A stretch of 64,000 nucleotides of DNA from Myxococcota bacterium (GTDB lineage Bacteria > Myxococcota_A > UBA9160 > SZUA-336): positions 1,408,001 to 1,472,000 of the forward strand of contig CBDFGR010000002.1 in the NCBI GenBank assembly GCA_965247115.1, written 5' to 3'. Positions 1 through 64,000 of this stretch are shown one piece after another. Made by a program: the position numbers and the translations under genes. The notes below the pieces were generated by a model. It had not been told where the DNA came from, searched no databases, and worked only from the letters and a program-made list of their open reading frames with translations. Within the stretch, counting starts at the first letter, position 1. Each line of letters starts with the position of its first letter.

Positions 1-1434
1 CTCGTCACGGATGGCGGGATCCAGCTGCGGCGCGAAGGCGCGATCCTCCTGCCAGTTCGCCCGGATCTGCTCGCGGTTCTCCCAGAACCCGACCGCCAGG
101 CCTGCGAGGTAGGCGGCGCCAAGGGCCGTCGTCTCGTGCACGACGGGACGTCGCACGGGTATCCCGAGCAGGTCGGCCTGGAACTGCATCAAGAAGTCGT
201 TCGCAGCAGCGCCGCCATCGACCTGGAGCTGGGGGATCGTGAGCTTCGTATCCTGCTCGAAGCAGCGCAGCACCTCCGCGCTCTGATAGGCGATGCATTC
301 GAGCGCCGCGCGCACCAGGTGGGCGCGACCCGAGCCGCGCGTGAGACCGACCAGGGTCCCGCGCGCCTCGGGGTCCCAGTAGGGGGCGCCCAGGCCGGTG
401 AAGGCAGGCACAAGGTAGACCCCGCCGGTGCTTTCGACGGAGCGTGCAATCGCCTCGCTCTCCGCCGCGTCTTTGAGCAACCCCAGCTCGTCACGCAGCC
501 ACTGGATCGCCGCGCCCGCCACGAAGACCGAGCCCTCGAGCGCGTACTCGATCGTGCCGTCCACCCCCCATGCGATCGTCGTGAGCAGCCCGGACTCGGA
601 GCGGTGCGGCACGGTCCCCGTGTTCATCAGCATGAAGCAGCCGGTGCCGTACGTGTTCTTCGTCGCTCCACGGTCGAAGCATGTCTGACCGAACAGCGCC
701 GCCTGCTGATCGCCCGCCATCCCCGAGATCGGGATGCTCGCGCCGTCAAGGAGCTCTGCGTCGGTCCGCCCGAACTCGCCGCTGGAGTCGCGAACCTCCG
801 GGAGCAGCGCCGCCGGAATATCCAGCGCCTCAAGCAGCTCGGGATCCCAGCGCAGGGCGTGAAGATCGTAGATCAAGGTCCTGGACGCGTTGCTGTACTC
901 CGTAGCGTGAACTCTTCCGCCCGTGAGCTTGTAGACGAGCCAGCTGTCGATCGTTCCAAAGGCCAGCTCCCCACGCACAGCGCCATCGCGCGCGCCAGCG
1001 ACATTGTCGAGGATCCACTTGATCTTGGTTCCGGAGAAATAGGGGTCCAGCAGAAGACCGGTACGCTCCGTGAAGAGGGGCTCGAGCCCGCGCTGCTTGA
1101 GCTCTTCGCAGATTGGTGTCGTCTGCCGCGATTGCCACACGATGGCCGGACAGATAGGCCGCCCGGTCGACCTCTCCCAGATGACGGTCGTCTCGCGCTG
1201 ATTCGTGATGCCGATGGCCGCGATCTCAGCGTAGCGAGCTCCCGCTCGACCGACGACGCCTCGAAGCGCGCGCAGCTGAGTGTCCCAGATCTCGTTCGCA
1301 TCGTGCTCGACCCAGCCCGGCTGGGGATAGTGCTGCTGGAACTCGTGCGCTTCGCTCGCGACGCTGCGCCCGGACTCGTCGAACAGGATCGCGCGCGAGC
1401 TCGTGGTGCCCTGGTCGAGGGCCAAGACGTACAT
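1..1434 (-). CDS. glpK: Glycerol kinase (3' end runs off the window)
   Basis: Not in the ORF track. Manual translation from ATG at 1434 gives [18 protein letters not shown], the FGGY-kinase N-terminal motif. Internal GlpK-type motifs (KNTYGTG, DGGAAAN) are visible on the minus strand. Confidence 0.93.
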
Positions 1435-1443
1435 GAGCGCTCC

Positions 1444-2475
1444 CTAACCTTCTATAGGGGAGAACAGCGCGCCGGCAAACTCCTCCGGCACGAAGTCGGC
1501 AAGATCCTCCAGCCCTTCTCCGAGCCCCACGTAGCGCACGGGTAGCCCGACCTCCTCGGCAATGCCCAGGACAACCCCGCCCTTGGCTGTCCCATCGAGC
1601 TTGCAGAGGATGATCCCCGAGACGGCCACCGCGTCGGCAAACTCACGCGCCTGGCGGATCGCGTTCTGTCCCGTGTTCGCGTCGAGGACCAGTAGTACCT
1701 CGTGAGGTGCATCCGGGATCTCTTTCTGCAGCACTCGGGAGATCTTCGCCAGCTCGTCCATCAGGCCGCGGTCGGTCTGCAGCCGGCCGGCCGTGTCGAC
1801 GATGACCACGTCGAAGTCACGGGCGCACGCCGCCTTCACAGCGTCATAGGCTACCGCGGCCGGGTCGCCCCCAGGACTACCCTTCACGATCTCAGCGCCG
1901 GCGCGGTCCGCCCAGACGCCGAGCTGCTCGATGGCCGCCGCGCGGAAGGTATCGCCCGCCGCGACCAGCACCCTGTCGCCCTGCTGCCCGAAACGCGCGG
2001 CGAGCTTTCCGATCGACGTCGTCTTTCCTGAGCCGTTGACACCGACCACGAGGACCACATGGGGGCGGGCCTTCCGCGGTACGTCGGCAGAGGGTTGGGC
2101 GCGCAGGATCTCCAAAGCGCGCGCCTCGAGACGGGTCTTGATCTCCGCGGGAGACGTGGCCTCGCGCGCGCTCTCGAGCAGCGCCTCCGCCGTGCGCACG
2201 CCGAGATCGGCTCCGAACAGGAGCTCTTCGAGCTCGCTGAAGGTCTCCGCATCGAGCTCCGCCCGTCCCCGAAGCAGCCTCTCGAGAGGTCCGACCAACG
2301 CTCGGCGGCTCCTCTCGAGTCCCGAGCGGAGGTCCGGAGCCCGCCTCAGTGCGGGAACGGGGCGATCGCGAGCGAGCACGGCTCTGGGGAACGCCACTGC
2401 AAAGCTCGTGAGCAGCAGCACCAGGCAGGCACCGACCCACAGGAACAGAACCAGGTGCAGGGTCTCCAGGCTCAT
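1444..2475 (-). CDS. ftsY: Signal recognition particle receptor FtsY with N-terminal membrane anchor
   Basis: GVNGSGKTT, DTFRAAA, DTAGRLQT, KLDGTAKGG motifs; follows smc. Confidence 0.95.
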   Translation of the reverse strand: MSLETLHLVLFLWVGACLVLLLTSFAVAFPRAVLARDRPVPALRRAPDLRSGLERSRRALVGPLERLLRGRAELDAETFSELEELLFGADLGVRTAEALLESAREATSPAEIKTRLEARALEILRAQPSADVPRKARPHVVLVVGVNGSGKTTSIGKLAARFGQQGDRVLVAAGDTFRAAAIEQLGVWADRAGAEIVKGSPGGDPAAVAYDAVKAACARDFDVVIVDTAGRLQTDRGLMDELAKISRVLQKEIPDAPHEVLLVLDANTGQNAIRQAREFADAVAVSGIILCKLDGTAKGGVVLGIAEEVGLPVRYVGLGEGLEDLADFVPEEFAGALFSPIEG

Positions 2476-2487
2476 CGCGGCGGGAGT

Positions 2488-5400
2488 CTACGGCAGAAGA
2501 TCAACGGTGACGAGCTTGGAGAGACCCGGCTCCTGCATGGTGACGCCGAAGAGAGTGTTCGCGATCTCGATCGTGCCCTTGTTGTGCGTGATGAGCAGGA
2601 ACTGTGAGGATTTGACACGTTCCCGCAGCAGGTCGTTGAAGCGATCCACGTTTGCGTCGTCGAGTGCCGCATCGACCTCGTCGAGCAGAAAGAACGGCGA
2701 GGGCTTGACTGCGAAGACAGCCATGAGCAGGGCGAGCGCGGTAAGCGCTTTCTCACCCCCTGAGAGCAGGTTCACGTTCTGCAGTCGCTTACCCGGCGGC
2801 TGCGCGGTGATCTCGATGCCGGCCTCGAGCACGTCCTCCGCCTCGGTCAGCGACAGGTGGGCCCGGCCACCGTTGAAGATGCGCGGGAACATCTGCTGGA
2901 ACTCCGCGTCGATTGCCTCGAACGTCGTGCGGAAGCGGGTGCGACTCGTGCGGTTGATGCGCGCGATTGCGTTGCGCAGGCGCTCGATCGAGGTCTCGAG
3001 GTCTGCTCTTTGCTCGGAGAGGTAGCGGTTGCGCTCCGATACCTCCTCGTACTCCTCGATCGCGCCAAGGTGCACCTCGCCAAGCGAGCGCAAGCTCTCG
3101 CGCAGCCGCTCGAGCTCCCGCTGTCGTCCCTCGGGATCGCCCTCGAGGTGTTCGGGCTCGGGCGCGTACTCCGCCACCTCCACCTCGAAGCGCTCCCGGA
3201 TCCGCCCGGAGAGCTGCTCGCACTGGAGACGTGCCTCCTGCAGTGCGAGCTCGCAGCTAGCCACCCGCTCGCGCTGAGACTCCCGTTCGCGAGCGGTTGT
3301 GCGCGAGTCGTTCTCGGCGGCCTCGACCTCCGCCGAGCGACTCTCGTAGGCCGTCCGCAGGGACTCCATGGCGGCTCGGCGGGTCTCCTCTGCCGCGATC
3401 GCGGTCGCGAGCTGCTCCTCGTCGCTGGTGGTCGAGCGTGCGAGCGACTCCGCCCGGTCGCGCGCACCCCGAACCTCTTCGGTCCAGCGCGTGATCCACT
3501 CGCGCCCCTCGTCCACGGCCGCCTGGAGGCGATTGCGGGTTTCCTGGGACTGGTCGCGGCGAGCCCCGAGCTCGGCCAGCTCGATTCGCGCCTGCACCAG
3601 CCGTTGCTCCAGGCGCTCTCGGTCGCGAGACAGCGCGGCGATCTGGGAGCGCAGGTCATCGGACTGCGACTCGACCTGTGCGCGCTCCCTCTCGATCGAG
3701 CCGAGGCGCTGGCCCTGTGTCGTGTGCTCCTCGTTTGCGCGGTCCAGCTGGGAGACCAGGCCAGCCTTGGCCCCCCGGTGCTCCTCCACGGACCCGAACG
3801 CCTCCTTCGCGCGCTCGCGCATGCGCTCGAGATCCTTCTCGAGGTTCACGACCGCGAGCTCGGCCGTATGGGCGCGATTGCGCCCGTTCTCGACCTCCCG
3901 AGCAAGCGTCGCGACCCGGCTCGTGCACTCGGAAACTCGCGCCTCCGCCGCCTCCTTGCGCGGCTGCAGCTCTCCTCTGGCCAGGCGCAGCCTGCTGAGC
4001 TCGCTCGAGCGAACGAGCGCGCCGGGAGGCGCCCCCAGCCCACCCGTCAGAGCCCCGCGGCGATCGAGCACCTCGCCCTCCCGGGTCACGAAGACGGCGG
4101 GAGCTCCGACTGGCGAGCGCGACACGGCCTCCTCGAGATTCCCGACCAGAACCACGTCGTGCAGCAGCCGGTCGACCAGGGGCCCATAGGGCTCGTCGAC
4201 CCGGACCCGTTCGAGCAATCGGACTCCGGGCGGTGGCGAGCCCGAGGTACGGTCCGGCTTCGACGCAAACGCGTCGCCGACCGGAAGAACGGTCAACCTG
4301 GCGACCGAGGACGTGCGCAGCCAGGCGAGAAGCTCGAGCGCGGCCGGGGAGTCGTCCACGACGATGGCGTCCAGGAGATCGGCCAGCACGGCTTCGAGCG
4401 CGGCCTCCAGGCCCGGCTCCGCGTGGATCACGCCGGACAGCAGCCCTCGGATCCGCCGCCCATGCTGCTCGGGCATCTGTTCCAGGATCTCCGCGACGCG
4501 GCGGGTGGCGCGCCGCTCGAGCTCCTCCAACGAGGCGAGCTGGGCCGCAGCCTGGTCCGCCTCCGCCCGCACGAGGTCGAACTCCCCGCGGGCTTCCACG
4601 AGCTCCGCCTCGGCGCTCGCGAGCGCCCGCAGCTGCTGGCTGAGCTGACGGCCCAGCCCGTCCCGCTCGGCGAGGGAGCTTCGCAGCTGCCGCTCGAACC
4701 CGAGCTCTTCCCCGCGCAAGCTCTCCGCGTGCAGACTGCTCGCCTCGAAGAGCTCGTCGCTCCGGCGCACGCGTTGCTCGAGCTCCGCACTCCTATCTTC
4801 CAGCGAACGGCCCTCGCTCTCGAGGCCCGCCTCCTCGGCCGCGAGCTCCACCAGCCGGTTCTGGAGCGCCTCCCGCTGCCCCTGTAGGGACGAGAGCTGC
4901 TCGCTCAATTCTCGAAGCTGGGCGTCTCGCTTCTCGAGCTCCGCCTCATCGTTCTTGAGCGCCTGCTCCGCAAGAGCGAACTCGCTGATGACCTGACTGA
5001 GCGAGCTCGTGTGGACGCTCTGCTGCCCGCGCCGCTGCTCGACCTCTGCCGCTCGTTCTTCCGCGAGCTTCTGCAGGCTGGCGCGCTCTCGCCGCTGGTA
5101 CTCGATGCGACTCTCGATCGACTGGATCTGAGAGCGCAGCTCGAAGAGATCCTCGCTCGTCTTCTGCATCGCGCGCTCTCGTTCGAGGTGCGCCCGCCGA
5201 CTGTCCTCCACCCGCGAGTCTGCCCGCGCAATGCGGGCATCGAGATCGAAGCCCTCCGTGCGGAGCTGCCCGAGCTCGCGCTCCGCCGAGCCGAGCTTGT
5301 CCGCGTAGCGCCCGTACTCCTCGCTCGCCACGACCAGCTCCAGGTCGCGCGCGCGGGCTCGGAGCTTCTTGTACTGGTTCGCACGGCGCGACATGCGCTC

Positions 5401-6024
5401 GAGCGACGCGATCTGGCGTCGGAGCTCGCTCAAGATGTCCGTCACGCGCAGCAGGTTCTGCTCCGTCGCGCGGAGCTTGCTCTCGGTCTCGCGCCGACGC
5501 TGTCGATACTTTCCGATGCCTGCCGCCTCCTCGAAGATGAAGCGGCGCTCTTCTGGCTTCGTCGAGACCACCTCGGCCACGCGGCCCTGCTCGACGATCG
5601 TATAGCCGCGCGTACCGACTCCGGTATCCATGAAGAAGTCTGTGATGTCGCGGAGTCGGCAGGGGGCCCGGTTGAGCAGGTACTCGCTCTCGCCTGAGCG
5701 GTAGAGGCGGCGCGTGACCTGGATCTCGGAGAAGTCCCTGTAGATGCCTGGCGCGAGGCCGTCCGAGTTGTCGAGTGTCATCGTGACCTCGGCCATACCG
5801 ACGGCCGGCTTCGACTCGGTCCCCGCAAAGATGACGTCGTCCATCATCCGACCGCGCAGATGCCGCGGGTTTTGCTCGCCCATGACCCAGCGGATCGCGT
5901 CGACGACGTTCGACTTCCCGCAGCCATTCGGGCCGACGATCGCCGAGACTCCTCCCTCGAACGCGAGCACCGTTCGCTCGCCGAACGATTTGAACCCGGT
6001 GATCTCTACGGATCGTATCCGCAC
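2488..6024 (-). CDS. smc: Chromosome segregation protein SMC
   Basis: GFKSF, GPNGCGKSN Walker A, long coiled coils with a central hinge, LSGGE signature, LLDEVDAALD; 1178 aa. Confidence 0.96.
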   Translation of the reverse strand: MRIRSVEITGFKSFGERTVLAFEGGVSAIVGPNGCGKSNVVDAIRWVMGEQNPRHLRGRMMDDVIFAGTESKPAVGMAEVTMTLDNSDGLAPGIYRDFSEIQVTRRLYRSGESEYLLNRAPCRLRDITDFFMDTGVGTRGYTIVEQGRVAEVVSTKPEERRFIFEEAAGIGKYRQRRRETESKLRATEQNLLRVTDILSELRRQIASLERMSRRANQYKKLRARARDLELVVASEEYGRYADKLGSAERELGQLRTEGFDLDARIARADSRVEDSRRAHLERERAMQKTSEDLFELRSQIQSIESRIEYQRRERASLQKLAEERAAEVEQRRGQQSVHTSSLSQVISEFALAEQALKNDEAELEKRDAQLRELSEQLSSLQGQREALQNRLVELAAEEAGLESEGRSLEDRSAELEQRVRRSDELFEASSLHAESLRGEELGFERQLRSSLAERDGLGRQLSQQLRALASAEAELVEARGEFDLVRAEADQAAAQLASLEELERRATRRVAEILEQMPEQHGRRIRGLLSGVIHAEPGLEAALEAVLADLLDAIVVDDSPAALELLAWLRTSSVARLTVLPVGDAFASKPDRTSGSPPPGVRLLERVRVDEPYGPLVDRLLHDVVLVGNLEEAVSRSPVGAPAVFVTREGEVLDRRGALTGGLGAPPGALVRSSELSRLRLARGELQPRKEAAEARVSECTSRVATLAREVENGRNRAHTAELAVVNLEKDLERMRERAKEAFGSVEEHRGAKAGLVSQLDRANEEHTTQGQRLGSIERERAQVESQSDDLRSQIAALSRDRERLEQRLVQARIELAELGARRDQSQETRNRLQAAVDEGREWITRWTEEVRGARDRAESLARSTTSDEEQLATAIAAEETRRAAMESLRTAYESRSAEVEAAENDSRTTARERESQRERVASCELALQEARLQCEQLSGRIRERFEVEVAEYAPEPEHLEGDPEGRQRELERLRESLRSLGEVHLGAIEEYEEVSERNRYLSEQRADLETSIERLRNAIARINRTSRTRFRTTFEAIDAEFQQMFPRIFNGGRAHLSLTEAEDVLEAGIEITAQPPGKRLQNVNLLSGGEKALTALALLMAVFAVKPSPFFLLDEVDAALDDANVDRFNDLLRERVKSSQFLLITHNKGTIEIANTLFGVTMQEPGLSKLVTVDLLP

Positions 6025-6173
6025 CCGAGCGTCGTCCCCGCCATTCGTCTGGTCATGCTCTGGGGGGACCTGACCGACGGCTCACAAGAGAAAATTAGGC
6101 CATCTCGACGTGTGGAAGCTAGCACACACGAGACACGCAGCGCACCCCGGGAACACCCCCGCCACGGACTCGC

Positions 6174-7997
6174 TCAGGCTGCCCTCTCCTGCTCCGCGTA
6201 CTGCAGCTGATACAGCCGCCAGTAGAGGCCGCGCTTCGCGAGCAGCGCGTCGTGGGTCCCCACCTCGCGCAGCTCGCCGTGGTGCAGGACGTAGATCCGG
6301 TCGACGTCGCGGATGGTGGAGAGCCGGTGCGCGACGACGATGGAGGTCTTGCCCTCGATCAGGCGGTGGACCGCATCCTGCACGAGCGCCTCCGTCTCGG
6401 TGTCGACGTTGGAGGTAGCCTCGTCCAGCAAGAGGATCGCGGGCCGCCGCGCCAGAGCGCGCGCAAAGGAGATGAGCTGGCGCTCGCCCACCGAGAAGTT
6501 CGTGCCCCGTTCGTTCACCTGCTCCGCATAGCCGGCGGGCAGACGCCCCACGAACTCATCCAGGTGCACGGTCCGGGCGGCGGCCTCGATGGCGGACCCG
6601 GGAATGTCCTCTCGCCCCAGCCCGATGTTGTAGGCCAGGCTGCCCGTGAACAGGAACACGTCCTGGAGCACAAAGGCGAGATGACGGCGCAGCTCGCGCC
6701 GCGGGATCTCGCGGATGTCCGTCCCATCGACAAGGATCCGACCGGACTGGGGCTCGTACAGGCGCAGGAGCAGCTTGAGCACCGTCGTCTTTCCGGCGCC
6801 CGTGTGGCCGACCAGCGCGACCCGCTCGCCGGGCTCGATCCGGAACGAGACGTCGTGCAGGATCGCCTCTTCGTCGTACGCGAAGGTGACGTTCTCGAAC
6901 ACCACCTCCCCCTGAACACTCGGCGGCCCGCTTCCGTGCTGCTCCGGATCGGGCTCGCTGTCGAGCAGCTGGAACGTCCTCTCCAGACTCGCCATCGAGG
7001 ATTGCATGACTGAGTACTTCGCCGACAGATCCTGGAGCGGGCGGTAGAAGCGCCGCATGTAGTCGACGAAGACATACAGCACGCCGATGCCGAACTCGCC
7101 GACCCCGATGCGAAGGGCGCCGTACCACAGGATGAAGGCCATCGTCAGGTTCACGGCCATCTCGATCGAGGCCGAGAGCAGCGCGTCGTAGTTGATCGAC
7201 GTGAACCAGGCGTTGCGGTGCTCCAGGTTGATCCCGGCGAAGTCGTCGAAGTTTCTGCGCTCCCGCGCAAAGAGCTGGACGACCTTCATTCCGGAGATCG
7301 TCTCCTGCAGGTGCGCGTTGATTCGCGCGATCTTGATGCGCACCATGCGGTAGGCCTGCCGCACCTTCCAGCGCATGATGACGGCCGCAATCGCGAGCAG
7401 GGGCACCACGCCCATCGCCACCAGGGCGAGGCGCCAGTCGATCCAGAAGAGCAGGCCGGCGAACACGACCATGACAAACAGGTCCGCAACGAGCTGGACC
7501 AGGCCGCTCCCGAACATCTCGCCGACCGCCTCGACGTCGTTGCCGATGCGCGTGACGAGGCGACCCACCGGATAGTGGTCGAAGAACCTCATCGGCAGGC
7601 GCTGGACGTGATCGAAGAGGTCGCTGCGCAGCGTGAACATTGCGCGCTGCCCCATCACCGTCATCGAGAACATGCGCGCGAACTCGACCACGGCCCCGAG
7701 GGCCATCGCCAGCAGCAGCACGAACGCGATCCAGGGGATCTGCGGCAGCTCGCCGGGCGGATCGGCCAGGCGGCCAAGAAAGCCGAGATCCTCGCTCGGC
7801 TCTGCTCCAACGAGCGCATCGAGACCACTCCCGATCAGCGGACCGGGCAGTACCTCGACCAGAGCGCGCAGCGGGATGAGCAGTAGGGCCAGCACGATCA
7901 GGCGCCAGTGCGAGCGCAGGTACGGCCACAGGCGGCGGATTAGCTGCGAATCGTAGACCTTCCCGAGCACCTCCTCGTCGTGAAAACCCGGGGTCAC
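6174..7997 (-). CDS. ABC exporter subunit (TMD+NBD), heterodimeric TM288/TmrA-like
   Basis: GHTGAGKT Walker A, degenerate signature FSVGE, Walker B LLLDE, AHRLST; overlaps its partner gene by 4 bp. Confidence 0.9.
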   Translation of the reverse strand: MTPGFHDEEVLGKVYDSQLIRRLWPYLRSHWRLIVLALLLIPLRALVEVLPGPLIGSGLDALVGAEPSEDLGFLGRLADPPGELPQIPWIAFVLLLAMALGAVVEFARMFSMTVMGQRAMFTLRSDLFDHVQRLPMRFFDHYPVGRLVTRIGNDVEAVGEMFGSGLVQLVADLFVMVVFAGLLFWIDWRLALVAMGVVPLLAIAAVIMRWKVRQAYRMVRIKIARINAHLQETISGMKVVQLFARERRNFDDFAGINLEHRNAWFTSINYDALLSASIEMAVNLTMAFILWYGALRIGVGEFGIGVLYVFVDYMRRFYRPLQDLSAKYSVMQSSMASLERTFQLLDSEPDPEQHGSGPPSVQGEVVFENVTFAYDEEAILHDVSFRIEPGERVALVGHTGAGKTTVLKLLLRLYEPQSGRILVDGTDIREIPRRELRRHLAFVLQDVFLFTGSLAYNIGLGREDIPGSAIEAAARTVHLDEFVGRLPAGYAEQVNERGTNFSVGERQLISFARALARRPAILLLDEATSNVDTETEALVQDAVHRLIEGKTSIVVAHRLSTIRDVDRIYVLHHGELREVGTHDALLAKRGLYWRLYQLQYAEQERAA

Positions 7998-9745
7998 GGC
8001 AGGTCTTCCTCGATCTCGGCCTCGAGTCGCTGTTGTCGGAACGTCCTGGCGTAGAAACCTTCGTTCTTCAGAAGCTCCTCGTGGCAGCCGAGCTCGGCCA
8101 CCCTGCCCTCGTCGAGGACGACGGTGAAGTCGGCGTCACGCACGGCGGACAGGCGATGGGCCACGATGAAGCAGCTGCGCCCGGAGCGCGCGCTCCGGAG
8201 CTCCTTGAGAATCGCCTCCTCGGTGGCTGCATCGACGCTCGAGAGGGCGTCGTCCAGGATCAGGATCGCGGGCTCGAGCAGGAGCGCGCGAGCCAGCGAG
8301 ATGCGCTGGCGCTGGCCCCCCGAGAGCGTGATGCCCCGCTCGCCGACCAGCGTATCGAAGCCCTGCGGGAACTCCTCGATGTCAGCCAGGACGTGCGCAC
8401 GGCGGGCGGCCTCGCGCACCTCGTCCAGGCTCGCGTCGGGCAGTCCGAAGCGGACGTTCTCGAGAATTGTCGTCGAGAAGAGGAAGCTGTCCTGCGGGAC
8501 CATCGCGATGCTCGAGCGCAGCAGCTGAAGGCGCAGCCGGTTGACGTCCGCTCCGTCGATGAAGACGCTCTCGTCCTTGATCTCGAGCAGCCTCGGCACT
8601 GCCGAGAGCAGCGTGCTCTTGCCGGATCCGATGGGCCCGACCACCCCGACCGTCTGACCGGCTTCGACAGCGAAGGAAACCTGCGACAGCGCGGGCCTCC
8701 GTCCCCGCCCAGGGTACGTGAAGTCGAGCTCGCGTACGCTCACCTGGCCGTCGATCTCGTCCCGGTCGATCAGGTCCGTGCGGTTCGCGATGCTGGGCTC
8801 CGTGTTCATGATCTCGCCGATCCGGCGCAGCCCCACGAGACCGCGCTGCGTGATGTTGATCACCCAGCCAATGTTGAAGGTGGGGTAGGTGAGCTGGAAC
8901 GTGTACATCAGGAACAGCCACAGGTCGCGCTGCTCCAGGGTTCCCCCGAGGACGCGCGTTCCTCCGACCGCGAGCACGATGATCGCGGCGAGCGTCGGCA
9001 GCGGCGCGATCGTCGCATGCATGCCCCCAGAGGTCAGTGCCAGCTGGATCTGACGACCGTAGAGCGACTGGTTCTCGCTGCGGAAGCGCTCCCGCTCGCG
9101 ATCCTCCATCGTGTAGGAGCGGACGACGAACACGCCAGCTGCGTTCTCCTGAACGGCTACAGAGAGCGACCCGAGCTGCTCCTGCGTCGCCAGGCTGGCG
9201 CTGTGCAGACGCGTTCCAAAGTAGCGCACGATCAGGATGAACAGGGGATAGGGCAAGAGCACCATGAGCGTGAGCTGCAGGTCGACCCAGGCCATGACCC
9301 CGATGGCGCCAAAGTACAGGATCGGCGTCTGCAAGATGTTCAGCACGCCCATGCCGAGGAACATCCGCACGTTGTTCACGTCGTTCACGGCCCGCGACAT
9401 CAGATCGCCGGTGCGCTGTCGCGCGAAGTACGACTGCGGCAGACGCTGCAGGTGGGCGAACAAGTCGTTCCGCAGCCGGTATTCGATCTCGCGACCGATG
9501 CGGAACAGCAGGAGCCGCGACCAGAGGCGCAGGATCGCGAACACCGTACTGACCGCGATCAGCACCAGCACGCCGCGCGTAACCGCTTGCAGCGGCAGCC
9601 CGTCCTCGATGCGACCGACCACGTCGCGCACGGATACCGGCACCATCTGAAAGGCGATGGCGTAGCCAACGGTCAGGATTGCGCCGACGACGTAGTGCCC
9701 GCGCACCTGCCGCATGTATGCGAAGACGCGCTGTCTCGGGGTCAA
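7994..9745 (-). CDS. ABC exporter subunit (TMD+NBD), heterodimeric TM287/TmrB-like
   Basis: GPIGSGKS, LSGGQ, non-catalytic Walker B ILILDD. Confidence 0.9.
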   Translation of the reverse strand: MTPRQRVFAYMRQVRGHYVVGAILTVGYAIAFQMVPVSVRDVVGRIEDGLPLQAVTRGVLVLIAVSTVFAILRLWSRLLLFRIGREIEYRLRNDLFAHLQRLPQSYFARQRTGDLMSRAVNDVNNVRMFLGMGVLNILQTPILYFGAIGVMAWVDLQLTLMVLLPYPLFILIVRYFGTRLHSASLATQEQLGSLSVAVQENAAGVFVVRSYTMEDRERERFRSENQSLYGRQIQLALTSGGMHATIAPLPTLAAIIVLAVGGTRVLGGTLEQRDLWLFLMYTFQLTYPTFNIGWVINITQRGLVGLRRIGEIMNTEPSIANRTDLIDRDEIDGQVSVRELDFTYPGRGRRPALSQVSFAVEAGQTVGVVGPIGSGKSTLLSAVPRLLEIKDESVFIDGADVNRLRLQLLRSSIAMVPQDSFLFSTTILENVRFGLPDASLDEVREAARRAHVLADIEEFPQGFDTLVGERGITLSGGQRQRISLARALLLEPAILILDDALSSVDAATEEAILKELRSARSGRSCFIVAHRLSAVRDADFTVVLDEGRVAELGCHEELLKNEGFYARTFRQQRLEAEIEEDLP

Positions 9746-9812
9746 GCTGGCTCCGGCCGAGAGCCGGGAAGACTACCACAGAACCCGACGAGACCCGAGA
9801 GCTCAGGGCCAC

Positions 9813-10514
9813 TCAGCGCGCCGGCCTGCGCGAGTACCAGCCCGCCACCCGCTCCCGGTCCAGACCCAGGCCCCACGCCAACAGCGCAACCTGGTTGCGC
9901 AGTGTCTGGCGCAGCACCCCGTTTCGCTCGTAGCGTCGAGCCGAGGTCCAGGCAGACTCCTGCAGCAGGGCGAGGCGCCCGCGCCTTCGGATCAGCCACA
10001 CCAGGTCCAGGTCCTCGAAGATCGGGACCGCTCGGATTCCACCCTGCGCGTCGATCAGCTCGCGTCGGATGAAGAGGGCCTGGTCTCCGAAGGGAAGCAA
10101 GGCAAGGCGCGAGCGCAGGCGCACGAGCAGCTCGGCCAGGCGGTAGATCCAGCGGTGCGAATCGAAGCCGAGCCGGAAGGCACCCCCCGCGACCGCGGCG
10201 TCGCCCAGGGAGGCCCGGATCGCCTCGAGCCAGCCAGGACCGAGGCGCGTATCGGCGTGCAGGAAGACGATCACCCCGGCCCTCGACTCGCGGTAGCCAA
10301 GGTCGAGCTGATGGGCCCGGCCGCTGGCGGAGTGGATCACCTTCTCGGCACCCAACGAGCGAGCCAGCTCCACAGTCCCGTCGCTCGATCCACCGTCGAC
10401 GACGATCCGCTCGACTCCCGGGAGGCGCGTGGACTCGAGGGCACGAGCGATGCTGTGCAGCTCGTTGAGTGCCGGGATCACGACACTGACCTCCGGCGCG
10501 AGCCTGGCTGCCAT
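9813..10514 (-). CDS. GT2 glycosyltransferase, TIGR04283-like
   Basis: VSVVIPALNE, VVDGGSSDGT, FLHADT, PFGDQALF, FEDL, TSARRY motifs. Confidence 0.85.
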   Translation of the reverse strand: MAARLAPEVSVVIPALNELHSIARALESTRLPGVERIVVDGGSSDGTVELARSLGAEKVIHSASGRAHQLDLGYRESRAGVIVFLHADTRLGPGWLEAIRASLGDAAVAGGAFRLGFDSHRWIYRLAELLVRLRSRLALLPFGDQALFIRRELIDAQGGIRAVPIFEDLDLVWLIRRRGRLALLQESAWTSARRYERNGVLRQTLRNQVALLAWGLGLDRERVAGWYSRRPAR

Positions 10515-10604
10515 GGGCGGGCCTCCGGAGCCGATTCTAGGCTACCGAACGCCGCGGTTGAGCCCCCAGGCGGCATTTGGTACTCACGCTAGCGGGAGAG
10601 CGTC

Positions 10605-10796
10605 ATGGCAGCTCAGTGTGAGATCTGCGGCAAGGGACCGACGGCCGGCAACAACGTCAGCCACGCCAACAACAAGACGCGGCGGCGCTTTTTGCCCAAT
10701 CTCCAGCGGGTCCGCGCCCGAGTCGGAGGCAGGGTGCGTCGGGTCCGCGTCTGCACCCGCTGCCTGCGCTCGGGAAGGGTGACCAAGGTCGCCTGA
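10605..10796 (+). CDS. rpmB: 50S ribosomal protein L28 (Cys-containing form)
   Basis: [26 protein letters not shown]...VCTRCLR. Confidence 0.97.
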
Positions 10797-10806
10797 GAGA
10801 GTACCC

Positions 10807-12672
10807 GTGTCTCCTGTCCGGGAAGGCTCGCTCGCGCCGCTCTTGCGGCTCCTGCTTTACGCACGGCCCTACGCCTGGGTGGTCGGCATCACGCTCGTGT
10901 TCTCACTGCTCTACGCAGGGGGGCTGACCGGCCGCGCGTACCTCGTGAAGCCGCTCCTGGACGATGTGCTGGCGCCAAAGATCTCCGCCGAATCCCTGGC
11001 GGAGCTGCGCAGCTCCGCGGAGGGCGCGGAGCTCGACCCGGAGCTGCAGGAACAGCTGCGCACGGATCGCGAGGCCATGGAGGCGCGCGTGCGCGAGGGC
11101 TTCTGGACCATCTTGCTGGCCGGGCTGGCCATCGTGCTCGGCATGCCGGTCGTGCGGCTCATCCGCGACTACTCGGGCGAGTGGGTGATGACCCGGATGG
11201 GGATCGACCTGCAGCTCGACATCGGCAGCAAGCTCTTGCGCGTACCGCTCGACCACCTGCAGACCGACACGCGAGGCAGCTTCGTCGCCCGCACGAGCAA
11301 CGATACGTTGATCGCGAACCGTGCCCAAGCCCTGGTCTTTGGCGAGGCGCTACAGGACGCCTTCCAGATTCTCGCGGCCCTCGGAGCGGCGCTGTACCTG
11401 AACTGGCGGCTCGCGCTCGTGACCTTGCTCGTGGGTCCGCCCGTTGGCGTGGTGCTGCAGATTTTCGGCGCGCGCATCCGCCGCTCCAGCCACAGACGTC
11501 AACTCCAGGTCGCCGAGGTGATGCAGCGGCTGCTGCAGATGCTGTCGGGAATCAAGCTGATCAAGGCATTCCACACTGAGAAGCTCGAACACGAGACGTA
11601 TCGGGACGAGCTCATGCGCTACTTCCGGCGCTCTATGAAGGTGATCCGCAACCGCGTCTACTCCCGCTCCTCGGTCGAGCTGGTCAGTCAGGGCGCGTTC
11701 GTCGCCGTTCTGATCGTGGGTGTGTTCGGCATCATCAACGGCTTCTGGAACATCACACAGGGTGTCCTCGCCGCCTTTCTCGCTATCGCGGCGATGATCT
11801 ACCGACCCACGAAGAATCTGTCGCGCATGTACAACGGGATCCAGGATGCGCTGCCCGCGGCCACCCGCATCTTCGAGGTGTTGGACGCCCCGGAGGAGAC
11901 TCCCGATCGCGACGATGCCGTCCGCGTGGAGCGGCTCCGCGAGGGCATCGTCTACCGTCACGTGTCCTTCCACTACGGTCGCGAGGAGGTTCTCCGAGAT
12001 CTCGATCTCGAGATCCGAGCCGGCGAGACCGTGGCCCTGATCGGCCGAACCGGCGCCGGAAAGACCACCATCGCCGACCTGCTGTTGCGCTTCCACGAGC
12101 CAGACGAAGGCACCATCGAGCTCGACGGTGTGCCCCTGTCGGGGATCGAGCGCCAGTCGCTGCGCGGGTTGATCGCGCTCGTCAGCCAGGAGCCCTTCCT
12201 GTTCGACACAACCATTCTCGACAACCTGCGCTACGGTCGACCCGAGGCGGGCTTCGACGAGGTGGTGGAGGCCGCTCGCGCCGCTCACGCCCACGGCTTC
12301 ATCGAGACCATGCCAGAGGCCTACCAGACACCGGTCGGAGAGCTCGGCGGGCAGCTTTCTGGCGGTCAGCGACAGCGGCTGACCATCGCACGGGCCATCT
12401 TGCGAGATCCGCAGATCCTGATCTTCGACGAGGCCACCTCGGCCCTCGACGCGAAGGCCGAGCAGCTGGTGCAAGAGGCGATCGGGAACCTGATGAAGGG
12501 CCGGACCGTGCTGGTCATCGCGCACCGCCTCTCGACGGTTCAGGCCGCGGACCGGATCGCCGTGCTCGAGCATGGACGGATCAGCATGACGGGCAGCCAC
12601 GAGGAGCTGATGGCACGCGGCGGCCTCTACCGCGAGCTCGTCGATCTGCAGCTGAGCTCTCCTACCGGGTAA
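10807..12672 (+). CDS. ABC exporter (TMD+NBD), MsbA-like
   Basis: GRTGAGKT, LSGGQ, IFDEATSALD, AHRLST; canonical NBD. A lipid A flippase role is plausible but not proven. Confidence 0.85.
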   Translation: MSPVREGSLAPLLRLLLYARPYAWVVGITLVFSLLYAGGLTGRAYLVKPLLDDVLAPKISAESLAELRSSAEGAELDPELQEQLRTDREAMEARVREGFWTILLAGLAIVLGMPVVRLIRDYSGEWVMTRMGIDLQLDIGSKLLRVPLDHLQTDTRGSFVARTSNDTLIANRAQALVFGEALQDAFQILAALGAALYLNWRLALVTLLVGPPVGVVLQIFGARIRRSSHRRQLQVAEVMQRLLQMLSGIKLIKAFHTEKLEHETYRDELMRYFRRSMKVIRNRVYSRSSVELVSQGAFVAVLIVGVFGIINGFWNITQGVLAAFLAIAAMIYRPTKNLSRMYNGIQDALPAATRIFEVLDAPEETPDRDDAVRVERLREGIVYRHVSFHYGREEVLRDLDLEIRAGETVALIGRTGAGKTTIADLLLRFHEPDEGTIELDGVPLSGIERQSLRGLIALVSQEPFLFDTTILDNLRYGRPEAGFDEVVEAARAAHAHGFIETMPEAYQTPVGELGGQLSGGQRQRLTIARAILRDPQILIFDEATSALDAKAEQLVQEAIGNLMKGRTVLVIAHRLSTVQAADRIAVLEHGRISMTGSHEELMARGGLYRELVDLQLSSPTG

Positions 12673-12696
12673 GTCCTGGCTGGTAGGCTCGGACAA

Positions 12697-13140
12697 GTGC
12701 CAACCGTCGAGATCCGGACCATCCTGGCCGAAGGGACCCGTCCGCTGCGACAGCGCGTGCTGCGCCCAGGACAGTGCCTGGAGCAGCTCGACTATCCCGG
12801 CGACGAAGCTCCCGACACTGGCCACTTGGGTGCGTACCTGGACGGCGAGCTGGTCGGTATCGCGTCGGTGTACAGCGAGCCCATGCCCGGAGCGGACGCA
12901 CCGCAGGCCTGGCAGCTGCGCGGTATGGCCACCCTCGAGTCCCTGCGCCGGACCGGAGTCGGGCAGTCTCTGCTCGAGGCCTGCATCGCCCACGCCGTCG
13001 CGCGCGGAGGCACACGCCTCTGGTGCAACGCCCGCACTTCCGCCCTCGCCTTCTACCACGCGCTGGGCTTCCAGACCGAGGGCAAAGAGTTCGAGCTCCC
13101 CGAGATCGGCCCGCACTACCGCATGTGGAGATCGATCTAG
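12697..13140 (+). CDS. GNAT family N-acetyltransferase
   Basis: LRQRVLRPG, WQLRGMA, RRTGVG (acetyl-CoA motif), LWCNAR, FY..LGF. Confidence 0.9.
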   Translation: MPTVEIRTILAEGTRPLRQRVLRPGQCLEQLDYPGDEAPDTGHLGAYLDGELVGIASVYSEPMPGADAPQAWQLRGMATLESLRRTGVGQSLLEACIAHAVARGGTRLWCNARTSALAFYHALGFQTEGKEFELPEIGPHYRMWRSI

Positions 13141-13250
13141 CCAGATAGAGCCACTCTCCGGCGCGAGTCGTAGGGAGGCGAGAACACTCTGTTGTTTTCT
13201 ATGTCTGATCCCTTGATGTCGTTGGCTTCGAGAGCTTCTCCGGTAAGACC

Positions 13251-13349
13251 GAGCTCCGCGCCCTCCTCGTGGTAGCGACCGAGCAATACGTCTCTGAAGT
13301 AGATCGCCGAGATCTCGTCGTCCGCCTCGTCGAGTCCGATGACGGCTTC
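13251..13349 (-). pseudogene. Probable C-terminal fragment of an IS481-family transposase
   Basis: Startless frame after a TGA reads EAVIGLDEADDEISAIYFRDVLLGRYHEEGAEL. By recall this resembles the IS481-type C-terminal pattern (I/V)GLEExDDGxWxxYFxxVLLGR. Confidence 0.45.
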
Positions 13350-13381
13350 TCAGCGGGGGCCTACGTACCCGGTTCATACCC

Positions 13382-13410
13382 TTGACAGGAAATATAGAAA
13401 GCCCTATTCT
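13382..13410 (+). promoter_or_regulatory. Sigma70-type promoter of the tyrosine transposase gene
   Basis: TTGACA (13382-13387), 17 bp spacer, TATTCT (13405-13410), in an AT-rich patch of a GC-rich window. Confidence 0.75.
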
Positions 13411-13428
13411 ACACTAATTGGTGATGGC

Positions 13429-14118
13429 GTGACGAAGTCAAACAGGCAGCTCTCCCTTGATCTACGGCCGCCCGCGCGGCGTGGCGGTCGGCGCGAGGGG
13501 GCGGGGCGCAAGCCTGGGCCGAATCCGCTGGTTCGGCACCGAAGGCGGCAGAGTCTCGCGTCGAGGCATCCGTGCCACGTGACCCTGCGAGTACGCGAAG
13601 GCGCTCCGTCGTTACGGGCTCCGGCCTTCGTACGGGCGTTCGAGGAGACGCTGGCACGGGGTTGCGATCGGGGGGAGTTTCGGGTGGTGCACTACGCTCT
13701 CTTGAGGGACCACGCACACCTCATCGTCGAGGCGAAGGATCGCGGTGCGCTCGGTCGGGGGATGAAATCTCTCGGCAGGAGGATGGTATGGGCGATGCGG
13801 CGGGCGTTCGGGTGGCATGGGGGGTTGCTGGCGGATCGCTACCACATGCGGGTGCTGAAGACGCCGCGCGAGGTCCGGAATGCGATTCGGTACGTGCTGC
13901 TCAACGCGGCCCACCATCGCGGCGCTCCGCGCGAGACGCTGGATCCCGCCTCCTCGGCCCGCTGGTTTGGCGGCTGGAGAAGAGGAACAACGCGGCAAGA
14001 GGGTGGGGATGAAGTTCCGGTCGCTGCTGCGCAGACCTGGCTTCTCAGCAAGAGTTGGCGGCGCTACGGGTTGCTCGATCCGCTGGATGTGCCCGGAGGA
14101 GCGCGCGCCTCGCCCTAG
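13429..14118 (+). CDS. REP-associated tyrosine transposase (RAYT)-like HUH/Y1 nuclease
   Basis: HVTLRV strand, HUH motif DHAHLIVE, DRYH, catalytic Tyr helix RYVLLN, DPASS..WF; N-terminal RGGRREGAGRK. GTG at 13429 lies downstream of the promoter, whereas the ORF-track ATG at 13339 lies upstream of it. Confidence 0.82.
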   Translation: MTKSNRQLSLDLRPPARRGGRREGAGRKPGPNPLVRHRRRQSLASRHPCHVTLRVREGAPSLRAPAFVRAFEETLARGCDRGEFRVVHYALLRDHAHLIVEAKDRGALGRGMKSLGRRMVWAMRRAFGWHGGLLADRYHMRVLKTPREVRNAIRYVLLNAAHHRGAPRETLDPASSARWFGGWRRGTTRQEGGDEVPVAAAQTWLLSKSWRRYGLLDPLDVPGGARASP

Positions 14119-14156
14119 ACTCTAGGGAGCGATCGGCTGCAGACCGTGGGACTCGA

Positions 14157-15287
14157 CTAGGCAGTCACCAGGGAGGCGTAGAACTTTTCCAGCTTCTCCG
14201 CGTGACGCTGTACGGTGTGATGCTCGAGCACTTCCTGGCGGGCGGCATCGCCCAGAGCACGCCAGCGGGGCGGGTCTCGCCGTACGTCGCACATTGCCGC
14301 GGCGAGCTGGTCTGGGTCTTCGTCGACCAGGACGCCCGTGCGGCCGTCGCGAACGGTCTCCGACAGGATGCCGCGGCGACTCGAGATGACCGGGATCTGC
14401 ATCGACATGGCCTCCAGCACCGCGCGGGAGGAGCCGTCGGAGCCAGGCACGAGAAAGACGAGCGCATCGAGGAGCGAGAGCACGTCCCGATAGTCCTCTC
14501 CTCTGTAGCCCGCTCGTATGACCGCATCTTCGAGACCGAGCCGACGCACCGGCTCGTCCAGGACCTGAGCAGCGCGCGTTCCGCGCCCCACCACGAGGAG
14601 CCGCAGGCCTGATGCCAGGCGCCGCGCCCGGGCAAACGCCTCCAGCAACAGGTCAAAGCGCCGGTGCGGCTGGAGTCGCGCCACGACGCCAATCACGCAT
14701 TCCCCGGCCCGGAGTCCGAGCTCCAGGAAGAGGGCATGGGAGGGCGAGCGTCTCTGGTAGCGCCCGACGTCCACGCAGCCTGCGACCACCGCCACGCGCT
14801 CGGGCCCCCAGCCAAAGGAGTCCCGGGCGTCGCTCGCGAGCGCCGCGGAGAGCACGGTCAGCCCCGAGAGTACGCGGGGCCCAAAGCGCAGTCGGTTCCA
14901 GGGCCGATCCGAGATCGGCTCGCCCGCGTGCCAGCTGGCCACTCGCCGGCAGGCAAGACCGCGGGAGGCCAGCAGTGCGAGCAGTTGATCGCGCGTGTGG
15001 TGCGTGTGCACGACATCGTAGCTTCCGCGGCGGAGCACCTGACGCAGCTGCTGGACCTGCCCGCGATCGCGGAGCGGCAGGTAGCCCCTGGCCCTGTCCA
15101 GTACGTGCACCGGAGCGACGCCGCGCGCTCGCGCATGGCTCGCGAGCCCGCCAGCTTGGCCAGGGGGTAGCTCAGGAAACGCCACGTCGACCTGGTGTCC
15201 GCGCTCGCGCAGGCCGAGCACCGCGTTCAACATGGGTTCCGCCGGCCCGGTCCACTTCCAGTCCGCGGTCATGTGCAGGATCTTCAT
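14157..15287 (-). CDS. GT4 family glycosyltransferase (LPS core)
   Basis: MKILHM..W.GPAE, VARLQPH, EAMSM..PVI; ATGA overlap with the upstream gene. Confidence 0.88.
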   Translation of the reverse strand: MKILHMTADWKWTGPAEPMLNAVLGLRERGHQVDVAFPELPPGQAGGLASHARARGVAPVHVLDRARGYLPLRDRGQVQQLRQVLRRGSYDVVHTHHTRDQLLALLASRGLACRRVASWHAGEPISDRPWNRLRFGPRVLSGLTVLSAALASDARDSFGWGPERVAVVAGCVDVGRYQRRSPSHALFLELGLRAGECVIGVVARLQPHRRFDLLLEAFARARRLASGLRLLVVGRGTRAAQVLDEPVRRLGLEDAVIRAGYRGEDYRDVLSLLDALVFLVPGSDGSSRAVLEAMSMQIPVISSRRGILSETVRDGRTGVLVDEDPDQLAAAMCDVRRDPPRWRALGDAARQEVLEHHTVQRHAEKLEKFYASLVTA

Positions 15288-16057
15288 CGCCTGGATGCGC
15301 GTTCCAGCTCCCACAGCTTTGCGTACTTCATGAAGACGTAGTACGCGGTCGACACCGAGACGAGAAAGCCGGGCAGGCCCTTCTGGAAGCCGCGTCGCAG
15401 CAGGTAGCCCTTGAAGAAGCGGCCAAGCGGCCGCAGCAGCAAGTCGAAGAGGCGGAAGCGCAGGCCCTCGTCGTACATCTCGCGTGCGACCCGTCCGCTG
15501 AAGCGGTCGATCGTATCGAGATGATCGGAGAGGTCCCTGTAGTTGTAGTGGCGGAGCTGTCCCGAGAGCGGACGAACGGCGCCTACGATCTCGACCCGAT
15601 CATGCGGATCTCGACCCGTCCAGTGACCACGCGAACGCTGAAACACGCGCAGCTGCCAGTCGCCCGACCACTCGCCGCGATCGTGCCACACGCCGAGGAA
15701 GCGGGTGATGCGCTCCAGTCGATAGCCGGCCACGCTCCCGTCATTCTGCGCGACGGCAGCCTGGAGACTCCTCGAGGCCTCCGGTGACAGCTCTTCGTCC
15801 GCGTCGAGACAAACAACCCAGTCGTGTGTAGCCTGTTCCAGGGCGAAGTTCTTCTGTTTGACGTAACCGAGGAACTCCTGCTCGATCACGCGATCGGTGT
15901 AGCGGGCGCAGAGCTCGCGCGTGCGGTCCGTTGAGCCCGAGTCCACTGCCACGATCTCGTCGCAGAACGAGAGCGACTCCATGCAGCGCTCGATCGTGTC
16001 CTCTTCGTTGACACAAATCACCACGCCGCTCAGCGGGGGTCGACTCGTGCCCGTCAA
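15284..16057 (-). CDS. GT2 glycosyltransferase, WaaE/KdtX-like
   Basis: LSGVVICVNEE, VDSGSTD, QKNFAL, LDADE, YVFMKYAKLWE. The TTG start overlaps the relA stop; the ORF-track extension to 17095 is spurious. Confidence 0.87.
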   Translation of the reverse strand: MTGTSRPPLSGVVICVNEEDTIERCMESLSFCDEIVAVDSGSTDRTRELCARYTDRVIEQEFLGYVKQKNFALEQATHDWVVCLDADEELSPEASRSLQAAVAQNDGSVAGYRLERITRFLGVWHDRGEWSGDWQLRVFQRSRGHWTGRDPHDRVEIVGAVRPLSGQLRHYNYRDLSDHLDTIDRFSGRVAREMYDEGLRFRLFDLLLRPLGRFFKGYLLRRGFQKGLPGFLVSVSTAYYVFMKYAKLWELERASRR

Positions 16058-18186
16058 GCACGTACCCGTTCGACGGACAGCACGCCGCGGATCTTGGTCA
16101 GCTGCTTGATGACCGAGTCGAGCTCGCGGCGATTCTTGACGGACAGCTGGAAGGTCTGAACTGCTCGGTTGTTGCCGCTCGTCGTGATCTGCCCAGCGTC
16201 GATGTTGACGCCCTGGTCGCTGATCTTGTTCGATACCGCGGCGAGCAGCCCCGGGCGATCCTCCGAGACGACCCGCACCTTGACGCTTCGAACGGTGTCG
16301 TGCTCTTCCTCCCAGTCCACGGGCACGCGGCGCTCCGGGTCGAGGTGGAAGATCTTCGGACAGTTCCTGGCGTGCACCGTGACGCCCCGGCCCCGCGTGA
16401 TGAAACCCTCGACCGGGTCTCCCGGCAGGGGCGAGCAGCACTTTCCGAAGCGCACCAGTACCTGATCCATCCCTCCGACCTTGACATCCGCCGGGCCCCG
16501 GCTCGGTCGGAACACCCGCTGCAGCAGGTTCGGCTTGGCCGCGTCCTCGTCGCCGCCGAGCTTCCGCGCCACCTGACGGCCGTGCATCCGCCCGTACGCC
16601 ACTGCCTGGAGCAGCGCGTCGACGTCCTTGTACGAGAGCTCCTTGGCGACCCTGGAGAGCTCGCCCGCCTTCTGCAGCGCGTCGTAGCTCAGACGACGCC
16701 GCTGCAGCTCTCGCTGCAGGATCTCCCGTCCCAGCACCCGCGCATCCGCTACCTGCTCGGTCCGCAGCACGTGACGGATCCGGTTGCGAGCACGCCCCGT
16801 CACCACGTTGTCGAGCCATTCCTGGCGAGGCTTCTGATGCGGCGAGGTGATGATCTCGACTGTGTCGCCGGTCGTAAGCCGGTGAGTCAGGCGGACGAGC
16901 TGGCCGTTCACCTTCACGCCGGCGCAGTGGTGGCCCACCTCCGTGTGGACCGCGTAGGCAAAGTCGATTGGCGAGGCGCCCGCCGGCAGCGCGACGACGT
17001 CTCCCTGCGGCGTGAACACGTAGACCTCGTCGGCGAACAGGTCGACACGTACGGTCTCGAGAAACTCGTTCGGGTCGCTGAGGTTCTGTTGCCACTCCAG
17101 AAGCTGCCGCAGCCAGGCGAACTGTTTTTCATCGGATGACCGGGTCGAGCCGTCACCCTTGTACTTCCAGTGGGCGGCGATCCCGAGCTCCGCCACCCGG
17201 TGCATCTCTTGCGTCCGGATCTGCACCTCGACCCGCTCGCCGAAGGGTCCGATCACAGCAGTGTGTAGTGACTGGTAGCCGTTGGGCTTTGGCATTGCTA
17301 CGTAGTCCTTGAAGCGACCCGGAACAGGACGCCACAGGCTGTGGACGATCCCCAGAGTCTCGTAGCATGTCGCGGTAGTTCCATCGACGATGATGCGGAA
17401 GGCAATCAGATCGTAGACTTCGTCCATCGACAGATCCTGCTCGCGCATCTTCTTGTAGAGGCTGTACACCTCCTTCAAGCGACCCGTCACTTCTACCGAG
17501 AGGCCTGATTCACTCAAGACTCCGGAGAGACGCGCTCCGACGTCCTTGATGTAGCGCTCCCGCTCCGGTTGATTGCCCTGAATCAGCTCGTCTATCGACT
17601 TGAAGACCTCGGGGTAGACCTCCTGAAAGGCGCGCTGCTCGAGCTCCTCCTTCATCCAGTAGATCCCAAGGCGGTGCGCGAGGGGTGCATAGATGTCGAG
17701 GGTCTCGCGCGAGATGCGCCGACGCGCGTCCTCGTCCATGTACTCGAGCGTCCGCATGTTGTGCAGGCGATCGGCGAGCTTGATCAGGATGATGCGGATG
17801 TCCTTCGCCATCGCGAGCAGCATCTTTCGGAAGTTCTCCGCCTGTCGCTCCTCGCGGCTCTGAAACTCGACCTTGGACAGCTTCGTCAGACCGACCACGA
17901 GATCTGCGATCTCGTCGCCGAACTCCTCCCGGATCTCCTCCTCGGTCGCGAAGGTGTCCTCGATCGTGTCGTGAAGCAGGCCGGCGGCGACGGTCACCGG
18001 ATCGAGGCGCATGTCGGCCAGGAGGCCAGCGACAGCGAGCGGGTGCGTGAGGTAGGGCTCTCCAGAGAGCCGCATCTGGCCCTGGTGGACCCGCGCCGAG
18101 TACACGTACGCCCGATGCAGAACGCCCAGATCCGCGCTGGGGAGGTTCTGCTCGACCTGATCTACGATCTCGTTGATTCGCGCCAT
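16054..18186 (-). CDS. relA: Bifunctional (p)ppGpp synthetase/hydrolase (long RSH)
   Basis: HD hydrolase LLHDTIED, KLADRLHNMRT, RFKDY..PKPNGYQSLHT, TGS (DFAYAVHT) and ACT domains. Confidence 0.95.
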   Translation of the reverse strand: MARINEIVDQVEQNLPSADLGVLHRAYVYSARVHQGQMRLSGEPYLTHPLAVAGLLADMRLDPVTVAAGLLHDTIEDTFATEEEIREEFGDEIADLVVGLTKLSKVEFQSREERQAENFRKMLLAMAKDIRIILIKLADRLHNMRTLEYMDEDARRRISRETLDIYAPLAHRLGIYWMKEELEQRAFQEVYPEVFKSIDELIQGNQPERERYIKDVGARLSGVLSESGLSVEVTGRLKEVYSLYKKMREQDLSMDEVYDLIAFRIIVDGTTATCYETLGIVHSLWRPVPGRFKDYVAMPKPNGYQSLHTAVIGPFGERVEVQIRTQEMHRVAELGIAAHWKYKGDGSTRSSDEKQFAWLRQLLEWQQNLSDPNEFLETVRVDLFADEVYVFTPQGDVVALPAGASPIDFAYAVHTEVGHHCAGVKVNGQLVRLTHRLTTGDTVEIITSPHQKPRQEWLDNVVTGRARNRIRHVLRTEQVADARVLGREILQRELQRRRLSYDALQKAGELSRVAKELSYKDVDALLQAVAYGRMHGRQVARKLGGDEDAAKPNLLQRVFRPSRGPADVKVGGMDQVLVRFGKCCSPLPGDPVEGFITRGRGVTVHARNCPKIFHLDPERRVPVDWEEEHDTVRSVKVRVVSEDRPGLLAAVSNKISDQGVNIDAGQITTSGNNRAVQTFQLSVKNRRELDSVIKQLTKIRGVLSVERVRA

Positions 18187-18198
18187 TCGCGAGTCCGC

Positions 18199-18828
18199 TC
18201 AGTCGAAGCCGAAGCGCCTGCGTTGGGAGTCGACGACCCGCTGTCGCCGGACCCTGGAAGCCCCGACCACGTGACTGAGATCGTTCACAGCCACGTCGAT
18301 CTCGTCATTCACGATCAGGTAATCGTAAGAGCCGGCGTCCTCGAATACGAGCCGGATCTCGTCTCGGGCGCGCTCCAGGCGCTTGCAGACCACATCCTCG
18401 GGCTCCGTGCCCCGACCGCGCAAGCGTCGCTCGAGAACATCCATGGAGGGAGGGATGATGAACACGAATACGGCGTCATCCAGGCACTGACGCAGCTGGG
18501 CGGCGCCCTGGACTTCGACCTCGAGAATGACATCCCTCCCCTCTGCGGTCGGCGTCTCCACGGCCTCGCGACTCGTCCCGTAGAGGTGACCTCCATATTC
18601 CGCGGACTCGAGAAAGGCGCCCTCTTCTATCAGTGCGCGGAAGCGGGACTGGTCCACGAACCGGTAGTCGCGTCCGTCGACCTCGCCCCTGCGCGGCTTC
18701 CGAGTCGTATGGGATACGGAGAAGCAAGCCCTCGGGTCTGTTGCCAGCAGGCGGCGCAGCAGCGTGGTCTTGCCGGAGCCGGAGGGACCGGAGACCACGA
18801 AGGTCACACCCCGAGCCATCCCACTCAC
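18199..18828 (-). CDS. gmk: Guanylate kinase
   Basis: [32 protein letters not shown]. Confidence 0.95.
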
Positions 18829-19079
18829 GCTTCCTCTCCCGCTGCAGCTTCACCCAGGCGTTGAGCGATCGTGTCCGTCTGGACCGCGGAGAGCACGACG
18901 TGGTCCGAGTCCGTCACGATCACGGATCGCGTCTTGCGGCCCTGCGTCGCGTCCACGAGCTTGCCCCGCTCGCGCGCCTCTTCGCGCAGTCTGCGGATGG
19001 GCGCAGCGCCGGGACCGACCACCGCCACTACCCGATGCGCGGCCACGACGTTTCCGTATCCGACGTTGAGAAGCCTCAT
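18825..19079 (-). CDS. remA: DUF370 / RemA family protein
   Basis: [35 protein letters not shown]; yicC-remA-gmk synteny. Confidence 0.9.
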
Positions 19080-19981
19080 TCGACGTTCAACACCTGCTCG
19101 CGCAGCTTCTCCAGCTCAGACTTGAGCTCGACGACGATCCGCGTGATGGGCGCATCGGCCGCTTTCGACCCGATCGTGTTCGTCTCGCGACCGAGCTCCT
19201 GCAGCAAGAACTCGAGCTTCCGTCCGTGCGGTCCGGCCGCGGCGAGAATCTCGCCGAGCTGCTCACAGTGACTGCGCGCACGCACGAGCTCCTCGGTGAT
19301 GTCCATGCGATCCACGTACAGCAAGAGCTCTTGCTCGAGTCGCCCTGGGTCAATCTCGACGTTGGGCCCAAGGCTCGAGAGCCGCTTCTCGAGGCGTTCG
19401 CGTGTGCGCTCCCCTGTCTTCTGACCGCGCGCCTCTATCGAGGCGATCTGATCCTGTACCCGAGCCAGACGCTCGCGCAGCTCACGCTCTAGCGTGGCTC
19501 CCTCCCGCGCGCGCATCGCCGCGGCCTCGCGTCCCGCGGCCTCGATCGCCTCGAACACTGCGGAGCCCGCTTCCTCCGGATCGAGCTCCGGATCGCGCAA
19601 GCGCGCTACGCCGGGCAGCGCCAGCAGTGCAGAAACTGGAATCCCGTCCTCAATCGCCAGCCGCTCGCGCAGCCGAGACGCCGCCTCCGCGTACTGCCGC
19701 GCCGCCTCGAAATCGACCTCGACGCGCGGCCCGAGCTCGCCCTCTCGCGAGAGTCGAACCGAGACGTCGACCTGACCGCGCCGGAAGAAGCGCGCCGCTA
19801 TCGACCGAGCCTCGGCTTCGAGGCTCCCGAGCTCTCGCGGCAAGCGGACCCGTACGTCCAGATGTCGGGAGTTCAGGCAGCGAATCTCTACCTGAATGAC
19901 GGCCTTGCCCGCGTGGGCCTCGCCGCCACCGAAGCCCGTCATCGAGGCCAGACTGCCTCGCGTGCCCGCTGCCTCGCTCAA
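19076..19981 (-). CDS. yicC: YicC family endoribonuclease
   Basis: [49 protein letters not shown]. Start is TTG 19981 or ATG 19942. Confidence 0.9.
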
Positions 19982-20973
19982 GCACTCGCTCCGATCGCGT
20001 CCAAAAGCTCCGCAGGGGTGCTCGTGGCGGTTCCAGGAACCTGCACGACTACGCCCGCCGCAGCGTTCGCGAGCTCCGCCGACTCCCGCCAGGTTGCGTC
20101 GGAGAGCCGCGCCAGCGCGAGGGCTGCTATGGCAGTGTCGCCGGCGCCGGCCACGTCGGACACCTGGCGGAGCTGCGTCGGGACGTGACACATTTCGCTG
20201 TCAGCCCCGAACAGGGTCATGCCCCCGCCGCCACGCGTCACCGCGACCGTTGCTCCATCCATGAGCAGGAGCAGCTGCTTCCCGATTCGCGCGAGATCAT
20301 CGTCTGCGCGAACACGGATCCGGGTCAGCTGCTCTGCCTCGCGGAGGTTCGGCTTGATCAGCTCGGCCCTGCGATAGATCTCCCAGGGCGGCTCCTTCGG
20401 GTCGACGAAGACGCGCACACCGCGCTCCTCGAGAATCGCCATGGCTTCCATTACCACCTCCGGGGTGAGCAGGCCCTTTCCGTAGTTCTGGATGATCGCT
20501 CCGTCAGCCCGGCTCCCGCTCGCGCGCAGGCTGTCGAGCAGGCGCTCGACCAGACCGTCGCCGATCGGGTCCTCGCTCTCGCGGTCGTAGCGAACGACTT
20601 GCTGTCCGCGCGAGATCACCCGGGTCTTGAGCGTGGTGGGTCGGCCGGGCTCTCGGAGCAATACGCCCGTGTCGATCTTCCAGTGTTCGAAGAGTCCCTC
20701 GAGCTCGGCGGCCGTCTCGTCGTCACCTACGAGCCCCAATACCTCGACCTGGGCACCGAGGCTTGCCAGGTTGCGCGCAACATTCCCGGCGCCGCCAAGC
20801 ATGATCGACTCCCGCTCCACTCGCACGACTGGGACCGGTGCCTCGGGCGAGATCCGGTCGGTGTTCCCCCACACGTAGCGGTCGAGGATCAGGTCTCCCA
20901 ACACCAAGACCCGGTGCGCGGGGAAGCGCTGGATCAGCTCGGACGCACGCTCCCGCGCGATCATTCCCTTCAT
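19978..20973 (-). CDS. rfaE1: D-glycero-beta-D-manno-heptose-7-phosphate kinase (stand-alone RfaE domain I)
   Basis: GDLILDRY, RISPEAPVPV, GGAGNVA.N, DVAGAGDT, ANAAAGVVV. Confidence 0.92.
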   Translation of the reverse strand: MKGMIARERASELIQRFPAHRVLVLGDLILDRYVWGNTDRISPEAPVPVVRVERESIMLGGAGNVARNLASLGAQVEVLGLVGDDETAAELEGLFEHWKIDTGVLLREPGRPTTLKTRVISRGQQVVRYDRESEDPIGDGLVERLLDSLRASGSRADGAIIQNYGKGLLTPEVVMEAMAILEERGVRVFVDPKEPPWEIYRRAELIKPNLREAEQLTRIRVRADDDLARIGKQLLLLMDGATVAVTRGGGGMTLFGADSEMCHVPTQLRQVSDVAGAGDTAIAALALARLSDATWRESAELANAAAGVVVQVPGTATSTPAELLDAIGASA

Positions 20974-20989
20974 CCCTTCTCGATCAAGT

Positions 20990-22069
20990 TTACGCCAACG
21001 AGCCCTCGAGGTCCGGCGTCAGGAGCTCGAGCGCGGCCTCCACCACATCAGGAATGCTCACCGCCGCCATACAAGTCTGGACGGGGCAGCCCTCGCGACA
21101 CGGATTGCAGCCCACGTCTCGCCGCAGCACACGCTGGGGAGAGCTCGGGAGCGGGGCGTTTTCGACGGGATCCGTTGGCCCAAAGATCGCCACCAGCGGG
21201 AGACCCGCCAGCGAGGCCAGGTGCATGGGACCCGAGTCGCTCCCGATGAAGAGACGCGCGGCCTGCATCAGCACGAGCAGCTCCCCGACCGAGCGCGTCT
21301 CGGCCGCGAGATGCGCCGCGCCGTCCGCGCCGGCTACGACGGCCTCGGCGGCCTCGAGCTCACCCGCGACGGGGCCCCAGGACACGAGCGAGTGGATTCC
21401 GACGCGATCCCTGAGCTCGCGAGCCACCGCCGCATACCTCTCAGGTGGCCAGCGCTTGTAGAGCGTGGTCGAGCTTGTTCCCGGGTGCATGAGCAGCAGC
21501 TCGCGCGGCAGCAGGGAGAGCTCCGGGCGCGCGAGCTCCGACAGCTCTAACCGGGGCACGGCCGTCGAGGGCGTCCCGCCGAGGAAGCGTACCAGCGCGG
21601 CGTTCCGCTCGAAGCGCGAGAGGTGTCCCGGCCGGATCCTGGCCCTGTGGGTCAGCAAGCAGCTGCTGCCCTCTCGCGCCAGTGGGGCGGCGTATCCGAC
21701 GCGGAGTGGAATTCCGCTCGCACGAGCCAGCAGCGCGCTCTTCAAGATGCAGTGGAAGTCCAAAGAGAGATCGTAGCGGCTGGCGCGCAGCTGCCGGACG
21801 AGAGCGACGATGCCTCGCCAGGTGGCCCCAGGCCTTGCGAAGCGCAGCTGGCGCCGCGGAATCGTCACGATCCCGTCCAGCTCCGCGACCCCGTCGAGTC
21901 CCGGCCTGGCATGGTCCTCGACGAGCCAGTCGATGCGCGCGCTTGGGTAGAGCTCCCGAACGGCTGCAAAGGCGAAGCGCGTGCGCACGACATCCCCGAG
22001 CGCTCCGAGCCGGATGACCAGGATCCGCTCCGCCGGAAGCGGCGCCACGAGGGGATTCAACACGCGCAC
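20990..22069 (-). CDS. GT9 family glycosyltransferase (heptosyltransferase)
   Basis: ILVIRLGALGDVV, HPGTS....KRWP, GSDSGPMHLA, IFGPT, C.PC. Start uncertain (22069 to 22138). Confidence 0.88.
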   Translation of the reverse strand: MRVLNPLVAPLPAERILVIRLGALGDVVRTRFAFAAVRELYPSARIDWLVEDHARPGLDGVAELDGIVTIPRRQLRFARPGATWRGIVALVRQLRASRYDLSLDFHCILKSALLARASGIPLRVGYAAPLAREGSSCLLTHRARIRPGHLSRFERNAALVRFLGGTPSTAVPRLELSELARPELSLLPRELLLMHPGTSSTTLYKRWPPERYAAVARELRDRVGIHSLVSWGPVAGELEAAEAVVAGADGAAHLAAETRSVGELLVLMQAARLFIGSDSGPMHLASLAGLPLVAIFGPTDPVENAPLPSSPQRVLRRDVGCNPCREGCPVQTCMAAVSIPDVVEAALELLTPDLEGSLA

Positions 22070-22136
22070 GGCGCCAGACGCGACCGGGTCGTCGCTGCTG
22101 ACGGCTGCTTCACGGGTCGGTAGCATCTGCGCCTCC

Positions 22137-23249
22137 ATGGTCGCCCCCACCCTGATCTGGCGCTACATCCTGCGCGAGATCTTCCTTCACACCTGCCTCG
22201 GGCTGATCATCTTCACGCTGGTGCTCGTGGCCTCCAACACGCTCCGCATCCTGGAGCAGCTGCTCACGGCCGGGATCGCACTCGGTGATCTGGCGCGCGT
22301 TGTCGCACTGATCCTGCCGAGCTACATGGCCTACGCGATCCCGACCTCGCTCCTCTTCGGCGTCCTGATCACCTTCGGCAGGCTGTCCGCAGATGCCGAG
22401 ATCGTCGCGATCCGCGCGTCGGGAGTGAGCGTGGTGCGCCTGCTTCCACCGGTCCTGCTGCTCGGCGCCGTCGCCTCACTCATCACCGGCTACTTGCTCT
22501 TCGACCTGGAGCCCCGCAGTCGCATCGCGATGAAACAGCTCGTGCGGAAGATGGCCTCGTCTGTCCGCCTGGTCGAGCCGGGCAGATTTCGCGACCTGGG
22601 AAGTCACGTGCTCTACGTTCACGAGCAGGGTGACGGGACGTGTCCACTGCGCGGCCTCCTGATCGGCGACTTCAGTGACGAGAACCGCCGCACCTACATC
22701 TCCGCTTCCTGCGGCAGCATCGAGAGCCGCGAGGAAGAGGATGGCATTGCGCTCAAGCTGTCGGACGGGTCGATCCACTTCTCTGACGCCTCGCCCGGTC
22801 GCTATCGGCGGATCCGCTTTGGCACGATGGAGGCCACCCTCGACGTATCGGCATATCTGGATCTACGGAAGAAGGCACGGGACTTCACGCTCGCCGAGCT
22901 GCTCACGCTCGATGCCCAGCTTGCGCGTGGGGAGTCCCCAGACTTTCGGGGCGGAACTCGCGAGGTCGTGCTGACGCAGATCCATCGCCGCCTGGCCTTT
23001 CCTCTCGCCTCGATCCTGCTCGCGATCGTCTCCGTACCGCTCGGAATCCGGCCGCTGCGCTCGGGAAAATCCGCTGGAGCGCTGACCGCGATCGGGCTGA
23101 TGGGGCTCTACTGGCTTCTCTTTACGGCGGGCGAGATCGCCGGTGAAGAGGCCGTCGTGCCAGCCTGGCTCGGCGTGTGGACACCGAACCTGCTGGTCGC
23201 CAGCCTCGGCGCTCTCCTCCTGCACAGGACGGCTCGAGCGGCTGCGTGA
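22137..23249 (+). CDS. lptF: LPS export ABC permease LptF/LptG family (LptF-like)
   Basis: IWRYILRE, GRLSADAEIVAIRASGVS, HRRLAFP, W.PN motifs. Confidence 0.85.
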   Translation: MVAPTLIWRYILREIFLHTCLGLIIFTLVLVASNTLRILEQLLTAGIALGDLARVVALILPSYMAYAIPTSLLFGVLITFGRLSADAEIVAIRASGVSVVRLLPPVLLLGAVASLITGYLLFDLEPRSRIAMKQLVRKMASSVRLVEPGRFRDLGSHVLYVHEQGDGTCPLRGLLIGDFSDENRRTYISASCGSIESREEEDGIALKLSDGSIHFSDASPGRYRRIRFGTMEATLDVSAYLDLRKKARDFTLAELLTLDAQLARGESPDFRGGTREVVLTQIHRRLAFPLASILLAIVSVPLGIRPLRSGKSAGALTAIGLMGLYWLLFTAGEIAGEEAVVPAWLGVWTPNLLVASLGALLLHRTARAAA

Positions 23250-24127
23250 CCAGAGACCCGATCGGCGAGCTTCCGGCGGGATACGTCATCCATCGGGTCG
23301 GCGACACATGGCTTGTTTTCGACAGAGGAGCTGCGGCGGAGCTGACCCGGCTGCGGCTGGCGGAGGCATCCGTGCGCCGCGCGCTCTTCACACGCGCGCC
23401 GCGGCGCGGCCGCGGCAGCGCCCCGAGCGTTCCGCTCGGTCCGCGCGCAGTGGTGCTGCGCCGTTACCGGCACGGCGGGCTGCTCGGCTGGCTCACCGGG
23501 GCGCTCTACTTCGGGCTAGAGCGCGCTCTGTCCGAGCTTCGCGTCACCGCACGGGCCGAGGCCTCCGGTGCGCCGGTTCCTCACGTCCTGTGCCTGGCGC
23601 TGTGGCCAGTCGCCGGCCCGCTCTGGTCGGCTCTGATCGGCACACTCGAGGAGCAGGATGCCGGTGACCTGCTCGAGGTGCTCGAGACGGCGGATGAGCC
23701 CGGGACCCGCTGGGAGCTCGCGCGTCAGGTAGGAGCTGCCCTGCGGAAGCTCCACGACGCGGGCTTGGAGCACCGGGATCTACAGCTCCGGAACATCCTG
23801 GTCGTCGGCCCGGATCGCCGCATCGTGGTGGTAGACCTCGACAGGGCGACCTTTCACGCGGCGGGGCCCGTTCCAGTGGGCGGCCGCGCGGACAACCTCG
23901 GGCGCCTCTTCCGCTCCATCGTCAAGAATGGACTATGGGGATCGCGGGTCGGAAGGCGCGAGCTGGCGGCCTTTCTCGGCGGGTACACCCAGGACCAGAG
24001 AGCCCTGCGCCGCGAGCTGCGCAGCTGGCTTCCGCGCGAGCGGCTCAAGCTGGCCACCCACCGGCTGCGCTATCGCCTCATCCTGCGCCTTTCGCGCCCA
24101 GCGGTCGGGCCTCCTCCACCAGCATGA
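23246..24127 (+). CDS. Kdo/WaaP family LPS kinase, KdkA-like
   Basis: [41 protein letters not shown] overlap with lptF. Confidence 0.78.
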
Positions 24128-24281
24128 CGGGAATGCCGTCCTCGACCGGGTAGGACAGCTCGCACGCCGCACAGTCCAGGGACTGCTCGGCGCCATCGGG
24201 GTCGCGTTGGACCGCGAGCTCGCCCTTGCACCTGGGACAGACCAGGATCAAAAGCAGCTCGGGGTCGATGTGCGCGCTCAT
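24078..24281 (-). CDS. Trm112 / YcaR family protein
   Basis: [14 protein letters not shown]...C..C...[11 protein letters not shown]. Confidence 0.9.
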
Positions 24282-25138
24282 GCGTGGCCCTGCTTCCGCA
24301 TCAGCTCGGCGAGATCGCGCGTCTCGCAGATGAGCGCCTCCAGGCGGTCCAGTGGGAACTGGCTGGCGGCATCGCAGAGCGCCTGCTGCGGATCGGGATG
24401 CGTCTCGAGAAAAACAGCGTTTGCGCCGGCGGCGACGCTGGCCCGAAGCAGCGTGGGGATGTGCTCTACGCTCCCTGCTCCGTTCGGATCGGTGCTCGGG
24501 ATACCGTAGCGTCGAACCTGGTGGCCCGCGTCGAAGACGACCGGGTAGCCATGCTCCTGCATGACCGGAATTGCGGTCATGTCCGCGACGAGGTTGTTGT
24601 ACCCGAACTGGGCACCGCGCTCCGTCAGCAGGATGCGCTTGTTGCCGCTGCGCTCAATCTTGCCGACGGTACTGAACATGCCCTCTGGCGAGATGAATTG
24701 GCCCTTCTTCACGTTCACGGCCTTGCCGCTTCGACCCGCGGCAACCAGCAAGCTCGTCTGCTGGCACAGAAAGGCGGGGATCTGGATCACGTCGAGAACC
24801 TCGCGAGCAGACACGATGTCCTCTTCGCGGTGAACGTCGGAGAGCACCGGCAGCTCGAACTCCTTCTTGATCCAAGCCAGAGTCTCGAGCCCTTCCTCGA
24901 TGCCCGGTCCCTGGTAGGTGAGCTCGGAGCTGCGGTTGTCCTTTTCGTAGGAGGACTTGAAAATGATCGGGACCTCGAGCTTCTCGGACAGCTTCTTCAG
25001 CCGCTCGGCGGTACCACCCATCAAGCGTCGGTCCTCGATCACACAGGGACCGGCGATCCAGGCCAGCGGCAAACCCGGGCCGATAAGAACGCGCAGCGCG
25101 GCGCTATCCCCGACCTCGACCGGCTGGATGGGCTTCAC
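24278..25138 (-). CDS. kdsA: KDO 8-phosphate synthase
   Basis: [54 protein letters not shown] start with AGGAG SD. Confidence 0.93.
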
Positions 25139-25181
25139 GGGCGGACTCCTACGACGATGAACGGAAGGGGCGAGCCGCACG

Positions 25182-25209
25182 AGGGTAGGTTCGGGCGGGG
25201 CGCTGTCAA
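25182..25209 (-). promoter_or_regulatory. Candidate sigma70 promoter of kdsA
   Basis: Minus strand TTGACA, 16 bp spacer, TACCCT upstream of kdsA. Confidence 0.5.
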
Positions 25210-25308
25210 TCGCTCCTGGTGGCCCCCCTGGCCGTGCTTCTCACCGCGCAACAGTACCCGCGCGGCCAGGGCAGGTGCCAGGAAAAAACCACCCCTCGTC
25301 GGCGCCGC

Positions 25309-26376
25309 TCAGCGCGAAAGGGCACGCCTGACGCCCTCCCGGACGAAGTCGATCAGCGCGCCCCCACCGTGGGGGCGGATCTCCTCTTCCAGGACCACGA
25401 GCTTCACGCGGAGGCTCCAGCGGGCGGGGATCTTGACGGCGTCCTTCTCGGTCGTCACCCAGAGCAGTCCCGGATCCAGACCGGAGAGGTCCGAGCGGCG
25501 GTAGCGATGGTGATCGGCAAACGTGCGCCGGGCCACGACCTCGGCTCCCAGCTCCGTGAGCTCTCTGGCGAGCCGATCCGGTCGGGCGATCGCGGCGAGC
25601 ACGCCGACCTTGCGGCCCCTCAGGATCTCCGAGGGCTCGAGAGCGCTGCCACCGAGCTGCCGTACTCCGCGCAGCCCGATCTCGATACCGAAGCACGGGG
25701 TTTCCACGGCGAGCGCGGCGCGCAGCTCAGGAAGCTCGGCAGCGCCGTCCGGGAGTCGGGTCCACACGATCGCGCCGGCGTGGTGGAGCGCGCCCGCTGG
25801 CTCGCGGAGCGGACCTCTCGGGAGCACGTGACCGTTGCCAAGACCGAGCCCCGCATCCACGCAGACGAGGTCGACGTCCCTGTGCAAGCGATGATGCTGG
25901 AAGCCATCGTCTATGATCAGAATCTCCGCCCCGAAGAGCGCGGCGGCGCGCAGTCCCAGGGCGACGCGATTGCGTCCCGCGAAGACGGGAACCCCCCGCG
26001 CTCTTCCCGCCAGGAGCACAGGCTCGTCGCCGACGTCCGCGGGGCTCAGCAACACGCGCTCGCCGTCGGAGACCACGTTCACCTCGCGCTCGCGTCTGCC
26101 GCCCACACCACGGCTCAGGATTGCGATGCGATGCCCCCTGGCCCGAAGCTCGGAGGCCAACCAGCCGACGAGTGGGGTCTTGCCGGAGCCTCCGACACAC
26201 AGGTTGCCCACGGAGACGACCGCGGGATCCAGGCGCACTCTTGAACGAAAGCCCGAATTATACACTTTTCGGTGTAACCAGGCCCCCAGGCGGTACGGGC
26301 CTTCTAGCAACAGCAGCGGTGCGAGTGCGAATCGGCGCGTCCGCGACTCGTCGGTCCGCCACAGGAAGTCAGGCAC
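25309..26376 (-). CDS. lpxK: Tetraacyldisaccharide 4'-kinase
   Basis: SVGNLCVGGSGKTP, GDEP, DDGFQH, GPLREP, FADHH, TTEKDAVK; GTG start at 26376. Confidence 0.93.
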   Translation of the reverse strand: MPDFLWRTDESRTRRFALAPLLLLEGPYRLGAWLHRKVYNSGFRSRVRLDPAVVSVGNLCVGGSGKTPLVGWLASELRARGHRIAILSRGVGGRREREVNVVSDGERVLLSPADVGDEPVLLAGRARGVPVFAGRNRVALGLRAAALFGAEILIIDDGFQHHRLHRDVDLVCVDAGLGLGNGHVLPRGPLREPAGALHHAGAIVWTRLPDGAAELPELRAALAVETPCFGIEIGLRGVRQLGGSALEPSEILRGRKVGVLAAIARPDRLARELTELGAEVVARRTFADHHRYRRSDLSGLDPGLLWVTTEKDAVKIPARWSLRVKLVVLEEEIRPHGGGALIDFVREGVRRALSR

Positions 26377-27607
26377 CGGAACCCCGCGCCTGGAGCACCA
26401 GCTCCAGCGAACGGCCGAGCGCGCCCCGATGCGCCTCGAGAGCGGAGCGTCCCCTCGCGCCACGCTCCGCGCGCTTCTCGTCAGCCCAGAGCCGGGCGAG
26501 CTCCTCGCGGAGATCTCGCTCTCGCTCGACCCGGTGGAGCACGCCCAGTGGCCGGAGCAGACGCACCTGGCTGCGCTGGTTCTCGACGTGCGGTCCGTGC
26601 ACCACGAGCTTTCCAGCCTGCACGGGCTCGAGCAGGTTGTGGCCTCCGATCGGGGCCAGAGTCCCCCCCACGAAGACCAGCTCGGCCAGCGCGTAGAGTG
26701 AGGTGAGCTCCCCGATACTGTCCACCAGCACAACATCGGCCTTCGCTGCGCCCTCGGAGCGCAGCCCCACGCTGGCTTCCTCACGCCGGAGCATGCGCAG
26801 CACGCCCGGCACCCGCTCGAGGTGACGGGGGACCAACACGAGGCGCAGGTGAGGAGCGTCGCGCTCGCGCAGTCCTCGCCACGCCTCGAGCAGCGCTTCC
26901 TCCTCCCCCGCATGGGTGCTGCCCGCGACGAGGAGCGGGCCCTCACCGATGGCCGTGCACAGCTCGTCTGAAGGAGGGGGTGGTGCCGGCCGGTCCAGCT
27001 TGAGATCACCAACGACGTGCGCACTCTCAGGGGCCACACCCAGGCGAAGAAAACGCTCCCGGTCTTCCTCCGTTCTGGCACCCAGCAGAGAGAGCTCGCA
27101 GAAGACGGACGCGAGCAGACCGCGGGCGCGACGGTAGCGCGGGTAGCTCGCATCGGAGAGCCGTCCACTCACCACCACCACACGTCCGCCCCGACTGGCC
27201 ACGGCGTGGATCAGGTTCGGCCACAGCTCGGTCTCGACGAGCACGAGCACAGTGGCCCTCGCGCGCACGACCGCCAGCGAGACCAGGCCCGGCAGGTCCA
27301 GGGGCGCAAGACGCACGCCGAGCTCGGGGCGCCGGACGCGCAAGCGATCACGGCCCGACGCAGTGAGCGTGGTCGCACAGGTCGGGATGCCACGTTCGAG
27401 CAGCGCGTCGAGCAGTGGCGCAGCGGCCTCCACCTCGCCGACGCTCGCCATGTGTACCCACACGCTCGGCTCGGGCATGAGGACGCGTGGCCAGAGGCGC
27501 TCACCAAGGCCGCGGCGAGCCCGCGCAGAGCACAGCGCGGCGAGCAGTGCGAAGGGCGCAAGCAACACGGCCAGTGGGACGAGGATCAGGTTGTAGAGCA
27601 GCAGCAC
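26369..27607 (-). CDS. waaA: Kdo transferase
   Basis: WVHMASVGE, ETELWPN, AGSTH.GEE, VPRHLER, GGHNLLEP. Confidence 0.92.
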   Translation of the reverse strand: MLLLYNLILVPLAVLLAPFALLAALCSARARRGLGERLWPRVLMPEPSVWVHMASVGEVEAAAPLLDALLERGIPTCATTLTASGRDRLRVRRPELGVRLAPLDLPGLVSLAVVRARATVLVLVETELWPNLIHAVASRGGRVVVVSGRLSDASYPRYRRARGLLASVFCELSLLGARTEEDRERFLRLGVAPESAHVVGDLKLDRPAPPPPSDELCTAIGEGPLLVAGSTHAGEEEALLEAWRGLRERDAPHLRLVLVPRHLERVPGVLRMLRREEASVGLRSEGAAKADVVLVDSIGELTSLYALAELVFVGGTLAPIGGHNLLEPVQAGKLVVHGPHVENQRSQVRLLRPLGVLHRVERERDLREELARLWADEKRAERGARGRSALEAHRGALGRSLELVLQARGSGA

Positions 27608-27623
27608 GCCAGACCTCGGGCGC

Positions 27624-28775
27624 CTACGTCCGCCCAGCGCGGCGCGGCGTCCCCTCTCGCGCCGCGGCGATCGCCAGGTCTGCGGCGTGTCTGGCCGACT
27701 CCGGCCGTCCGAGCTGCGCGGCAACGCTCGCGAAGGCCTCGAACATCTCGGCTCGGGCCTTCGGCACACGGATCAGTCGCGCGAGCAGAGCGGCCAGCGC
27801 CGCCGGCCGCGCCATCTCTTGAATCCGCTCGGGGACGACGCCCGCATCCGCGATCAGGTTGGTAATGGAGCTCGAGGGCACGTATGCAATGCGACGCAGC
27901 AGCTCGAATGAGAGCCGGCTCGCCCGGTGCGCCAAGACGAAGGGAACACCAAGAAGTGTCAATTCCAACGTGACGGTGCCTGAGGCAGCGAGCGCGCAGG
28001 TCGAGATGGCGAGCGCCTCATGGGTGCGCCCAACGACGAGCTGCACCCACTCGGGAAGCTGCGGCGGCTCACGCACAAGCGTGGGAGCGAGGGGAAGCTG
28101 GAGCTGGAGCTCGGGAATTGCCCCGCGCAGCAGCGCGGCGGTCTCCAGCATGCACGGGAGGTTTCCACGCAGCTCATTGCGGCGACTTCCTGGCAGCAGC
28201 GACAGGATCGGTCGCTCCAGGTCGAGACCCAGCTCCGACGCGATCTGCTTCGGCTGCAGCTGCTCGCGCAGCCTGGCCATGCGATCCGCCAGGGGGTGCC
28301 CGACAAAAGTCGCGTCGATGCCCGCCCGCCGCAGCAATGCCTCCTCGAAGGGGAAGATCACGGCCACACGGTCCGTTCGCCGCCTGAGCTGGCGCAGCCG
28401 GCCCGGTCGCCACGCCCAGACTTGCGGAGCGACGTAGTAGAAGACGGGAATGCCGAGCCGCCTGGCCACCGCGGCAAAGCGGAGATTCAGATCCGGAGTG
28501 TCCACCAGGATCGCTAGATCGGGGCGCCGGGTCGCAAGGGACCGGCGCAGGGCGAGGTACGCGCGCAGCAATCCTGGTGCGCTGCCAAGCACCTCGAAGA
28601 GGCCCGCAACGGCGAGATCGGACTGGGGGACCACCGGGTCAAGCCCAGCAGCGAGAGAGGCGGCCCCGCCCAGCCCGAACACTTCGAGCTCAGGCTCGCG
28701 CTCTCGCAGTGCTTCGAGCAGCGGCGCGGCGTGCATGTCGCCGGAGGCATCCGCAGTGGACAGGAAGACCCTCAA
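27624..28775 (-). CDS. lpxB: Lipid-A-disaccharide synthase
   Basis: ASGD.H, YYVAPQVWAWR, IFPFE, FVGHPL, LLPGSR..E, ASGTVTLE. Confidence 0.93.
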   Translation of the reverse strand: MRVFLSTADASGDMHAAPLLEALREREPELEVFGLGGAASLAAGLDPVVPQSDLAVAGLFEVLGSAPGLLRAYLALRRSLATRRPDLAILVDTPDLNLRFAAVARRLGIPVFYYVAPQVWAWRPGRLRQLRRRTDRVAVIFPFEEALLRRAGIDATFVGHPLADRMARLREQLQPKQIASELGLDLERPILSLLPGSRRNELRGNLPCMLETAALLRGAIPELQLQLPLAPTLVREPPQLPEWVQLVVGRTHEALAISTCALAASGTVTLELTLLGVPFVLAHRASRLSFELLRRIAYVPSSSITNLIADAGVVPERIQEMARPAALAALLARLIRVPKARAEMFEAFASVAAQLGRPESARHAADLAIAAAREGTPRRAGRT

Positions 28776-30709
28776 GGAGTCTCCTCGAGTCGCTCGATGC
28801 TCTCCTCGATCCGCAGCGCGAGGTCGAGTGCCCGGTAGCCGTCCTCCCCGCTCACGTCCGGCTTCGTGCGCTCCCGCACCGACGTCGCGAACGCGCGGTC
28901 CTGCGCGAGCAGCGCATCGCCGGAGTCGAGCTCGAGCTTCTCCGCGTGGATGCGCGGTGTCTCTCCTGACTCCGGGCGACCCTCACGGCGCACGATGGTG
29001 AGGCTGTTCTCGCCGAAGTCGATCGAGATGTAGGCGTCGCTCTGGAACAGGCGGACCTTGCGCAGCGACTCGAGCGAGACGCGGCTCGCTGTCAGGTTGA
29101 GGATGCACCCGTTTGCGAAGCGGATGCGCGCGTTCGCGATGTCCTCGCTGCTCGAGAGAACGGGCACGCCGACCGCCTCCACGCGCTCGACCTCGGCTCC
29201 AGCCAGGCTCGCGACGATGTCAAGATCGTGGATCATCACGTCCAGGATCACGCTCACGTCCGTCGCTCGATCAGGATACGGCCCGATCCGATGCGCCTCG
29301 ATGAAGCGCGGTCTGTTCAGCACCGGCCGGATGGCCGCGAAGGCGCGACTGAAGCGCTCGATGTGGCCAACCTGGAGCACCCGTCCGCGGCGCTCGGCCA
29401 GGTCGATCAGCTGCCTGGCGTCTTCGCGTGTCGTGGCGATGGGCTTCTCGACGAGCACGTCGAGCCCGGCCTCGAGCAGCTCCCGCGCGACCCGCGCGTG
29501 ATCCGTGGTCGGGACCGCTAGACAGGCTGCGTCCGCCAGCTCGCGAAGGCGCTCGGGCTCGCGCAGCGCCCGCACGTCGTACTTGCCCGCCACCTCGGCT
29601 GCTCGAGCGGGGTCTGCGTCACAGACGCAGGCGAGCCGGGCAACGCCCTCGCGCTCGAGCTGCGCGAGCTTCTCGGCGTGGAAGGCGCCCATGTGCCCAG
29701 CGCCGACCACGGCGATGCGCGGCAGTCCGCCTTGCGGGTGCCCGCCTTGCGGGACCCGGCGTCTACCTTGCGGGACCCGGCGCGCGAGCGGTCGCGCGCC
29801 ACCCGCTCTTCGTTCGGCTTGCGCCTCACTGCGCGCCGCGCCTTCGGCGCGGCTTGCGGGCGCCGTGCGTAGGGGCGCTTGCACCGTTGAGTCCGAGGGT
29901 AGGCCCACGAGGGTGATGCTCGCGTCGGCCAGCAGGGCGAGGGTTCGCTCGCGCTCGAGGACGAGCGTGCGGGCCGCCTCGAGGCCGATGGCCGCTACGC
30001 CGGCCTCTTTCGCGAGCGCGACGGTGCTCGGACCGATCACGGGGACGTCGAAGCGGAGGTCCTGACCGGGCTTCGCGACCTTGATGACGACGCTGCCCGG
30101 CCCTGCGAGCTCGGCCGCGCGCCGGACCATCGCATCCGTCCCCTCGGCCGCCTCGACGGCCACGACAGCCCCGGCTCGCACGACGACGCCCTGGCCCACG
30201 TCATGGCTGCCGAGACTCTTCGCCACGGTCAGGCCCAGCGCCAGGTCCTGCTCCTGCTCTGCCGAGAGCGGCCCGCCGACCAGGAGACCTTCGCGGACGA
30301 GCCGATCGCCCAAGTACTTGGTGGAGTCGACGACCGGCAGACCTTCGGACTCGAGCTCGTCAGCGATCGCGCGCAGCAGCACGTCGTCGCCGAGCGCCGG
30401 AAGCCGACGCAGCAGCGCGATGGCACGCGCGTCCGGGCGCAGTGAGGCCGGATCCTGAAGCAGCTCTCGCTTGGTGACCGCGCCTGCCAGGATGACCTCG
30501 CTCGCAGCCGCGTCCCTGAAGAAGCGGATCACGCGCTCGAGCTCTCCTGCGGCGAACCAGCCGAAGGCTCCCCGAGCACGCGACTCGATCGCAGGATCGG
30601 TGTTCCTCTCGATCGCCGCGATCGCCACGCCCAACCCGAGCTCCGAAGCGGCCTCGGCCACTTCGAACGGTAAGGGTCCGCTCCCTGCGATCAGCCCGAG
30701 CACCAACAT
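28772..30709 (-). CDS. lpxI: Fused ORF: LpxI (UDP-2,3-diacylglucosamine hydrolase), repeat-encoded linker, Gfo/Idh/MocA dehydrogenase (GnnA-like)
   Basis: N-terminal about 270 aa: GLIAGSG.LP, DVGQGVVV, AVEAAEGTD, K.AKPGQDLRFDVPVIG. C-terminal about 315 aa: IAVVGAGHMG, VEKPI, QVGHIERF, DVMIHDLD, TASRVS. No stop codon between the two domains. Confidence 0.85.
   Translation of the reverse strand: MLVLGLIAGSGPLPFEVAEAASELGLGVAIAAIERNTDPAIESRARGAFGWFAAGELERVIRFFRDAAASEVILAGAVTKRELLQDPASLRPDARAIALLRRLPALGDDVLLRAIADELESEGLPVVDSTKYLGDRLVREGLLVGGPLSAEQEQDLALGLTVAKSLGSHDVGQGVVVRAGAVVAVEAAEGTDAMVRRAAELAGPGSVVIKVAKPGQDLRFDVPVIGPSTVALAKEAGVAAIGLEAARTLVLERERTLALLADASITLVGLPSDSTVQAPLRTAPASRAEGAARSEAQAERRAGGARPLARRVPQGRRRVPQGGHPQGGLPRIAVVGAGHMGAFHAEKLAQLEREGVARLACVCDADPARAAEVAGKYDVRALREPERLRELADAACLAVPTTDHARVARELLEAGLDVLVEKPIATTREDARQLIDLAERRGRVLQVGHIERFSRAFAAIRPVLNRPRFIEAHRIGPYPDRATDVSVILDVMIHDLDIVASLAGAEVERVEAVGVPVLSSSEDIANARIRFANGCILNLTASRVSLESLRKVRLFQSDAYISIDFGENSLTIVRREGRPESGETPRIHAEKLELDSGDALLAQDRAFATSVRERTKPDVSGEDGYRALDLALRIEESIERLEETP
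29724..29860 (-). repeat. Three-hairpin REP-like repeat, copy A (inside the lpxI fusion ORF)
   Basis: Shares 50 consecutive identical bases with copy B and the 33-bp core GGGTGGCGCGCGACCGCTCGCGCGCCGGGTCCC with copies B and C. Confidence 0.9.
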
Positions 30710-30722
30710 GCTGGGGAGGAGC

Positions 30723-31505
30723 CTAACGAAACCGCGCGAAGCCGCGCTCGGATTTCTCGAGGAACGCGATCATGTGTTCGGCTTCGCGCGAATCGGGCAG
30801 TTTCTCGCGGACTGCTGCAAAGGCGTCGACGGGGTTCAGGTTCGAGCGAAAGATGATCCGATATGCCAGCTCCACGGCTTCAATCCGCTTCTCGTCGAAG
30901 CCGCGGCGTTCCATGTTGACCCGGTTCACGCCGATCACGCGTGCAGGATAGCCCTGTAGCTTGAGGAAGGGAGCCGCATCCATGACGAGCCCGGACATCG
31001 CACTCAGCATCGCGGATTCGCCGACGCGAAGAAACTGCCCCACGGCGCAGCGACCGGCGAGGTACGCGTGGTCCTCGACACGGATGTGTCCGGCGAGCAA
31101 GACCTCGTTCGTCATGATCACGTGGCTGCCGATGTGGCAGTCGTGAGCGATGTGGACGCCTATCATGATCAGGTTGTCGTCGCCGATGGTTGTCAGACCC
31201 CCGGCCACCTCCGTGCCGGGATGGATCGTGGCGTGCTCCCGGATGGTGTTGCGCGCGCCGATCACGAGACGCGTCGAGTCCCCCCGGTACTTCTGGTCTT
31301 GCGGGATCTCGCCGACAGACGCGAAGGAGTAGACCACCGTCTCCGGACCGATCTCGGTGTTTCCCGTGACGAGCGCGTGGGATCGCAGCTCGACCCGCGG
31401 CCCCAGCCGGACCTGCGGCCCGACCACGCAGTAGGGACCGACCGTCACGTCGGAGGCGAGCTCGGCCTTCGGATCGATGATGGCCGTTGGGTGAATTCCA
31501 CTCAT
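30723..31505 (-). CDS. lpxA: UDP-N-acetylglucosamine acyltransferase
   Basis: IHPTAIID, PQDQKY, IREHATIHPGT, HIAHDC, hexapeptide repeats, GVNRVN. Confidence 0.94.
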   Translation of the reverse strand: MSGIHPTAIIDPKAELASDVTVGPYCVVGPQVRLGPRVELRSHALVTGNTEIGPETVVYSFASVGEIPQDQKYRGDSTRLVIGARNTIREHATIHPGTEVAGGLTTIGDDNLIMIGVHIAHDCHIGSHVIMTNEVLLAGHIRVEDHAYLAGRCAVGQFLRVGESAMLSAMSGLVMDAAPFLKLQGYPARVIGVNRVNMERRGFDEKRIEAVELAYRIIFRSNLNPVDAFAAVREKLPDSREAEHMIAFLEKSERGFARFR

Positions 31506-31957
31506 CCGTCACTCTCCTCCCAGCGCACAAAGGACGCCAGCAAGGTGGTCTGGACCGCGAGCTCTCCCTCGACCTTGGCGAAGCCCTCGAAGCGAAACAT
31601 CGGTCCGCGCCGCCGCAGCACGCGCACATCCAGCTGCAGCACGTCCCCGGGGACGACCGGGCGTCGGAAGCGCGCGTTGTCGATCCCGACGAGTGCGGGC
31701 TCGAGACCTTCGGCGATCCCAGCCGTGCGCTTCGCCCACACGCACGCGGTCTGCGCGAGTGCCTCGAGGACGAGTACGCCGGGAAAGATCGGCCGGTCCG
31801 GGAAGTGTCCCTGGAGCACGGGCTCGTTCACGCTGATGAGCTTCTCGCCGAGGGCCGAGCCATCGTCCATCTCGAGGATCCGGTCGACGAGCAGGATCGG
31901 ATAGCGGTGCGGCAGGAGCTCGCGAATCTCCGCGATTCCGAGCAGCGCCTTAGACAC
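31502..31957 (-). CDS. fabZ: 3-hydroxyacyl-ACP dehydratase
   Basis: LPHRYPILLVDR, GHFP..PIFPGVL..EALAQ, RFRRPVVPGD. Confidence 0.95.
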   Translation of the reverse strand: MSKALLGIAEIRELLPHRYPILLVDRILEMDDGSALGEKLISVNEPVLQGHFPDRPIFPGVLVLEALAQTACVWAKRTAGIAEGLEPALVGIDNARFRRPVVPGDVLQLDVRVLRRRGPMFRFEGFAKVEGELAVQTTLLASFVRWEESDG

Positions 31958-31991
31958 GCCGGTCTCCCTTGCGCCCGCGGCGCACTCCGTT

Positions 31992-32525
31992 CTACTCCTT
32001 CCCGTTCTCGTTCAGGCGCTTGACAACGAGCTCCGTGATGTCGAGCGCGTCCTCGAGGTAGAGAACGCCGGGGCTGGAGCGATCGAGGATGAGCGAGAAG
32101 TCCCTGTCTTTTCCGATCTCGAGGACCGCCTCAGAGAATTCCTTGACCAGGGGCGCGAGCATCTTGCGCTCCTCGAGCTGCAGCTCCTCCTGAGCCTCCT
32201 GCACCTCACGCTCCAGGTCGCGGCCCCGCTTGACCAGGTCGAGCCGCCGCTCCTCGATGGCCTCGGGCGTGAGTACGTAGCGCTGCGCCTCGAGCTCTGC
32301 GCCCAGGCGTCGAAGGTCCTCTTGCTGTGGCTCCAGCTCTCCCTGGATCTTGGCCGCCAGCTCCGTCAGGAGCTTCTCTGCCTCGCGCCCGCGTATCGAG
32401 CTGATAATGGCCTGACGCTGATCGACGAACGCGATCTTCACGTCAGCCGCCCGGGCAAAGGAAGGTGCGAGCAAGCTCGCGAGCATGCCGAGCACGAACG
32501 CCGAGCCGAGTAATCGGGTCCCCAT
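31992..32525 (-). CDS. skp: OmpH/Skp outer-membrane chaperone
   Basis: Signal peptide, KIAFVD, helical core, DITELVVKRLN; follows bamA. Confidence 0.88.
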   Translation of the reverse strand: MGTRLLGSAFVLGMLASLLAPSFARAADVKIAFVDQRQAIISSIRGREAEKLLTELAAKIQGELEPQQEDLRRLGAELEAQRYVLTPEAIEERRLDLVKRGRDLEREVQEAQEELQLEERKMLAPLVKEFSEAVLEIGKDRDFSLILDRSSPGVLYLEDALDITELVVKRLNENGKE

Positions 32526-32580
32526 CTGATCCTCCTTCTATTCGCTGCCTTGACTATCCCTTGGGGGGATCGTCTGGGGT

Positions 32581-35244
32581 TCAGAGCTGACTGCCACCCA
32601 TAGAGAACTCGAATACCGCAGCGTCTTCGTCATCCAGCGCGTCGAGCGGGATCCCCAGAATGACCATGACCGGACCGAAGGGACTGAACCAGTTCACCCC
32701 GAAGCCCACCGAGAAGCGGAAGTCCGCGGGGTTCAAGGCCTCATTCTCTGCAAATGCGTTTCCCATGTCGAAAAAGGTGATCCCAGTAAGCCCCAGCTCC
32801 TCCGAGATCGGGAACTGCAGCTCCAGATTCAGCAGGAACATCTTATTCCCGCCGATCACATTCGCAAGGTCCAAGTCCACGAAGTCGTCGTTGTCATCGT
32901 CACTGAGGCTGTTGCAACCGCTCGGCAGGATACACACGCCAAGTCCGGCAGGATCGGCGGGATCCTGGGAGACGCGGAATCCATTGGTGTTGAAGGCCAC
33001 CTCTCCGGGCGCAAACAAGTTTCCGTTGCTGTCAATGGACCGCGCTAGCAGCTCGCTCCGGCGCGGACCCACGGAGCGTTGCTTGAAGCCCCGAACTTGG
33101 AAGGCGCCAAGCCCGCCAAGGTAGTAGCGCTCGGTGAGGTTGAGCTCGAGATCGTCGTCGATCCGGGTGAGCGCTTCCGCCTCGGGGCCGAAGGCGTCCG
33201 TGAACGCCCTGCAGCTCGTCGCCGGCCCCGCACCGTCCGGGTCCGTGAAGGTACACACAGGCAGGTCAAAGTCTCCAATGGAGTTAAACGGGATCACCCA
33301 GCCGGCCCGAGTATTGATGATGACCGTCGACTCGAAGGGGAGCCACTTCTTCCAGGGGAAGTACCAGGTCGAGCGCCCTTCGAAACGCACGAACTCGTTG
33401 AGGCCGCCTAGCCCGGCGTACTCGACGTTGGCGGAGAACACGTTTCCGTTCTTCGGGAAACGAATGTCGTCGCGCGTGTCCCGTGAAACCGAGAAGTTGA
33501 CAAGCGAGGTCGAGGTTGAGCCCTCGAAGTCCTCTCGTTGCAGCATCGACGCGGCCTGCAGTCTGCCGAAGCCCGTCACGTCTCGCGTAGTGTACGAATA
33601 GCCGGTCCCGAGGAAGGTGTCGCCCTCGTCGAGCGGATAGCTGATGTTTGACGAGAAACCGGTGACCTCCTGATCGAAATCGAGGAACTCCCGCTCGATG
33701 CTGGACAGGGTGCCGGACAGCGTCGCCGCGCTGCCGAACGCGTACGGCTCCAGGTAGCGCAGGAAGATGTTCTTCGTCCGGCTGCCGACGTCCGCGTTCG
33801 CGCTCAGGGCTCGCCCCTGACCGAAGAGGTTCTCCTGCGAGATCGAGCCGTTGACGAGGAAGCCGTCTGTGGACCCGACGCCGGCGCCGAAGCTGAAGCT
33901 CCCCGTCGGTCGCTCGACGACGTCGACGGCCAGTGCGAGCCGCCCGGGCGTATCGAGCGGCTGGGCGGCCATCGTGACCTCCTCGAAGAAGCCCAGCCTG
34001 CGCACACGCGCCTCGCTGCGGCGCACCGAGTCCGCGGCGTAGAGCTCGCCCTCGGACACGCCAAGCTCGCGGCGAACGACGTTGTCTCGGGTGCGCGTAT
34101 TACCCCGGACATCGATGCGATCGATGAAGAAGAGCGTCCCCTTCTCCACCTCGAAAGTGGAGGCGATCAAGAGCGCATCCGGGTCGACGTCAGTCCGGGG
34201 GGAGATGCTGGACTCGAAGAAGCCACGATCGGCGTAGTAGAAGCGCAGCCGCTCGACATCGTCGGAGAGCACACTGCGGCTGAAGACTTCGCCCTCCTTG
34301 GTCTCGACCAGGCCGAGCAAGAGCTCGAGATCCATGGTCTCATCACCAATGACGTCGATCGTCCCGTTGCGGAACTGCGGCCCCTCTGTGATGTCCACGC
34401 TCACGTACAGCCCGTCCGCCTTGACCTCCACACTCGGATCACCCACGTCGACGCGAATGTAGCCGTCGTCCATGTACAGGCGGGCCACGGCGTCCAGGTC
34501 CTGATAGAAGAGCGGCTCCGCGTACAGCCCGGACTTGTCCCAGAAGTGGGTGACCATCGACAGCCAGCCCCAGGGCTTTACCTGCATGACGCGCCGCAGG
34601 TCTCCATCGTCGAAAGCGACGTTGCCCTCGAAGGAGACCTCGCGCAGCGTGAGCTTGGCACCTTCGGCGATCTCGAAGTTCACGGATACGGCGCCCGGGG
34701 CGAGCTCCTCGATCTCGTACTCGACCTGCGCGAGGTAGTAGCCCTTGGTCTGGTAGAAGCCCTCCATGCGAGCCCGGTTCTCGATCAGGAGCGGGTAGTC
34801 GATCGTGGAGCCGACCGTGAGGGTCAGCTGATCCTGGAGATCGTCGCTGTCGACCTCCTCGTTTCCGATCACCGTGATCCGGCGAATGATCGGCTGCTCC
34901 TGCACCGCGTACGTGAGCGCCTGCCCACCTTCCACACGATCGGCCGAGACGTCGACGTCGCGGAAGAAGCCGAGCTCGTAGATGCGTCTCACGTCCTCCG
35001 CCACGCGTGTGAAGCTGAAGACCGTGTCCACCTGCGTGACCAGCACGGCGCGGATAGCGTTCGCGTCGATGCGCCGATTCCCCTCGATCCGGATCTCGCG
35101 CACCACGACGCCCTCGGTGGGAGTGCCCGCGTCCGCCTGCTGAGCTCTGGCCCCAAGCGACGTGCCGAGCACGAGCGCGCCTACCAGAGTCCCCACGGCG
35201 GCGCGGATCCAGGAACCATTGCTCGAGATTCTCCGGTACGTCAT
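32581..35244 (-). CDS. bamA: Outer membrane protein assembly factor BamA
   Basis: POTRA repeats (IEGNRRI, GNTRTRDNVVRRE), ERPTGSFSFGAG, VRGF motif, W.SPFGP; start at 35244 or 35265. Confidence 0.93.
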   Translation of the reverse strand: MTYRRISSNGSWIRAAVGTLVGALVLGTSLGARAQQADAGTPTEGVVVREIRIEGNRRIDANAIRAVLVTQVDTVFSFTRVAEDVRRIYELGFFRDVDVSADRVEGGQALTYAVQEQPIIRRITVIGNEEVDSDDLQDQLTLTVGSTIDYPLLIENRARMEGFYQTKGYYLAQVEYEIEELAPGAVSVNFEIAEGAKLTLREVSFEGNVAFDDGDLRRVMQVKPWGWLSMVTHFWDKSGLYAEPLFYQDLDAVARLYMDDGYIRVDVGDPSVEVKADGLYVSVDITEGPQFRNGTIDVIGDETMDLELLLGLVETKEGEVFSRSVLSDDVERLRFYYADRGFFESSISPRTDVDPDALLIASTFEVEKGTLFFIDRIDVRGNTRTRDNVVRRELGVSEGELYAADSVRRSEARVRRLGFFEEVTMAAQPLDTPGRLALAVDVVERPTGSFSFGAGVGSTDGFLVNGSISQENLFGQGRALSANADVGSRTKNIFLRYLEPYAFGSAATLSGTLSSIEREFLDFDQEVTGFSSNISYPLDEGDTFLGTGYSYTTRDVTGFGRLQAASMLQREDFEGSTSTSLVNFSVSRDTRDDIRFPKNGNVFSANVEYAGLGGLNEFVRFEGRSTWYFPWKKWLPFESTVIINTRAGWVIPFNSIGDFDLPVCTFTDPDGAGPATSCRAFTDAFGPEAEALTRIDDDLELNLTERYYLGGLGAFQVRGFKQRSVGPRRSELLARSIDSNGNLFAPGEVAFNTNGFRVSQDPADPAGLGVCILPSGCNSLSDDDNDDFVDLDLANVIGGNKMFLLNLELQFPISEELGLTGITFFDMGNAFAENEALNPADFRFSVGFGVNWFSPFGPVMVILGIPLDALDDEDAAVFEFSMGGSQL

Positions 35245-35335
35245 ATCCCTCGATCTCGTCGCCAAGTAAATTTACGGTGAACGCGACACCTTACCCTGAG
35301 CGTGCCGGCGCGGTCTACAGAATCCCTCCGCCCGC

Positions 35336-36007
35336 TCAGGACTCCAGCCGGCCCTCCGTCAGGTAGCACTTCTTCGCGAGTCGGTTGGCCAGCTTCTCGT
35401 TGTGGGTGACGAGAATCAGGGCCGTCTCGATCTCGGCGTTCAGCTTGAGAAAGAGGTCCTCCACGTCCTCGGCCGTGTGCGGATCCAGGTTCCCGGTCGG
35501 CTCGTCCGCCAGGATGACCGGGGGCTCGAGCACCATCGAGCGCGCCACCGCCACGCGCTGTCGCTCGCCGCCGGAGAGCTTGCCAGGCCCATGCCGGCGG
35601 CGGTCTGCGAGTCCCACGACCTCGAGCATCTCCCCGGCACGCGCTCGCGCCTTGCGCTTGCTCCAGCCCGCCAGGAGGCACGGCATCATGACGTTCTCCT
35701 CGGCATCGAACTCGGGGAGGAGATGGTGCAGCTGGAACACGAAGCCCAGGGTCTGATTGCGAAACTGCGCGATCTCTGCGCTTGGAAGCCCGTAGATATC
35801 CACACCGCTGTACAGGACGCGACCCGCGGTCGGCCGCTCGAGGCCTCCGAGGATGTGCAGGAGCGTCGACTTGCCGGCCCCAGAGACCCCGAGAACCGCG
35901 ATGGAATCGCCTCGGCCGATGCGCAGATCGATCCCGTTCAGGATCTCGAGCCTCGCCCCCGCAAGCTCGAAGTGCTTGACCACTCCCTCGGCGCAGAGGT
36001 CACTCAT
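35336..36007 (-). CDS. lolD: Lipoprotein-releasing ABC ATPase LolD
   Basis: GVSGAGKST, FVFQLHHLLPEF, LSGGERQR, ADEPTGNLD. Confidence 0.9.
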   Translation of the reverse strand: MSDLCAEGVVKHFELAGARLEILNGIDLRIGRGDSIAVLGVSGAGKSTLLHILGGLERPTAGRVLYSGVDIYGLPSAEIAQFRNQTLGFVFQLHHLLPEFDAEENVMMPCLLAGWSKRKARARAGEMLEVVGLADRRRHGPGKLSGGERQRVAVARSMVLEPPVILADEPTGNLDPHTAEDVEDLFLKLNAEIETALILVTHNEKLANRLAKKCYLTEGRLES

Positions 36008-37757
36008 ACCGGAGCGCCTCCGCGGGATCGAGACGGGCAGCCTGCCACGACGGCAGCAGGGTCGAGCCGATCGCGAGCACCATCGCGATCACCGCGATGA
36101 CGACCAGCTGGATCGGAACCACGTCGTAGGGCAGACCCTGCAGCTGGTACACGTTCGCCGGCAGCAGATCCAGGCCGAGCGTTCGCTCGACCACGAGCTG
36201 GATCCACGCCAGATTCCAGGTGATCACCAGTCCCATGCCGAGCCCGAGCACGAGACCGACGAGCCCGATCAAGATGCCCTCGAGCGCGAAGACGCGCAGG
36301 ATCCCGTCGTCGTCGCAGCCCATTGCCTTGAGGATGGCGATGTCGCGGGACTTCTCCATGATCATCATGATCAGCGTCGCAATGATGATGAAGCCCGCCA
36401 CGACCATGATGAACGACAGCAGCACGAACATCATCACCCGCTCGGTCTTCAGCGCCTGGAAGAAGGACGGGTAGAAGTCCTTCCAATCGCGCGCGAAGTA
36501 GAGCCCCCCGAGCTCGGCCTCGACTCGCTCGCCCACGCTGAACGAGCGGTAGGGATCCCCTGTGCGCACCTCGATGCCGCTCACGACGTCGTCGAGCCGC
36601 ATGAAGTCCTGCACCGCGCCGAGCTGTGCGTAGAGGAGACCGTCGTCGAACTGGTAGAACTGCGTGCGGAAGAACCCGGCCACGCGAAAGCGCTCCATGC
36701 GGGGAGCCGGTCCGATGGGAGTCGGGGCGCCTCCCAGCGGAGAGATCAGGAGGAGCGGATCTCCGAGCTGCAGGAAGAAGCGATCTGCGAGCTGCACGCC
36801 GACGATCACCCCTGGCAGCGCGGCATCCCCCTCGGCCTGTGGACTCGGGACCAGCTCTGCTAGTGAGCCCGCGATCAGGTGCTCGGGGAGCTGGGTCGCG
36901 TCGCCAACGGTCACGGGATCAATGCCCTTCAGCGTGACGGGCTGGATCCGGCCGTCCTTTCCGCGCACGATGACGTCGGTCGCGATGTACGGAGTGGCGC
37001 CGAGCACCTCGGGCACCTTCAGGATGTTCTCCCGCAGGGCCATGTAGCGCGGGTACTCGCCGAGATGGGAGTGCACGACCATGTGGGCCTGCGAGCCGAT
37101 GATCTTCTCCTCCCACATGCGCGAGAAGCCATTCATCACGGAGATCACGACGGTGATGACCGCGACGCCAAGCGCGACTCCAAGGATGCAGATCACGGAG
37201 ATGATCGAGATGAAGGTCTGGCGGCGCTTTGCCATGAGGTAGCGCAGCGTCAAGAACCACTCGACGGGTCGCTCGCGCCGGTGCAGGACCAGACCTCCGA
37301 GAACCAGGGGCCAGAGACCCAGCACAGCCCCCTGCAGCACGAAGCTCGCCGTGCCGAGAGCGAGCTCGGCTCTGGCCTCGAAGCTCGGCAGCGCGAGGGA
37401 GACAAGAAAGAGCGCCGCACAAACGCCCAGCAAGGCGAACCCTCCGCGCAAAAGCCAGCGATGCGAGGACTTCCAGCGCACGAGACCGTAGAAGAGCGCC
37501 GTCCACAGCAGCTGGCCTGCCGGGAGCGTCCAGACAGGCTCGATCCGGAGCGCAGCTGCCGTGGCAGTCATGACGGCCGTGGCGAGGAGCATCGCCACGA
37601 GTGCTGCACGCGGCGCCTCGACAAAGCGGAGGAACTGACCGAGCACGAGCGCCGCGGAGCCGGAAAAGAACGCAAAGAGCGCCAGAAAGCCCAGTGCGAT
37701 CAGCCCGACCAGACTGGCCGATGCGAAGCCCAGCAGCGCCGCCAGCCAGTCAAGCAT
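36000..37757 (-). CDS. lolE: Lipoprotein-releasing permease LolC/E with an extra N-terminal membrane domain
   Basis: LRYLMAKRRQTFISII, SVMNGF, EKSRDIAILKAMG, DPAEALRYE. Confidence 0.88.
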   Translation of the reverse strand: MLDWLAALLGFASASLVGLIALGFLALFAFFSGSAALVLGQFLRFVEAPRAALVAMLLATAVMTATAAALRIEPVWTLPAGQLLWTALFYGLVRWKSSHRWLLRGGFALLGVCAALFLVSLALPSFEARAELALGTASFVLQGAVLGLWPLVLGGLVLHRRERPVEWFLTLRYLMAKRRQTFISIISVICILGVALGVAVITVVISVMNGFSRMWEEKIIGSQAHMVVHSHLGEYPRYMALRENILKVPEVLGATPYIATDVIVRGKDGRIQPVTLKGIDPVTVGDATQLPEHLIAGSLAELVPSPQAEGDAALPGVIVGVQLADRFFLQLGDPLLLISPLGGAPTPIGPAPRMERFRVAGFFRTQFYQFDDGLLYAQLGAVQDFMRLDDVVSGIEVRTGDPYRSFSVGERVEAELGGLYFARDWKDFYPSFFQALKTERVMMFVLLSFIMVVAGFIIIATLIMMIMEKSRDIAILKAMGCDDDGILRVFALEGILIGLVGLVLGLGMGLVITWNLAWIQLVVERTLGLDLLPANVYQLQGLPYDVVPIQLVVIAVIAMVLAIGSTLLPSWQAARLDPAEALRYE

Positions 37758-39246
37758 CGCGCGGCCGCAGGTGGGGGAAAATCTTCACCTCGCGCAGGTG
37801 AGACGCGCCCGTGAGGATCATGCTGAGACGCCCAATCCCCATCCCCATGCCCCCGGTAGGTGGCATGCCGTACTCGAGCGCACGCAGGAACTCCTCGTCG
37901 ATCGGATGCGCATTTTCGTCGCCCTGTCGCCCGGCCTCTGCCTGTGCCGCGAAACGCTCACGCTGGTCGTCCGGATCGTTCAGCTCCGAGAAGGCATTCG
38001 CCAGCTCCATCCCGCCGATGAAGGCCTCGAAGCGCTCGACGAGCTGCGGGTTCTCCTCGGACCTCTTGGCGAGGGGAGAGAGGTCGACGGGGTAGTCGAC
38101 GACGAAGGTCGGCGAGAACAGGTCTGGCTCGACGGTCTTCGAGAACAGCTCGTCGACGAGCGTGGCCCAGCTCGGAGCGTCGCCTGGCGCAAGCCCCTGC
38201 ACGTCCGCCTGCTCCACCGCTGCGCGCAAGCTCTCGAGATCGGCTGCCAGCTCGATGTTCACTCCCGTGTGCTCCTCGATCAGCTCCGTCATCGAGCGTC
38301 TGGGCCACGGGGGCGCCAGGTCGAGCGTCTTCCCATCTCGTTCGACACGCGTGCTCCCGAGCACACGCTCGGCGGTCTCGGACACCAGTGACTCGGTCAG
38401 GTCCATCATGTCGCGATAGTCCGCATACGCCTCGTAGATCTCGAGCATCGAGAACTCGGGATTGTGCTTCTTCGAGATCCCCTCGTTGCGGAAGTCGCGC
38501 CCGATCTCATAGACGCGCTCGAGCCCCCCGATAATCAATCGCTTGAGATAGAGCTCGAAAGAGATGCGCAAGTACAGGTCCTGACCGTACGTGTGGTGGG
38601 TGGTGGTGAAGGGGCGAGCGTGCGCGCCGCCGTAGATCGGCTGCAGGATCGGCGTCTCGACCTCCAGGTAGCCCTGTCCGTCGAGTATTCCCCGCAGGGA
38701 GGAGACGATGCGGCTGCGCAGCACCGCGAGCTCGCGCGAGCGCGGATTTGCCAGCAGGTCGAGGTAGCGCTGCCGGTAGCGTGTCTCCACATCGTGTAGG
38801 CCTCCGTGCTTGTCCGGCAGCGGCCGATAGGCCTTCGACAGGAAGCCGAACTCCGTGACGTCCAGCGTGAGCTCGCCCTTCTTGGTGCGGATCAGCGGAC
38901 CCCGGGCCCACATGAAATCACCCACTTCGTAGAGCTTGAACTCGCTGTAGCGGTCGGCGCTCAGCTGGTCGCGCTTCATCCAGATCTGCAGGCGCGATCC
39001 GTCGGCCAGAAGCTCCACGAAGGCCGCCTTGCCGAAGGAGCGCAGGCTGACGAGCCTCCCCGCGATCGTCGCCTCTGGAGCCTCGCGCGCGAGGGTCGCC
39101 TCGTCCTTGTGGCCGTGGGCCTCGCTCAGCTCACGAATCGGGTGCAGCGGCTTCGGGACCTTCGCGGGGTAAAGATCGACGTTGCGGTCGACGAGCTCGC
39201 GTGCGCGTTTGCGGCGCGCGGCGAGGATCTCGGCTTCTGTGGCCAC
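37750..39246 (-). CDS. lysS: Lysine--tRNA ligase (class II)
   Basis: RYRQRYLDL, EVETPIL, GGAHARPF, FRNEG...HNPEF, YGMPPTGG.GMGI.R. Confidence 0.96.
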   Translation of the reverse strand: MATEAEILAARRKRARELVDRNVDLYPAKVPKPLHPIRELSEAHGHKDEATLAREAPEATIAGRLVSLRSFGKAAFVELLADGSRLQIWMKRDQLSADRYSEFKLYEVGDFMWARGPLIRTKKGELTLDVTEFGFLSKAYRPLPDKHGGLHDVETRYRQRYLDLLANPRSRELAVLRSRIVSSLRGILDGQGYLEVETPILQPIYGGAHARPFTTTHHTYGQDLYLRISFELYLKRLIIGGLERVYEIGRDFRNEGISKKHNPEFSMLEIYEAYADYRDMMDLTESLVSETAERVLGSTRVERDGKTLDLAPPWPRRSMTELIEEHTGVNIELAADLESLRAAVEQADVQGLAPGDAPSWATLVDELFSKTVEPDLFSPTFVVDYPVDLSPLAKRSEENPQLVERFEAFIGGMELANAFSELNDPDDQRERFAAQAEAGRQGDENAHPIDEEFLRALEYGMPPTGGMGMGIGRLSMILTGASHLREVKIFPHLRPRDA

Positions 39247-39249
39247 GCG

Positions 39250-40372
39250 CTAGCCCTCCGCCGCCACGAGGAGGTACGCACGAATCATCGAATCAATCCC
39301 GCCATCCAGGACTCTGTTCGCATCGCCAATCTCGACACCGGTGCGGTGGTCCTTCACCCGCTGGGAAGGATGTAGCGTGTACGAACGGATCTGGCTGCCG
39401 AAGTCGATCTTCTTCTTCTCTCCCTCCAGCCGCTCCTTCTCGGCCTCGCGCTCCAGGCGCGCCCGCTCGTACAGGCGCGCCCGCAGGACCTTCATGGCCG
39501 AGGCTTTGTTCTTGTGCTGGCTGCGCTCGTTCTGGCACTGGACGACCACGCCCGTTGGAAGATGAGTGATGCGCACTGCGGAGTCCGTTCGGTTGACGTG
39601 CTGACCACCCGCGCCGCCGGCCCGGTACGTATCGATCCGCAGGTCCTTCTCGTCGATGTTGACCTCCACGTCGCTGCCGATATCGGGCACCATCGAGAAC
39701 GATGCGAAGCTCGTCTGGCGACGCTTCTGCGCGTCGAAGGGCGAGATGCGAACGAGGCGGTGGATGCCGATCTCGCTCCGGAGGTGGCCGTAAACGTAGT
39801 CGCCTTCGATCGTGAACGTGACGCCCTTGATACCGGCCTCTTCCCCTTCCTGAATGTCGAGGATGTCCGACTTGAAGCCCCGCTCCTCGGACCAGCGCAG
39901 GTACATGCGCAGCAGCATCTCGGCCCAATCACAGGAGTCCGTGCCGCCGGCCCCGGCGTTGATCGAGACGATGGCCGAGTTGTGATCGTGCTCGCCAGAG
40001 AGCAGGCGCACGAGCTCCGCCTCCGCCAGACGTTCGCTGAGCTTCTCGACGCTCTCGGCCGACTCGGCAATGGTCTCGAGATCACCTTCCTCGACGGCGA
40101 GCTCGAGCATCACCGAGGCATCCGAGAGGAGGGTCTCGGTCTCGTTGAAAAAGTCGAGCTCCCGGGCAAGCTCGCTCTTCTCGCGCAGGGTCCGCTCTGC
40201 CTGCTCTCGGTCGTTCCACAGCTCCGGGTCTGCGGTGATCCGCTCTAGCTCGTCGAGTCGGGTGCGCTTCGTCGCGAGGTCAAAGATGCCTCCGCAGCTC
40301 CGCGGTGCGCTCGCCGAGAGCTCGTAGCTCGTCCTGGATCTCCTTCGCTCGTGAGCTCGCGTCTTCTGACAA
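39250..40372 (-). CDS. prfB: Peptide chain release factor 2 with programmed +1 frameshift
   Basis: SD GGAGGAG and TTG at 40372, 30 codons, then GGAGG-CAT-CTT-TGA-C shift site. The +1 frame contains SPF and GGQ motifs. Confidence 0.95.
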
Positions 40373-41906
40373 CCCAGACTCCTCCGATCCCGATCAGCAA
40401 TCCCCAGCAGGCCCAGACCACCCAGTCGCCCAGGCGCGTGTACAGCGTGGCTCCAGCGCGCGGGCGGGGTAGCACCGTCACGACCGCCCTGCGCTCGAAG
40501 ATTGGCGTCTCCTGCAGGACAATGCCACCCGCATCCACCACTCCGCTCACTCCGGTGTTCGCGGCACGCAACAGCGGCACGCCGTGCTCCGCGGAGCGCG
40601 TGGCCGCGATCGCCAGGAACTGGTGCGGCGCGCTGGTCCGCCCGTACCAGGCATCGTTCGTGAGGTTCAGCAGGACGCGCGCGCCATCGCGCACGGCCTC
40701 TCGAACCAGGTTTGGGTAGATCACCTCGTAACAGATGAGTGCGGCGGGGGCCGTACTCGTCGCCCAGGCAGCAGAGGTCTGCAGAACGCGGGGCGCCCCG
40801 CCCGGCGAGATGTCCTCCTGCGCCAGGCCCGTCGCCACACCCCGGAGAAAGCCCAGCAGGCTGCGCAAGGGGACGTACTCGCCGAACGGGACCAGGTGCG
40901 TCTTGTCGTAGCGATCGACCAGCTCTCCCGAGGAGCTGACCACGAACACACTGTTGAAGTAGCGTGGGCTGCTTTGGCCGAGAGGCCACTCGAATCCAAC
41001 ACCCCCCAGCACGACCGTCGCCGCGGTCTCGCGTGCCAGCCTCTGCACCGCCGCCCTGGCTTCGGGCTGCTCGTCGAGTAGGATGGGCACCGCGGACTCT
41101 GGCCACAGGATCAGGTCGACCCCACTCGAGTCGGGCTGCGACAGCTCGATGTGGACGCCAAAGTTCTGCATTGCGAGCTCCGGGTCCCACTTCTGCCCTT
41201 GCGGGATGTTTCCCTGGACGATCTGGACACGCAGAGGGTCGTCGGTCGCGGGCTGCGCCGCAGCCTCGAACAGGCGCCAGGAAAAGCCGCTGGCATGCAC
41301 GATGGCTACCACGATGATCGCCGCCCGAAAGTGCCGGAGACTCAGCAGCGAGGCGACGAGTGCGAGGAGGAAGCTCAGACCCCAGATCCCACCCAGCCCG
41401 GCCAGCTCGAGCACGGGCCCATCGCGGTGGACGGCATAGCCCAGGTAGGCCCAGGGGAACCCCCCGAACAGGTCGAAGCTGCGCAGGTGCTCCGCCGTCA
41501 CCCAGGCAGCAGGCAGCACGAACAACGCGGCGCGACCAGCGGTCGGCAAGAGCCAGCTCGTGAGCGCTCCCGCCAGCCCCGCGTGCAGTCCCATGTAGGC
41601 GGCGAGGCCGAGCGTGGCGAGGACTCCGACCAACGCGTTGGCGTGACCGTGGACGACGACCACGACGAAGATCCAGAACAGGATCACGCCGTAGCCCAGC
41701 GTGGCGAAGCCCGTGGTCCAGAGGAACGCGCGCCGCGGCGACAGACGCTCGAGCAACAGAGCGAGGGGCAACAAGGCCACCCAGCCGGCCAGCATCCCGA
41801 CGTCGAAGCGCAGCTCTCCTACTCGAAACGGAAAGGAGGCCGCGAGCAGAACCGCGAAGGCGACCCCCAGGCCCGGGCGCCCTAGCCGAAGCGCGACAGC
41901 TCCCAA
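40245..41906 (-). CDS. lnt: Apolipoprotein N-acyltransferase
   Basis: GFPW..LGY, VQGNI, WPESA, YDKTHLVPFGEYVP, ICYE, TNDAW, RAANTGVS; start approximate. Confidence 0.93.
   Translation of the reverse strand: MGAVALRLGRPGLGVAFAVLLAASFPFRVGELRFDVGMLAGWVALLPLALLLERLSPRRAFLWTTGFATLGYGVILFWIFVVVVVHGHANALVGVLATLGLAAYMGLHAGLAGALTSWLLPTAGRAALFVLPAAWVTAEHLRSFDLFGGFPWAYLGYAVHRDGPVLELAGLGGIWGLSFLLALVASLLSLRHFRAAIIVVAIVHASGFSWRLFEAAAQPATDDPLRVQIVQGNIPQGQKWDPELAMQNFGVHIELSQPDSSGVDLILWPESAVPILLDEQPEARAAVQRLARETAATVVLGGVGFEWPLGQSSPRYFNSVFVVSSSGELVDRYDKTHLVPFGEYVPLRSLLGFLRGVATGLAQEDISPGGAPRVLQTSAAWATSTAPAALICYEVIYPNLVREAVRDGARVLLNLTNDAWYGRTSAPHQFLAIAATRSAEHGVPLLRAANTGVSGVVDAGGIVLQETPIFERRAVVTVLPRPRAGATLYTRLGDWVVWACWGLLIGIGGVWVVRRRELTSEGDPGRATSSRRAHRGAAEASLTSRRSAPDSTS
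40279..40293 (-). promoter_or_regulatory. prfB +1 programmed frameshift signal
   Basis: Internal SD GGAGG, 3 nt, then CTT TGA C. Confidence 0.93.
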
Positions 41907-42322
41907 CGCAGGTGGTCCTCGAGCTCTCGCATGCGCCGCCCGTCGGCCGCGTTCTGGTGATCCATCCCCACCAGGTGGAGTATCCCGTGGATCGCGAGGT
42001 CCCGCACCTCGGAGTCGATCGAGACACGGCGAGCGGCGGCTTGACGCCCAGCCGTCTCGACGGAGAGCACGACATCTCCGAGGCACTCGCCGCGGAAGCG
42101 CGCCCCCGGTCCCTCCAGGAGCGAGAAGGCCAGGACGTCGGTCGGCTCCGCGTCGCGCCCGAAGCGGCCCGCCATCTCGGCAATCGCTGCGTCGCTCACG
42201 AGCGTGACCGAGAGCTCAGCGTCCGAGTACCCCAAGGCGCCTAATACCGCCTTCAGTCTCCTCCGGAGGGCGCTCCGGTCGATCGATCTGCCCAGGCTCG
42301 AGCCGTTCAGCCAGGCCTTCAT
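41882..42322 (-). CDS. ybeY: rRNA maturation RNase YbeY
   Basis: [25 protein letters not shown]. Confidence 0.92.
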
Positions 42323-44624
42323 CCGCACCCTCGTCGAGCTTCTTGCCCTTGTTGTCCGTCGCCTCGGGATAGTCGATTCGCTCGTGCCGGATCGCACTGA
42401 GCGTGTCGATGAAGCTGCGGGCGATCGCGTGAAGGTCGCGAAGCGTCAGGCTGCAATCATCGAGCTGACCGTCGCGAAAGTAGTTGTTGATGAGTCGCTG
42501 GACAAGCTGCTGCACGCGCGCGCGCGAGGTGTCAGGCAGGGTGCGCGAGGCCGCCTCGACGGAATCTGCCAGCATCAGGATTCCGGCCTCACGGGTCTGC
42601 GGCTTCGGGCCAGCGTAGCGGTAGTCGTGCTCCGCAACGAGCTCGCCCTTCTCGGGGTCGGCCGCTTCTTTCGCCTTCTCGAAAAAGAAGCGGATTACGC
42701 TGGTACCGTGGTGCTCGCGAATCCCCTGCATGATGGGAGAGGCCAGCCCACTCGCCTCACCCATCTCAATGCCGTCCTTCACGTGCGCCTGGAGGATGCG
42801 CGCGGACATGGAAGGAGACAGCTTCTCGTGTCGGTCCTCGCCATCGTGGAGCGCATAGTTCTCGACGAAGAAGTGAGGCCGCCTCATCTTGCCGATGTCG
42901 TGGTAGTAGCCTGCAACCTTCGCGAGCAAGGCGTTCGCGCCGATGGCTTCCGCGGCCTTCTCCGCGAGGTGTCCAACCATCATGCTGTGGTGATAGGTGC
43001 CGGGCGCGCGCAGCTCCAGATCCCGCAGCAGCGGCTGCTCGCGGTTCGCCAGCTCGAGCAACTTGACGTCGGTCGTGTAGGAGAAGACGGACTCGACGAT
43101 CGGAGCCACGCCAGATACGAGCACTCCCGAGAGCCCGCCGGCGGCCAAGCCGAGTACCGCCGAGAGCATCAGGGGCGCGAGCGAGGTGTTTCCACTGAGC
43201 ATGCTGAGCGCCAGGATGGCCATGACGTTCGCGAAGCCCACGCGCATGCCGGCACGCAGGAGTGTGCCGCGCTGTGTGACCTGTGACGTGGCCACCGCCG
43301 CCGTCAGCGAGCCGGCAAGCGTGTAGAGGGCATACGAGAGCTCGCCGTTCACTTGCAGCCCTGCGAGGAGCGAGATCATGATGGCGAACAGCGCCGCGGT
43401 CTCGGCGTTGTGCACCATGCGCACGAGCAACGTCGCCGCCGCGACGGGGATGGCATAGTAGAGCAACCCGGGGAACGCCTCCAGCAAGCCCGAGAGCCAC
43501 GGGGTTTGTTCCACGGCTTTGGCCAGGAAGAGTGCGAAGCTCGTGAGGATGGCGGTCACGACCACCGCGCTGAGCAGGAAGGCCGCGTCTCGGGGAGCGC
43601 GCGGAAAACGCGGCAGGCTGTTCCTTCCGAAGCGCCAGATCACTGCCATGAGCAAGAACAGCACCCCGGCCACCCCGAGGAACTCCTCGAAGCGACTGAG
43701 CGCGAGCTGCTGGCGGCGAATTCCCTTCAGAATCAACACGTTGCGCTCGCTGATGGGATCGCCGTCGCGCACGATAATCTCGCCCTCGCGCAGCGAGATG
43801 GTCGCCTGCTTGACGCCCTCCTCGGCGGCTTTTCGTCCCTCTTCCGTGGCCCGCAGGTTGAAGTCGAGATTCGGACGCACCAGCTGCTTGGCCAGAGACA
43901 GGAGCGCCTTTTGTCTCTTGCTCGGCAGCGCGTCGAGGGCCGCGCGAGCCTGCTCCTCGATGAGCGCGCGGGCGCTCACCTGGGTGAGGACGGTCTGCTC
44001 CGGAGACAGCTTCTTCTCGTCACCCGTTCCGAGCTTGCGCACCAGTACGTTGCGAGTCTCGACGTGACGCGCGAACTCCGAGGCGTCGTCGACGATCATC
44101 TGTCCGACGGGAGCCACAATCAGCGTGAGGAGATGCTCGTCTTCGGAGCTGAAACCTGCCTCCGCCAGGTACGCCATGGCTGCGTCCGGGATCTCGACTT
44201 CTTCGCCCAGTGCCTGGCGGAACAGCCCCTGCGTTGAGGGGCCCGAAGGCTCCTCGCTTCCCTCCTGCGCTGCTAGCGCCTCCCGCGCGGCGAGGAAGGC
44301 AGGTCCCAGGCGCGCCTCGAGCGCTTCCAACCTGCGCTCGTCGAAGTCGTAGACCACTGACGCGTTCTCGACCGCGTCGCGGCGCAGCTGCTCGGTGGCC
44401 TGCTCGTCGACAAGCGTGATCTCTGTCGGCGCCTTGTAGTCGCGGTCCGAGATGTCGCCCACCCGGAGCGTACGCACCGAAGATCCCAGACCGGGAGAAG
44501 AGAGCAAGTCGATCGTCAGCAGCGCCGAGAGCAGCAAGCTGGCGCCGACTCCCGCGGCGAGCAGCCCGAGACTTCGCCGCTCGGGTCGGAAACGGAACGG
44601 CAGTCTGCTGTCTGGCATCGACAT
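42216..44624 (-). CDS. 7TM-HD (HDIG) phosphohydrolase, PgpH-like
   Basis: Extracytoplasmic domain, about 7 TM helices, [32 protein letters not shown] at 44624. Confidence 0.9.
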
Positions 44625-44632
44625 CGAAGACC

Positions 44633-45616
44633 CTAATCGCTGGAATCGACCCGCTCGTAGGCCTTGATGATCTCCTGCACGAGCGGATGGCGGACCACGT
44701 CCTTCTCGTTGAAGTTCACAAACGAGATGCCTGGGATATCGGCAAGGAAGCGCCGCGCCTCGATCAGACCTGAGTCGATACCCTTGGGAAGATCCGTCTG
44801 GGAGACGTCGCCGTTGATCACCGCCTTTGAGTCGAAGCCCATGCGGGTCAGGAACATCCGCATCTGCTCGCCGGTGGTGTTCTGCGCCTCGTCCAGGACG
44901 ATGAACGCATCGTTCAAGGTGCGGCCCCTCATGTAGGCGAGCGGCGCGACCTCGATGGTGCCACGCTCCATGCGTCGCCCGATCTCCTCCGGCTCGAGCA
45001 TGTCGTGCAGCGCGTCGGAGAGCGGACGCAGGTAGGGATCGATCTTCTCGAAGAGCGTGCCGGGCAGGAATCCCAGCTTCTCCCCAGCCTCGACGGCAGG
45101 CCGCGTGAGGATGATGCGGGCGCACTCGCGACGACGCAGCGCGGAGACGGCCATCGCCATCGCCAGGTAGGTCTTACCAGTACCGGCCGGCCCCACCCCG
45201 AAGATCATGTCGTGAGAGCGGATGGCGCTCACGTAGCGGCGCTGGTTCTCCGTCCGCGGGACGATGCGCTTGCGCCGGCCCACCTCGACTGCCTCGCCCT
45301 CGACGAGAGCCTTCGCTGCCGGGGAGCCCGAGCCGCCGTGTGCCAGGCGCGTGACCTGGAGGACGTCGCTCTCGTCGATGGGCAGCCCGGAGGCCACCAT
45401 GTCGTACAGGTCGCGCAGCACGCGCTGGGCAACCTTGCGCTCGAGCTTCCCGCCCTTCACGCGCACGCGGTTGCCGCGGGCCTGGATCTCGACGCCGATC
45501 TCCGCCTCGATCGCTCGCAGGAAGCGATCGTTCTCCCCGAAGAGGAGCTGCGCGATCGCGTTGTCTTCCAGTACGAGCGGGTCGTCGTCCGCCAAAGGGC
45601 CCCCATGGCTGGTCAC
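44633..45616 (-). CDS. phoH: PhoH family ATPase
   Basis: [48 protein letters not shown]. Confidence 0.94.
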
Positions 45617-45669
45617 AGCTGCCCGAATCAGGCCGCACAGTACTACTCCGGCCCTGCGTCCCTCACTGC

Positions 45670-46755
45670 TCAGTCCAAGCGCCGGGTCAGGCGATAGCCG
45701 TCCTCGGAGCGCGTATAACTGTACTGATCCAGGGGAACCGTCGCCAAGAGACGCTGGCGGCCGTCTCCCAGCGCGCTCAGGGACTGGGGGTAGCCCCCTT
45801 CGGCCCAGCGATGCGCCTCCAACGCGACCCGCAGCCGCTCCGTTGCTGCCGAAGCCCGCGCCTCTGCCAGGAAGGTGACGGGCAGGGGATAGTCGACCAG
45901 GCGCGGCGGCCGGAGCTGCAGGAGCAGCACTGCGAAGGCGGCACAGACTCCCAGTACCGCGTACGCCAGCATGGGTCTGGAAGCGTGGACCCGGACCCGG
46001 AGGGCTGCCGAGTCCGTTCCTTTCCGCATCTCGCCATACACGGCGCCGGCATGAATCAGGGCCATCAGGGCCCGAGCGCCCTCGAAGGTCCCCAGGCGCG
46101 ACAGGTCGATGACGCGGCGTGCGGTAGCCCTCCCATTTGCGAGGGTGAACAGCTTCTCCAATGCCGTCAGCTCGAGACCGTCCCGCTCAAGGTCCGCCCG
46201 CATGGCCCGAAAGCCCTCGAGGTCAACCTTCTGCGTGATGACGAGGGTCAGGTCCCGCAGCTGTCGCGCGATCGGTCCCCACTCGTCGCGCATCCGCAGC
46301 GCGTCCAGTAGCACCATCTCGGCGCGGACCGGCGACTCGTTCCGACCAGGCTCCACTGCGCACGGCTCGAATGCGAACTTGCCCTCGTCCCACAGGAACA
46401 GCTCAAAAATCGACTCGTCGTTGATCAGGGCCGCGAGCTGATCGATGTCCTCCTGGCTGAGGAGGCCGCGGGAGACAAGCACCTGCGGCAGGGGCTCGAG
46501 GGTCTCGGCCTGGATGCGCCACGCCTCGTCCAACGCATGCTCGGAGATCGCACCCGAGCGCAGCAACACACTGGCAAGGGCGCCGTCGGGCCGGATCTCC
46601 GCCGGCCTGGCGCGCAAGACCGATCCCTCGATGAAGAAGACCTCCAGGACCCGCCCTGCTCGCTCCACCTCGAGGCGGCCCGTCTTGGTCTGCTGGGCGA
46701 TCAGCTGGAAGACGTCGGCCGCCCCGAAGTCGCTAAGGACACCACGCAAGCTCAT
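45670..46755 (-). CDS. DUF4388-domain membrane protein with a pseudopilin-like C-terminus
   Basis: MSLRGVLSDFG..DVFQLI....KTG.L, W.EG.F.F, DEW; TM helix followed by LRVALEAHRWAEGGYPQSL..L. Confidence 0.75.
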   Translation of the reverse strand: MSLRGVLSDFGAADVFQLIAQQTKTGRLEVERAGRVLEVFFIEGSVLRARPAEIRPDGALASVLLRSGAISEHALDEAWRIQAETLEPLPQVLVSRGLLSQEDIDQLAALINDESIFELFLWDEGKFAFEPCAVEPGRNESPVRAEMVLLDALRMRDEWGPIARQLRDLTLVITQKVDLEGFRAMRADLERDGLELTALEKLFTLANGRATARRVIDLSRLGTFEGARALMALIHAGAVYGEMRKGTDSAALRVRVHASRPMLAYAVLGVCAAFAVLLLQLRPPRLVDYPLPVTFLAEARASAATERLRVALEAHRWAEGGYPQSLSALGDGRQRLLATVPLDQYSYTRSEDGYRLTRRLD

Positions 46756-48581
46756 TTCGAGACCCTGAGCTTGTTGAGCCGCTGGAATGACTCCCAGAGA
46801 CTGAGTCCGTAGAGCGGCAGCAGGAGAAGGGCGCTGAACACGCTCGGGAGTGTGGACGCCAGATCTCCAATCTCCCACGGTCCCGGCAATCTCGTGGACA
46901 CCAGGAGCAGGGCAAGGGCGACGCCGACCCCCGCAATGCGCAGGCACCCCGTCACGGCGCGGCCTTCGAAAAGCCCGGGCAGACCCGGCACGACGATGCC
47001 CGCTCCGACCAGGCCGACCCGAACACGCCGTCTGCGTGCACGGTCGAGATCGAGCTGGGCCCGCCGCAGGCGCGGGTCGCTGGGACCGGCCGGAGTACGC
47101 AGCCGCTGACACGTCACGCAGGTATCCGTCGCCACGCCGGGAGAACAGGCCTGGCAGATGACCTTGCTGCAGCCTCTGCAGCGACTGATGCGTTTGCGAC
47201 GCGCGACTGCGCCCGCTGCGCCCAGCGCGGGCAGGAGCAACCAGCTCCAGGCTGGCGCCCGCCGTCCGAGCGCCCAGCTCCGCACGTGGCGCGCCAGGTT
47301 GTCACCGTGTGGTGTCGGCGCAAGCGCTTGCTCGAGGAAGTACGTGAGCGGGATGTGTGGCTGGATCAGGTAGGAGTGGAGCGTCGTCCCGCCGCGTTTC
47401 GTGTGCTCACGAATCAGTGCGGGGTCGCTCTCACGGGCGGCCACAAAGAGCGCCGAGTGGTCTTCCAGTCGCAGCGCCCGACCGTACGCCTGAGACAGGT
47501 TGTAGAGAACGGCAGCCGACTCCTCCGCCGCCCGGGCATCCTCGAACCACTCGACGGACTCCTTCAGGTCCCCCCAGGCGAGATGGACGCTCCCCAGAAT
47601 GTTGAACGCCTGGGAGCGCAGGCCGGCGGGAGCGGACGCGGGAACCTCGTCCAGGAGCGCCTTGGTAGCCTGGAGATCCCCGCGACGCTTGAGCTGTGCG
47701 GCGAGCCCGAGGCGCGCCAGTAGCTGCCCATCCCGCGCCGTCGCGAGCTCCAGACGCTCCTCGTCACCGGGCAACCCCTGTCCCCGGTCCACGCGCCAGG
47801 CAGCCAGAAGCGTATCGGCGTGCCCCTGCACTGCGGAGAGGCGCGCCCAGTTGTCGAGGAGGGGTCCCGCCATGAGACCGAGGATTGCCATCCAGATGGC
47901 CACGCCGAAGGACTCGCGGGTCGGCAGCCGCAGCGTCGCCAGGAGCCCCGCCACGGCGAGGATGATCAGGGGACCCATGCCGAACAGGGGCAGCAGGGCC
48001 AGGACCCCGATGCCCAGTAGCATGCCGGGCCAGCTGGGCGGGTCGATGGAATCGGTGAAGTGGCCGAGCTCGTGTCCGTGAAGCGCGAGCGTACGTACAT
48101 AGCCGACGGACACGACGAGGGTCGTGGCCAGCAGTACTCCCAGTCCCAGCGCAACGCCAAGGGTCGACAGCAGCCAGAGCATCCCTGGAAAGCTGTGGAG
48201 CAGCGAGAAGGCCGCCATCACACCGGCCCAGCGATCGCGGCTTTGGCGGGCGGCCTCGAACAGGATTCCGGGGGTGGTGGGAGCGAGTCGCAGCGCCTTC
48301 TCGACGAAGTTGGGCCGGGTGCCATTCTTCGCCGCGTCCAGGGCCGCCCAGGCCAGGACCGGCAGGTCGCGAAAGCCGCGCTCCCGTAGGAGCACCTCGG
48401 CCTGCTCGAGCCTCACGCCAAAGGGAAGCTCGGCCACGAGTTCAGGCTCGGGAAGCGGGGCGGTGGGGACCTCTAGCGGGTCGGCGCGGTCGAGCTCCGC
48501 GCGCGCGCTACCGCACACGAGCAGCGTGGCCAGCAGAGCCACACCAAAGACGGATCCCCGCACGCTCCTCGCAGGACGCAC
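46752..48581 (-). CDS. TPR-containing multi-pass membrane protein with a Cys cluster
   Basis: Signal peptide, TM helices, TPR-like AFNILG...A..YNLSQAY, CxxCxxxxCxxC...CxxC; ATGA overlap with the DUF4388 gene. Confidence 0.7.
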   Translation of the reverse strand: MRPARSVRGSVFGVALLATLLVCGSARAELDRADPLEVPTAPLPEPELVAELPFGVRLEQAEVLLRERGFRDLPVLAWAALDAAKNGTRPNFVEKALRLAPTTPGILFEAARQSRDRWAGVMAAFSLLHSFPGMLWLLSTLGVALGLGVLLATTLVVSVGYVRTLALHGHELGHFTDSIDPPSWPGMLLGIGVLALLPLFGMGPLIILAVAGLLATLRLPTRESFGVAIWMAILGLMAGPLLDNWARLSAVQGHADTLLAAWRVDRGQGLPGDEERLELATARDGQLLARLGLAAQLKRRGDLQATKALLDEVPASAPAGLRSQAFNILGSVHLAWGDLKESVEWFEDARAAEESAAVLYNLSQAYGRALRLEDHSALFVAARESDPALIREHTKRGGTTLHSYLIQPHIPLTYFLEQALAPTPHGDNLARHVRSWALGRRAPAWSWLLLPALGAAGAVARRKRISRCRGCSKVICQACSPGVATDTCVTCQRLRTPAGPSDPRLRRAQLDLDRARRRRVRVGLVGAGIVVPGLPGLFEGRAVTGCLRIAGVGVALALLLVSTRLPGPWEIGDLASTLPSVFSALLLLPLYGLSLWESFQRLNKLRVSK

Positions 48582-48650
48582 TCGCTCCCCTCAGCCGGCG
48601 GCAGCCGGCCCCTGGTCTTAGTTCGGACAGGCTCAGCGGCCACTGAAGAC

Positions 48651-50333
48651 CTATCGTCCGGCCGAAAGGTCCCGCCCGCGGAAGAGATTCCGCAGTAGCT
48701 GCAGCTCGTTGCTGCGGAGAAGCTGCAGCACAAGCCCGTAGCCCAGCAGGCCCAGGGCCACGTGGAGAGCGAGGACTGCGAGGGCGGCCAGGGAGGCCTC
48801 CGACCCTACGGGGAGGCTCGCGTCGAGGCCTCGCAGCAGGGCGACCATCGCTCCTGCGGCGACGAGGATCTTCCCCCACCCGAGCAGACTCCCACTTTCG
48901 AGCTGGCTGCCGTAGCGCCGGCGCGCCGAGGCAACCACGTAGGCGCAGTTCGCCGTCGCCGCGATCGTGCTGGCCAGCGCCAGACCCACGAAGCCCAGGT
49001 CGGCCACCACTGCGCTGTGCTGGGCCGCAAGTAGCCAGCTCGGGAGCTGTCCGCCTGGCAACGGGCCGATCAGACACAGGGAGGCTAGCGCGTTCACCAA
49101 CAGGCTCACGAGAGCACCGCGTGCCGCCGTCGCGGTGTTCTCGTGCGCAAAGCAGAGATTCGCGTAGATCCGGGTGAGCGCGATTGGCACCAGGCCGAAG
49201 GCGTAGAAGAACAGGGCGGTGGAGGAGGCCTCGATGGCGGGCCGCCCGAAGACCGAGCTGTCGAGCCCGAAGAGCACCGCGAAGATCGGCTCGGAGAGCA
49301 GCACGAGTCCCGCGGAAGCCGGCAGTGCTAGCGCGAGCAGCGTTCCGAGCGTCGTCGAGAAGGTCCTGCGGAGCCCCTCGCGGTCGCCGGTGGAGATCAG
49401 CCTGGAGAAGGAAGGCAGGCTCGCGGCCCCGAGCGCGAACACGAACACGCCAAGCGGCAGCTCGAGGAGGCGCGACGCGTAGTAGAGATACGAGACCGCC
49501 CCATCGCCGAGAAAGGAGGCGAGAAAGCGCGAGAGGAGCAGGTTGAGCTGGAACACCGAGGCGCCAAGCATGGCCGGAAGCATGAGCTGTCCGAGTCGCC
49601 GCACTGCCGGGTGGCGGATGGCCCAGAGCACACGCGGAGCCATGGCCCGCGCCCGCAATGGGGGCAGCAGCACGAGCACCTGAAGGACCCCCGCCAGCAG
49701 CACGGCCACCGCCAGCCCCTCAATGGGCTGATCCAGCAGCGCGACGCTCAGGAAGGCGGCAGCGATCAAGCACAGGTTCAGCAGGACCGGAGCGAGGGCC
49801 GGGACCAGAAAATGCCCGAGGCTGTTCAGCGCACCCATGGCCACGGAGAGTAGGATCATGGCCAGGATGTAGGGAAAGCAGAGCCTCGTCAGGGTCGCCG
49901 TGAGCTCGCGCTTGCCCTCTGTCAGCTCGAAGCCCGGTGCGAACACGCCCACGAGCGGATCGGCTGCAAGGATGCCGGCGAGCGCGATCGCCACGCCGAC
50001 GGCAAAGGCGAGCGTCCAGATGGTGCTGAAGACGTCGCGCGCCGCTTCTCGAGAGCGCGACAGCCAGCTCGAGAACACCGGGACGAACGAGATCGTGAGC
50101 GACCCCTCCCCGACCAGCCTGCGCAGCAGGTTGGGGAGCATGAAGGCGACGAAGAACGCGTCCGTGGCGGCGGCGGGGAACAGGTTGGCTACCACCACGT
50201 CTCGCACCAGGCCGAGCACGCGGCTCGCCAGGGTCGCCCCACCCACGACTCCGGCCGAGCGGACGATTTCGGCTCCGTCCGTTGACACCTCGGGCGGACC
50301 GGGGTACCTACCGTCCCGCTCGGAGGAACTCAT
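48651..50333 (-). CDS. murJ: Lipid II flippase MurJ (MviN)
   Basis: SRVLGLVRD, DAFFVAFMLPNLLRRL..EG, LYYASRLLELPLG. Start is ATG 50333 or GTG 50288. Confidence 0.93.
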   Translation of the reverse strand: MSSSERDGRYPGPPEVSTDGAEIVRSAGVVGGATLASRVLGLVRDVVVANLFPAAATDAFFVAFMLPNLLRRLVGEGSLTISFVPVFSSWLSRSREAARDVFSTIWTLAFAVGVAIALAGILAADPLVGVFAPGFELTEGKRELTATLTRLCFPYILAMILLSVAMGALNSLGHFLVPALAPVLLNLCLIAAAFLSVALLDQPIEGLAVAVLLAGVLQVLVLLPPLRARAMAPRVLWAIRHPAVRRLGQLMLPAMLGASVFQLNLLLSRFLASFLGDGAVSYLYYASRLLELPLGVFVFALGAASLPSFSRLISTGDREGLRRTFSTTLGTLLALALPASAGLVLLSEPIFAVLFGLDSSVFGRPAIEASSTALFFYAFGLVPIALTRIYANLCFAHENTATAARGALVSLLVNALASLCLIGPLPGGQLPSWLLAAQHSAVVADLGFVGLALASTIAATANCAYVVASARRRYGSQLESGSLLGWGKILVAAGAMVALLRGLDASLPVGSEASLAALAVLALHVALGLLGYGLVLQLLRSNELQLLRNLFRGRDLSAGR

Positions 50334-50592
50334 GGCCCAACACGCTTCCGCCAAGAAGCGCCATCGCCAGTCGCTGAAGCGATCCGCCCGCAACCGGCAT
50401 TATCGGTCAACGGTGCGCTCTGCAGTGCGCAGGGCGCGGCGGGCAGCCGTCGAGAGCTCCGAGGACGCTGTGCGCTACGCCCACGAGGCCGAGCAGCTGC
50501 TGCGCCGGGCCCTGACAAAGGGCTCCATGCACCAGCGAACCGTGTCGCGCACCGTCTCGCGGCTACAGAAGCTGCTGAAGGGCAACGGATAG
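50332..50592 (+). CDS. rpsT: 30S ribosomal protein S20
   Basis: MAQHASAKKRHRQS..R..RN...RS.VR, KG.MH..T.SR.VSRL; SD GGAGGA. Confidence 0.92.
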   Translation: MAQHASAKKRHRQSLKRSARNRHYRSTVRSAVRRARRAAVESSEDAVRYAHEAEQLLRRALTKGSMHQRTVSRTVSRLQKLLKGNG

Positions 50593-50634
50593 CCTCCGCC
50601 AGGCTGGCCTCCCCGGCCAGGCTCACCTCCCCGG

Positions 50635-51621
50635 TCAGGCGCAGACCGCAAGCACCAGACGCTCGATGGCCAGCTGCGCGGGCAGCGGCGTGGCCCCTTT
50701 GAGGGCCTCGTCGGTTCTGCGCACCGCGTCGAGGCACGCGCGCAGGCGCGGCAGATCGAAGCGTCGGGCCTGCTCGACCAGCTTCTTTGCGGCGTAGGGG
50801 TGGACGCCCAGGCGCTGCTGCACCTCGCGCGTCTCCAGCGGACGGCACTCCCGCGCGCGCAGCAGACGCCGGAAGTGGTTCGCAAGCGCCCCCAGCACCA
50901 CGAGGGGCACGTCCCCCTGGTGTATCAGCTGGTTCGTGAGCCTGAGCGAGGCCGCCAGCTGTCGCGCACCGATCGCGTCGGTCAGCTCGTAGAGCGCGCG
51001 CGGTCGCAAATCTCCCGTGACGGCGGCCACGTCCTCGCCTCTGACCTCCCCACGCTCCCCGACGAACAGGCATACCTTGTCGAGCTCCATCGCCAGGCGA
51101 TCCAGGTTTGGACCCACCCTTTCCAGCAGCGTAGAAGCGACACCGCTGCCTGCGCGCTTCCCACGGCTCTTCAGCTGGGCCGCGATCCAGCTGCGCAGCT
51201 CCGCTGGCCGGCTCGGGCCCTTGCACTCGCGCAGCTCCCCCACCTTTGCCACGAGCTTGACCCATTTCTGGCGCCTGTCCACGCGCTCGGCTTCCAGGAC
51301 CAGACACGTTGTGGCCACGGGGCTCTCCAGGTAGTCCGGAAGCGGCCCCTCGAGGAACTTCGTCGCTCTTCTGGCGGCCAGGCCTCGCACCAGCACGAGG
51401 CGACCGGGCGCCATGACTGGGACCGTTCGCGCCGCCACCAGGATCTCGCCCGGGTCTGTGCCAGCGGCCGCCAGATCGAAGCGGTCCTCGTTGAAGTCGG
51501 CCGGGCCGCTCGCAAGCACCCGCTCGCGCAGCTCGAGCAGCGCGGCGTCGCGCAGCATGGCCTCAGGACCCACCAGGAGCGCAACCGGAGGATGGGCCGG
51601 CTCAGTACGCGAAGAGGTCAT
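50635..51621 (-). CDS. holA: DNA polymerase III delta subunit
   Basis: LLVGPE, DFNE, A.T.P.MA..RLV, MELDKV.LF, D..LKG; next to lptE and rpsT. Confidence 0.88.
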   Translation of the reverse strand: MTSSRTEPAHPPVALLVGPEAMLRDAALLELRERVLASGPADFNEDRFDLAAAGTDPGEILVAARTVPVMAPGRLVLVRGLAARRATKFLEGPLPDYLESPVATTCLVLEAERVDRRQKWVKLVAKVGELRECKGPSRPAELRSWIAAQLKSRGKRAGSGVASTLLERVGPNLDRLAMELDKVCLFVGERGEVRGEDVAAVTGDLRPRALYELTDAIGARQLAASLRLTNQLIHQGDVPLVVLGALANHFRRLLRARECRPLETREVQQRLGVHPYAAKKLVEQARRFDLPRLRACLDAVRRTDEALKGATPLPAQLAIERLVLAVCA

Positions 51622-52129
51622 TGTGGATGTCCTCGGCGATCAAAGTAGCGACCCGGAGCATGGCCATCTGCTTGTTGCTCTTGTACACGAGCGGGTCTGC
51701 ACTGGAGAGAAAGTTCTGGCGCGCGGACAGCCCGGAGCCCTGCCAGACGACCTCTCCGGTGTCGACGCGCAGCACCCTCGCGTTGACCGTTACCTCGAGA
51801 GAGTCCTCGACGGAGATCGCCACGGACGAGAACGAGCTGGGGCGCACGTACACCCGCTGAATAGTGCCGCGCAGAACCACCTGGGAGCCGCCGGACTCAC
51901 CAGGCGGAACGGCGCGGAGCCGGCCCCCGCGCATGAACTCCTCCATGAGCGCCTCGCCAAGCACCAGCTCGAGACCCGGCTCGTCGGTCGGGTTCTCGAA
52001 CATGCGGATCTCGAGCTGCCGGACGTCATCGCCGAGCACCAGCGTCCTGCTGACCGGGCGGTAGCCGCAGCCGAGCACGAGCGCAACAGCGAGCACGACA
52101 CCAGCGCGTGTCAGCGACGAGTGGAACAC
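51602..52129 (-). CDS. lptE: LPS assembly lipoprotein LptE family
   Basis: Lipobox LVLG-CGY, F.N.T.EPGLE; upstream of holA. Confidence 0.8.
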   Translation of the reverse strand: MFHSSLTRAGVVLAVALVLGCGYRPVSRTLVLGDDVRQLEIRMFENPTDEPGLELVLGEALMEEFMRGGRLRAVPPGESGGSQVVLRGTIQRVYVRPSSFSSVAISVEDSLEVTVNARVLRVDTGEVVWQGSGLSARQNFLSSADPLVYKSNKQMAMLRVATLIAEDIHNDLFAY

Positions 52130-52130
52130 T

Positions 52131-53486
52131 TCAGAAATACCGCAGCTGGACCATCATCTGTCGTTCGAGTCGCGGAATGGCCGTCTTGAGCGCAAAGATC
52201 ACGACGTGGTCGCCCGCCTCGATCACGTCATCACCAAAGGGGATCCGCACCTCGTCGCCCCGAACGATGGCGCCCACGATCGCGTCCGCGAAATCCGCTT
52301 CTCGGAGCGGTTTGCCGACCAGCTCCGAGGTCTCGAGCGCGATGATCTCCAACGCCTCGGCTCCGGACTCTCCCACGCTTGTGACCGAGACGACCTTGCC
52401 CTTGCGGATGAAGTGGAGGATCGCCGACACCGCAGCGAGGTGCGGGCTGACGACCGCGTCGATCCCGATGTGCGAGACGAGCCCGGCATAGGAGAGCTTG
52501 TTCACCAGCGCCATCACGCGGCCCGCTCCCGAGCGCTTGGCGAGTAGAGAGGCGAGGATGTTGTCTTCCTCGTCGCGCGTCAGCGCGAGGAAGGCGTCCG
52601 TCGTCTCGATGCTCTCCTCTCGCAGCAGCTCCGGATCCGTACCGGAGCCCTGCAGGATGACGCTGCGCTCGAGTCTCTCCGCGAGGTACTTGCAGCGCTG
52701 CGGGTCCGACTCGATGATCTTCGGCACGATGTCTTCGGCTTCGAGCATGCGCGCAAGGTAGTAGCCGATGTTTCCACCGCCGCTGATCACGATACGGCGC
52801 GCCTCGATGTCAGGCTTGCCAAGCAGCTCCGCGAGCCTGCCGAGTGCAGCCGGGCTGCCAGCGACGTACAGCTGATCGCCCAGACGAATCCGCGTCTTCC
52901 CCTCAGGGATGAGCATCTGGCCGTCGCGCAGGATCGCCACGACGTTGCAGTCGATCCCGAGACGCGTCTTGAAGTCGTAGAGCGCGGCGTCCACAACCTC
53001 GCTCTCCGTATCCAGGGCGAACGCGACCACCTGGACGCGCCCCCCGGCGAACTCGAGCACGCGCACCGCGCCCGGGACGCGCAGCGTCTTCAAGACGATC
53101 TGCGCGGCTTCTTCCTCGGGATTGATGTTCAGGTCCAGCGGGTCGTCGCCGAAAATGGCGGGCACCGCCTGCGCCAGGTCCGGATCGCGCACGCGCGCGA
53201 TCTTTGTCGGAATCACCGTCTCGTGCGAGGCCACCATGCACGAGACGATGTTGATCTCGTCCGAGTTCGTGACGGCAATGATCATCTCGGCGTCTTCCAG
53301 GCCGGCCGAGCGCAACACCGAGGGGTTCGAGCCGTTTCCATGCACAACCTGGACGTCGGCGACTTCACGCAGCTGCGGCACGCGCTCGAGGTCGCTCTCG
53401 ATGATGACGACATCCTTGCGCTCTGACGACAGGCGGCGCGCGAGCGTAGCCCCGATATCCCCGCCCCCGATGATCAGGATGCTCAC
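52131..53486 (-). CDS. trkA: Trk system potassium uptake protein TrkA
   Basis: Two RCK-N/RCK-C pairs (IIGGGDIG, ISGGGNIG). The real start is GTG 53486; the ORF-track extension lies in repeat copy C. Confidence 0.93.
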   Translation of the reverse strand: MSILIIGGGDIGATLARRLSSERKDVVIIESDLERVPQLREVADVQVVHGNGSNPSVLRSAGLEDAEMIIAVTNSDEINIVSCMVASHETVIPTKIARVRDPDLAQAVPAIFGDDPLDLNINPEEEAAQIVLKTLRVPGAVRVLEFAGGRVQVVAFALDTESEVVDAALYDFKTRLGIDCNVVAILRDGQMLIPEGKTRIRLGDQLYVAGSPAALGRLAELLGKPDIEARRIVISGGGNIGYYLARMLEAEDIVPKIIESDPQRCKYLAERLERSVILQGSGTDPELLREESIETTDAFLALTRDEEDNILASLLAKRSGAGRVMALVNKLSYAGLVSHIGIDAVVSPHLAAVSAILHFIRKGKVVSVTSVGESGAEALEIIALETSELVGKPLREADFADAIVGAIVRGDEVRIPFGDDVIEAGDHVVIFALKTAIPRLERQMMVQLRYF

Positions 53487-53493
53487 GGGCCGG

Positions 53494-53499
53494 ATTATA
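53494..53499 (-). promoter_or_regulatory. Perfect -10 box 7 nt before the trkA start (leaderless type)
   Basis: Minus strand TATAAT-CCGGCCC-GTG with no SD. Confidence 0.65.
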
Positions 53500-53604
53500 G
53501 CGCGAGTCTTATGGGACCCGGCGCGCGAGCGGTCGCGCGCCACCCACCTTCGCTCAGGGCTATGCCCTTCGCTGCGCGCGCCGCGTACCGCGGCGCTTGC
53601 AAGG
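53500..53604 (-). repeat. Three-hairpin REP-like repeat, copy C
   Basis: Identical 33-bp core; hairpins GCGCCGCG-GTA-CGCGGCGC and AGGGC-ATA-GCCCT upstream of it. Confidence 0.87.
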
Positions 53605-53639
53605 TTGCCGGTGCGTCAGGAAATCAACGCGTGGGTGGA

Positions 53640-53773
53640 GCCGCAAACCGCGCCGTAGGCGCGGTGCGCAGTGAGCCGTAGGCGAACGAAGAGCGGGTGG
53701 CGCGCGACCGCTCGCGCGCCGGGTCCCGCAAGACACGCGCCGGGTCCCGCAAGGCAGGCCCGCAAGGCAGACT
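53640..53773 (+). repeat. Three-hairpin REP-like repeat, copy B (inverted relative to copy C)
   Basis: Colinear with copy A over its whole length, including three downstream CCCGCAAG units. Confidence 0.9.
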
Positions 53774-54810
53774 CAGGCGGATCTGGCGGCGACTCGGCGT
53801 TCGAGCTCTTCGACCAGAAAGTCGCGCATGTTGCGGACTTCTTCCGGGACGCGTTGCTCGAAGAGGTGGCGCGCCTCGCCGAGCTCGGGCTCGAGGTTGG
53901 CGATCGCGTTTCCCTCGCTCACACCCTTCGCGAACTTCTCCTCGTTGTAGAGGATGATGTCGGACACCGCGATGCGGGCGAGGCGCTCGGCGGAGACGAC
54001 CGCCGGGTCGTCGGAGCCGGAGCCCGGCGGCTGCCTTCGCGACTTGCGCGCGGCGGGCTGGGGCAGGTCCGCCTCGGCGTCCGACGGCGCCGCGGGCGCG
54101 GGCTGCGGTGCGGCCTGCGGTGTGGCCTGCGGCGGCGGCAAGGGCTCGGCGGTCGCGGACTCCGCAGCTCTGGGTTGCTGCGGGAGTTCCACAGGCAGCT
54201 TGGCGGTATCGACGTCGCTGGATGGAGCGTGTCCGACGGCGAGGCGGCGAAGCACCGCGGCCAGGCCCTCCCCGACCTCCCCTGGCTCGAGCACCTCGTT
54301 CGCCTCGAACTCCGGCGCACCTGCGGGCTCGTCCATTGGAGCGATGCGGACCAACGGAATGATCCGCAGATCCTCGGCGCGCCGAGCGATCTCGGTGATG
54401 ACGGGAGCCGTCACGCCGGGCAGGTGCCCGCCGAGAATGGCGAGATCGGGGGTCTTGCGAAACAGGCGCAGGAGTGCCTGCCCCCCATCGGCAACCACCT
54501 CCGCCTCGACCCTCCAACGATGGAGAGTGCTTGTGATCCGCTTCGCCACGTCGGCATCGGCCTCCGCAACCAGCGCGCGAGCGACGAACTTGCCCGCGGG
54601 TGGCGCATCCTGCGCAGGCTTTGCGGCGCTAGCCTCCGCGGCCTGCGGCGGCGGCTCTGTTGTCTGGCTGGCTGCGGGCTCGACGGGCTTCGGGGCCTGC
54701 ACGCGGAACACGGTCTTGCACTTGGAGCAGCGAATGCGAACGCCCTGGGGACCGACCTTCTCGCGCGCGAGTCGATAGCGGGTCTTGCACTGCGGGCACA
54801 GGGCGATCAT
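53773..54810 (-). CDS. Zinc-ribbon (MJ0042-type) plus pseudo-receiver domain protein
   Basis: CPQC...RCSKC zinc ribbon, receiver-like segment DGGQAL...PDLAILG, Pro/Ala linker, helical C-terminal domain AERLARIAVSDIILYN. Confidence 0.8.
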   Translation of the reverse strand: MIALCPQCKTRYRLAREKVGPQGVRIRCSKCKTVFRVQAPKPVEPAASQTTEPPPQAAEASAAKPAQDAPPAGKFVARALVAEADADVAKRITSTLHRWRVEAEVVADGGQALLRLFRKTPDLAILGGHLPGVTAPVITEIARRAEDLRIIPLVRIAPMDEPAGAPEFEANEVLEPGEVGEGLAAVLRRLAVGHAPSSDVDTAKLPVELPQQPRAAESATAEPLPPPQATPQAAPQPAPAAPSDAEADLPQPAARKSRRQPPGSGSDDPAVVSAERLARIAVSDIILYNEEKFAKGVSEGNAIANLEPELGEARHLFEQRVPEEVRNMRDFLVEELERRVAARSA

Positions 54811-54847
54811 CGCGCCTCCTGCTGCGCATCGGAGCGAAGCACCGGAG

Positions 54848-54875
54848 TTATCGGTCCGTACAGGGAGCCCCTTTA
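54848..54875 (-). promoter_or_regulatory. Candidate sigma28 (FliA/SigD-type) promoter
   Basis: Minus strand TAAA-N16-ACCGATAA, 37 bp upstream of the zinc-ribbon gene start. Confidence 0.55.
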
Positions 54876-54960
54876 CGCGGCGACATCGGCCCTGTGCTCT
54901 GGCGGCCCCTTCTGTGTAGAGCTGTCGTCCGACGTCGCGCGCCGGAGTAGACAGGTCTGC

Positions 54961-55395
54961 TCAGAGCCGGGCCGCTCCGCGCTCGCGCCCGAGCACATCG
55001 AGCACTCCGTTCACGAACGCAGGTGACGCCTGGCTCGCGAAACGCCTCGCGATCTCGACCGCCTCGTCAATGATCACTTCGGTCGGCGTCTCCTCCAGGA
55101 GCAGCTCATACGCGGCGACGCGGAGGATGTTCCGGTCCACCGTGGCGATGCGGTGGATCTGCCAGTTCGTGCTGGCACGGCCGATGTTCTCGTCGATCTG
55201 CTTCAGGTTCTCGGCCACGCCCCGAGCAAGCTCCTGGGCCCATCGGCGCGCCCGGCTGGGCAGCGAGAACTCTCGCGCGACCTCCTCGAAGCAGGCCACG
55301 ACGCTCTCCGGGTTCACCTCACCGGACAGGTCCGCTGCGAACAGCACCTGGAGCGCGGTCTCGCGTGCCATTCTGCGCGGCCCAGCGCTTCCCAC
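54961..55395 (-). CDS. nusB: Transcription antitermination factor NusB
   Basis: RRMARETALQVLF, VDRNILR, V.IDEAVEIA, FVNGVLD. Confidence 0.94.
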   Translation of the reverse strand: MGSAGPRRMARETALQVLFAADLSGEVNPESVVACFEEVAREFSLPSRARRWAQELARGVAENLKQIDENIGRASTNWQIHRIATVDRNILRVAAYELLLEETPTEVIIDEAVEIARRFASQASPAFVNGVLDVLGRERGAARL

Positions 55396-55397
55396 GC

Positions 55398-55874
55398 TCA
55401 GGGCCCCTTCTCCAGGGCAGCCAGCAAGCTCGTCATCTCGACCGCCACCTCTGCCGCCTCCACACCCTTGTTCACGCCAGGCTCGCCGGGTGCGGCCGCC
55501 CGCGCCAGCGCCTGCTCGACCGTCTCGGCGGTGATCACGCAGAACGCCACCGGGATGGCGTGCTCCATGCCGACCTGTCGAATCCCGTCCGTGACTCCCC
55601 GGCAGACGTAGTCGAAGTGCGGCGTATCGCCTCGCACGATGACAGCGATGGCAATGAGCGCGTCGTAGCGTCCACTACGCGCCGCCTGCTGTGCCCCGAG
55701 CGGCACCTCGAAGGCTCCTGGCACCCACATCACCTCCGCCTCCTCGCAGCCGAGCTCGCGCAGGCGCAGCTCGCAGCCCTCGAGCAGGCGACTCGTGATC
55801 AGGTGATTGAAGCGGGCGACGACCACACCGATGCGCAGGTCCTCACCGGCAAGCTTCGTCTCGATGGTTCGCAT
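55398..55874 (-). CDS. ribH: 6,7-dimethyl-8-ribityllumazine synthase
   Basis: VVARFN, VPGAFEVP, VRGDTPHFDYV, NKGVEAA. Confidence 0.95.
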   Translation of the reverse strand: MRTIETKLAGEDLRIGVVVARFNHLITSRLLEGCELRLRELGCEEAEVMWVPGAFEVPLGAQQAARSGRYDALIAIAVIVRGDTPHFDYVCRGVTDGIRQVGMEHAIPVAFCVITAETVEQALARAAAPGEPGVNKGVEAAEVAVEMTSLLAALEKGP

Positions 55875-55878
55875 CGCC

Positions 55879-56991
55879 CTACCATTCCGCCGTCACGAGA
55901 AGGTCGTCTCCCAGCCTACGGCTGGCAACTGTGCGCGGGTGGAGCGCTTGTTTCAAGCGCTCCACTCCGAGCTCGCCGATCACCGGTAGACCGTCAGAGC
56001 CGATGAGCAGGGGGGCAAGAAAGAGGTGCATCCGGTCGACGAGGCCGGCACGCAGCAGCGCGGCGGCCAGCTCGCCTCCCCCCTCGACGAGCAGGTCGTT
56101 GACGCCGAGCCGCCCGAGCTTCCGCCAGGCGTCCCGCAGGTCGAGTGAGCGCCCCCGCGTGCGCACGTCGACGAGCCGAGCACCCGCTCGCTCGAGCTGC
56201 TTGCGCTTGCGCGGGGCGGCTCGGCTCGCGGTGAGGATCCAGGCGCCTCCCGGCTGTTCGGGATCGAGGAGCCTCGCGCTCGCAGGAGTGCGCAGCCTGG
56301 AGTCGACGACGATTCGGGTCGGGCGATGCAGGACCCGTGCACCGCGCCGCTGCGTGAGCGCGGGATCGTCGGCGACCGCGGTCGCGGAGCCCACTGCGAT
56401 CGCGTCCACCCTTCCACGCAGCTGCTGGACGAACGCGCGGGACCTGGGTCCGCTGATCCAGCGCGACTCACCGCGCGCCGTCGCGATCCGGCCGTCGAAG
56501 CTGGCCGCGAGCTTCAGCGTGGTGAAGGGGCGACCGCGCTCGATGCGCGAAACGAAGCCGGCGTTGAGCCGCCTGCACTCCTCAGCGAGCGTACCCAAGT
56601 CGACCTGCAGGCCCGCCCGCCGCAGCTTGCGGATGCCCTTGCCCGAGGTTCGCGGATCGGGATCCCTCATGCTGACGACGACTCTGCGGACGCCAGACGC
56701 CAGCACCGCATCGACACAGGGAGGTGTACGCCCGGTGTGGGCACAGGGCTCCAGTGTCACGTAGAGCGTGGCGCCCCGCGCGGCCTTTCCGGCTCGTGCG
56801 AGCGCAGTGGCCTCGGCATGCCGACCGCCGGCGCGCGTGTGGTGGCCCCGCGCTACGCGCCGTCCGCCCCGGACAACCACGCTACCCACCAGCGGATTCG
56901 GGGCCGTCCTCCCGCGGGCGCGCGCGGCCAGCCGGAGCGCCTCACCCATGAAGACCCGGTCTGCTTCGCTCGTCGATCCCGTCCTACCCAC
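55879..56991 (-). CDS. ribD: Bifunctional riboflavin deaminase/reductase RibD
   Basis: PNPLVG, HAE, YVTLEPC.H.GRTPPC, K.AASFDG, LLVEGG; start at 56991 or a nearby downstream ATG. Confidence 0.93.
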   Translation of the reverse strand: MGRTGSTSEADRVFMGEALRLAARARGRTAPNPLVGSVVVRGGRRVARGHHTRAGGRHAEATALARAGKAARGATLYVTLEPCAHTGRTPPCVDAVLASGVRRVVVSMRDPDPRTSGKGIRKLRRAGLQVDLGTLAEECRRLNAGFVSRIERGRPFTTLKLAASFDGRIATARGESRWISGPRSRAFVQQLRGRVDAIAVGSATAVADDPALTQRRGARVLHRPTRIVVDSRLRTPASARLLDPEQPGGAWILTASRAAPRKRKQLERAGARLVDVRTRGRSLDLRDAWRKLGRLGVNDLLVEGGGELAAALLRAGLVDRMHLFLAPLLIGSDGLPVIGELGVERLKQALHPRTVASRRLGDDLLVTAEW

Positions 56992-57445
56992 TGTGCGCGG
57001 GGTCGATCTCGTCAAGCGCGTCCCGGAACTCCTCGATCGTGCGGAAGCCGAGGTACACGGAGGAAAAGCGTAGCCAGGCGACTGGATCGAGCGCGCGGAG
57101 CTCGAGCTGCGCCTCGTCCCCGATGCGCGTGCTCGGCACCTCGCGCTCGCCGAGGTCCAGGATGACCCGCTCAACGCGCTGGACTGCATCCTCGACGGCA
57201 TCCGCACTGACCGGTCGCTTCTGACAGGCCTTCTGCAGACCCTGGACGATCTTCAGCCGATCAAAGGCCTCCCTGCGGCCGTCACGCTTCGCGACGAGGG
57301 GCAGCAGATCCTCGATGCGCTCGTAGGTCGTGAAACGCCTACCGCACTCCGAGCACTCGCGACGGCGCCGCTTGACCGGCGCGTCGCGCTGGTTCCTGGC
57401 GTCGATCACCTTGGTGTCGGGGTGATCACAGAACGGGCAACGCAA
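56984..57445 (-). CDS. nrdR: Transcriptional repressor NrdR
   Basis: TTG start; RCPFC...KVID.R...RRREC..C..RFTTYER followed by an ATP cone. Confidence 0.94.
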   Translation of the reverse strand: MRCPFCDHPDTKVIDARNQRDAPVKRRRRECSECGRRFTTYERIEDLLPLVAKRDGRREAFDRLKIVQGLQKACQKRPVSADAVEDAVQRVERVILDLGEREVPSTRIGDEAQLELRALDPVAWLRFSSVYLGFRTIEEFRDALDEIDPAHSG

Positions 57446-57459
57446 GTCCCTCGGCTCCT

Positions 57460-58704
57460 CTACTCGGGAGGGGTGTACGGGAGGGGGAAACGCGCGGAGA
57501 GCTCTGCGACCGATGCCTTGACGCTCGCCTGGAGCTGCTCGTCGTCGGGGCTCTCGAGGACGTCGGCCATCCAGTCCGCAATCTGCAGCATCTCGGTCTG
57601 ACCCATCCTGCGGGTGGTGACGGCGGGCGTCCCCACGCGCAGCCCGCTCGTGACCCACGGAGAACGCTCCTCACCGGGAACGGTGCTCTTGGACGTGGTG
57701 ATCCCGGCGCGGTCGAGACGTCTCTGGGCCTTGAGGCCAGAGAGAGCCCGGTCCCGGAAGTCGAGAACGAACAGATGGTTGTCGGTCCCGCCGGAGACAA
57801 CCTGAAAGCCGCGCTCCAGCATGCGCACCGCCATGACCCTGGCGTTGGCGATGATCTGCTCGGCGTAGGCCTTGAAGTCGGGCTGGCTCGCCTCCTCCAG
57901 CGCCACCGCCTTGGCCGCGATCACGTGCTCGAGCGGGCCGCCCTGCGTCAGCGGGAACACCGCCCGATCGATCGCGTCCGCGTGTTCGGAGTCGCACAGG
58001 ATCATGCCCCCGCGGGGGCCGCGCAGGGTCTTGTGCGTGGTCGTGGTCACCACGCCGGCGTGGCCGGTGGGAGAGGGGTGCACGCCAGCCGCGACCAGTC
58101 CTGCGATGTGCGCGATGTCGGCGAACAGCACGGCCCCCACCTCGCGCGCGATATCACCAAAAGCCTCGAAGTCGATGGTCCGCGAGTAGGCGGTGTAGCC
58201 ACACTGGATCATCTTCGGCCGGTGCCGGCGTGCCAGGTCGCGCACTTGGTCGTAGTCGATGCGCTGGTCGCCCTCGGCCACGCCGTAGCGCAGGAACTGG
58301 AACAGCTGTCCCGAGAAGTTCACGGGCGAGCCGTGCGTCAGGTGGCCGCCGTGGCTGAGCTCCATCCCGAGGATGGTGTCGCCGGGCTCGAGTACCGCGA
58401 AGTAAGCGGCCATGTTCGCCGCCGAGCCTGAGTGCGGCTGTACGTTCGCGTGGTCTGAGCCGAACAGCCGCTTTGCCCGCGCGATCGCGAGGTTTTCTGC
58501 GACGTCGACGAACTCGCACCCACCGTAGTAGCGCTTGCCAGGGTAGCCTTCGGCGTACTTGTTCGTGAGTGGAGTTCCCAGCGCCGCAAGCACCGCCGGC
58601 GAGGCAAAGTTCTCGCTCGCGATCAGCTCGATGCTCGACTCCTGCCGCTCGACCTCGCACGCGATCGCCGCCGCGATCTCCGGGTCCACGTCTCGCAGGC
58701 TCAT
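57460..58704 (-). CDS. glyA: Serine hydroxymethyltransferase
   Basis: [42 protein letters not shown]. Confidence 0.97.
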
Positions 58705-58737
58705 CGCGTCACCCCCCGAAGGCCCGAGAACGTAGCA

Positions 58738-60012
58738 CTACTCCTCATCGTAGCGAGCAATCGCCAGGGTTCCGTTCGTGCCGCCGAACCCGAAGGAGTT
58801 CGACAGCCCCACGCGCACCGGGGTCTCGCGCATCACGTTCGGCACGTAGTCGAGATCGCAGTCCGGATCTGGGTCGGTGTAGTTGATTGTCGGAGGGATC
58901 TTGCCGTCCCGAATCGTCAGGATCGTGAAGATGGCCTCGATACCGCCGGCGCCTCCGAGCGCGTGGCCGGTCATCGACTTGGTCGACGAGACCGCCAGCT
59001 CGTCGGCGTGCTCTCCGAAGACCTGGCGGATCGCGTAGGTCTCGATCTTGTCGTTGTACTCGGTGCTGGTCCCGTGGGCGTTGATGTAGTTGACATCTCC
59101 GGGAGCGAGCTCCCCGTCCGCGAGCGCCTTGCGCATCGCTAGCTGCGCGCCCACACCATCGTCGGGCGGGGCCGTAATGTGGTGGGCATCTGCGGACATC
59201 CCGTAGCCCACAATCTCGGCGTGAATCCGCGCGCCACGCCGGAGCGCGTGCTCCAGGCTCTCGAGCACCACGACGCCGCCGCCTTCGGCACATACGAAGC
59301 CGTCCCGACCCCGGTCGAAGGGCCTGCTGGCACGCTCCGGGTCGTCGTTGCGCGTCGAAAGCGCCCGCATTGTGGCAAAGCCGCCGAGCCCGAGCCGGGT
59401 CACGGGCGCCTCCGCGCCCCCCGCGATCATCGCGTCGGCGTCGCCGCGCTGAATGATCCGCGCGGCATCTCCAATAGCATGGGTGCCGGTCGTGCAGGCG
59501 GTCACCACGCAAGAGTTGGGACCGCGGGCCCCGTAGCGGATCGAGATCAGTCCCGAGGCCATGTTCGCGATCGCACTGGGAACGAAGAAGGGCGAGATCT
59601 TCATCGGTCCGCGGGAAAGCAGCGTCCGGCAGTTGTCCAGCATCGTGGTCAGGCCCGCGATGCCGGAGCCAACGAGCACGCCCGTTCTGTCTGCTTTCTC
59701 CGCGCTCACCTCGAGGCCCGAGTCCGCCATGGCCTCGACTGCAGCAGCCATCGAGAAGTGCAGGTACGGATCGAGGCGTCGCGCCTCCTTCTTATCCATC
59801 ACCGTGAGCGGGTCGAAGCCCTTTAGCTGACCCGCGATCGTCACGCTGCAGTCGTCCACCGGGAAGCCCTCGACTGGAGCGATGCCCGAGCTCCCCTTGA
59901 GCAACGCGTTCCAGGTCGTCGCGACATCGTTGCCGAGCGGGTTCACGGTCCCCATCCCCGTGACCACCACACGGCGCAGCTCAACCGTCCGGCTCGTCAG
60001 ACGCGAGGCCAC
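58738..60012 (-). CDS. fabF: Beta-ketoacyl-ACP synthase II
   Basis: RRVVVTGMG, TACTTG, NAHGTST, KSMTGH, SNSFGFGG. Confidence 0.95.
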   Translation of the reverse strand: MASRLTSRTVELRRVVVTGMGTVNPLGNDVATTWNALLKGSSGIAPVEGFPVDDCSVTIAGQLKGFDPLTVMDKKEARRLDPYLHFSMAAAVEAMADSGLEVSAEKADRTGVLVGSGIAGLTTMLDNCRTLLSRGPMKISPFFVPSAIANMASGLISIRYGARGPNSCVVTACTTGTHAIGDAARIIQRGDADAMIAGGAEAPVTRLGLGGFATMRALSTRNDDPERASRPFDRGRDGFVCAEGGGVVVLESLEHALRRGARIHAEIVGYGMSADAHHITAPPDDGVGAQLAMRKALADGELAPGDVNYINAHGTSTEYNDKIETYAIRQVFGEHADELAVSSTKSMTGHALGGAGGIEAIFTILTIRDGKIPPTINYTDPDPDCDLDYVPNVMRETPVRVGLSNSFGFGGTNGTLAIARYDEE

Positions 60013-60015
60013 TGC

Positions 60016-60252
60016 TCAGGCTTTCGTCTTTTCATCGACGTAGGTAACGGCATCCCCGATCGTCTGCATCCGCTCCGCGTCGTCGTCGGAGATCTCGAGG
60101 TCGAACTCCTCTTCGATCGCCATCACCAGCTCAACGATGTCCAGCGAGTCCGCGCCGAGATCGTCGATGAAGGATGCCTCCGGAACGACTTCGTCCGGAG
60201 CTACTCCGAGCTGCTCAACGATAATGTCTCGAACCTTCTCCACGACACCCAT
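60016..60252 (-). CDS. acpP: Acyl carrier protein
   Basis: [19 protein letters not shown]. Confidence 0.97.
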
Positions 60253-60264
60253 CGTGCCCTCCGC

Positions 60265-61007
60265 TCAAACCAAGCCACCGTTCACGTGTATCACCTGGCC
60301 GGTGATATATCTCGCGTCGTCGGAAGCGAGAAAGCGTACCGCGCGAGCCACGTCTTCGACAGTGCCGAGCTCTCCAAGCGGAATGCGTGCCAGCAGCGCC
60401 TTCTGAGCCTCCTCGGGCAGCTCCGCAGTCATGTCCGTCTGGATGAAGCCCGGCGCAATGGCGTTCACCGTGATCCCTCGGCTGCCGAGCTCGCGCGAGA
60501 GCGAGCGGGTGAGGGCCTCGACGCCGCCCTTGCTGGCCGCGTAGCTCGACTGGCCGGGGTTTCCCATTTCCGCGACGACCGACGAGAGGTTGATGATGCG
60601 ACCGGCCCGCGCGCGGAGCATGGGCCGGCTCGCCGCCCGGCACAGGTTCCAGGTGCCGCGCAGGTTCGTCGCGATGACGGCGTCGAAGTCTTCGGGCTTC
60701 ATTCGCATGATGACCTGGTCTCGGGTGATCCCGGCGTTGTTCACGAGGATGTCGAGGCGCCCCTCCTGCTTGACGACATCCGCGACCAGCGTATCGACAG
60801 CGTCGCCGTCGGCGACGTCACACCGCACCGCGCGGCAGTTGCCTGCATCCTCCTCGATCCGCTTCTCCGTCTCGCGCGCCCCGTCCGGACTGCTCTTGTA
60901 GGTGAAGACCACGTTGGCGCGGGCATGCGCCAGCTCGATGCAGATCGCCTGGCCGATGCCGCGAGAGCCACCGGTAACGAGCGCGATGCGCTCGTCCAGC
61001 ACGCCGC

Positions 61008-61011
<4 letters not shown>
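60265..61011 (-). CDS. fabG: 3-oxoacyl-ACP reductase
   Basis: TGGSRGIG, NNAGITRD, YAASK, IAPGFI.TDMT. Confidence 0.95.
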
Positions 61012-61943
<932 letters not shown>

Positions 61944-61973
61944 GGCGTGGGGGGGAGTGCAGGCCGTGCGGAC

Positions 61974-62165
61974 CTACACCTCGTCCTCCTTCTCGACCTC
62001 GAAGATCTGGCGCCCACGGTAGTGGCCGCACTCCGGGCAAACATGGTGCGGCAGCTTGTTGGCGCCACATTGCGGACAGGCCGAGAGGGAGCCGGTGTGC
62101 AGCCCTTGATGCGAGCGCCCCATGCGCGTCCTCGACTTCGACTTCTTCTTCTTCGGTTCCGCCAT
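61974..62165 (-). CDS. rpmF: 50S ribosomal protein L32
   Basis: MAEPKKKKSKSR..M.RSH...CPQCG...PHHVCPECGHYRGR. Confidence 0.93.
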   Translation of the reverse strand: MAEPKKKKSKSRTRMGRSHQGLHTGSLSACPQCGANKLPHHVCPECGHYRGRQIFEVEKEDEV

Positions 62166-62167
62166 TG

Positions 62168-62725
62168 CTACACGCGCCTCCGGCCCAGCAGCTGTGCGAG
62201 CTGCGCAAAGGGCCGATTCGTCGGCTCTGCGCGGCACGCACAGCTTTCTTTGTTCAGATTCCGCCCGCACACCTGACACAGACCCGGGCAGTCCTCGCGG
62301 CAGAGCGGCTGCATGGGCCACACCAGGGCCAGGATCTCCAGCACGACCGGAGCGAAGTTTAGCTCGTCGCCTGCGTAGCGCCCGAGCTCCAGATCCTGCT
62401 CATCGAGCTCGATTCCTCCCTCGGGGACGGCGCCCGGATCCGTTGCCGGCTCGAGCAGGAGCTCGACGGGCTCCGCGAACGCATGGGGGAACGGCTCGGC
62501 GCACCGGCCACAGGAGAGCTCCACAATGCCGGCGAGCCCACCTCGAAACAGGAGCCGCTGCCCGATTCGGTAGGCCTCCATATCGACCCGGAACGGCTCG
62601 CGCACCCGCGCGCCGGGCTCCTGGAAGATCTCGCGGGCCTCCTCCCACCAGTCCGCGGAGGTCTGCAGCAGGATCTGGCGCGGCGCTTCCTCGACGCTCT
62701 CGACTCGAATGCAAAGCTCGTCCAT
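62168..62725 (-). CDS. yceD: YceD / DUF177 family protein
   Basis: C.RC, P..PLCREDCPGLCQVCG.NLN...C.C; upstream of rpmF. Confidence 0.92.
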   Translation of the reverse strand: MDELCIRVESVEEAPRQILLQTSADWWEEAREIFQEPGARVREPFRVDMEAYRIGQRLLFRGGLAGIVELSCGRCAEPFPHAFAEPVELLLEPATDPGAVPEGGIELDEQDLELGRYAGDELNFAPVVLEILALVWPMQPLCREDCPGLCQVCGRNLNKESCACRAEPTNRPFAQLAQLLGRRRV

Positions 62726-62779
62726 CGGCTCTCGGGTGCCGCGAAAAGCCTTTTGCCACGCGGACTTGAATGGTTTCTG

Positions 62780-62808
62780 TGTTTAGGTCGCAGGGCTCGC
62801 GTTGTCAA
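62780..62808 (-). promoter_or_regulatory. Candidate sigma70 promoter of the yceD-rpmF-fab operon
   Basis: Minus strand TTGACA, 17 bp spacer, TAAACA. Confidence 0.45.
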
Positions 62809-62845
62809 GCCGGCGCACTGGCAAGGCAACGCTAGAATGCGCCGG

Positions 62846-64000
62846 ATGACGGTCGTAACACGCTACGCACCGAGCCCGAGCGGCGCGCTCCACATCGGCG
62901 GGGCCCGCACTGCGCTGTTCAATTGGGGATTTGCGCGCCATCACCAGGGCCGCTTCCTGCTGCGCTTCGAGGACACCGACCGCGAGCGCTCTTCGCGCGA
63001 GTCCGAGGAGGTCATTCTGGAGGCGCTCGCCTGGCTCGGAATCGACCACGATCCGGTCCCTGGCCTCGAGGGCATGCCTCGCCAGAGCGAGCGCGCGCAG
63101 CACTACCGCGACGCAGTCTCCCGTCTGCTCGATCTGGGCCACGCCTACCGCTGCACGTGCACGCCCGGGCAGCTCGAGGCCATGCGCGAGCGTGGCCGGG
63201 CGGAGAGCCGGAGCCCGGGCTACGACGGAACCTGTCGCGAGCTCAATACCGGAGCAGACAGCGCCGACCCTTTCTGCGTCCGGTTGAAGGTCCCCGATGA
63301 GGGCGGCCGCACCCGCTGGAACGACCTGATCGCGGGTCCGACAGGCGAAGATGCCTCGCAGCTCGACGACTTCGTGATTGCCCGCACAGACGGCAGCGCG
63401 ATCTACCACCTGGCGGTGGTGGTCGACGATCACGACATGGGAGTGACCCAGGTGATCCGGGGCCGCGAGCATATGTCGAGCACCCCGCGCCAGCTACTGC
63501 TCTATCAGGCACTCGACCTGGCGCCGCCCGAGTTCGCACACGTCCCGCTGCTGGTGGAGCCCGGCGGCAAGAAACTCTCCAAGCGGATGGACGCCGCCTC
63601 GGTCCTCCACTACCGCGACCGGGGCTTCACGCCCGAGGCAGTCTTCAATTACCTGGCCCGCCTGGGCTGGGGACACGGCGACCGCGAGATCCTGAGTCGG
63701 GAAGAGCTCGTAGAGCTCTTCGACCTGGACGGGGTCGGGCAGAGCCCCTCGCAGGTGCACGACGACAAGCTCACCTGGCTCAACCAGCACTACCTGAAGT
63801 CGCTGCCCCTGGAGCTGCTGCTTCGCTACCTCGAGCCCTTCATGCAGGCAGAGGTCGGCTCCATGCCGACGGAGCCTGGCTTCCGCGCTCTGGTCGGCCT
63901 GCTCCGGGAGCGCAGCAGGAGCCTCGAGGAGATGGCGCGCCAGACGCGTTTTTTCTGCGTCGACCGCGTCGAGTACGAACCCAAGCCGGCGCGAAAGTTC
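62846..64000 (+). CDS. gltX: Glutamate--tRNA ligase (3' end runs off the window)
   Basis: Not in the ORF track. ATG 62846 gives MTVVTRYAPSPSGALHIGGARTALFNW; RFEDTD, VVDDH.MGVT.VIRG and KKLSKR follow. Confidence 0.93.
   Translation, partial: MTVVTRYAPSPSGALHIGGARTALFNWGFARHHQGRFLLRFEDTDRERSSRESEEVILEALAWLGIDHDPVPGLEGMPRQSERAQHYRDAVSRLLDLGHAYRCTCTPGQLEAMRERGRAESRSPGYDGTCRELNTGADSADPFCVRLKVPDEGGRTRWNDLIAGPTGEDASQLDDFVIARTDGSAIYHLAVVVDDHDMGVTQVIRGREHMSSTPRQLLLYQALDLAPPEFAHVPLLVEPGGKKLSKRMDAASVLHYRDRGFTPEAVFNYLARLGWGHGDREILSREELVELFDLDGVGQSPSQVHDDKLTWLNQHYLKSLPLELLLRYLEPFMQAEVGSMPTEPGFRALVGLLRERSRSLEEMARQTRFFCVDRVEYEPKPARKF

Follow-up and report, generated by a model that had tools for sequence, protein, structure and literature searches.

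It is probable that a tandem hairpin repeat, situated where a stop/start overlap has been lost, joins lpxI and the gene for a GnnA-like dehydrogenase, and that the product is likely one bifunctional protein with a predicted-disordered tether of 46 to 67 residues and a likely neutral effect. The locus was found in a window of 64,000 nucleotides, the whole stretch of DNA analysed, which corresponds to positions 1408001-1472000 of contig C2 in the source genome, hereafter G000 (5.17 Mb, 66% GC, three contigs, 98% complete). On the minus strand, 645 codons without a stop (28772-30709) lie between lpxA and lpxB, and encode LpxI, a linker of 54 codons and the dehydrogenase (Table 1). This reading frame had been described, together with its linker peptide, in a first-pass annotation made from the sequence of the window; both were found as described, and the frame is present also in a second genome of the same genus, G002.

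Table 1. Features of the fused locus and of the intergenic repeat units in the window
Feature	Position	Strand	Basis or remark
lpxB, downstream neighbour of the fusion	27624..28775	(-)	ORF and Pfam
Fused lpxI-gnnA ORF, 645 aa	28772..30709	(-)	Stop overlaps lpxB start; same frame in G002
GnnA-like Gfo/Idh/MocA dehydrogenase domain, residues 330-645	28775..29722	(-)	PDB 7BVJ; Foldseek
Tandem partial copies of the repeat 3' end, 21-nt and 15-nt units; strain-variable length	29723..29766	(-)	
Full hairpin repeat unit of about 95 bp (copy A), translated in frame	29764..29859	(-)	nhmmer; fold z -2.3; covariation
5' remnant of a repeat unit, opening with in-frame GTG (codon 276), a possible internal start	29874..29884	(-)	Unit 5' end matches; junction comparison
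LpxI (UDP-2,3-diacylglucosamine hydrolase) domain, residues 1-275	29885..30709	(-)	Pfam; PDB 4GGM; end in relatives
lpxA, upstream neighbour of the fusion	30723..31505	(-)	ORF and Pfam
Second intergenic unit, inverted partner of copy B	53505..53605	(-)	
Intergenic unit (copy B), same subtype as copy A, stop in the equivalent frame	53640..53735	(+)	

Pfam analysis of the 645-residue product detected LpxI_N at residues 4-135 and LpxI_C at 140-267 (LpxI in total, 4-267), followed by GFO_IDH_MocA at 331-449 and then by C-terminal domains, the Gfo/Idh/MocA part spanning 331-638. Assignment to LpxI follows from the scores of LpxI_N and LpxI_C, both above the Pfam cut-offs, and from the location of the gene between lpxA and lpxB. 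The N-terminal half matched Caulobacter LpxI (PDB 4GGM) at full length (E 1.9e-34). For the C-terminal half, the best sequence match in PDB was Acidithiobacillus GnnA (7BVJ; E 5.9e-55, with the runner-up at 7e-18), and Foldseek comparison with the same structure gave a TM score of 0.92-0.96 by target length; GnnA is the nearest solved relative of this domain by sequence and by fold. Against the NCBIfam equivalogs, the LpxI domain scored 152 bits with NF047836 (cut-off 400), being remote from the members of that model, and the GnnA domain 178 bits with NF040723, an archaeal model (cut-off 450). Since both scores are below cut-off, the names LpxI and GnnA are given by homology and position, and not by activity. 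The proteins of Caulobacter and Acidithiobacillus ferrooxidans resemble the two halves in full-length sequence, in fold and in location between lpxA and lpxB, but they are separate proteins, and in G000 the candidate GnnB is encoded elsewhere: one strong match to a DegT-family aminotransferase, identified by family match alone, was found on a different contig. The available portions of PMC8036547 and PMC3087551 set out both where lpxI is located and what GnnA does. A single PF06230 match makes this LpxI the sole one found in G000, and no match to LpxH was detected in this 98% complete genome; lipid A synthesis is therefore likely to run through the fused protein.

That the fused frame is an artefact of assembly is hardly credible. 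Mapping over 29700-29920 had been proposed in the first-pass annotation as a check, and in all four runs examined, from four studies, long contigs free of frameshifting gaps covered 29300 to about 29795 and 29791-30300; in one of the four, 21 nt were missing, in frame. The central hairpin is where the contigs from both flanks meet, and the point in favour of an artefact is that no contig from the four runs bridges the whole hairpin. One of the runs, X1, may represent the source sample. There are one-base gaps at 29820-29845 in short high-depth contigs; these contigs were read as other copies of the repeat, an assignment that is uncertain. Apart from the intact flanks in four studies, an artefact is opposed by the occurrence of the fusion in two species, and by ten protein records carrying linkers of seven lengths (46, 52, 54, 59, 60, 65 and 67 residues), some of which may derive from the very strains of G000 or G002. 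The search that returned proteins of near length was able to return fused forms only. A search for shorter proteins gave 64 homologues, none of which covered the linker (coverage 42-62%; 7 of the 64 inspected in full).

Comparison with relatives placed the fusion within one genus. Among 50 genome loci, lpxI and gnnA are fused only in G000 and G002 (87% amino acid identity), and 48 are unfused, including that of G001 from the same genus; 27 of the 28 other loci of the same family have a 4-nt NTGA overlap of stop and start, as judged by eye. In metagenomes, none of 65 scorable loci was fused, and 15 of 80 were without one gene. The predicted alignment of separate genes with an empty site was thus obtained. 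The locus of G029, with frameshifts round the junction, was scored as unfused. Open frames of 644-652 residues made G047, G037 and G038 candidates for fusion, and they were rejected after a stop was found between the genes. P0012, P0016 and P0017 were also excluded, as single records with junctions resembling frameshift or stop-loss errors, and P0015 is an uncertain fusion. In P0115 a frameshift occurs late in GnnA, outside the linker.

The view of the first-pass annotation that the two genes are normally separate neighbours holds for all these unfused loci, with an exception outside the host clade. LpxI-GnnA fusions free of the repeat were found in Syntrophobacterales, namely in Thermodesulforhabdus norvegica (WP_218148867.1) and in a Syntrophobacteraceae MAG (MEM5788159.1; records P0013 and P0014/P0118). 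These proteins have the same domain order in one chain, but only about 40% identity to the fusion described here, and tblastn with their linkers gave no match to the repeat (best E 9.3 and 0.21). They are known from proteins alone, as a scan of genome contigs for P0013 did not return the loci, and they indicate that LpxI-GnnA joining is tolerated. Fusion in relatives lacking the repeat, which the annotation had named as evidence against its proposal, was found in these distant bacteria and nowhere in the clade of the host.

The origin of the fusion was then sought in the anatomy of the linker. LpxI was correctly described as running on without a stop, but its end at ITLVGL (residue 270) has to be shifted, as LpxI ends at residue 275 in unfused close relatives. 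From this native last residue, which is kept in the fusion, the linker consists in order of the 5' remnant, the full unit and the partial 3' copies, and is followed by the native start region of GnnA (PRIAVV); the linker length of 54 codons agrees with the earlier estimate of about 55, mostly from copy A, and copy A proved to be a member of a genome-wide family. The remnant is identical to unit 5' ends at 11 of 12 nt in G000 and at 20 of 22 nt in G002, and it occupies the site of the ancestral stop/start overlap. The whole gap from the lost lpxI stop to the lost gnnA start is filled with repeat-derived DNA. Because this DNA begins just where the stop was lost, insertion is favoured as the cause of the fusion. 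Once G001 had branched off, the tandem insert would have taken the place of the 4-nt overlap in the common ancestor of G000 and G002, and the insertion itself would have deleted the stop. Such a unit would have been tolerated, being almost stop-free and placed between two independently folding domains. The proposal that a mobile palindrome was taken up as a protein linker is supported by the empty site, by family membership and by the start of the repeat at the lost stop.

The reverse order, in which gain of one base at the overlap fused the genes and the repeat landed in the linker afterwards, is improbable. There is one base more between the lpxI end and the GTG than in G001, and the repeat-free fusions of the same gene pair in Syntrophobacterales leave room for this order; on the other hand, no repeat-free fusion was found in the host clade, P0012 looks like a frameshift artefact, and repeat-derived DNA starts exactly at the lost stop.

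The dehydrogenase had been described as having no ATG or clear Shine-Dalgarno (SD) sequence of its own. The SD is indeed weak (-3.2 kcal/mol, equalled or exceeded in strength at 69% of ATG starts and at 45% of the internal GTGs sampled), but the linker opens with an in-frame GTG (29884-29882), situated at the position of the GnnA start in relatives. In G000 this codon 276 is the sole standard start codon from the lpxI end to the first strand of GnnA, and it is located upstream of the unit, so that the unit is translated with or without use of this GTG. Initiation here in addition to the fusion, yielding free GnnA with a repeat-encoded N-terminal arm of 54 residues, is compatible with the main explanation and is rather unlikely. 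The GTG coincides with the GnnA start of G001 and is kept in both G000 and G002, valine is found there in 10 of 10 records, and the SD of the real start in G001 is just as weak (-3.5 kcal/mol). Against these points, the GTG is accounted for as a piece of the repeat 5' end, its SD is ordinary for an internal GTG, and the start of G001 can presumably be coupled to the stop that overlaps it, a stop that G000 lacks. Since all length variants of the linker lie downstream of the GTG, they do not tell the fusion apart from an extra internal start.

For the fused protein itself, a predicted model gave a mean pLDDT of 85.8 and a pTM of 0.52, with residues 274-326 below 50. The linker is thus predicted to be disordered, and both domains to be confidently folded with no fixed mutual orientation. 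Relative to that of G000, the linker of G002 carries changes of +21 and -18 nt. Slippage or recombination between the partial copies may have altered linker length after the fusion, and only changes in multiples of three would persist, since GnnA must remain in frame. The 21-nt tail unit is 21 nt also in the intergenic copy B, so the 21-nt indel is not independent evidence of selection for frame.

Uncorrected pN/pS between G000 and G002 was 0.081/0.293 for lpxI (ratio 0.28) and 0.041/0.273 for gnnA (0.15); judged by these values, both enzyme domains are under purifying selection. In the repeat core, 2 synonymous and 5 non-synonymous differences were counted in 31 codons; with pN = pS = 0.075, the linker peptide is, by this measure, unconstrained. 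At the DNA level the repeat has diverged less than synonymous sites (0.27-0.29), and the same was observed for the inserts in DnaE2 and CheW described below. For intergenic units, an orthologous match was found for 13 of 31, at 73-91% identity. Constraint at the level of DNA or RNA, or homogenisation, may thus act on the repeat. This conservation, together with the strong mRNA hairpins and a TGA in another frame within the unit, could also be read as a sign of programmed frameshifting, or of cleavage of the tether, with most LpxI released alone. We regard this as very unlikely, because no canonical slippery heptamer was seen by eye and none is common to G002, and because the DNA is conserved likewise in the inserts of DnaE2 and CheW, and to some extent in intergenic copies, which makes conservation a property of the family.

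The repeat was next characterised as a family. Copy A (29740-29819) and copy B (53680-53759) are 93% identical over 80 nt, and a search of G000 by nhmmer at a threshold of at least 25 bits gave 196 units in 168 elements (best score in the reversed genome, 13.2 bits). The unit of about 95 bp forms three hairpins (fold z -2.3 to -3.3), and two-sided changes were observed at 12 of the 25 predicted pairs among 31 related sequences. When placed relative to genes by our own hexamer gene caller, 151 of the 168 elements were intergenic (58 between convergent genes), and the rest overlapped called genes, 12 of them fully and 5 in part. Where the two flanking genes are co-oriented, the antisense copies, 28 in number, lie at a median of 3 nt from the end of the upstream gene. 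The stop GAG CCG TAG in copy B, set against the open frame of copy A in the first-pass annotation, is correct as read, but special adaptation of copy A does not follow, for full units are almost devoid of stops: of 143, the lpxI-gnnA frame is open in 118, and five or six frames are open in 117.

The family was present in 19 of 32 genomes searched from the host family. In genus g10 it occurs in each of the 12 genomes sampled, and the lpxI-gnnA loci examined there are unfused. No match was detected in plasmids or phages, nor in two unrelated genomes, an uninformative sample, and no Rfam family matched the repeat near its gathering score. Terminal inverted repeats, the hallmark of MITEs, were looked for, and in the consensus structure no pairing joins the two ends of the unit. 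Inspection by eye detected no clear target-site duplication at six filled/empty pairs, the junctions of which have decayed, and no GTAG or CGTC end tag on a palindrome of 20-40 bp in the alignment of 161 units. The six PF01797 (Y1 transposase) matches lie at least 3.4 kb from the nearest element, and a search directed at Y1/RAYT genes found none adjacent as a linked mobiliser. The repeat appears to be mobile, as judged from presence and absence alone. Of 18 nt at the G001 junction, 14 are identical to the 5' end of the repeat; in a PWM test of this resemblance, with two tests per site and one lpxI-gnnA site (G017) yielding no window, p was 0.015 at G001 and results were mixed at 18 other empty sites, a weak hint that empty sites resemble repeat ends.

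A scan for further inserts, also suggested in the first-pass annotation, identified in-frame copies of the repeat, read in the sense direction, in five more conserved proteins of G000: PurD, an AddA-like helicase, DnaE2, an ImuB-like protein and CheW. PurD, the only purD match in G000, contains three units and a remnant, and its site is empty in both G002 and G001. Of the insert in the AddA-like helicase, G002 retains the 3' end only. The inserts in DnaE2 and CheW are common to G000 and G002 and absent from G001, where the sites are empty. The C-terminal region of ImuB carries separate inserts in G000/G002, in one of the ImuB copies of G001 (antisense) and in G023. The lpxI-gnnA insert is the only one that joins two genes. 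Besides these, one doubtful decayed internal remnant was noted in G000. In 40 extra loci of G002 and G023, no further internal insert was found (42 elements in 37 loci).

In-frame palindromic repeats (RPE, REP, ERIC, BRE) and one active enzyme bearing an RPE are established, according to the portions available of PMC3733652, PMC3184786, PMC2229807, PMC10969869 and PMC3110155. The Rickettsia palindromic elements (Ogata 2000, 2002; Abergel 2006; summarised in PMC2229807 and PMC10969869, available in part) are the parallel that had been proposed from the window, and it is borne out: these are dispersed structured repeats of about 100 nt, found in frame in conserved proteins, with empty sites in relatives and apparently neutral. 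The repeat described here differs in sequence family and is without a terminal inverted repeat, and no RPE model was among the NCBIfam matches of the five insert-bearing proteins at E<=0.001. The internal share is nearly half in R. conorii, against 6 of 168 elements here, and the joining of two genes is not described for RPEs in the portions of these sources available. Intragenic GTAG/CGTC REPs (Di Nocera 2013, PMC3733652, in part) are likewise mostly intergenic, enriched between convergent genes and beside stop codons, with in-frame copies in replication and repair genes, as in the AddA-like helicase, DnaE2 and ImuB; they are, however, of 20-40 bp, whereas our unit of about 95 bp has three hairpins, no fixed GTAG/CGTC end and no adjacent RAYT. 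BRE (Hot 2011, PMC3110155, in part) resembles the unit in size (about 90 bp), GC-richness, variable tandem number and intragenic location of some copies; by-eye comparison alone suggested short motifs in common, in permuted order, and no gene fusion is described in the portion available. In the literature covered, with subscription papers mostly outside its scope, we found no LpxI-GnnA fusion, no description of this repeat family and no repeat joining two bacterial genes; Additional file 3 of Di Nocera (intragenic targets) lay outside this comparison and may hold cases of fusion.

The general phenomenon is thus already known from RPE, REP and BRE, and the present locus is probably a gene-fusing variant of it, caused by an undescribed repeat family and neutral in effect. 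Non-coding selfish DNA would here have created a two-enzyme protein, in a natural example that is well bracketed by an unfused relative in the genus, by fixation of the fusion in two species and by the series of linker lengths. Domain fusions are used to infer partnership of proteins, and insertion of a repeat could by itself give rise to them, with no functional coupling involved. With six independent inserts in one genome, the tolerance of enzymes for repeat-encoded loops can be tested directly.

A function of the fusion in substrate hand-over is probably to be dismissed, because the two steps are far apart in the pathway: GnnA acts on UDP-GlcNAc at its start, and LpxI three or more steps later (PMC8036547 and PMC3087551, portions available). 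It is also doubtful that stop-poor hairpin repeats provide a recurrent route from translational coupling to fusion, by landing at stop/start overlaps similar to their own ends and turning into tethers of variable length, and that the tether here is adaptive, holding GnnA beside membrane-associated LpxI and tuning the proportion of diamino lipid A. If this were the case, Syntrophobacterales would have reached the same outcome without this repeat. In one RNA run (X20), 0.07 of the words were present.

Three tandem units of the repeat plus one remnant were found in frame within purD of the source genome (G000), separating the ATP-grasp and C domains; the site was empty of the repeat in both G001 and G002, genomes of the same genus. 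Three in-frame inserts were clustered within 13 kb of contig C3, one each in the AddA-like helicase, DnaE2 and ImuB-like genes, recalling the bias towards repair genes that PMC3733652 reports for intragenic REPs. For the ImuB-like C-terminal region, inserts, one of them antisense, were also detected in L082 (G001:C236) and L080 (G023:C7, from another compared genome). The insertions in the G001 and G023 lineages are independent events, and this region is an apparent insertion hotspot. In the AddA-like gene of G002 (L083, G002:C32), the in-frame remainder was the 3' end of the repeat only, indicating that coding inserts can shrink again. Three antisense units fell within the final 5-41 codons of called genes, as possible repeat-derived C-terminal extensions.

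Coordinates of repeat-bearing genes, antisense units and LpxI codon 2
Feature	Locus	Position
LpxI codon 2 of the fused frame		window 30704-30706
purD with repeat insert	L051	G000:C2:1553723-1555426
AddA-like helicase, DnaE2 and ImuB-like genes with in-frame inserts	L052-L054	G000:C3:1783351-1796365
Antisense unit in called gene		G000 C2:193470-193539
Antisense unit in called gene		G000 C2:734469-734559
Antisense unit in called gene		G000 C3:1308588-1308685

A further, uncertain LpxI-GnnA fusion was found as a single record (P0015, 626 aa), in which the former GnnA start residues remain visible and the linker looks like read-through of a different repeat. P0048 (679 aa, Omnitrophota) is a Gfo/Idh/MocA-LpxB fusion, and therefore this dehydrogenase fuses to its other neighbour too. 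At the lpxI-gnnA junction, G057 (L043, G057:C146) carries a 317-nt gap with a different hairpin-rich intergenic insert, and in G056 (L039, G056:C43) the LpxI tail is enlarged by tandem peptide expansion. LpxI codon 2 encodes Leu in G000, in contrast to Ser in most close records, which reflects either a variant private to this genome or an erroneous base.

Short motifs in permuted order were common to the repeat (alignment A4) and the BRE of Betaproteobacteria, as judged by eye from a few sequences in List S1 of PMC3110155; the two may be members of one wider family.

Follow-up and report, generated by a model that had tools for sequence, protein, structure and literature searches.

The window, the 64,000-nt stretch of a Myxococcota genome (G000) analyzed here, contains three copies of a hairpin repeat, one of them inside an open reading frame. 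For all three, the outer bounds set by an earlier, sequence-only reading of this DNA are confirmed. The features, in window coordinates, are the following.

13429..14118, plus strand: Y1/HUH gene of ~230 aa, 1 of 16 genome copies; candidate mobilizer, with the nearest repeat 15.7 kb away
28772..30709, minus strand: 645-aa ORF comprising LpxI (aa 4-267), a repeat-encoded linker, and a Gfo/Idh/MocA oxidoreductase (from aa 331)
29724-29860, minus strand: copy A, whole
29808..29857, minus strand: copy A head, the module conserved across the class (GCAAG, hairpin 1 with a GAA loop, GCGCAGTGA, hairpin 2, GAACGAAG)
29770..29806, minus strand: copy A hairpin 3, a lineage-specific module made of the "33-bp core" and an outer GCGGG/CCCGC stem
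29724..29769, minus strand: copy A tail, built of partial repeats of the 3' end, its length varying by whole codons among relatives
53500-53604, minus strand: copy C, whole
53511..53600, minus strand: copy C head (53548-53600) and hairpin 3 (53511-53547)
53601..53642, no strand: spacer of the 5'-to-5' pair C/B
53640-53773, plus strand: copy B, whole
53643..53729, plus strand: copy B head (53643-53691) and hairpin 3 (53693-53729)
53730..53775, plus strand: copy B tail, which ends flush on TGA (53773-53775), the stop of an opposite-strand zinc-ribbon gene (53773-54810)

The 3' side of copy C faces the start of trkA, called at 53486. The window copies read as the sequence-only reading claimed in their layout, hairpins, and loops, in the CCCGCAAG unit that A and B each carry three times, and in a 33-nt core that is identical in A, B, and C. 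A covariance model run on the window finds these three copies only, at 72-89 bits, and the next match has 20 bits. For the strand that folds, DNA folding of the three copies gives z-scores of -2.6, -3.3, and -3.4. Hairpin 2 is longer than first described, with a tandem GA/GA and then a covarying GY/RC pair further outward, and the outer stem of hairpin 3 is GYGGG/CCCRC.

The earlier claim that the repeat is selected for its structure is borne out by covariation across genomes. When 32 copies drawn from several genomes are aligned, 93.7% of the cells are paired and double changes are found in 11 of 24 pairs; 0 of 500 shuffles reach that level, and slid controls are 29-48% paired. Among 141 parsed G000 copies, the outer pair of hairpin 2 is C-G in 130, T-A in 10, and broken in 1, and that of hairpin 3 is T-A in 114, C-G in 20, T·G in 7, and C·A in 0, although these are non-independent events because the copies share ancestry. 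The hairpin-2 loops of the same copies have the GNA form in 88 cases versus 4 for its reverse complement. Mismatches in stems are G·T 29 times versus A·C 5 times, and this 29:5 excess indicates that one strand folds. The predicted fold of the head forms on a single strand of the DNA, and one report (PMC13037366) describes GNA triloops as far more stable in DNA than in RNA. These patterns support a dispersed non-coding repeat whose hairpins appear to be strand-specific, of DNA type, and under structural selection.

A whole-genome profile search of G000 at E<=1e-3 yields 195 matches, 164 of them near full length, which form 152 clusters; the reversed-genome control yields 0. The dispersed hairpin repeat family that had been noticed from three copies is thereby confirmed as a real observation. 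Single copies make up 116 of the 152 clusters and 20 contain an inverted pair, and both tandem and 5'-to-5' arrays are seen. Most clusters are intergenic (145, with 7 genic). GC skew, looked at for replichore bias, is weak in G000. A Planctomycetia match (L040) and four viral pattern matches were judged non-members. A possible resemblance to plasmid single-strand initiation signals was rejected, as a search of 72,556 plasmids gave no meaningful match.

Relatives of the repeat are present in many Myxococcota-type genomes. Within the class, copy number ranges from 0 to 645 and is patchy inside families, with 20-645 copies in 62 of 191 genomes. What is conserved is a head of ~50 nt, made up of GCAAG, hairpin 1, and a second hairpin that stands on tandem G·A pairs and is capped by a GNA loop. 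The third hairpin is specific to a lineage, and other families have an unrelated one or none while their head persists. This changes the standing of the 33-bp core, which had been taken as the family's common part: it is shared by the window's three copies and identical in one subtype, but its inner stem varies freely elsewhere and the conserved unit is the head. Genome-wide, the core has 28 exact occurrences and 64 when up to 4 mismatches are allowed. The proposal that GTGG and the core stem form a REP tag is not supported, since the GG of GTGG is base-paired in 32 of 32 aligned copies, the GTGGG upstream of it becomes GCGGG by covariation, and hairpin 3 is dispensable. The GNAG near the hairpin is GGAG in 83, GAAG in 50, and GTAG in 8 of the 141 G000 copies.

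The position of the 3' end is sharply defined. Of 82 stop-facing 3' ends, 69 are flush on an opposite-strand stop (within 16 nt, stop included), compared to about 17% expected from uniform intergenic insertion. CT is present at 55 of the 69 flush 3' junctions, where 65% would be expected, and at 48 of 161 5' junctions; TAG is the stop at 32 of the 69, an enrichment that is not significant (p=0.17). Head-only copies behave alike, as 9 of 15 matches in G197, read by eye, lie <=10 nt from a stop. Flanking direct repeats show no excess over control in 240 clusters, apart from a direct duplication of 24 bp (L064) and an inverted one of 51 bp (L078). The ends of the repeat are not inverted relative to each other, so it has neither the terminal inverted repeats nor, in general, the target duplication of a MITE. 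None of the best-supported joints listed (contigs from four runs of close strains, one 20-kb stretch) skips a copy, which gives no sign of present activity.

Elements of the IS91 type have one fixed end, a variable other end, tandem arrays, and CAAG at their junctions. The repeat likewise has a fixed 3' end and a variable 5' end, and CAAG occurs at each end of the G000 subtype as well as at the dnaE2 site when this is empty. That it is a non-autonomous derivative of such a rolling-circle element is nevertheless very improbable: the one Y2 transposase found in a search of G000 is a truncated remnant with no repeat in its flanks, and in other lineages the 3' end reads TAAG or TCAG.

The enrichment at gene ends and in convergent gaps (56 of 145 intergenic clusters versus 714 of 4338 gene pairs overall) could also mean that the repeat is retained chiefly for a role in RNA, such as that of a 3'-end stabilizer, a terminator, or a translation signal, and REPs have been proposed to act likewise (PMC3733652). 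We consider this decidedly improbable, as the strand present in the mRNA of a flush gene is the reverse one, with neither the GNA loops nor the G·A pairs, and the dispersal would be left unexplained. In unidirectional gaps the folded strand is sense 28 times and antisense 23 times, with no transcription bias. Rfam has no match in the window at gathering score, nor any at E<=0.1 in three loci that bear the repeat. The earlier suggestion of action as ssDNA or structured RNA keeps its first half, with which the strand-specific DNA-type hairpins agree, and finds no support for its second.

Some copies have entered proteins. Copies are found in frame in purD, dnaE2, imuB, an AddA-like gene, and at the lpxI junction, and empty orthologous sites exist for lpxI, purD, dnaE2, and imuB. 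At least five independent insertions are seen in imuB. Copy A joins lpxI and the oxidoreductase into one ORF in G000 and G002, but the two are separate genes in G001, G010, G019, and G023. The variation of copy A was judged from proteins and two genomes, and six close proteins preserve the reading frame of the linker. Copy A is a clear case of a repeat serving as the linker of a two-domain fusion.

The search for a mobilizer bears on the earlier view of a REP element with an HUH partner. The repeat is indeed REP-like, high-copy, and palindromic, but its GTGG is paired and not class-wide, and Y1 genes flanked by it are confined to one genome. No Y1 gene of G000 lies <2.8 kb from a repeat copy, and neither G000 nor G002 has a repeat-flanked Y1 gene. 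In G017, a head repeat sits 230-330 nt upstream of all 4 copies of a 230-aa Y1 gene. Across 140 Y1 loci, head matches flank these four genes, with three weak matches elsewhere; among 30 further loci, 4 have matches, near background density. Y1 genes occur in 26 of 62 high-copy genomes versus 19 of 129 others, a count that ignores kinship.

Other candidates were looked for. The 900 nt around 236 clusters hold no recurrent neighbor gene beyond common enzyme families and a transposase inserted between repeat pairs, which from its motif we take to be IS5-like. Reading 93 small flanking proteins by eye revealed no repeat-linked nuclease. A GIY-YIG nuclease search of five genomes gave a single match in each, located in an ORF of 647-1337 aa and read as UvrC. 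Nor was a link to the repeat seen for the gene families with several copies in G000, among them one of 28 members that is presumably DUF222/HNH-like.

A further possibility is that the repeat is a passenger of a ~150-nt TIR mini-element mobilized by the Y1 gene L001 (TIRYT). TIR clusters lie <=300 bp from a repeat in 38 of 63 cases, mostly at 44-45 nt and linked to its 5' side by an adapter common to them, and the same TIRs bound L001 as 40-nt inverted repeats. This explanation is improbable. Most of the 152 repeat clusters have no TIR, the TIRYT genes of G000 and of genus g30 are flanked by TIRs and not by the repeat, and genus g10 is without a Y1 match. At orthologous sites the TIR element truncates a pre-existing repeat, which means that it arrived later. 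For example, a TIR-type mini-element occupies the C/B spacer in G002 and cuts into hairpin 1 of B.

It could also be that no dedicated transposase exists. SSB-resistant mini-hairpins would then act as a priming or stalling signal, and host replication, repair, or template switching would copy the repeat into nearby gaps and exposed loci such as SOS mutasome genes. This seems rather unlikely to us. High copy number does occur in genomes lacking any Y1 match. PF01797 has no match in 10 of 24 chosen high-copy genomes; in g10, with up to 168 copies, PF01797 is found in 0 of 12 and NF047646 in 0 of 5 at E<=0.1; and G010, which is 100% complete, has 454 repeat matches and no Y1 match. However, genes can be absent from MAGs, and an enzyme may disappear once an expansion is over. 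The ragged ends, iterated partial 3' tails, and 5'-flank local duplications (7 non-TIR cases in 304 flanks versus 3 in 312 control flanks) fit copying by the host, but the exact 3' junction and the megabase dispersal fit an enzyme better, and the repeat has no similarity to plasmid or phage signals. Of the six internal in-frame copies of G000, three are in the AddA-like, dnaE2, and imuB genes, within 13 kb. Unrelated repeats share such mutasome hot spots, though, suggesting tolerance and not cause (PMC3733652). PMC13037366 places such mini-hairpins at primase sites and notes weak SSB binding, in keeping with host copying.

Among the closest known systems are the GTAG-tagged REP/BIME/REPIN repeats with their RAYT (TnpA_REP) genes. 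Like these, the repeat is short, palindromic, high-copy, lineage-patchy, and mostly intergenic, occurs as singles, dimers, and tandem groups, has stop-codon ends and CT-rich junctions, and places in-frame copies within DNA repair and error-prone polymerase genes (PMC3733652, PMC6006769, PMC8266576). Unlike REPs, it is ~90 nt long with two or three hairpins and a conserved tandem-G·A/GNA head, has no unpaired or fixed GT[AG]G tag, and has no flanked RAYT gene apart from the lead in G017. A REPIN moves as an inverted pair with its spacer, which does not describe a repeat with 20 inverted pairs and 116 singles in 152 clusters. CGTC-tagged REPs show REP-like behavior with no associated transposase gene found (PMC3733652); the present repeat lacks the CGTC tag and is multi-hairpin, with a modular 3' part. 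In "Double-foot" REPs of TnpA_Y1 subclass 2.4 (PMC6006769), as in the main G000 subtype, GTGG and CCAC bound the hairpin (here hairpin 3), but our foot covaries to GCGG/CCGC and hairpin 3 is dispensable class-wide. Rickettsia palindromic elements (RPE) similarly give unrelated proteins in-frame insertions of 27-96 residues (PMC3733652), whereas few copies here are genic (7 of 152 clusters), and one fused two genes. TIRYT/TIR elements (PMC3733652; subclass 2.1, PMC6006769) are coupled physically to the repeat's 5' side in G000 and yet are separate elements with their own inverted repeats and gene. The repeat is best classed as a REP-like ssDNA repeat, a distinct variant of known REP/RPE behaviors.

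The explanation we lean toward, and consider somewhat probable, is a high-copy hairpin repeat spread in REP-like fashion as ssDNA by a trans-acting, probably HUH-type, candidate nuclease. The repeat would be copied as single-stranded DNA and joined by this enzyme to new sites. The head, in which C(GNA)G loops are combined with tandem sheared G·A pairs, may be the recognition signal, and the 3' module may be exchanged among lineages. The 3' junction would arise when a strand is transferred to a target that begins with T, often C|T, and stop codons on the other strand would supply such targets. Purifying selection would clear most genic insertions, leaving those in flexible linkers, and one linker insertion may have erased the lpxI stop, giving the fusion with the next gene.

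The wider questions are how REP-like repeats spread and why they cluster in repair and error-prone polymerase genes. The family offers a natural series for these, with 0-645 copies in one class and genomes with and without Y1 genes; its 3' junction is sharply defined, and a single imuB linker has received parallel insertions. REPs and RPEs provide a precedent for each behavior. What is gained is therefore a system open to testing and not a new principle, unless the mobilizer is new. As a more tentative possibility, this may be a class-wide superfamily of stop-targeting ssDNA repeats, defined by the head and not by a REP tag, that attains hundreds of copies in genomes without detectable Y1 genes and is spread by the priming or repair machinery of the host or by another enzyme class. 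If that is true, the repeat would be one that repeatedly writes new protein linkers, with the imuB insertions and the fusion in a lipid A operon as its examples.

The three-hairpin repeat is a dispersed family. All three copies reported by the sequence-only reading were found in the window as described there, among the following features:

G000:C2:1408001-1472000 (the window): setting of lipid A and fatty-acid genes
29724-29860, minus strand: repeat copy A
53640-53773, plus strand: repeat copy B
53500-53604, minus strand: repeat copy C
13429-14118, plus strand: gene of about 230 aa of the Y1/HUH class, one of 16 copies in the source genome

Also in the window (39250-42183, minus strand) is a long open frame with release-factor domains at its end and a called start at 40110, possibly a frameshifted prfB. 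The further copies that the same reading proposed to look for do exist. Exact copies of the 33-bp core number 28 in the 5.17-Mb source genome, and a profile built from 164 copies gives 195 matches in 152 clusters there, compared to none in the reversed genome. The 80 repeat loci from a collection scan are mostly in Myxococcota or Deltaproteobacteria MAGs. A longer variant carries an extra branched hairpin within hairpin 3 (G000:C1:178774-178899 and other sites), and in one further genome three copies lie amid tRNA genes in an apparent rRNA operon spacer (L283 ~1500-2240; G030:C1:1192408-1193143).

Each copy reads GCAAG, hairpin 1, GCGCAGYGA, hairpin 2, GARCGNAG, hairpin 3. Hairpin 2 extends outward through GA opposite GA and then a GY/RC pair. 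Of the 141 copies (from 164) that fitted the parser, 130 have this pair as C-G and 10 as T-A, while in 1 it is broken. Tandem Y-GA-R pairs of this kind would adopt sheared geometry. The outer stem pair of hairpin 3 is T-A in 114 copies; another 20 have C-G, 7 have T·G and none has C·A. The covariation claimed earlier for the stems is borne out by 93.7% of cells being paired in 32 copies, a level that shuffled and slid controls came nowhere near, in a set hand-picked from several genomes, whose relatedness inflates such counts. The fold is asymmetric: hairpin-2 loops are GNA in 88/141 copies and its reverse complement in 4, and G·T outnumbers A·C among stem mismatches by 29 to 5. Because of these two biases, one strand is taken as the folded strand; however, the hairpin-3 loop of some lineages is GNA on the opposite strand. 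The stability of GCGNAGC mini-hairpins is far higher in DNA than in RNA, according to PMC13037366.

The conserved unit of the repeat is its head, the part of about 50 nt that holds GCAAG and hairpins 1 and 2. A pattern including the start of hairpin 3 has matches in 16/191 class genomes, and the covariance model in 15/151 phylum genomes; its matches retain the head, with the third part unrelated or missing. The head-only pattern gives at least 20 matches in 62/191 class genomes (maximum 645), with 0-5 matches in the reversed control. Since the head is widespread and the third part variable, the 33-bp core of the sequence-only reading is a lineage-specific module.

By a simple gene model, 145/152 clusters in the source genome are intergenic, 56 of the 145 between convergent genes. 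The 3' junction is precise. Where a stop faces the 3' end within ~75 nt (82 ends), the distance to it, stop included, is at most 16 nt in 69, while uniform insertion would give ~17%; copy B is flush with such a stop. The 5' ends in these clusters show no comparable peak. In gaps between genes that run the same way, 28 are sense and 23 antisense. Repeats up to 600 bp apart form 27 tandem and 22 5'-to-5' pairs, with no 3'-to-3' pair. CT, found at 55/69 flush 3' junctions, is in modest excess; RAYTs, the REP-associated Y1 enzymes, cleave at CT/CA according to PMC8266576. Duplication is lacking, as flanking direct repeats were not above control in 240 clusters. An exception is a repeat between 24-bp direct duplications of a gene's 3' end (L064 ~1000-1140). 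At another locus (L080 2365-3950), an IS5-like element lies between two inverted repeat copies, with similar neighbours at five loci.

Seven clusters lie inside ORFs of the source genome:

purD: three tandem units; empty in 5/5 orthologues
AddA-like helicase-nuclease: repeat in ORF
dnaE2: filled in G000 and its relative G002; empty in six loci
imuB: repeat in ORF
cheW: repeat in ORF
one further ORF: C-terminal overlap with the repeat
copy A: in frame at the junction of lpxI and the next gene

At the copy A site, lpxI ends in a TGA overlapping the next start in four related genomes (G001, G010, G019, G023); in G000 and G002 the repeat is present, there is no stop and a single frame runs through, and the two differ by three indels (+21, -6 and -12 nt). 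The frame is kept in six close proteins of 632-653 aa, from a search of 354-1129-aa proteins that would miss unfused alleles. LpxI-Gfo/Idh/MocA fusions without the repeat occur in more distant bacteria (proteins P0007, P0008, P0009, P0011). In imuB, the repeat is in frame in 8/31 C-terminal segments and takes a minimum of five distinct sites or orientations, two antisense.

PMC3733652 describes a like bias of REPs, which favor stop codons as well as repair genes and dnaE2. The earlier assignment to REPs is partly supported: the repeat behaves as REPs do, but the tests for a REP tag and for a RAYT gene were both negative. No description of the family was found in the literature searched, which stopped short of the supplements of PMC3733652 and PMC6006769 (further repeats, atypical structures). 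This analysis adds the division of the repeat into head and tail, with counts across the class, the fusion at lpxI, the series of imuB insertions, the coupling to terminal inverted repeats (TIRs) and the Y1 tests.

Another Y1 gene of the source genome is TIR-associated (TIRYT-like):

L001 1004-1977 (G000:C3:2177079-2178046): TIRYT-like Y1 gene flanked by 40-nt inverted repeats

Its motif matches TIRYTs as given in PMC3733652 and PMC6006769. About 60 TIR clusters are present in that genome, many of them mini-elements of ~150 nt; in 38/63 cases they are coupled to the 5' side of a repeat, and orthologous sites have them cutting into existing copies. No Y1 gene of the source genome lies <2.8 kb from any repeat. 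The 230-aa family, below the NCBIfam RAYT cut-off, occurs in 44/190 class genomes, often in multiple copies, and in 26/62 high-copy versus 19/129 low-copy genomes, kin among them not being independent. The one REPtron-like lead is genome G017, where 4/4 genes of this family have a head 230-330 nt upstream. The other 136 Y1 loci scanned gave three weak head matches, and 4 of a further 30 had matches, at roughly background density. PF01797 is in 14/24 high-copy versus 5/26 zero-copy genomes, all chosen by the analyst; it was found in 0/12 genomes of the genus g10 and not in G010, despite 454 head matches there, negatives that rest on MAGs and mean "not found" rather than absence. Separately, one locus holds a truncated IS91-type (Y2) transposase remnant (L134 1500-2270), and phage-like genes in several paralogous groups with 3-6 members each (G000:C3:3087-8911, 804292-807209, 1178073-1216906 and others) suggest related prophage regions.

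The main rival, which seems unlikely, is that host machinery spreads the repeat. The reading that we favor, by a modest degree, is a REP-like element that would be moved as single-stranded DNA by a nuclease that acts in trans and recognizes the head; we infer both this enzyme and its chemistry.
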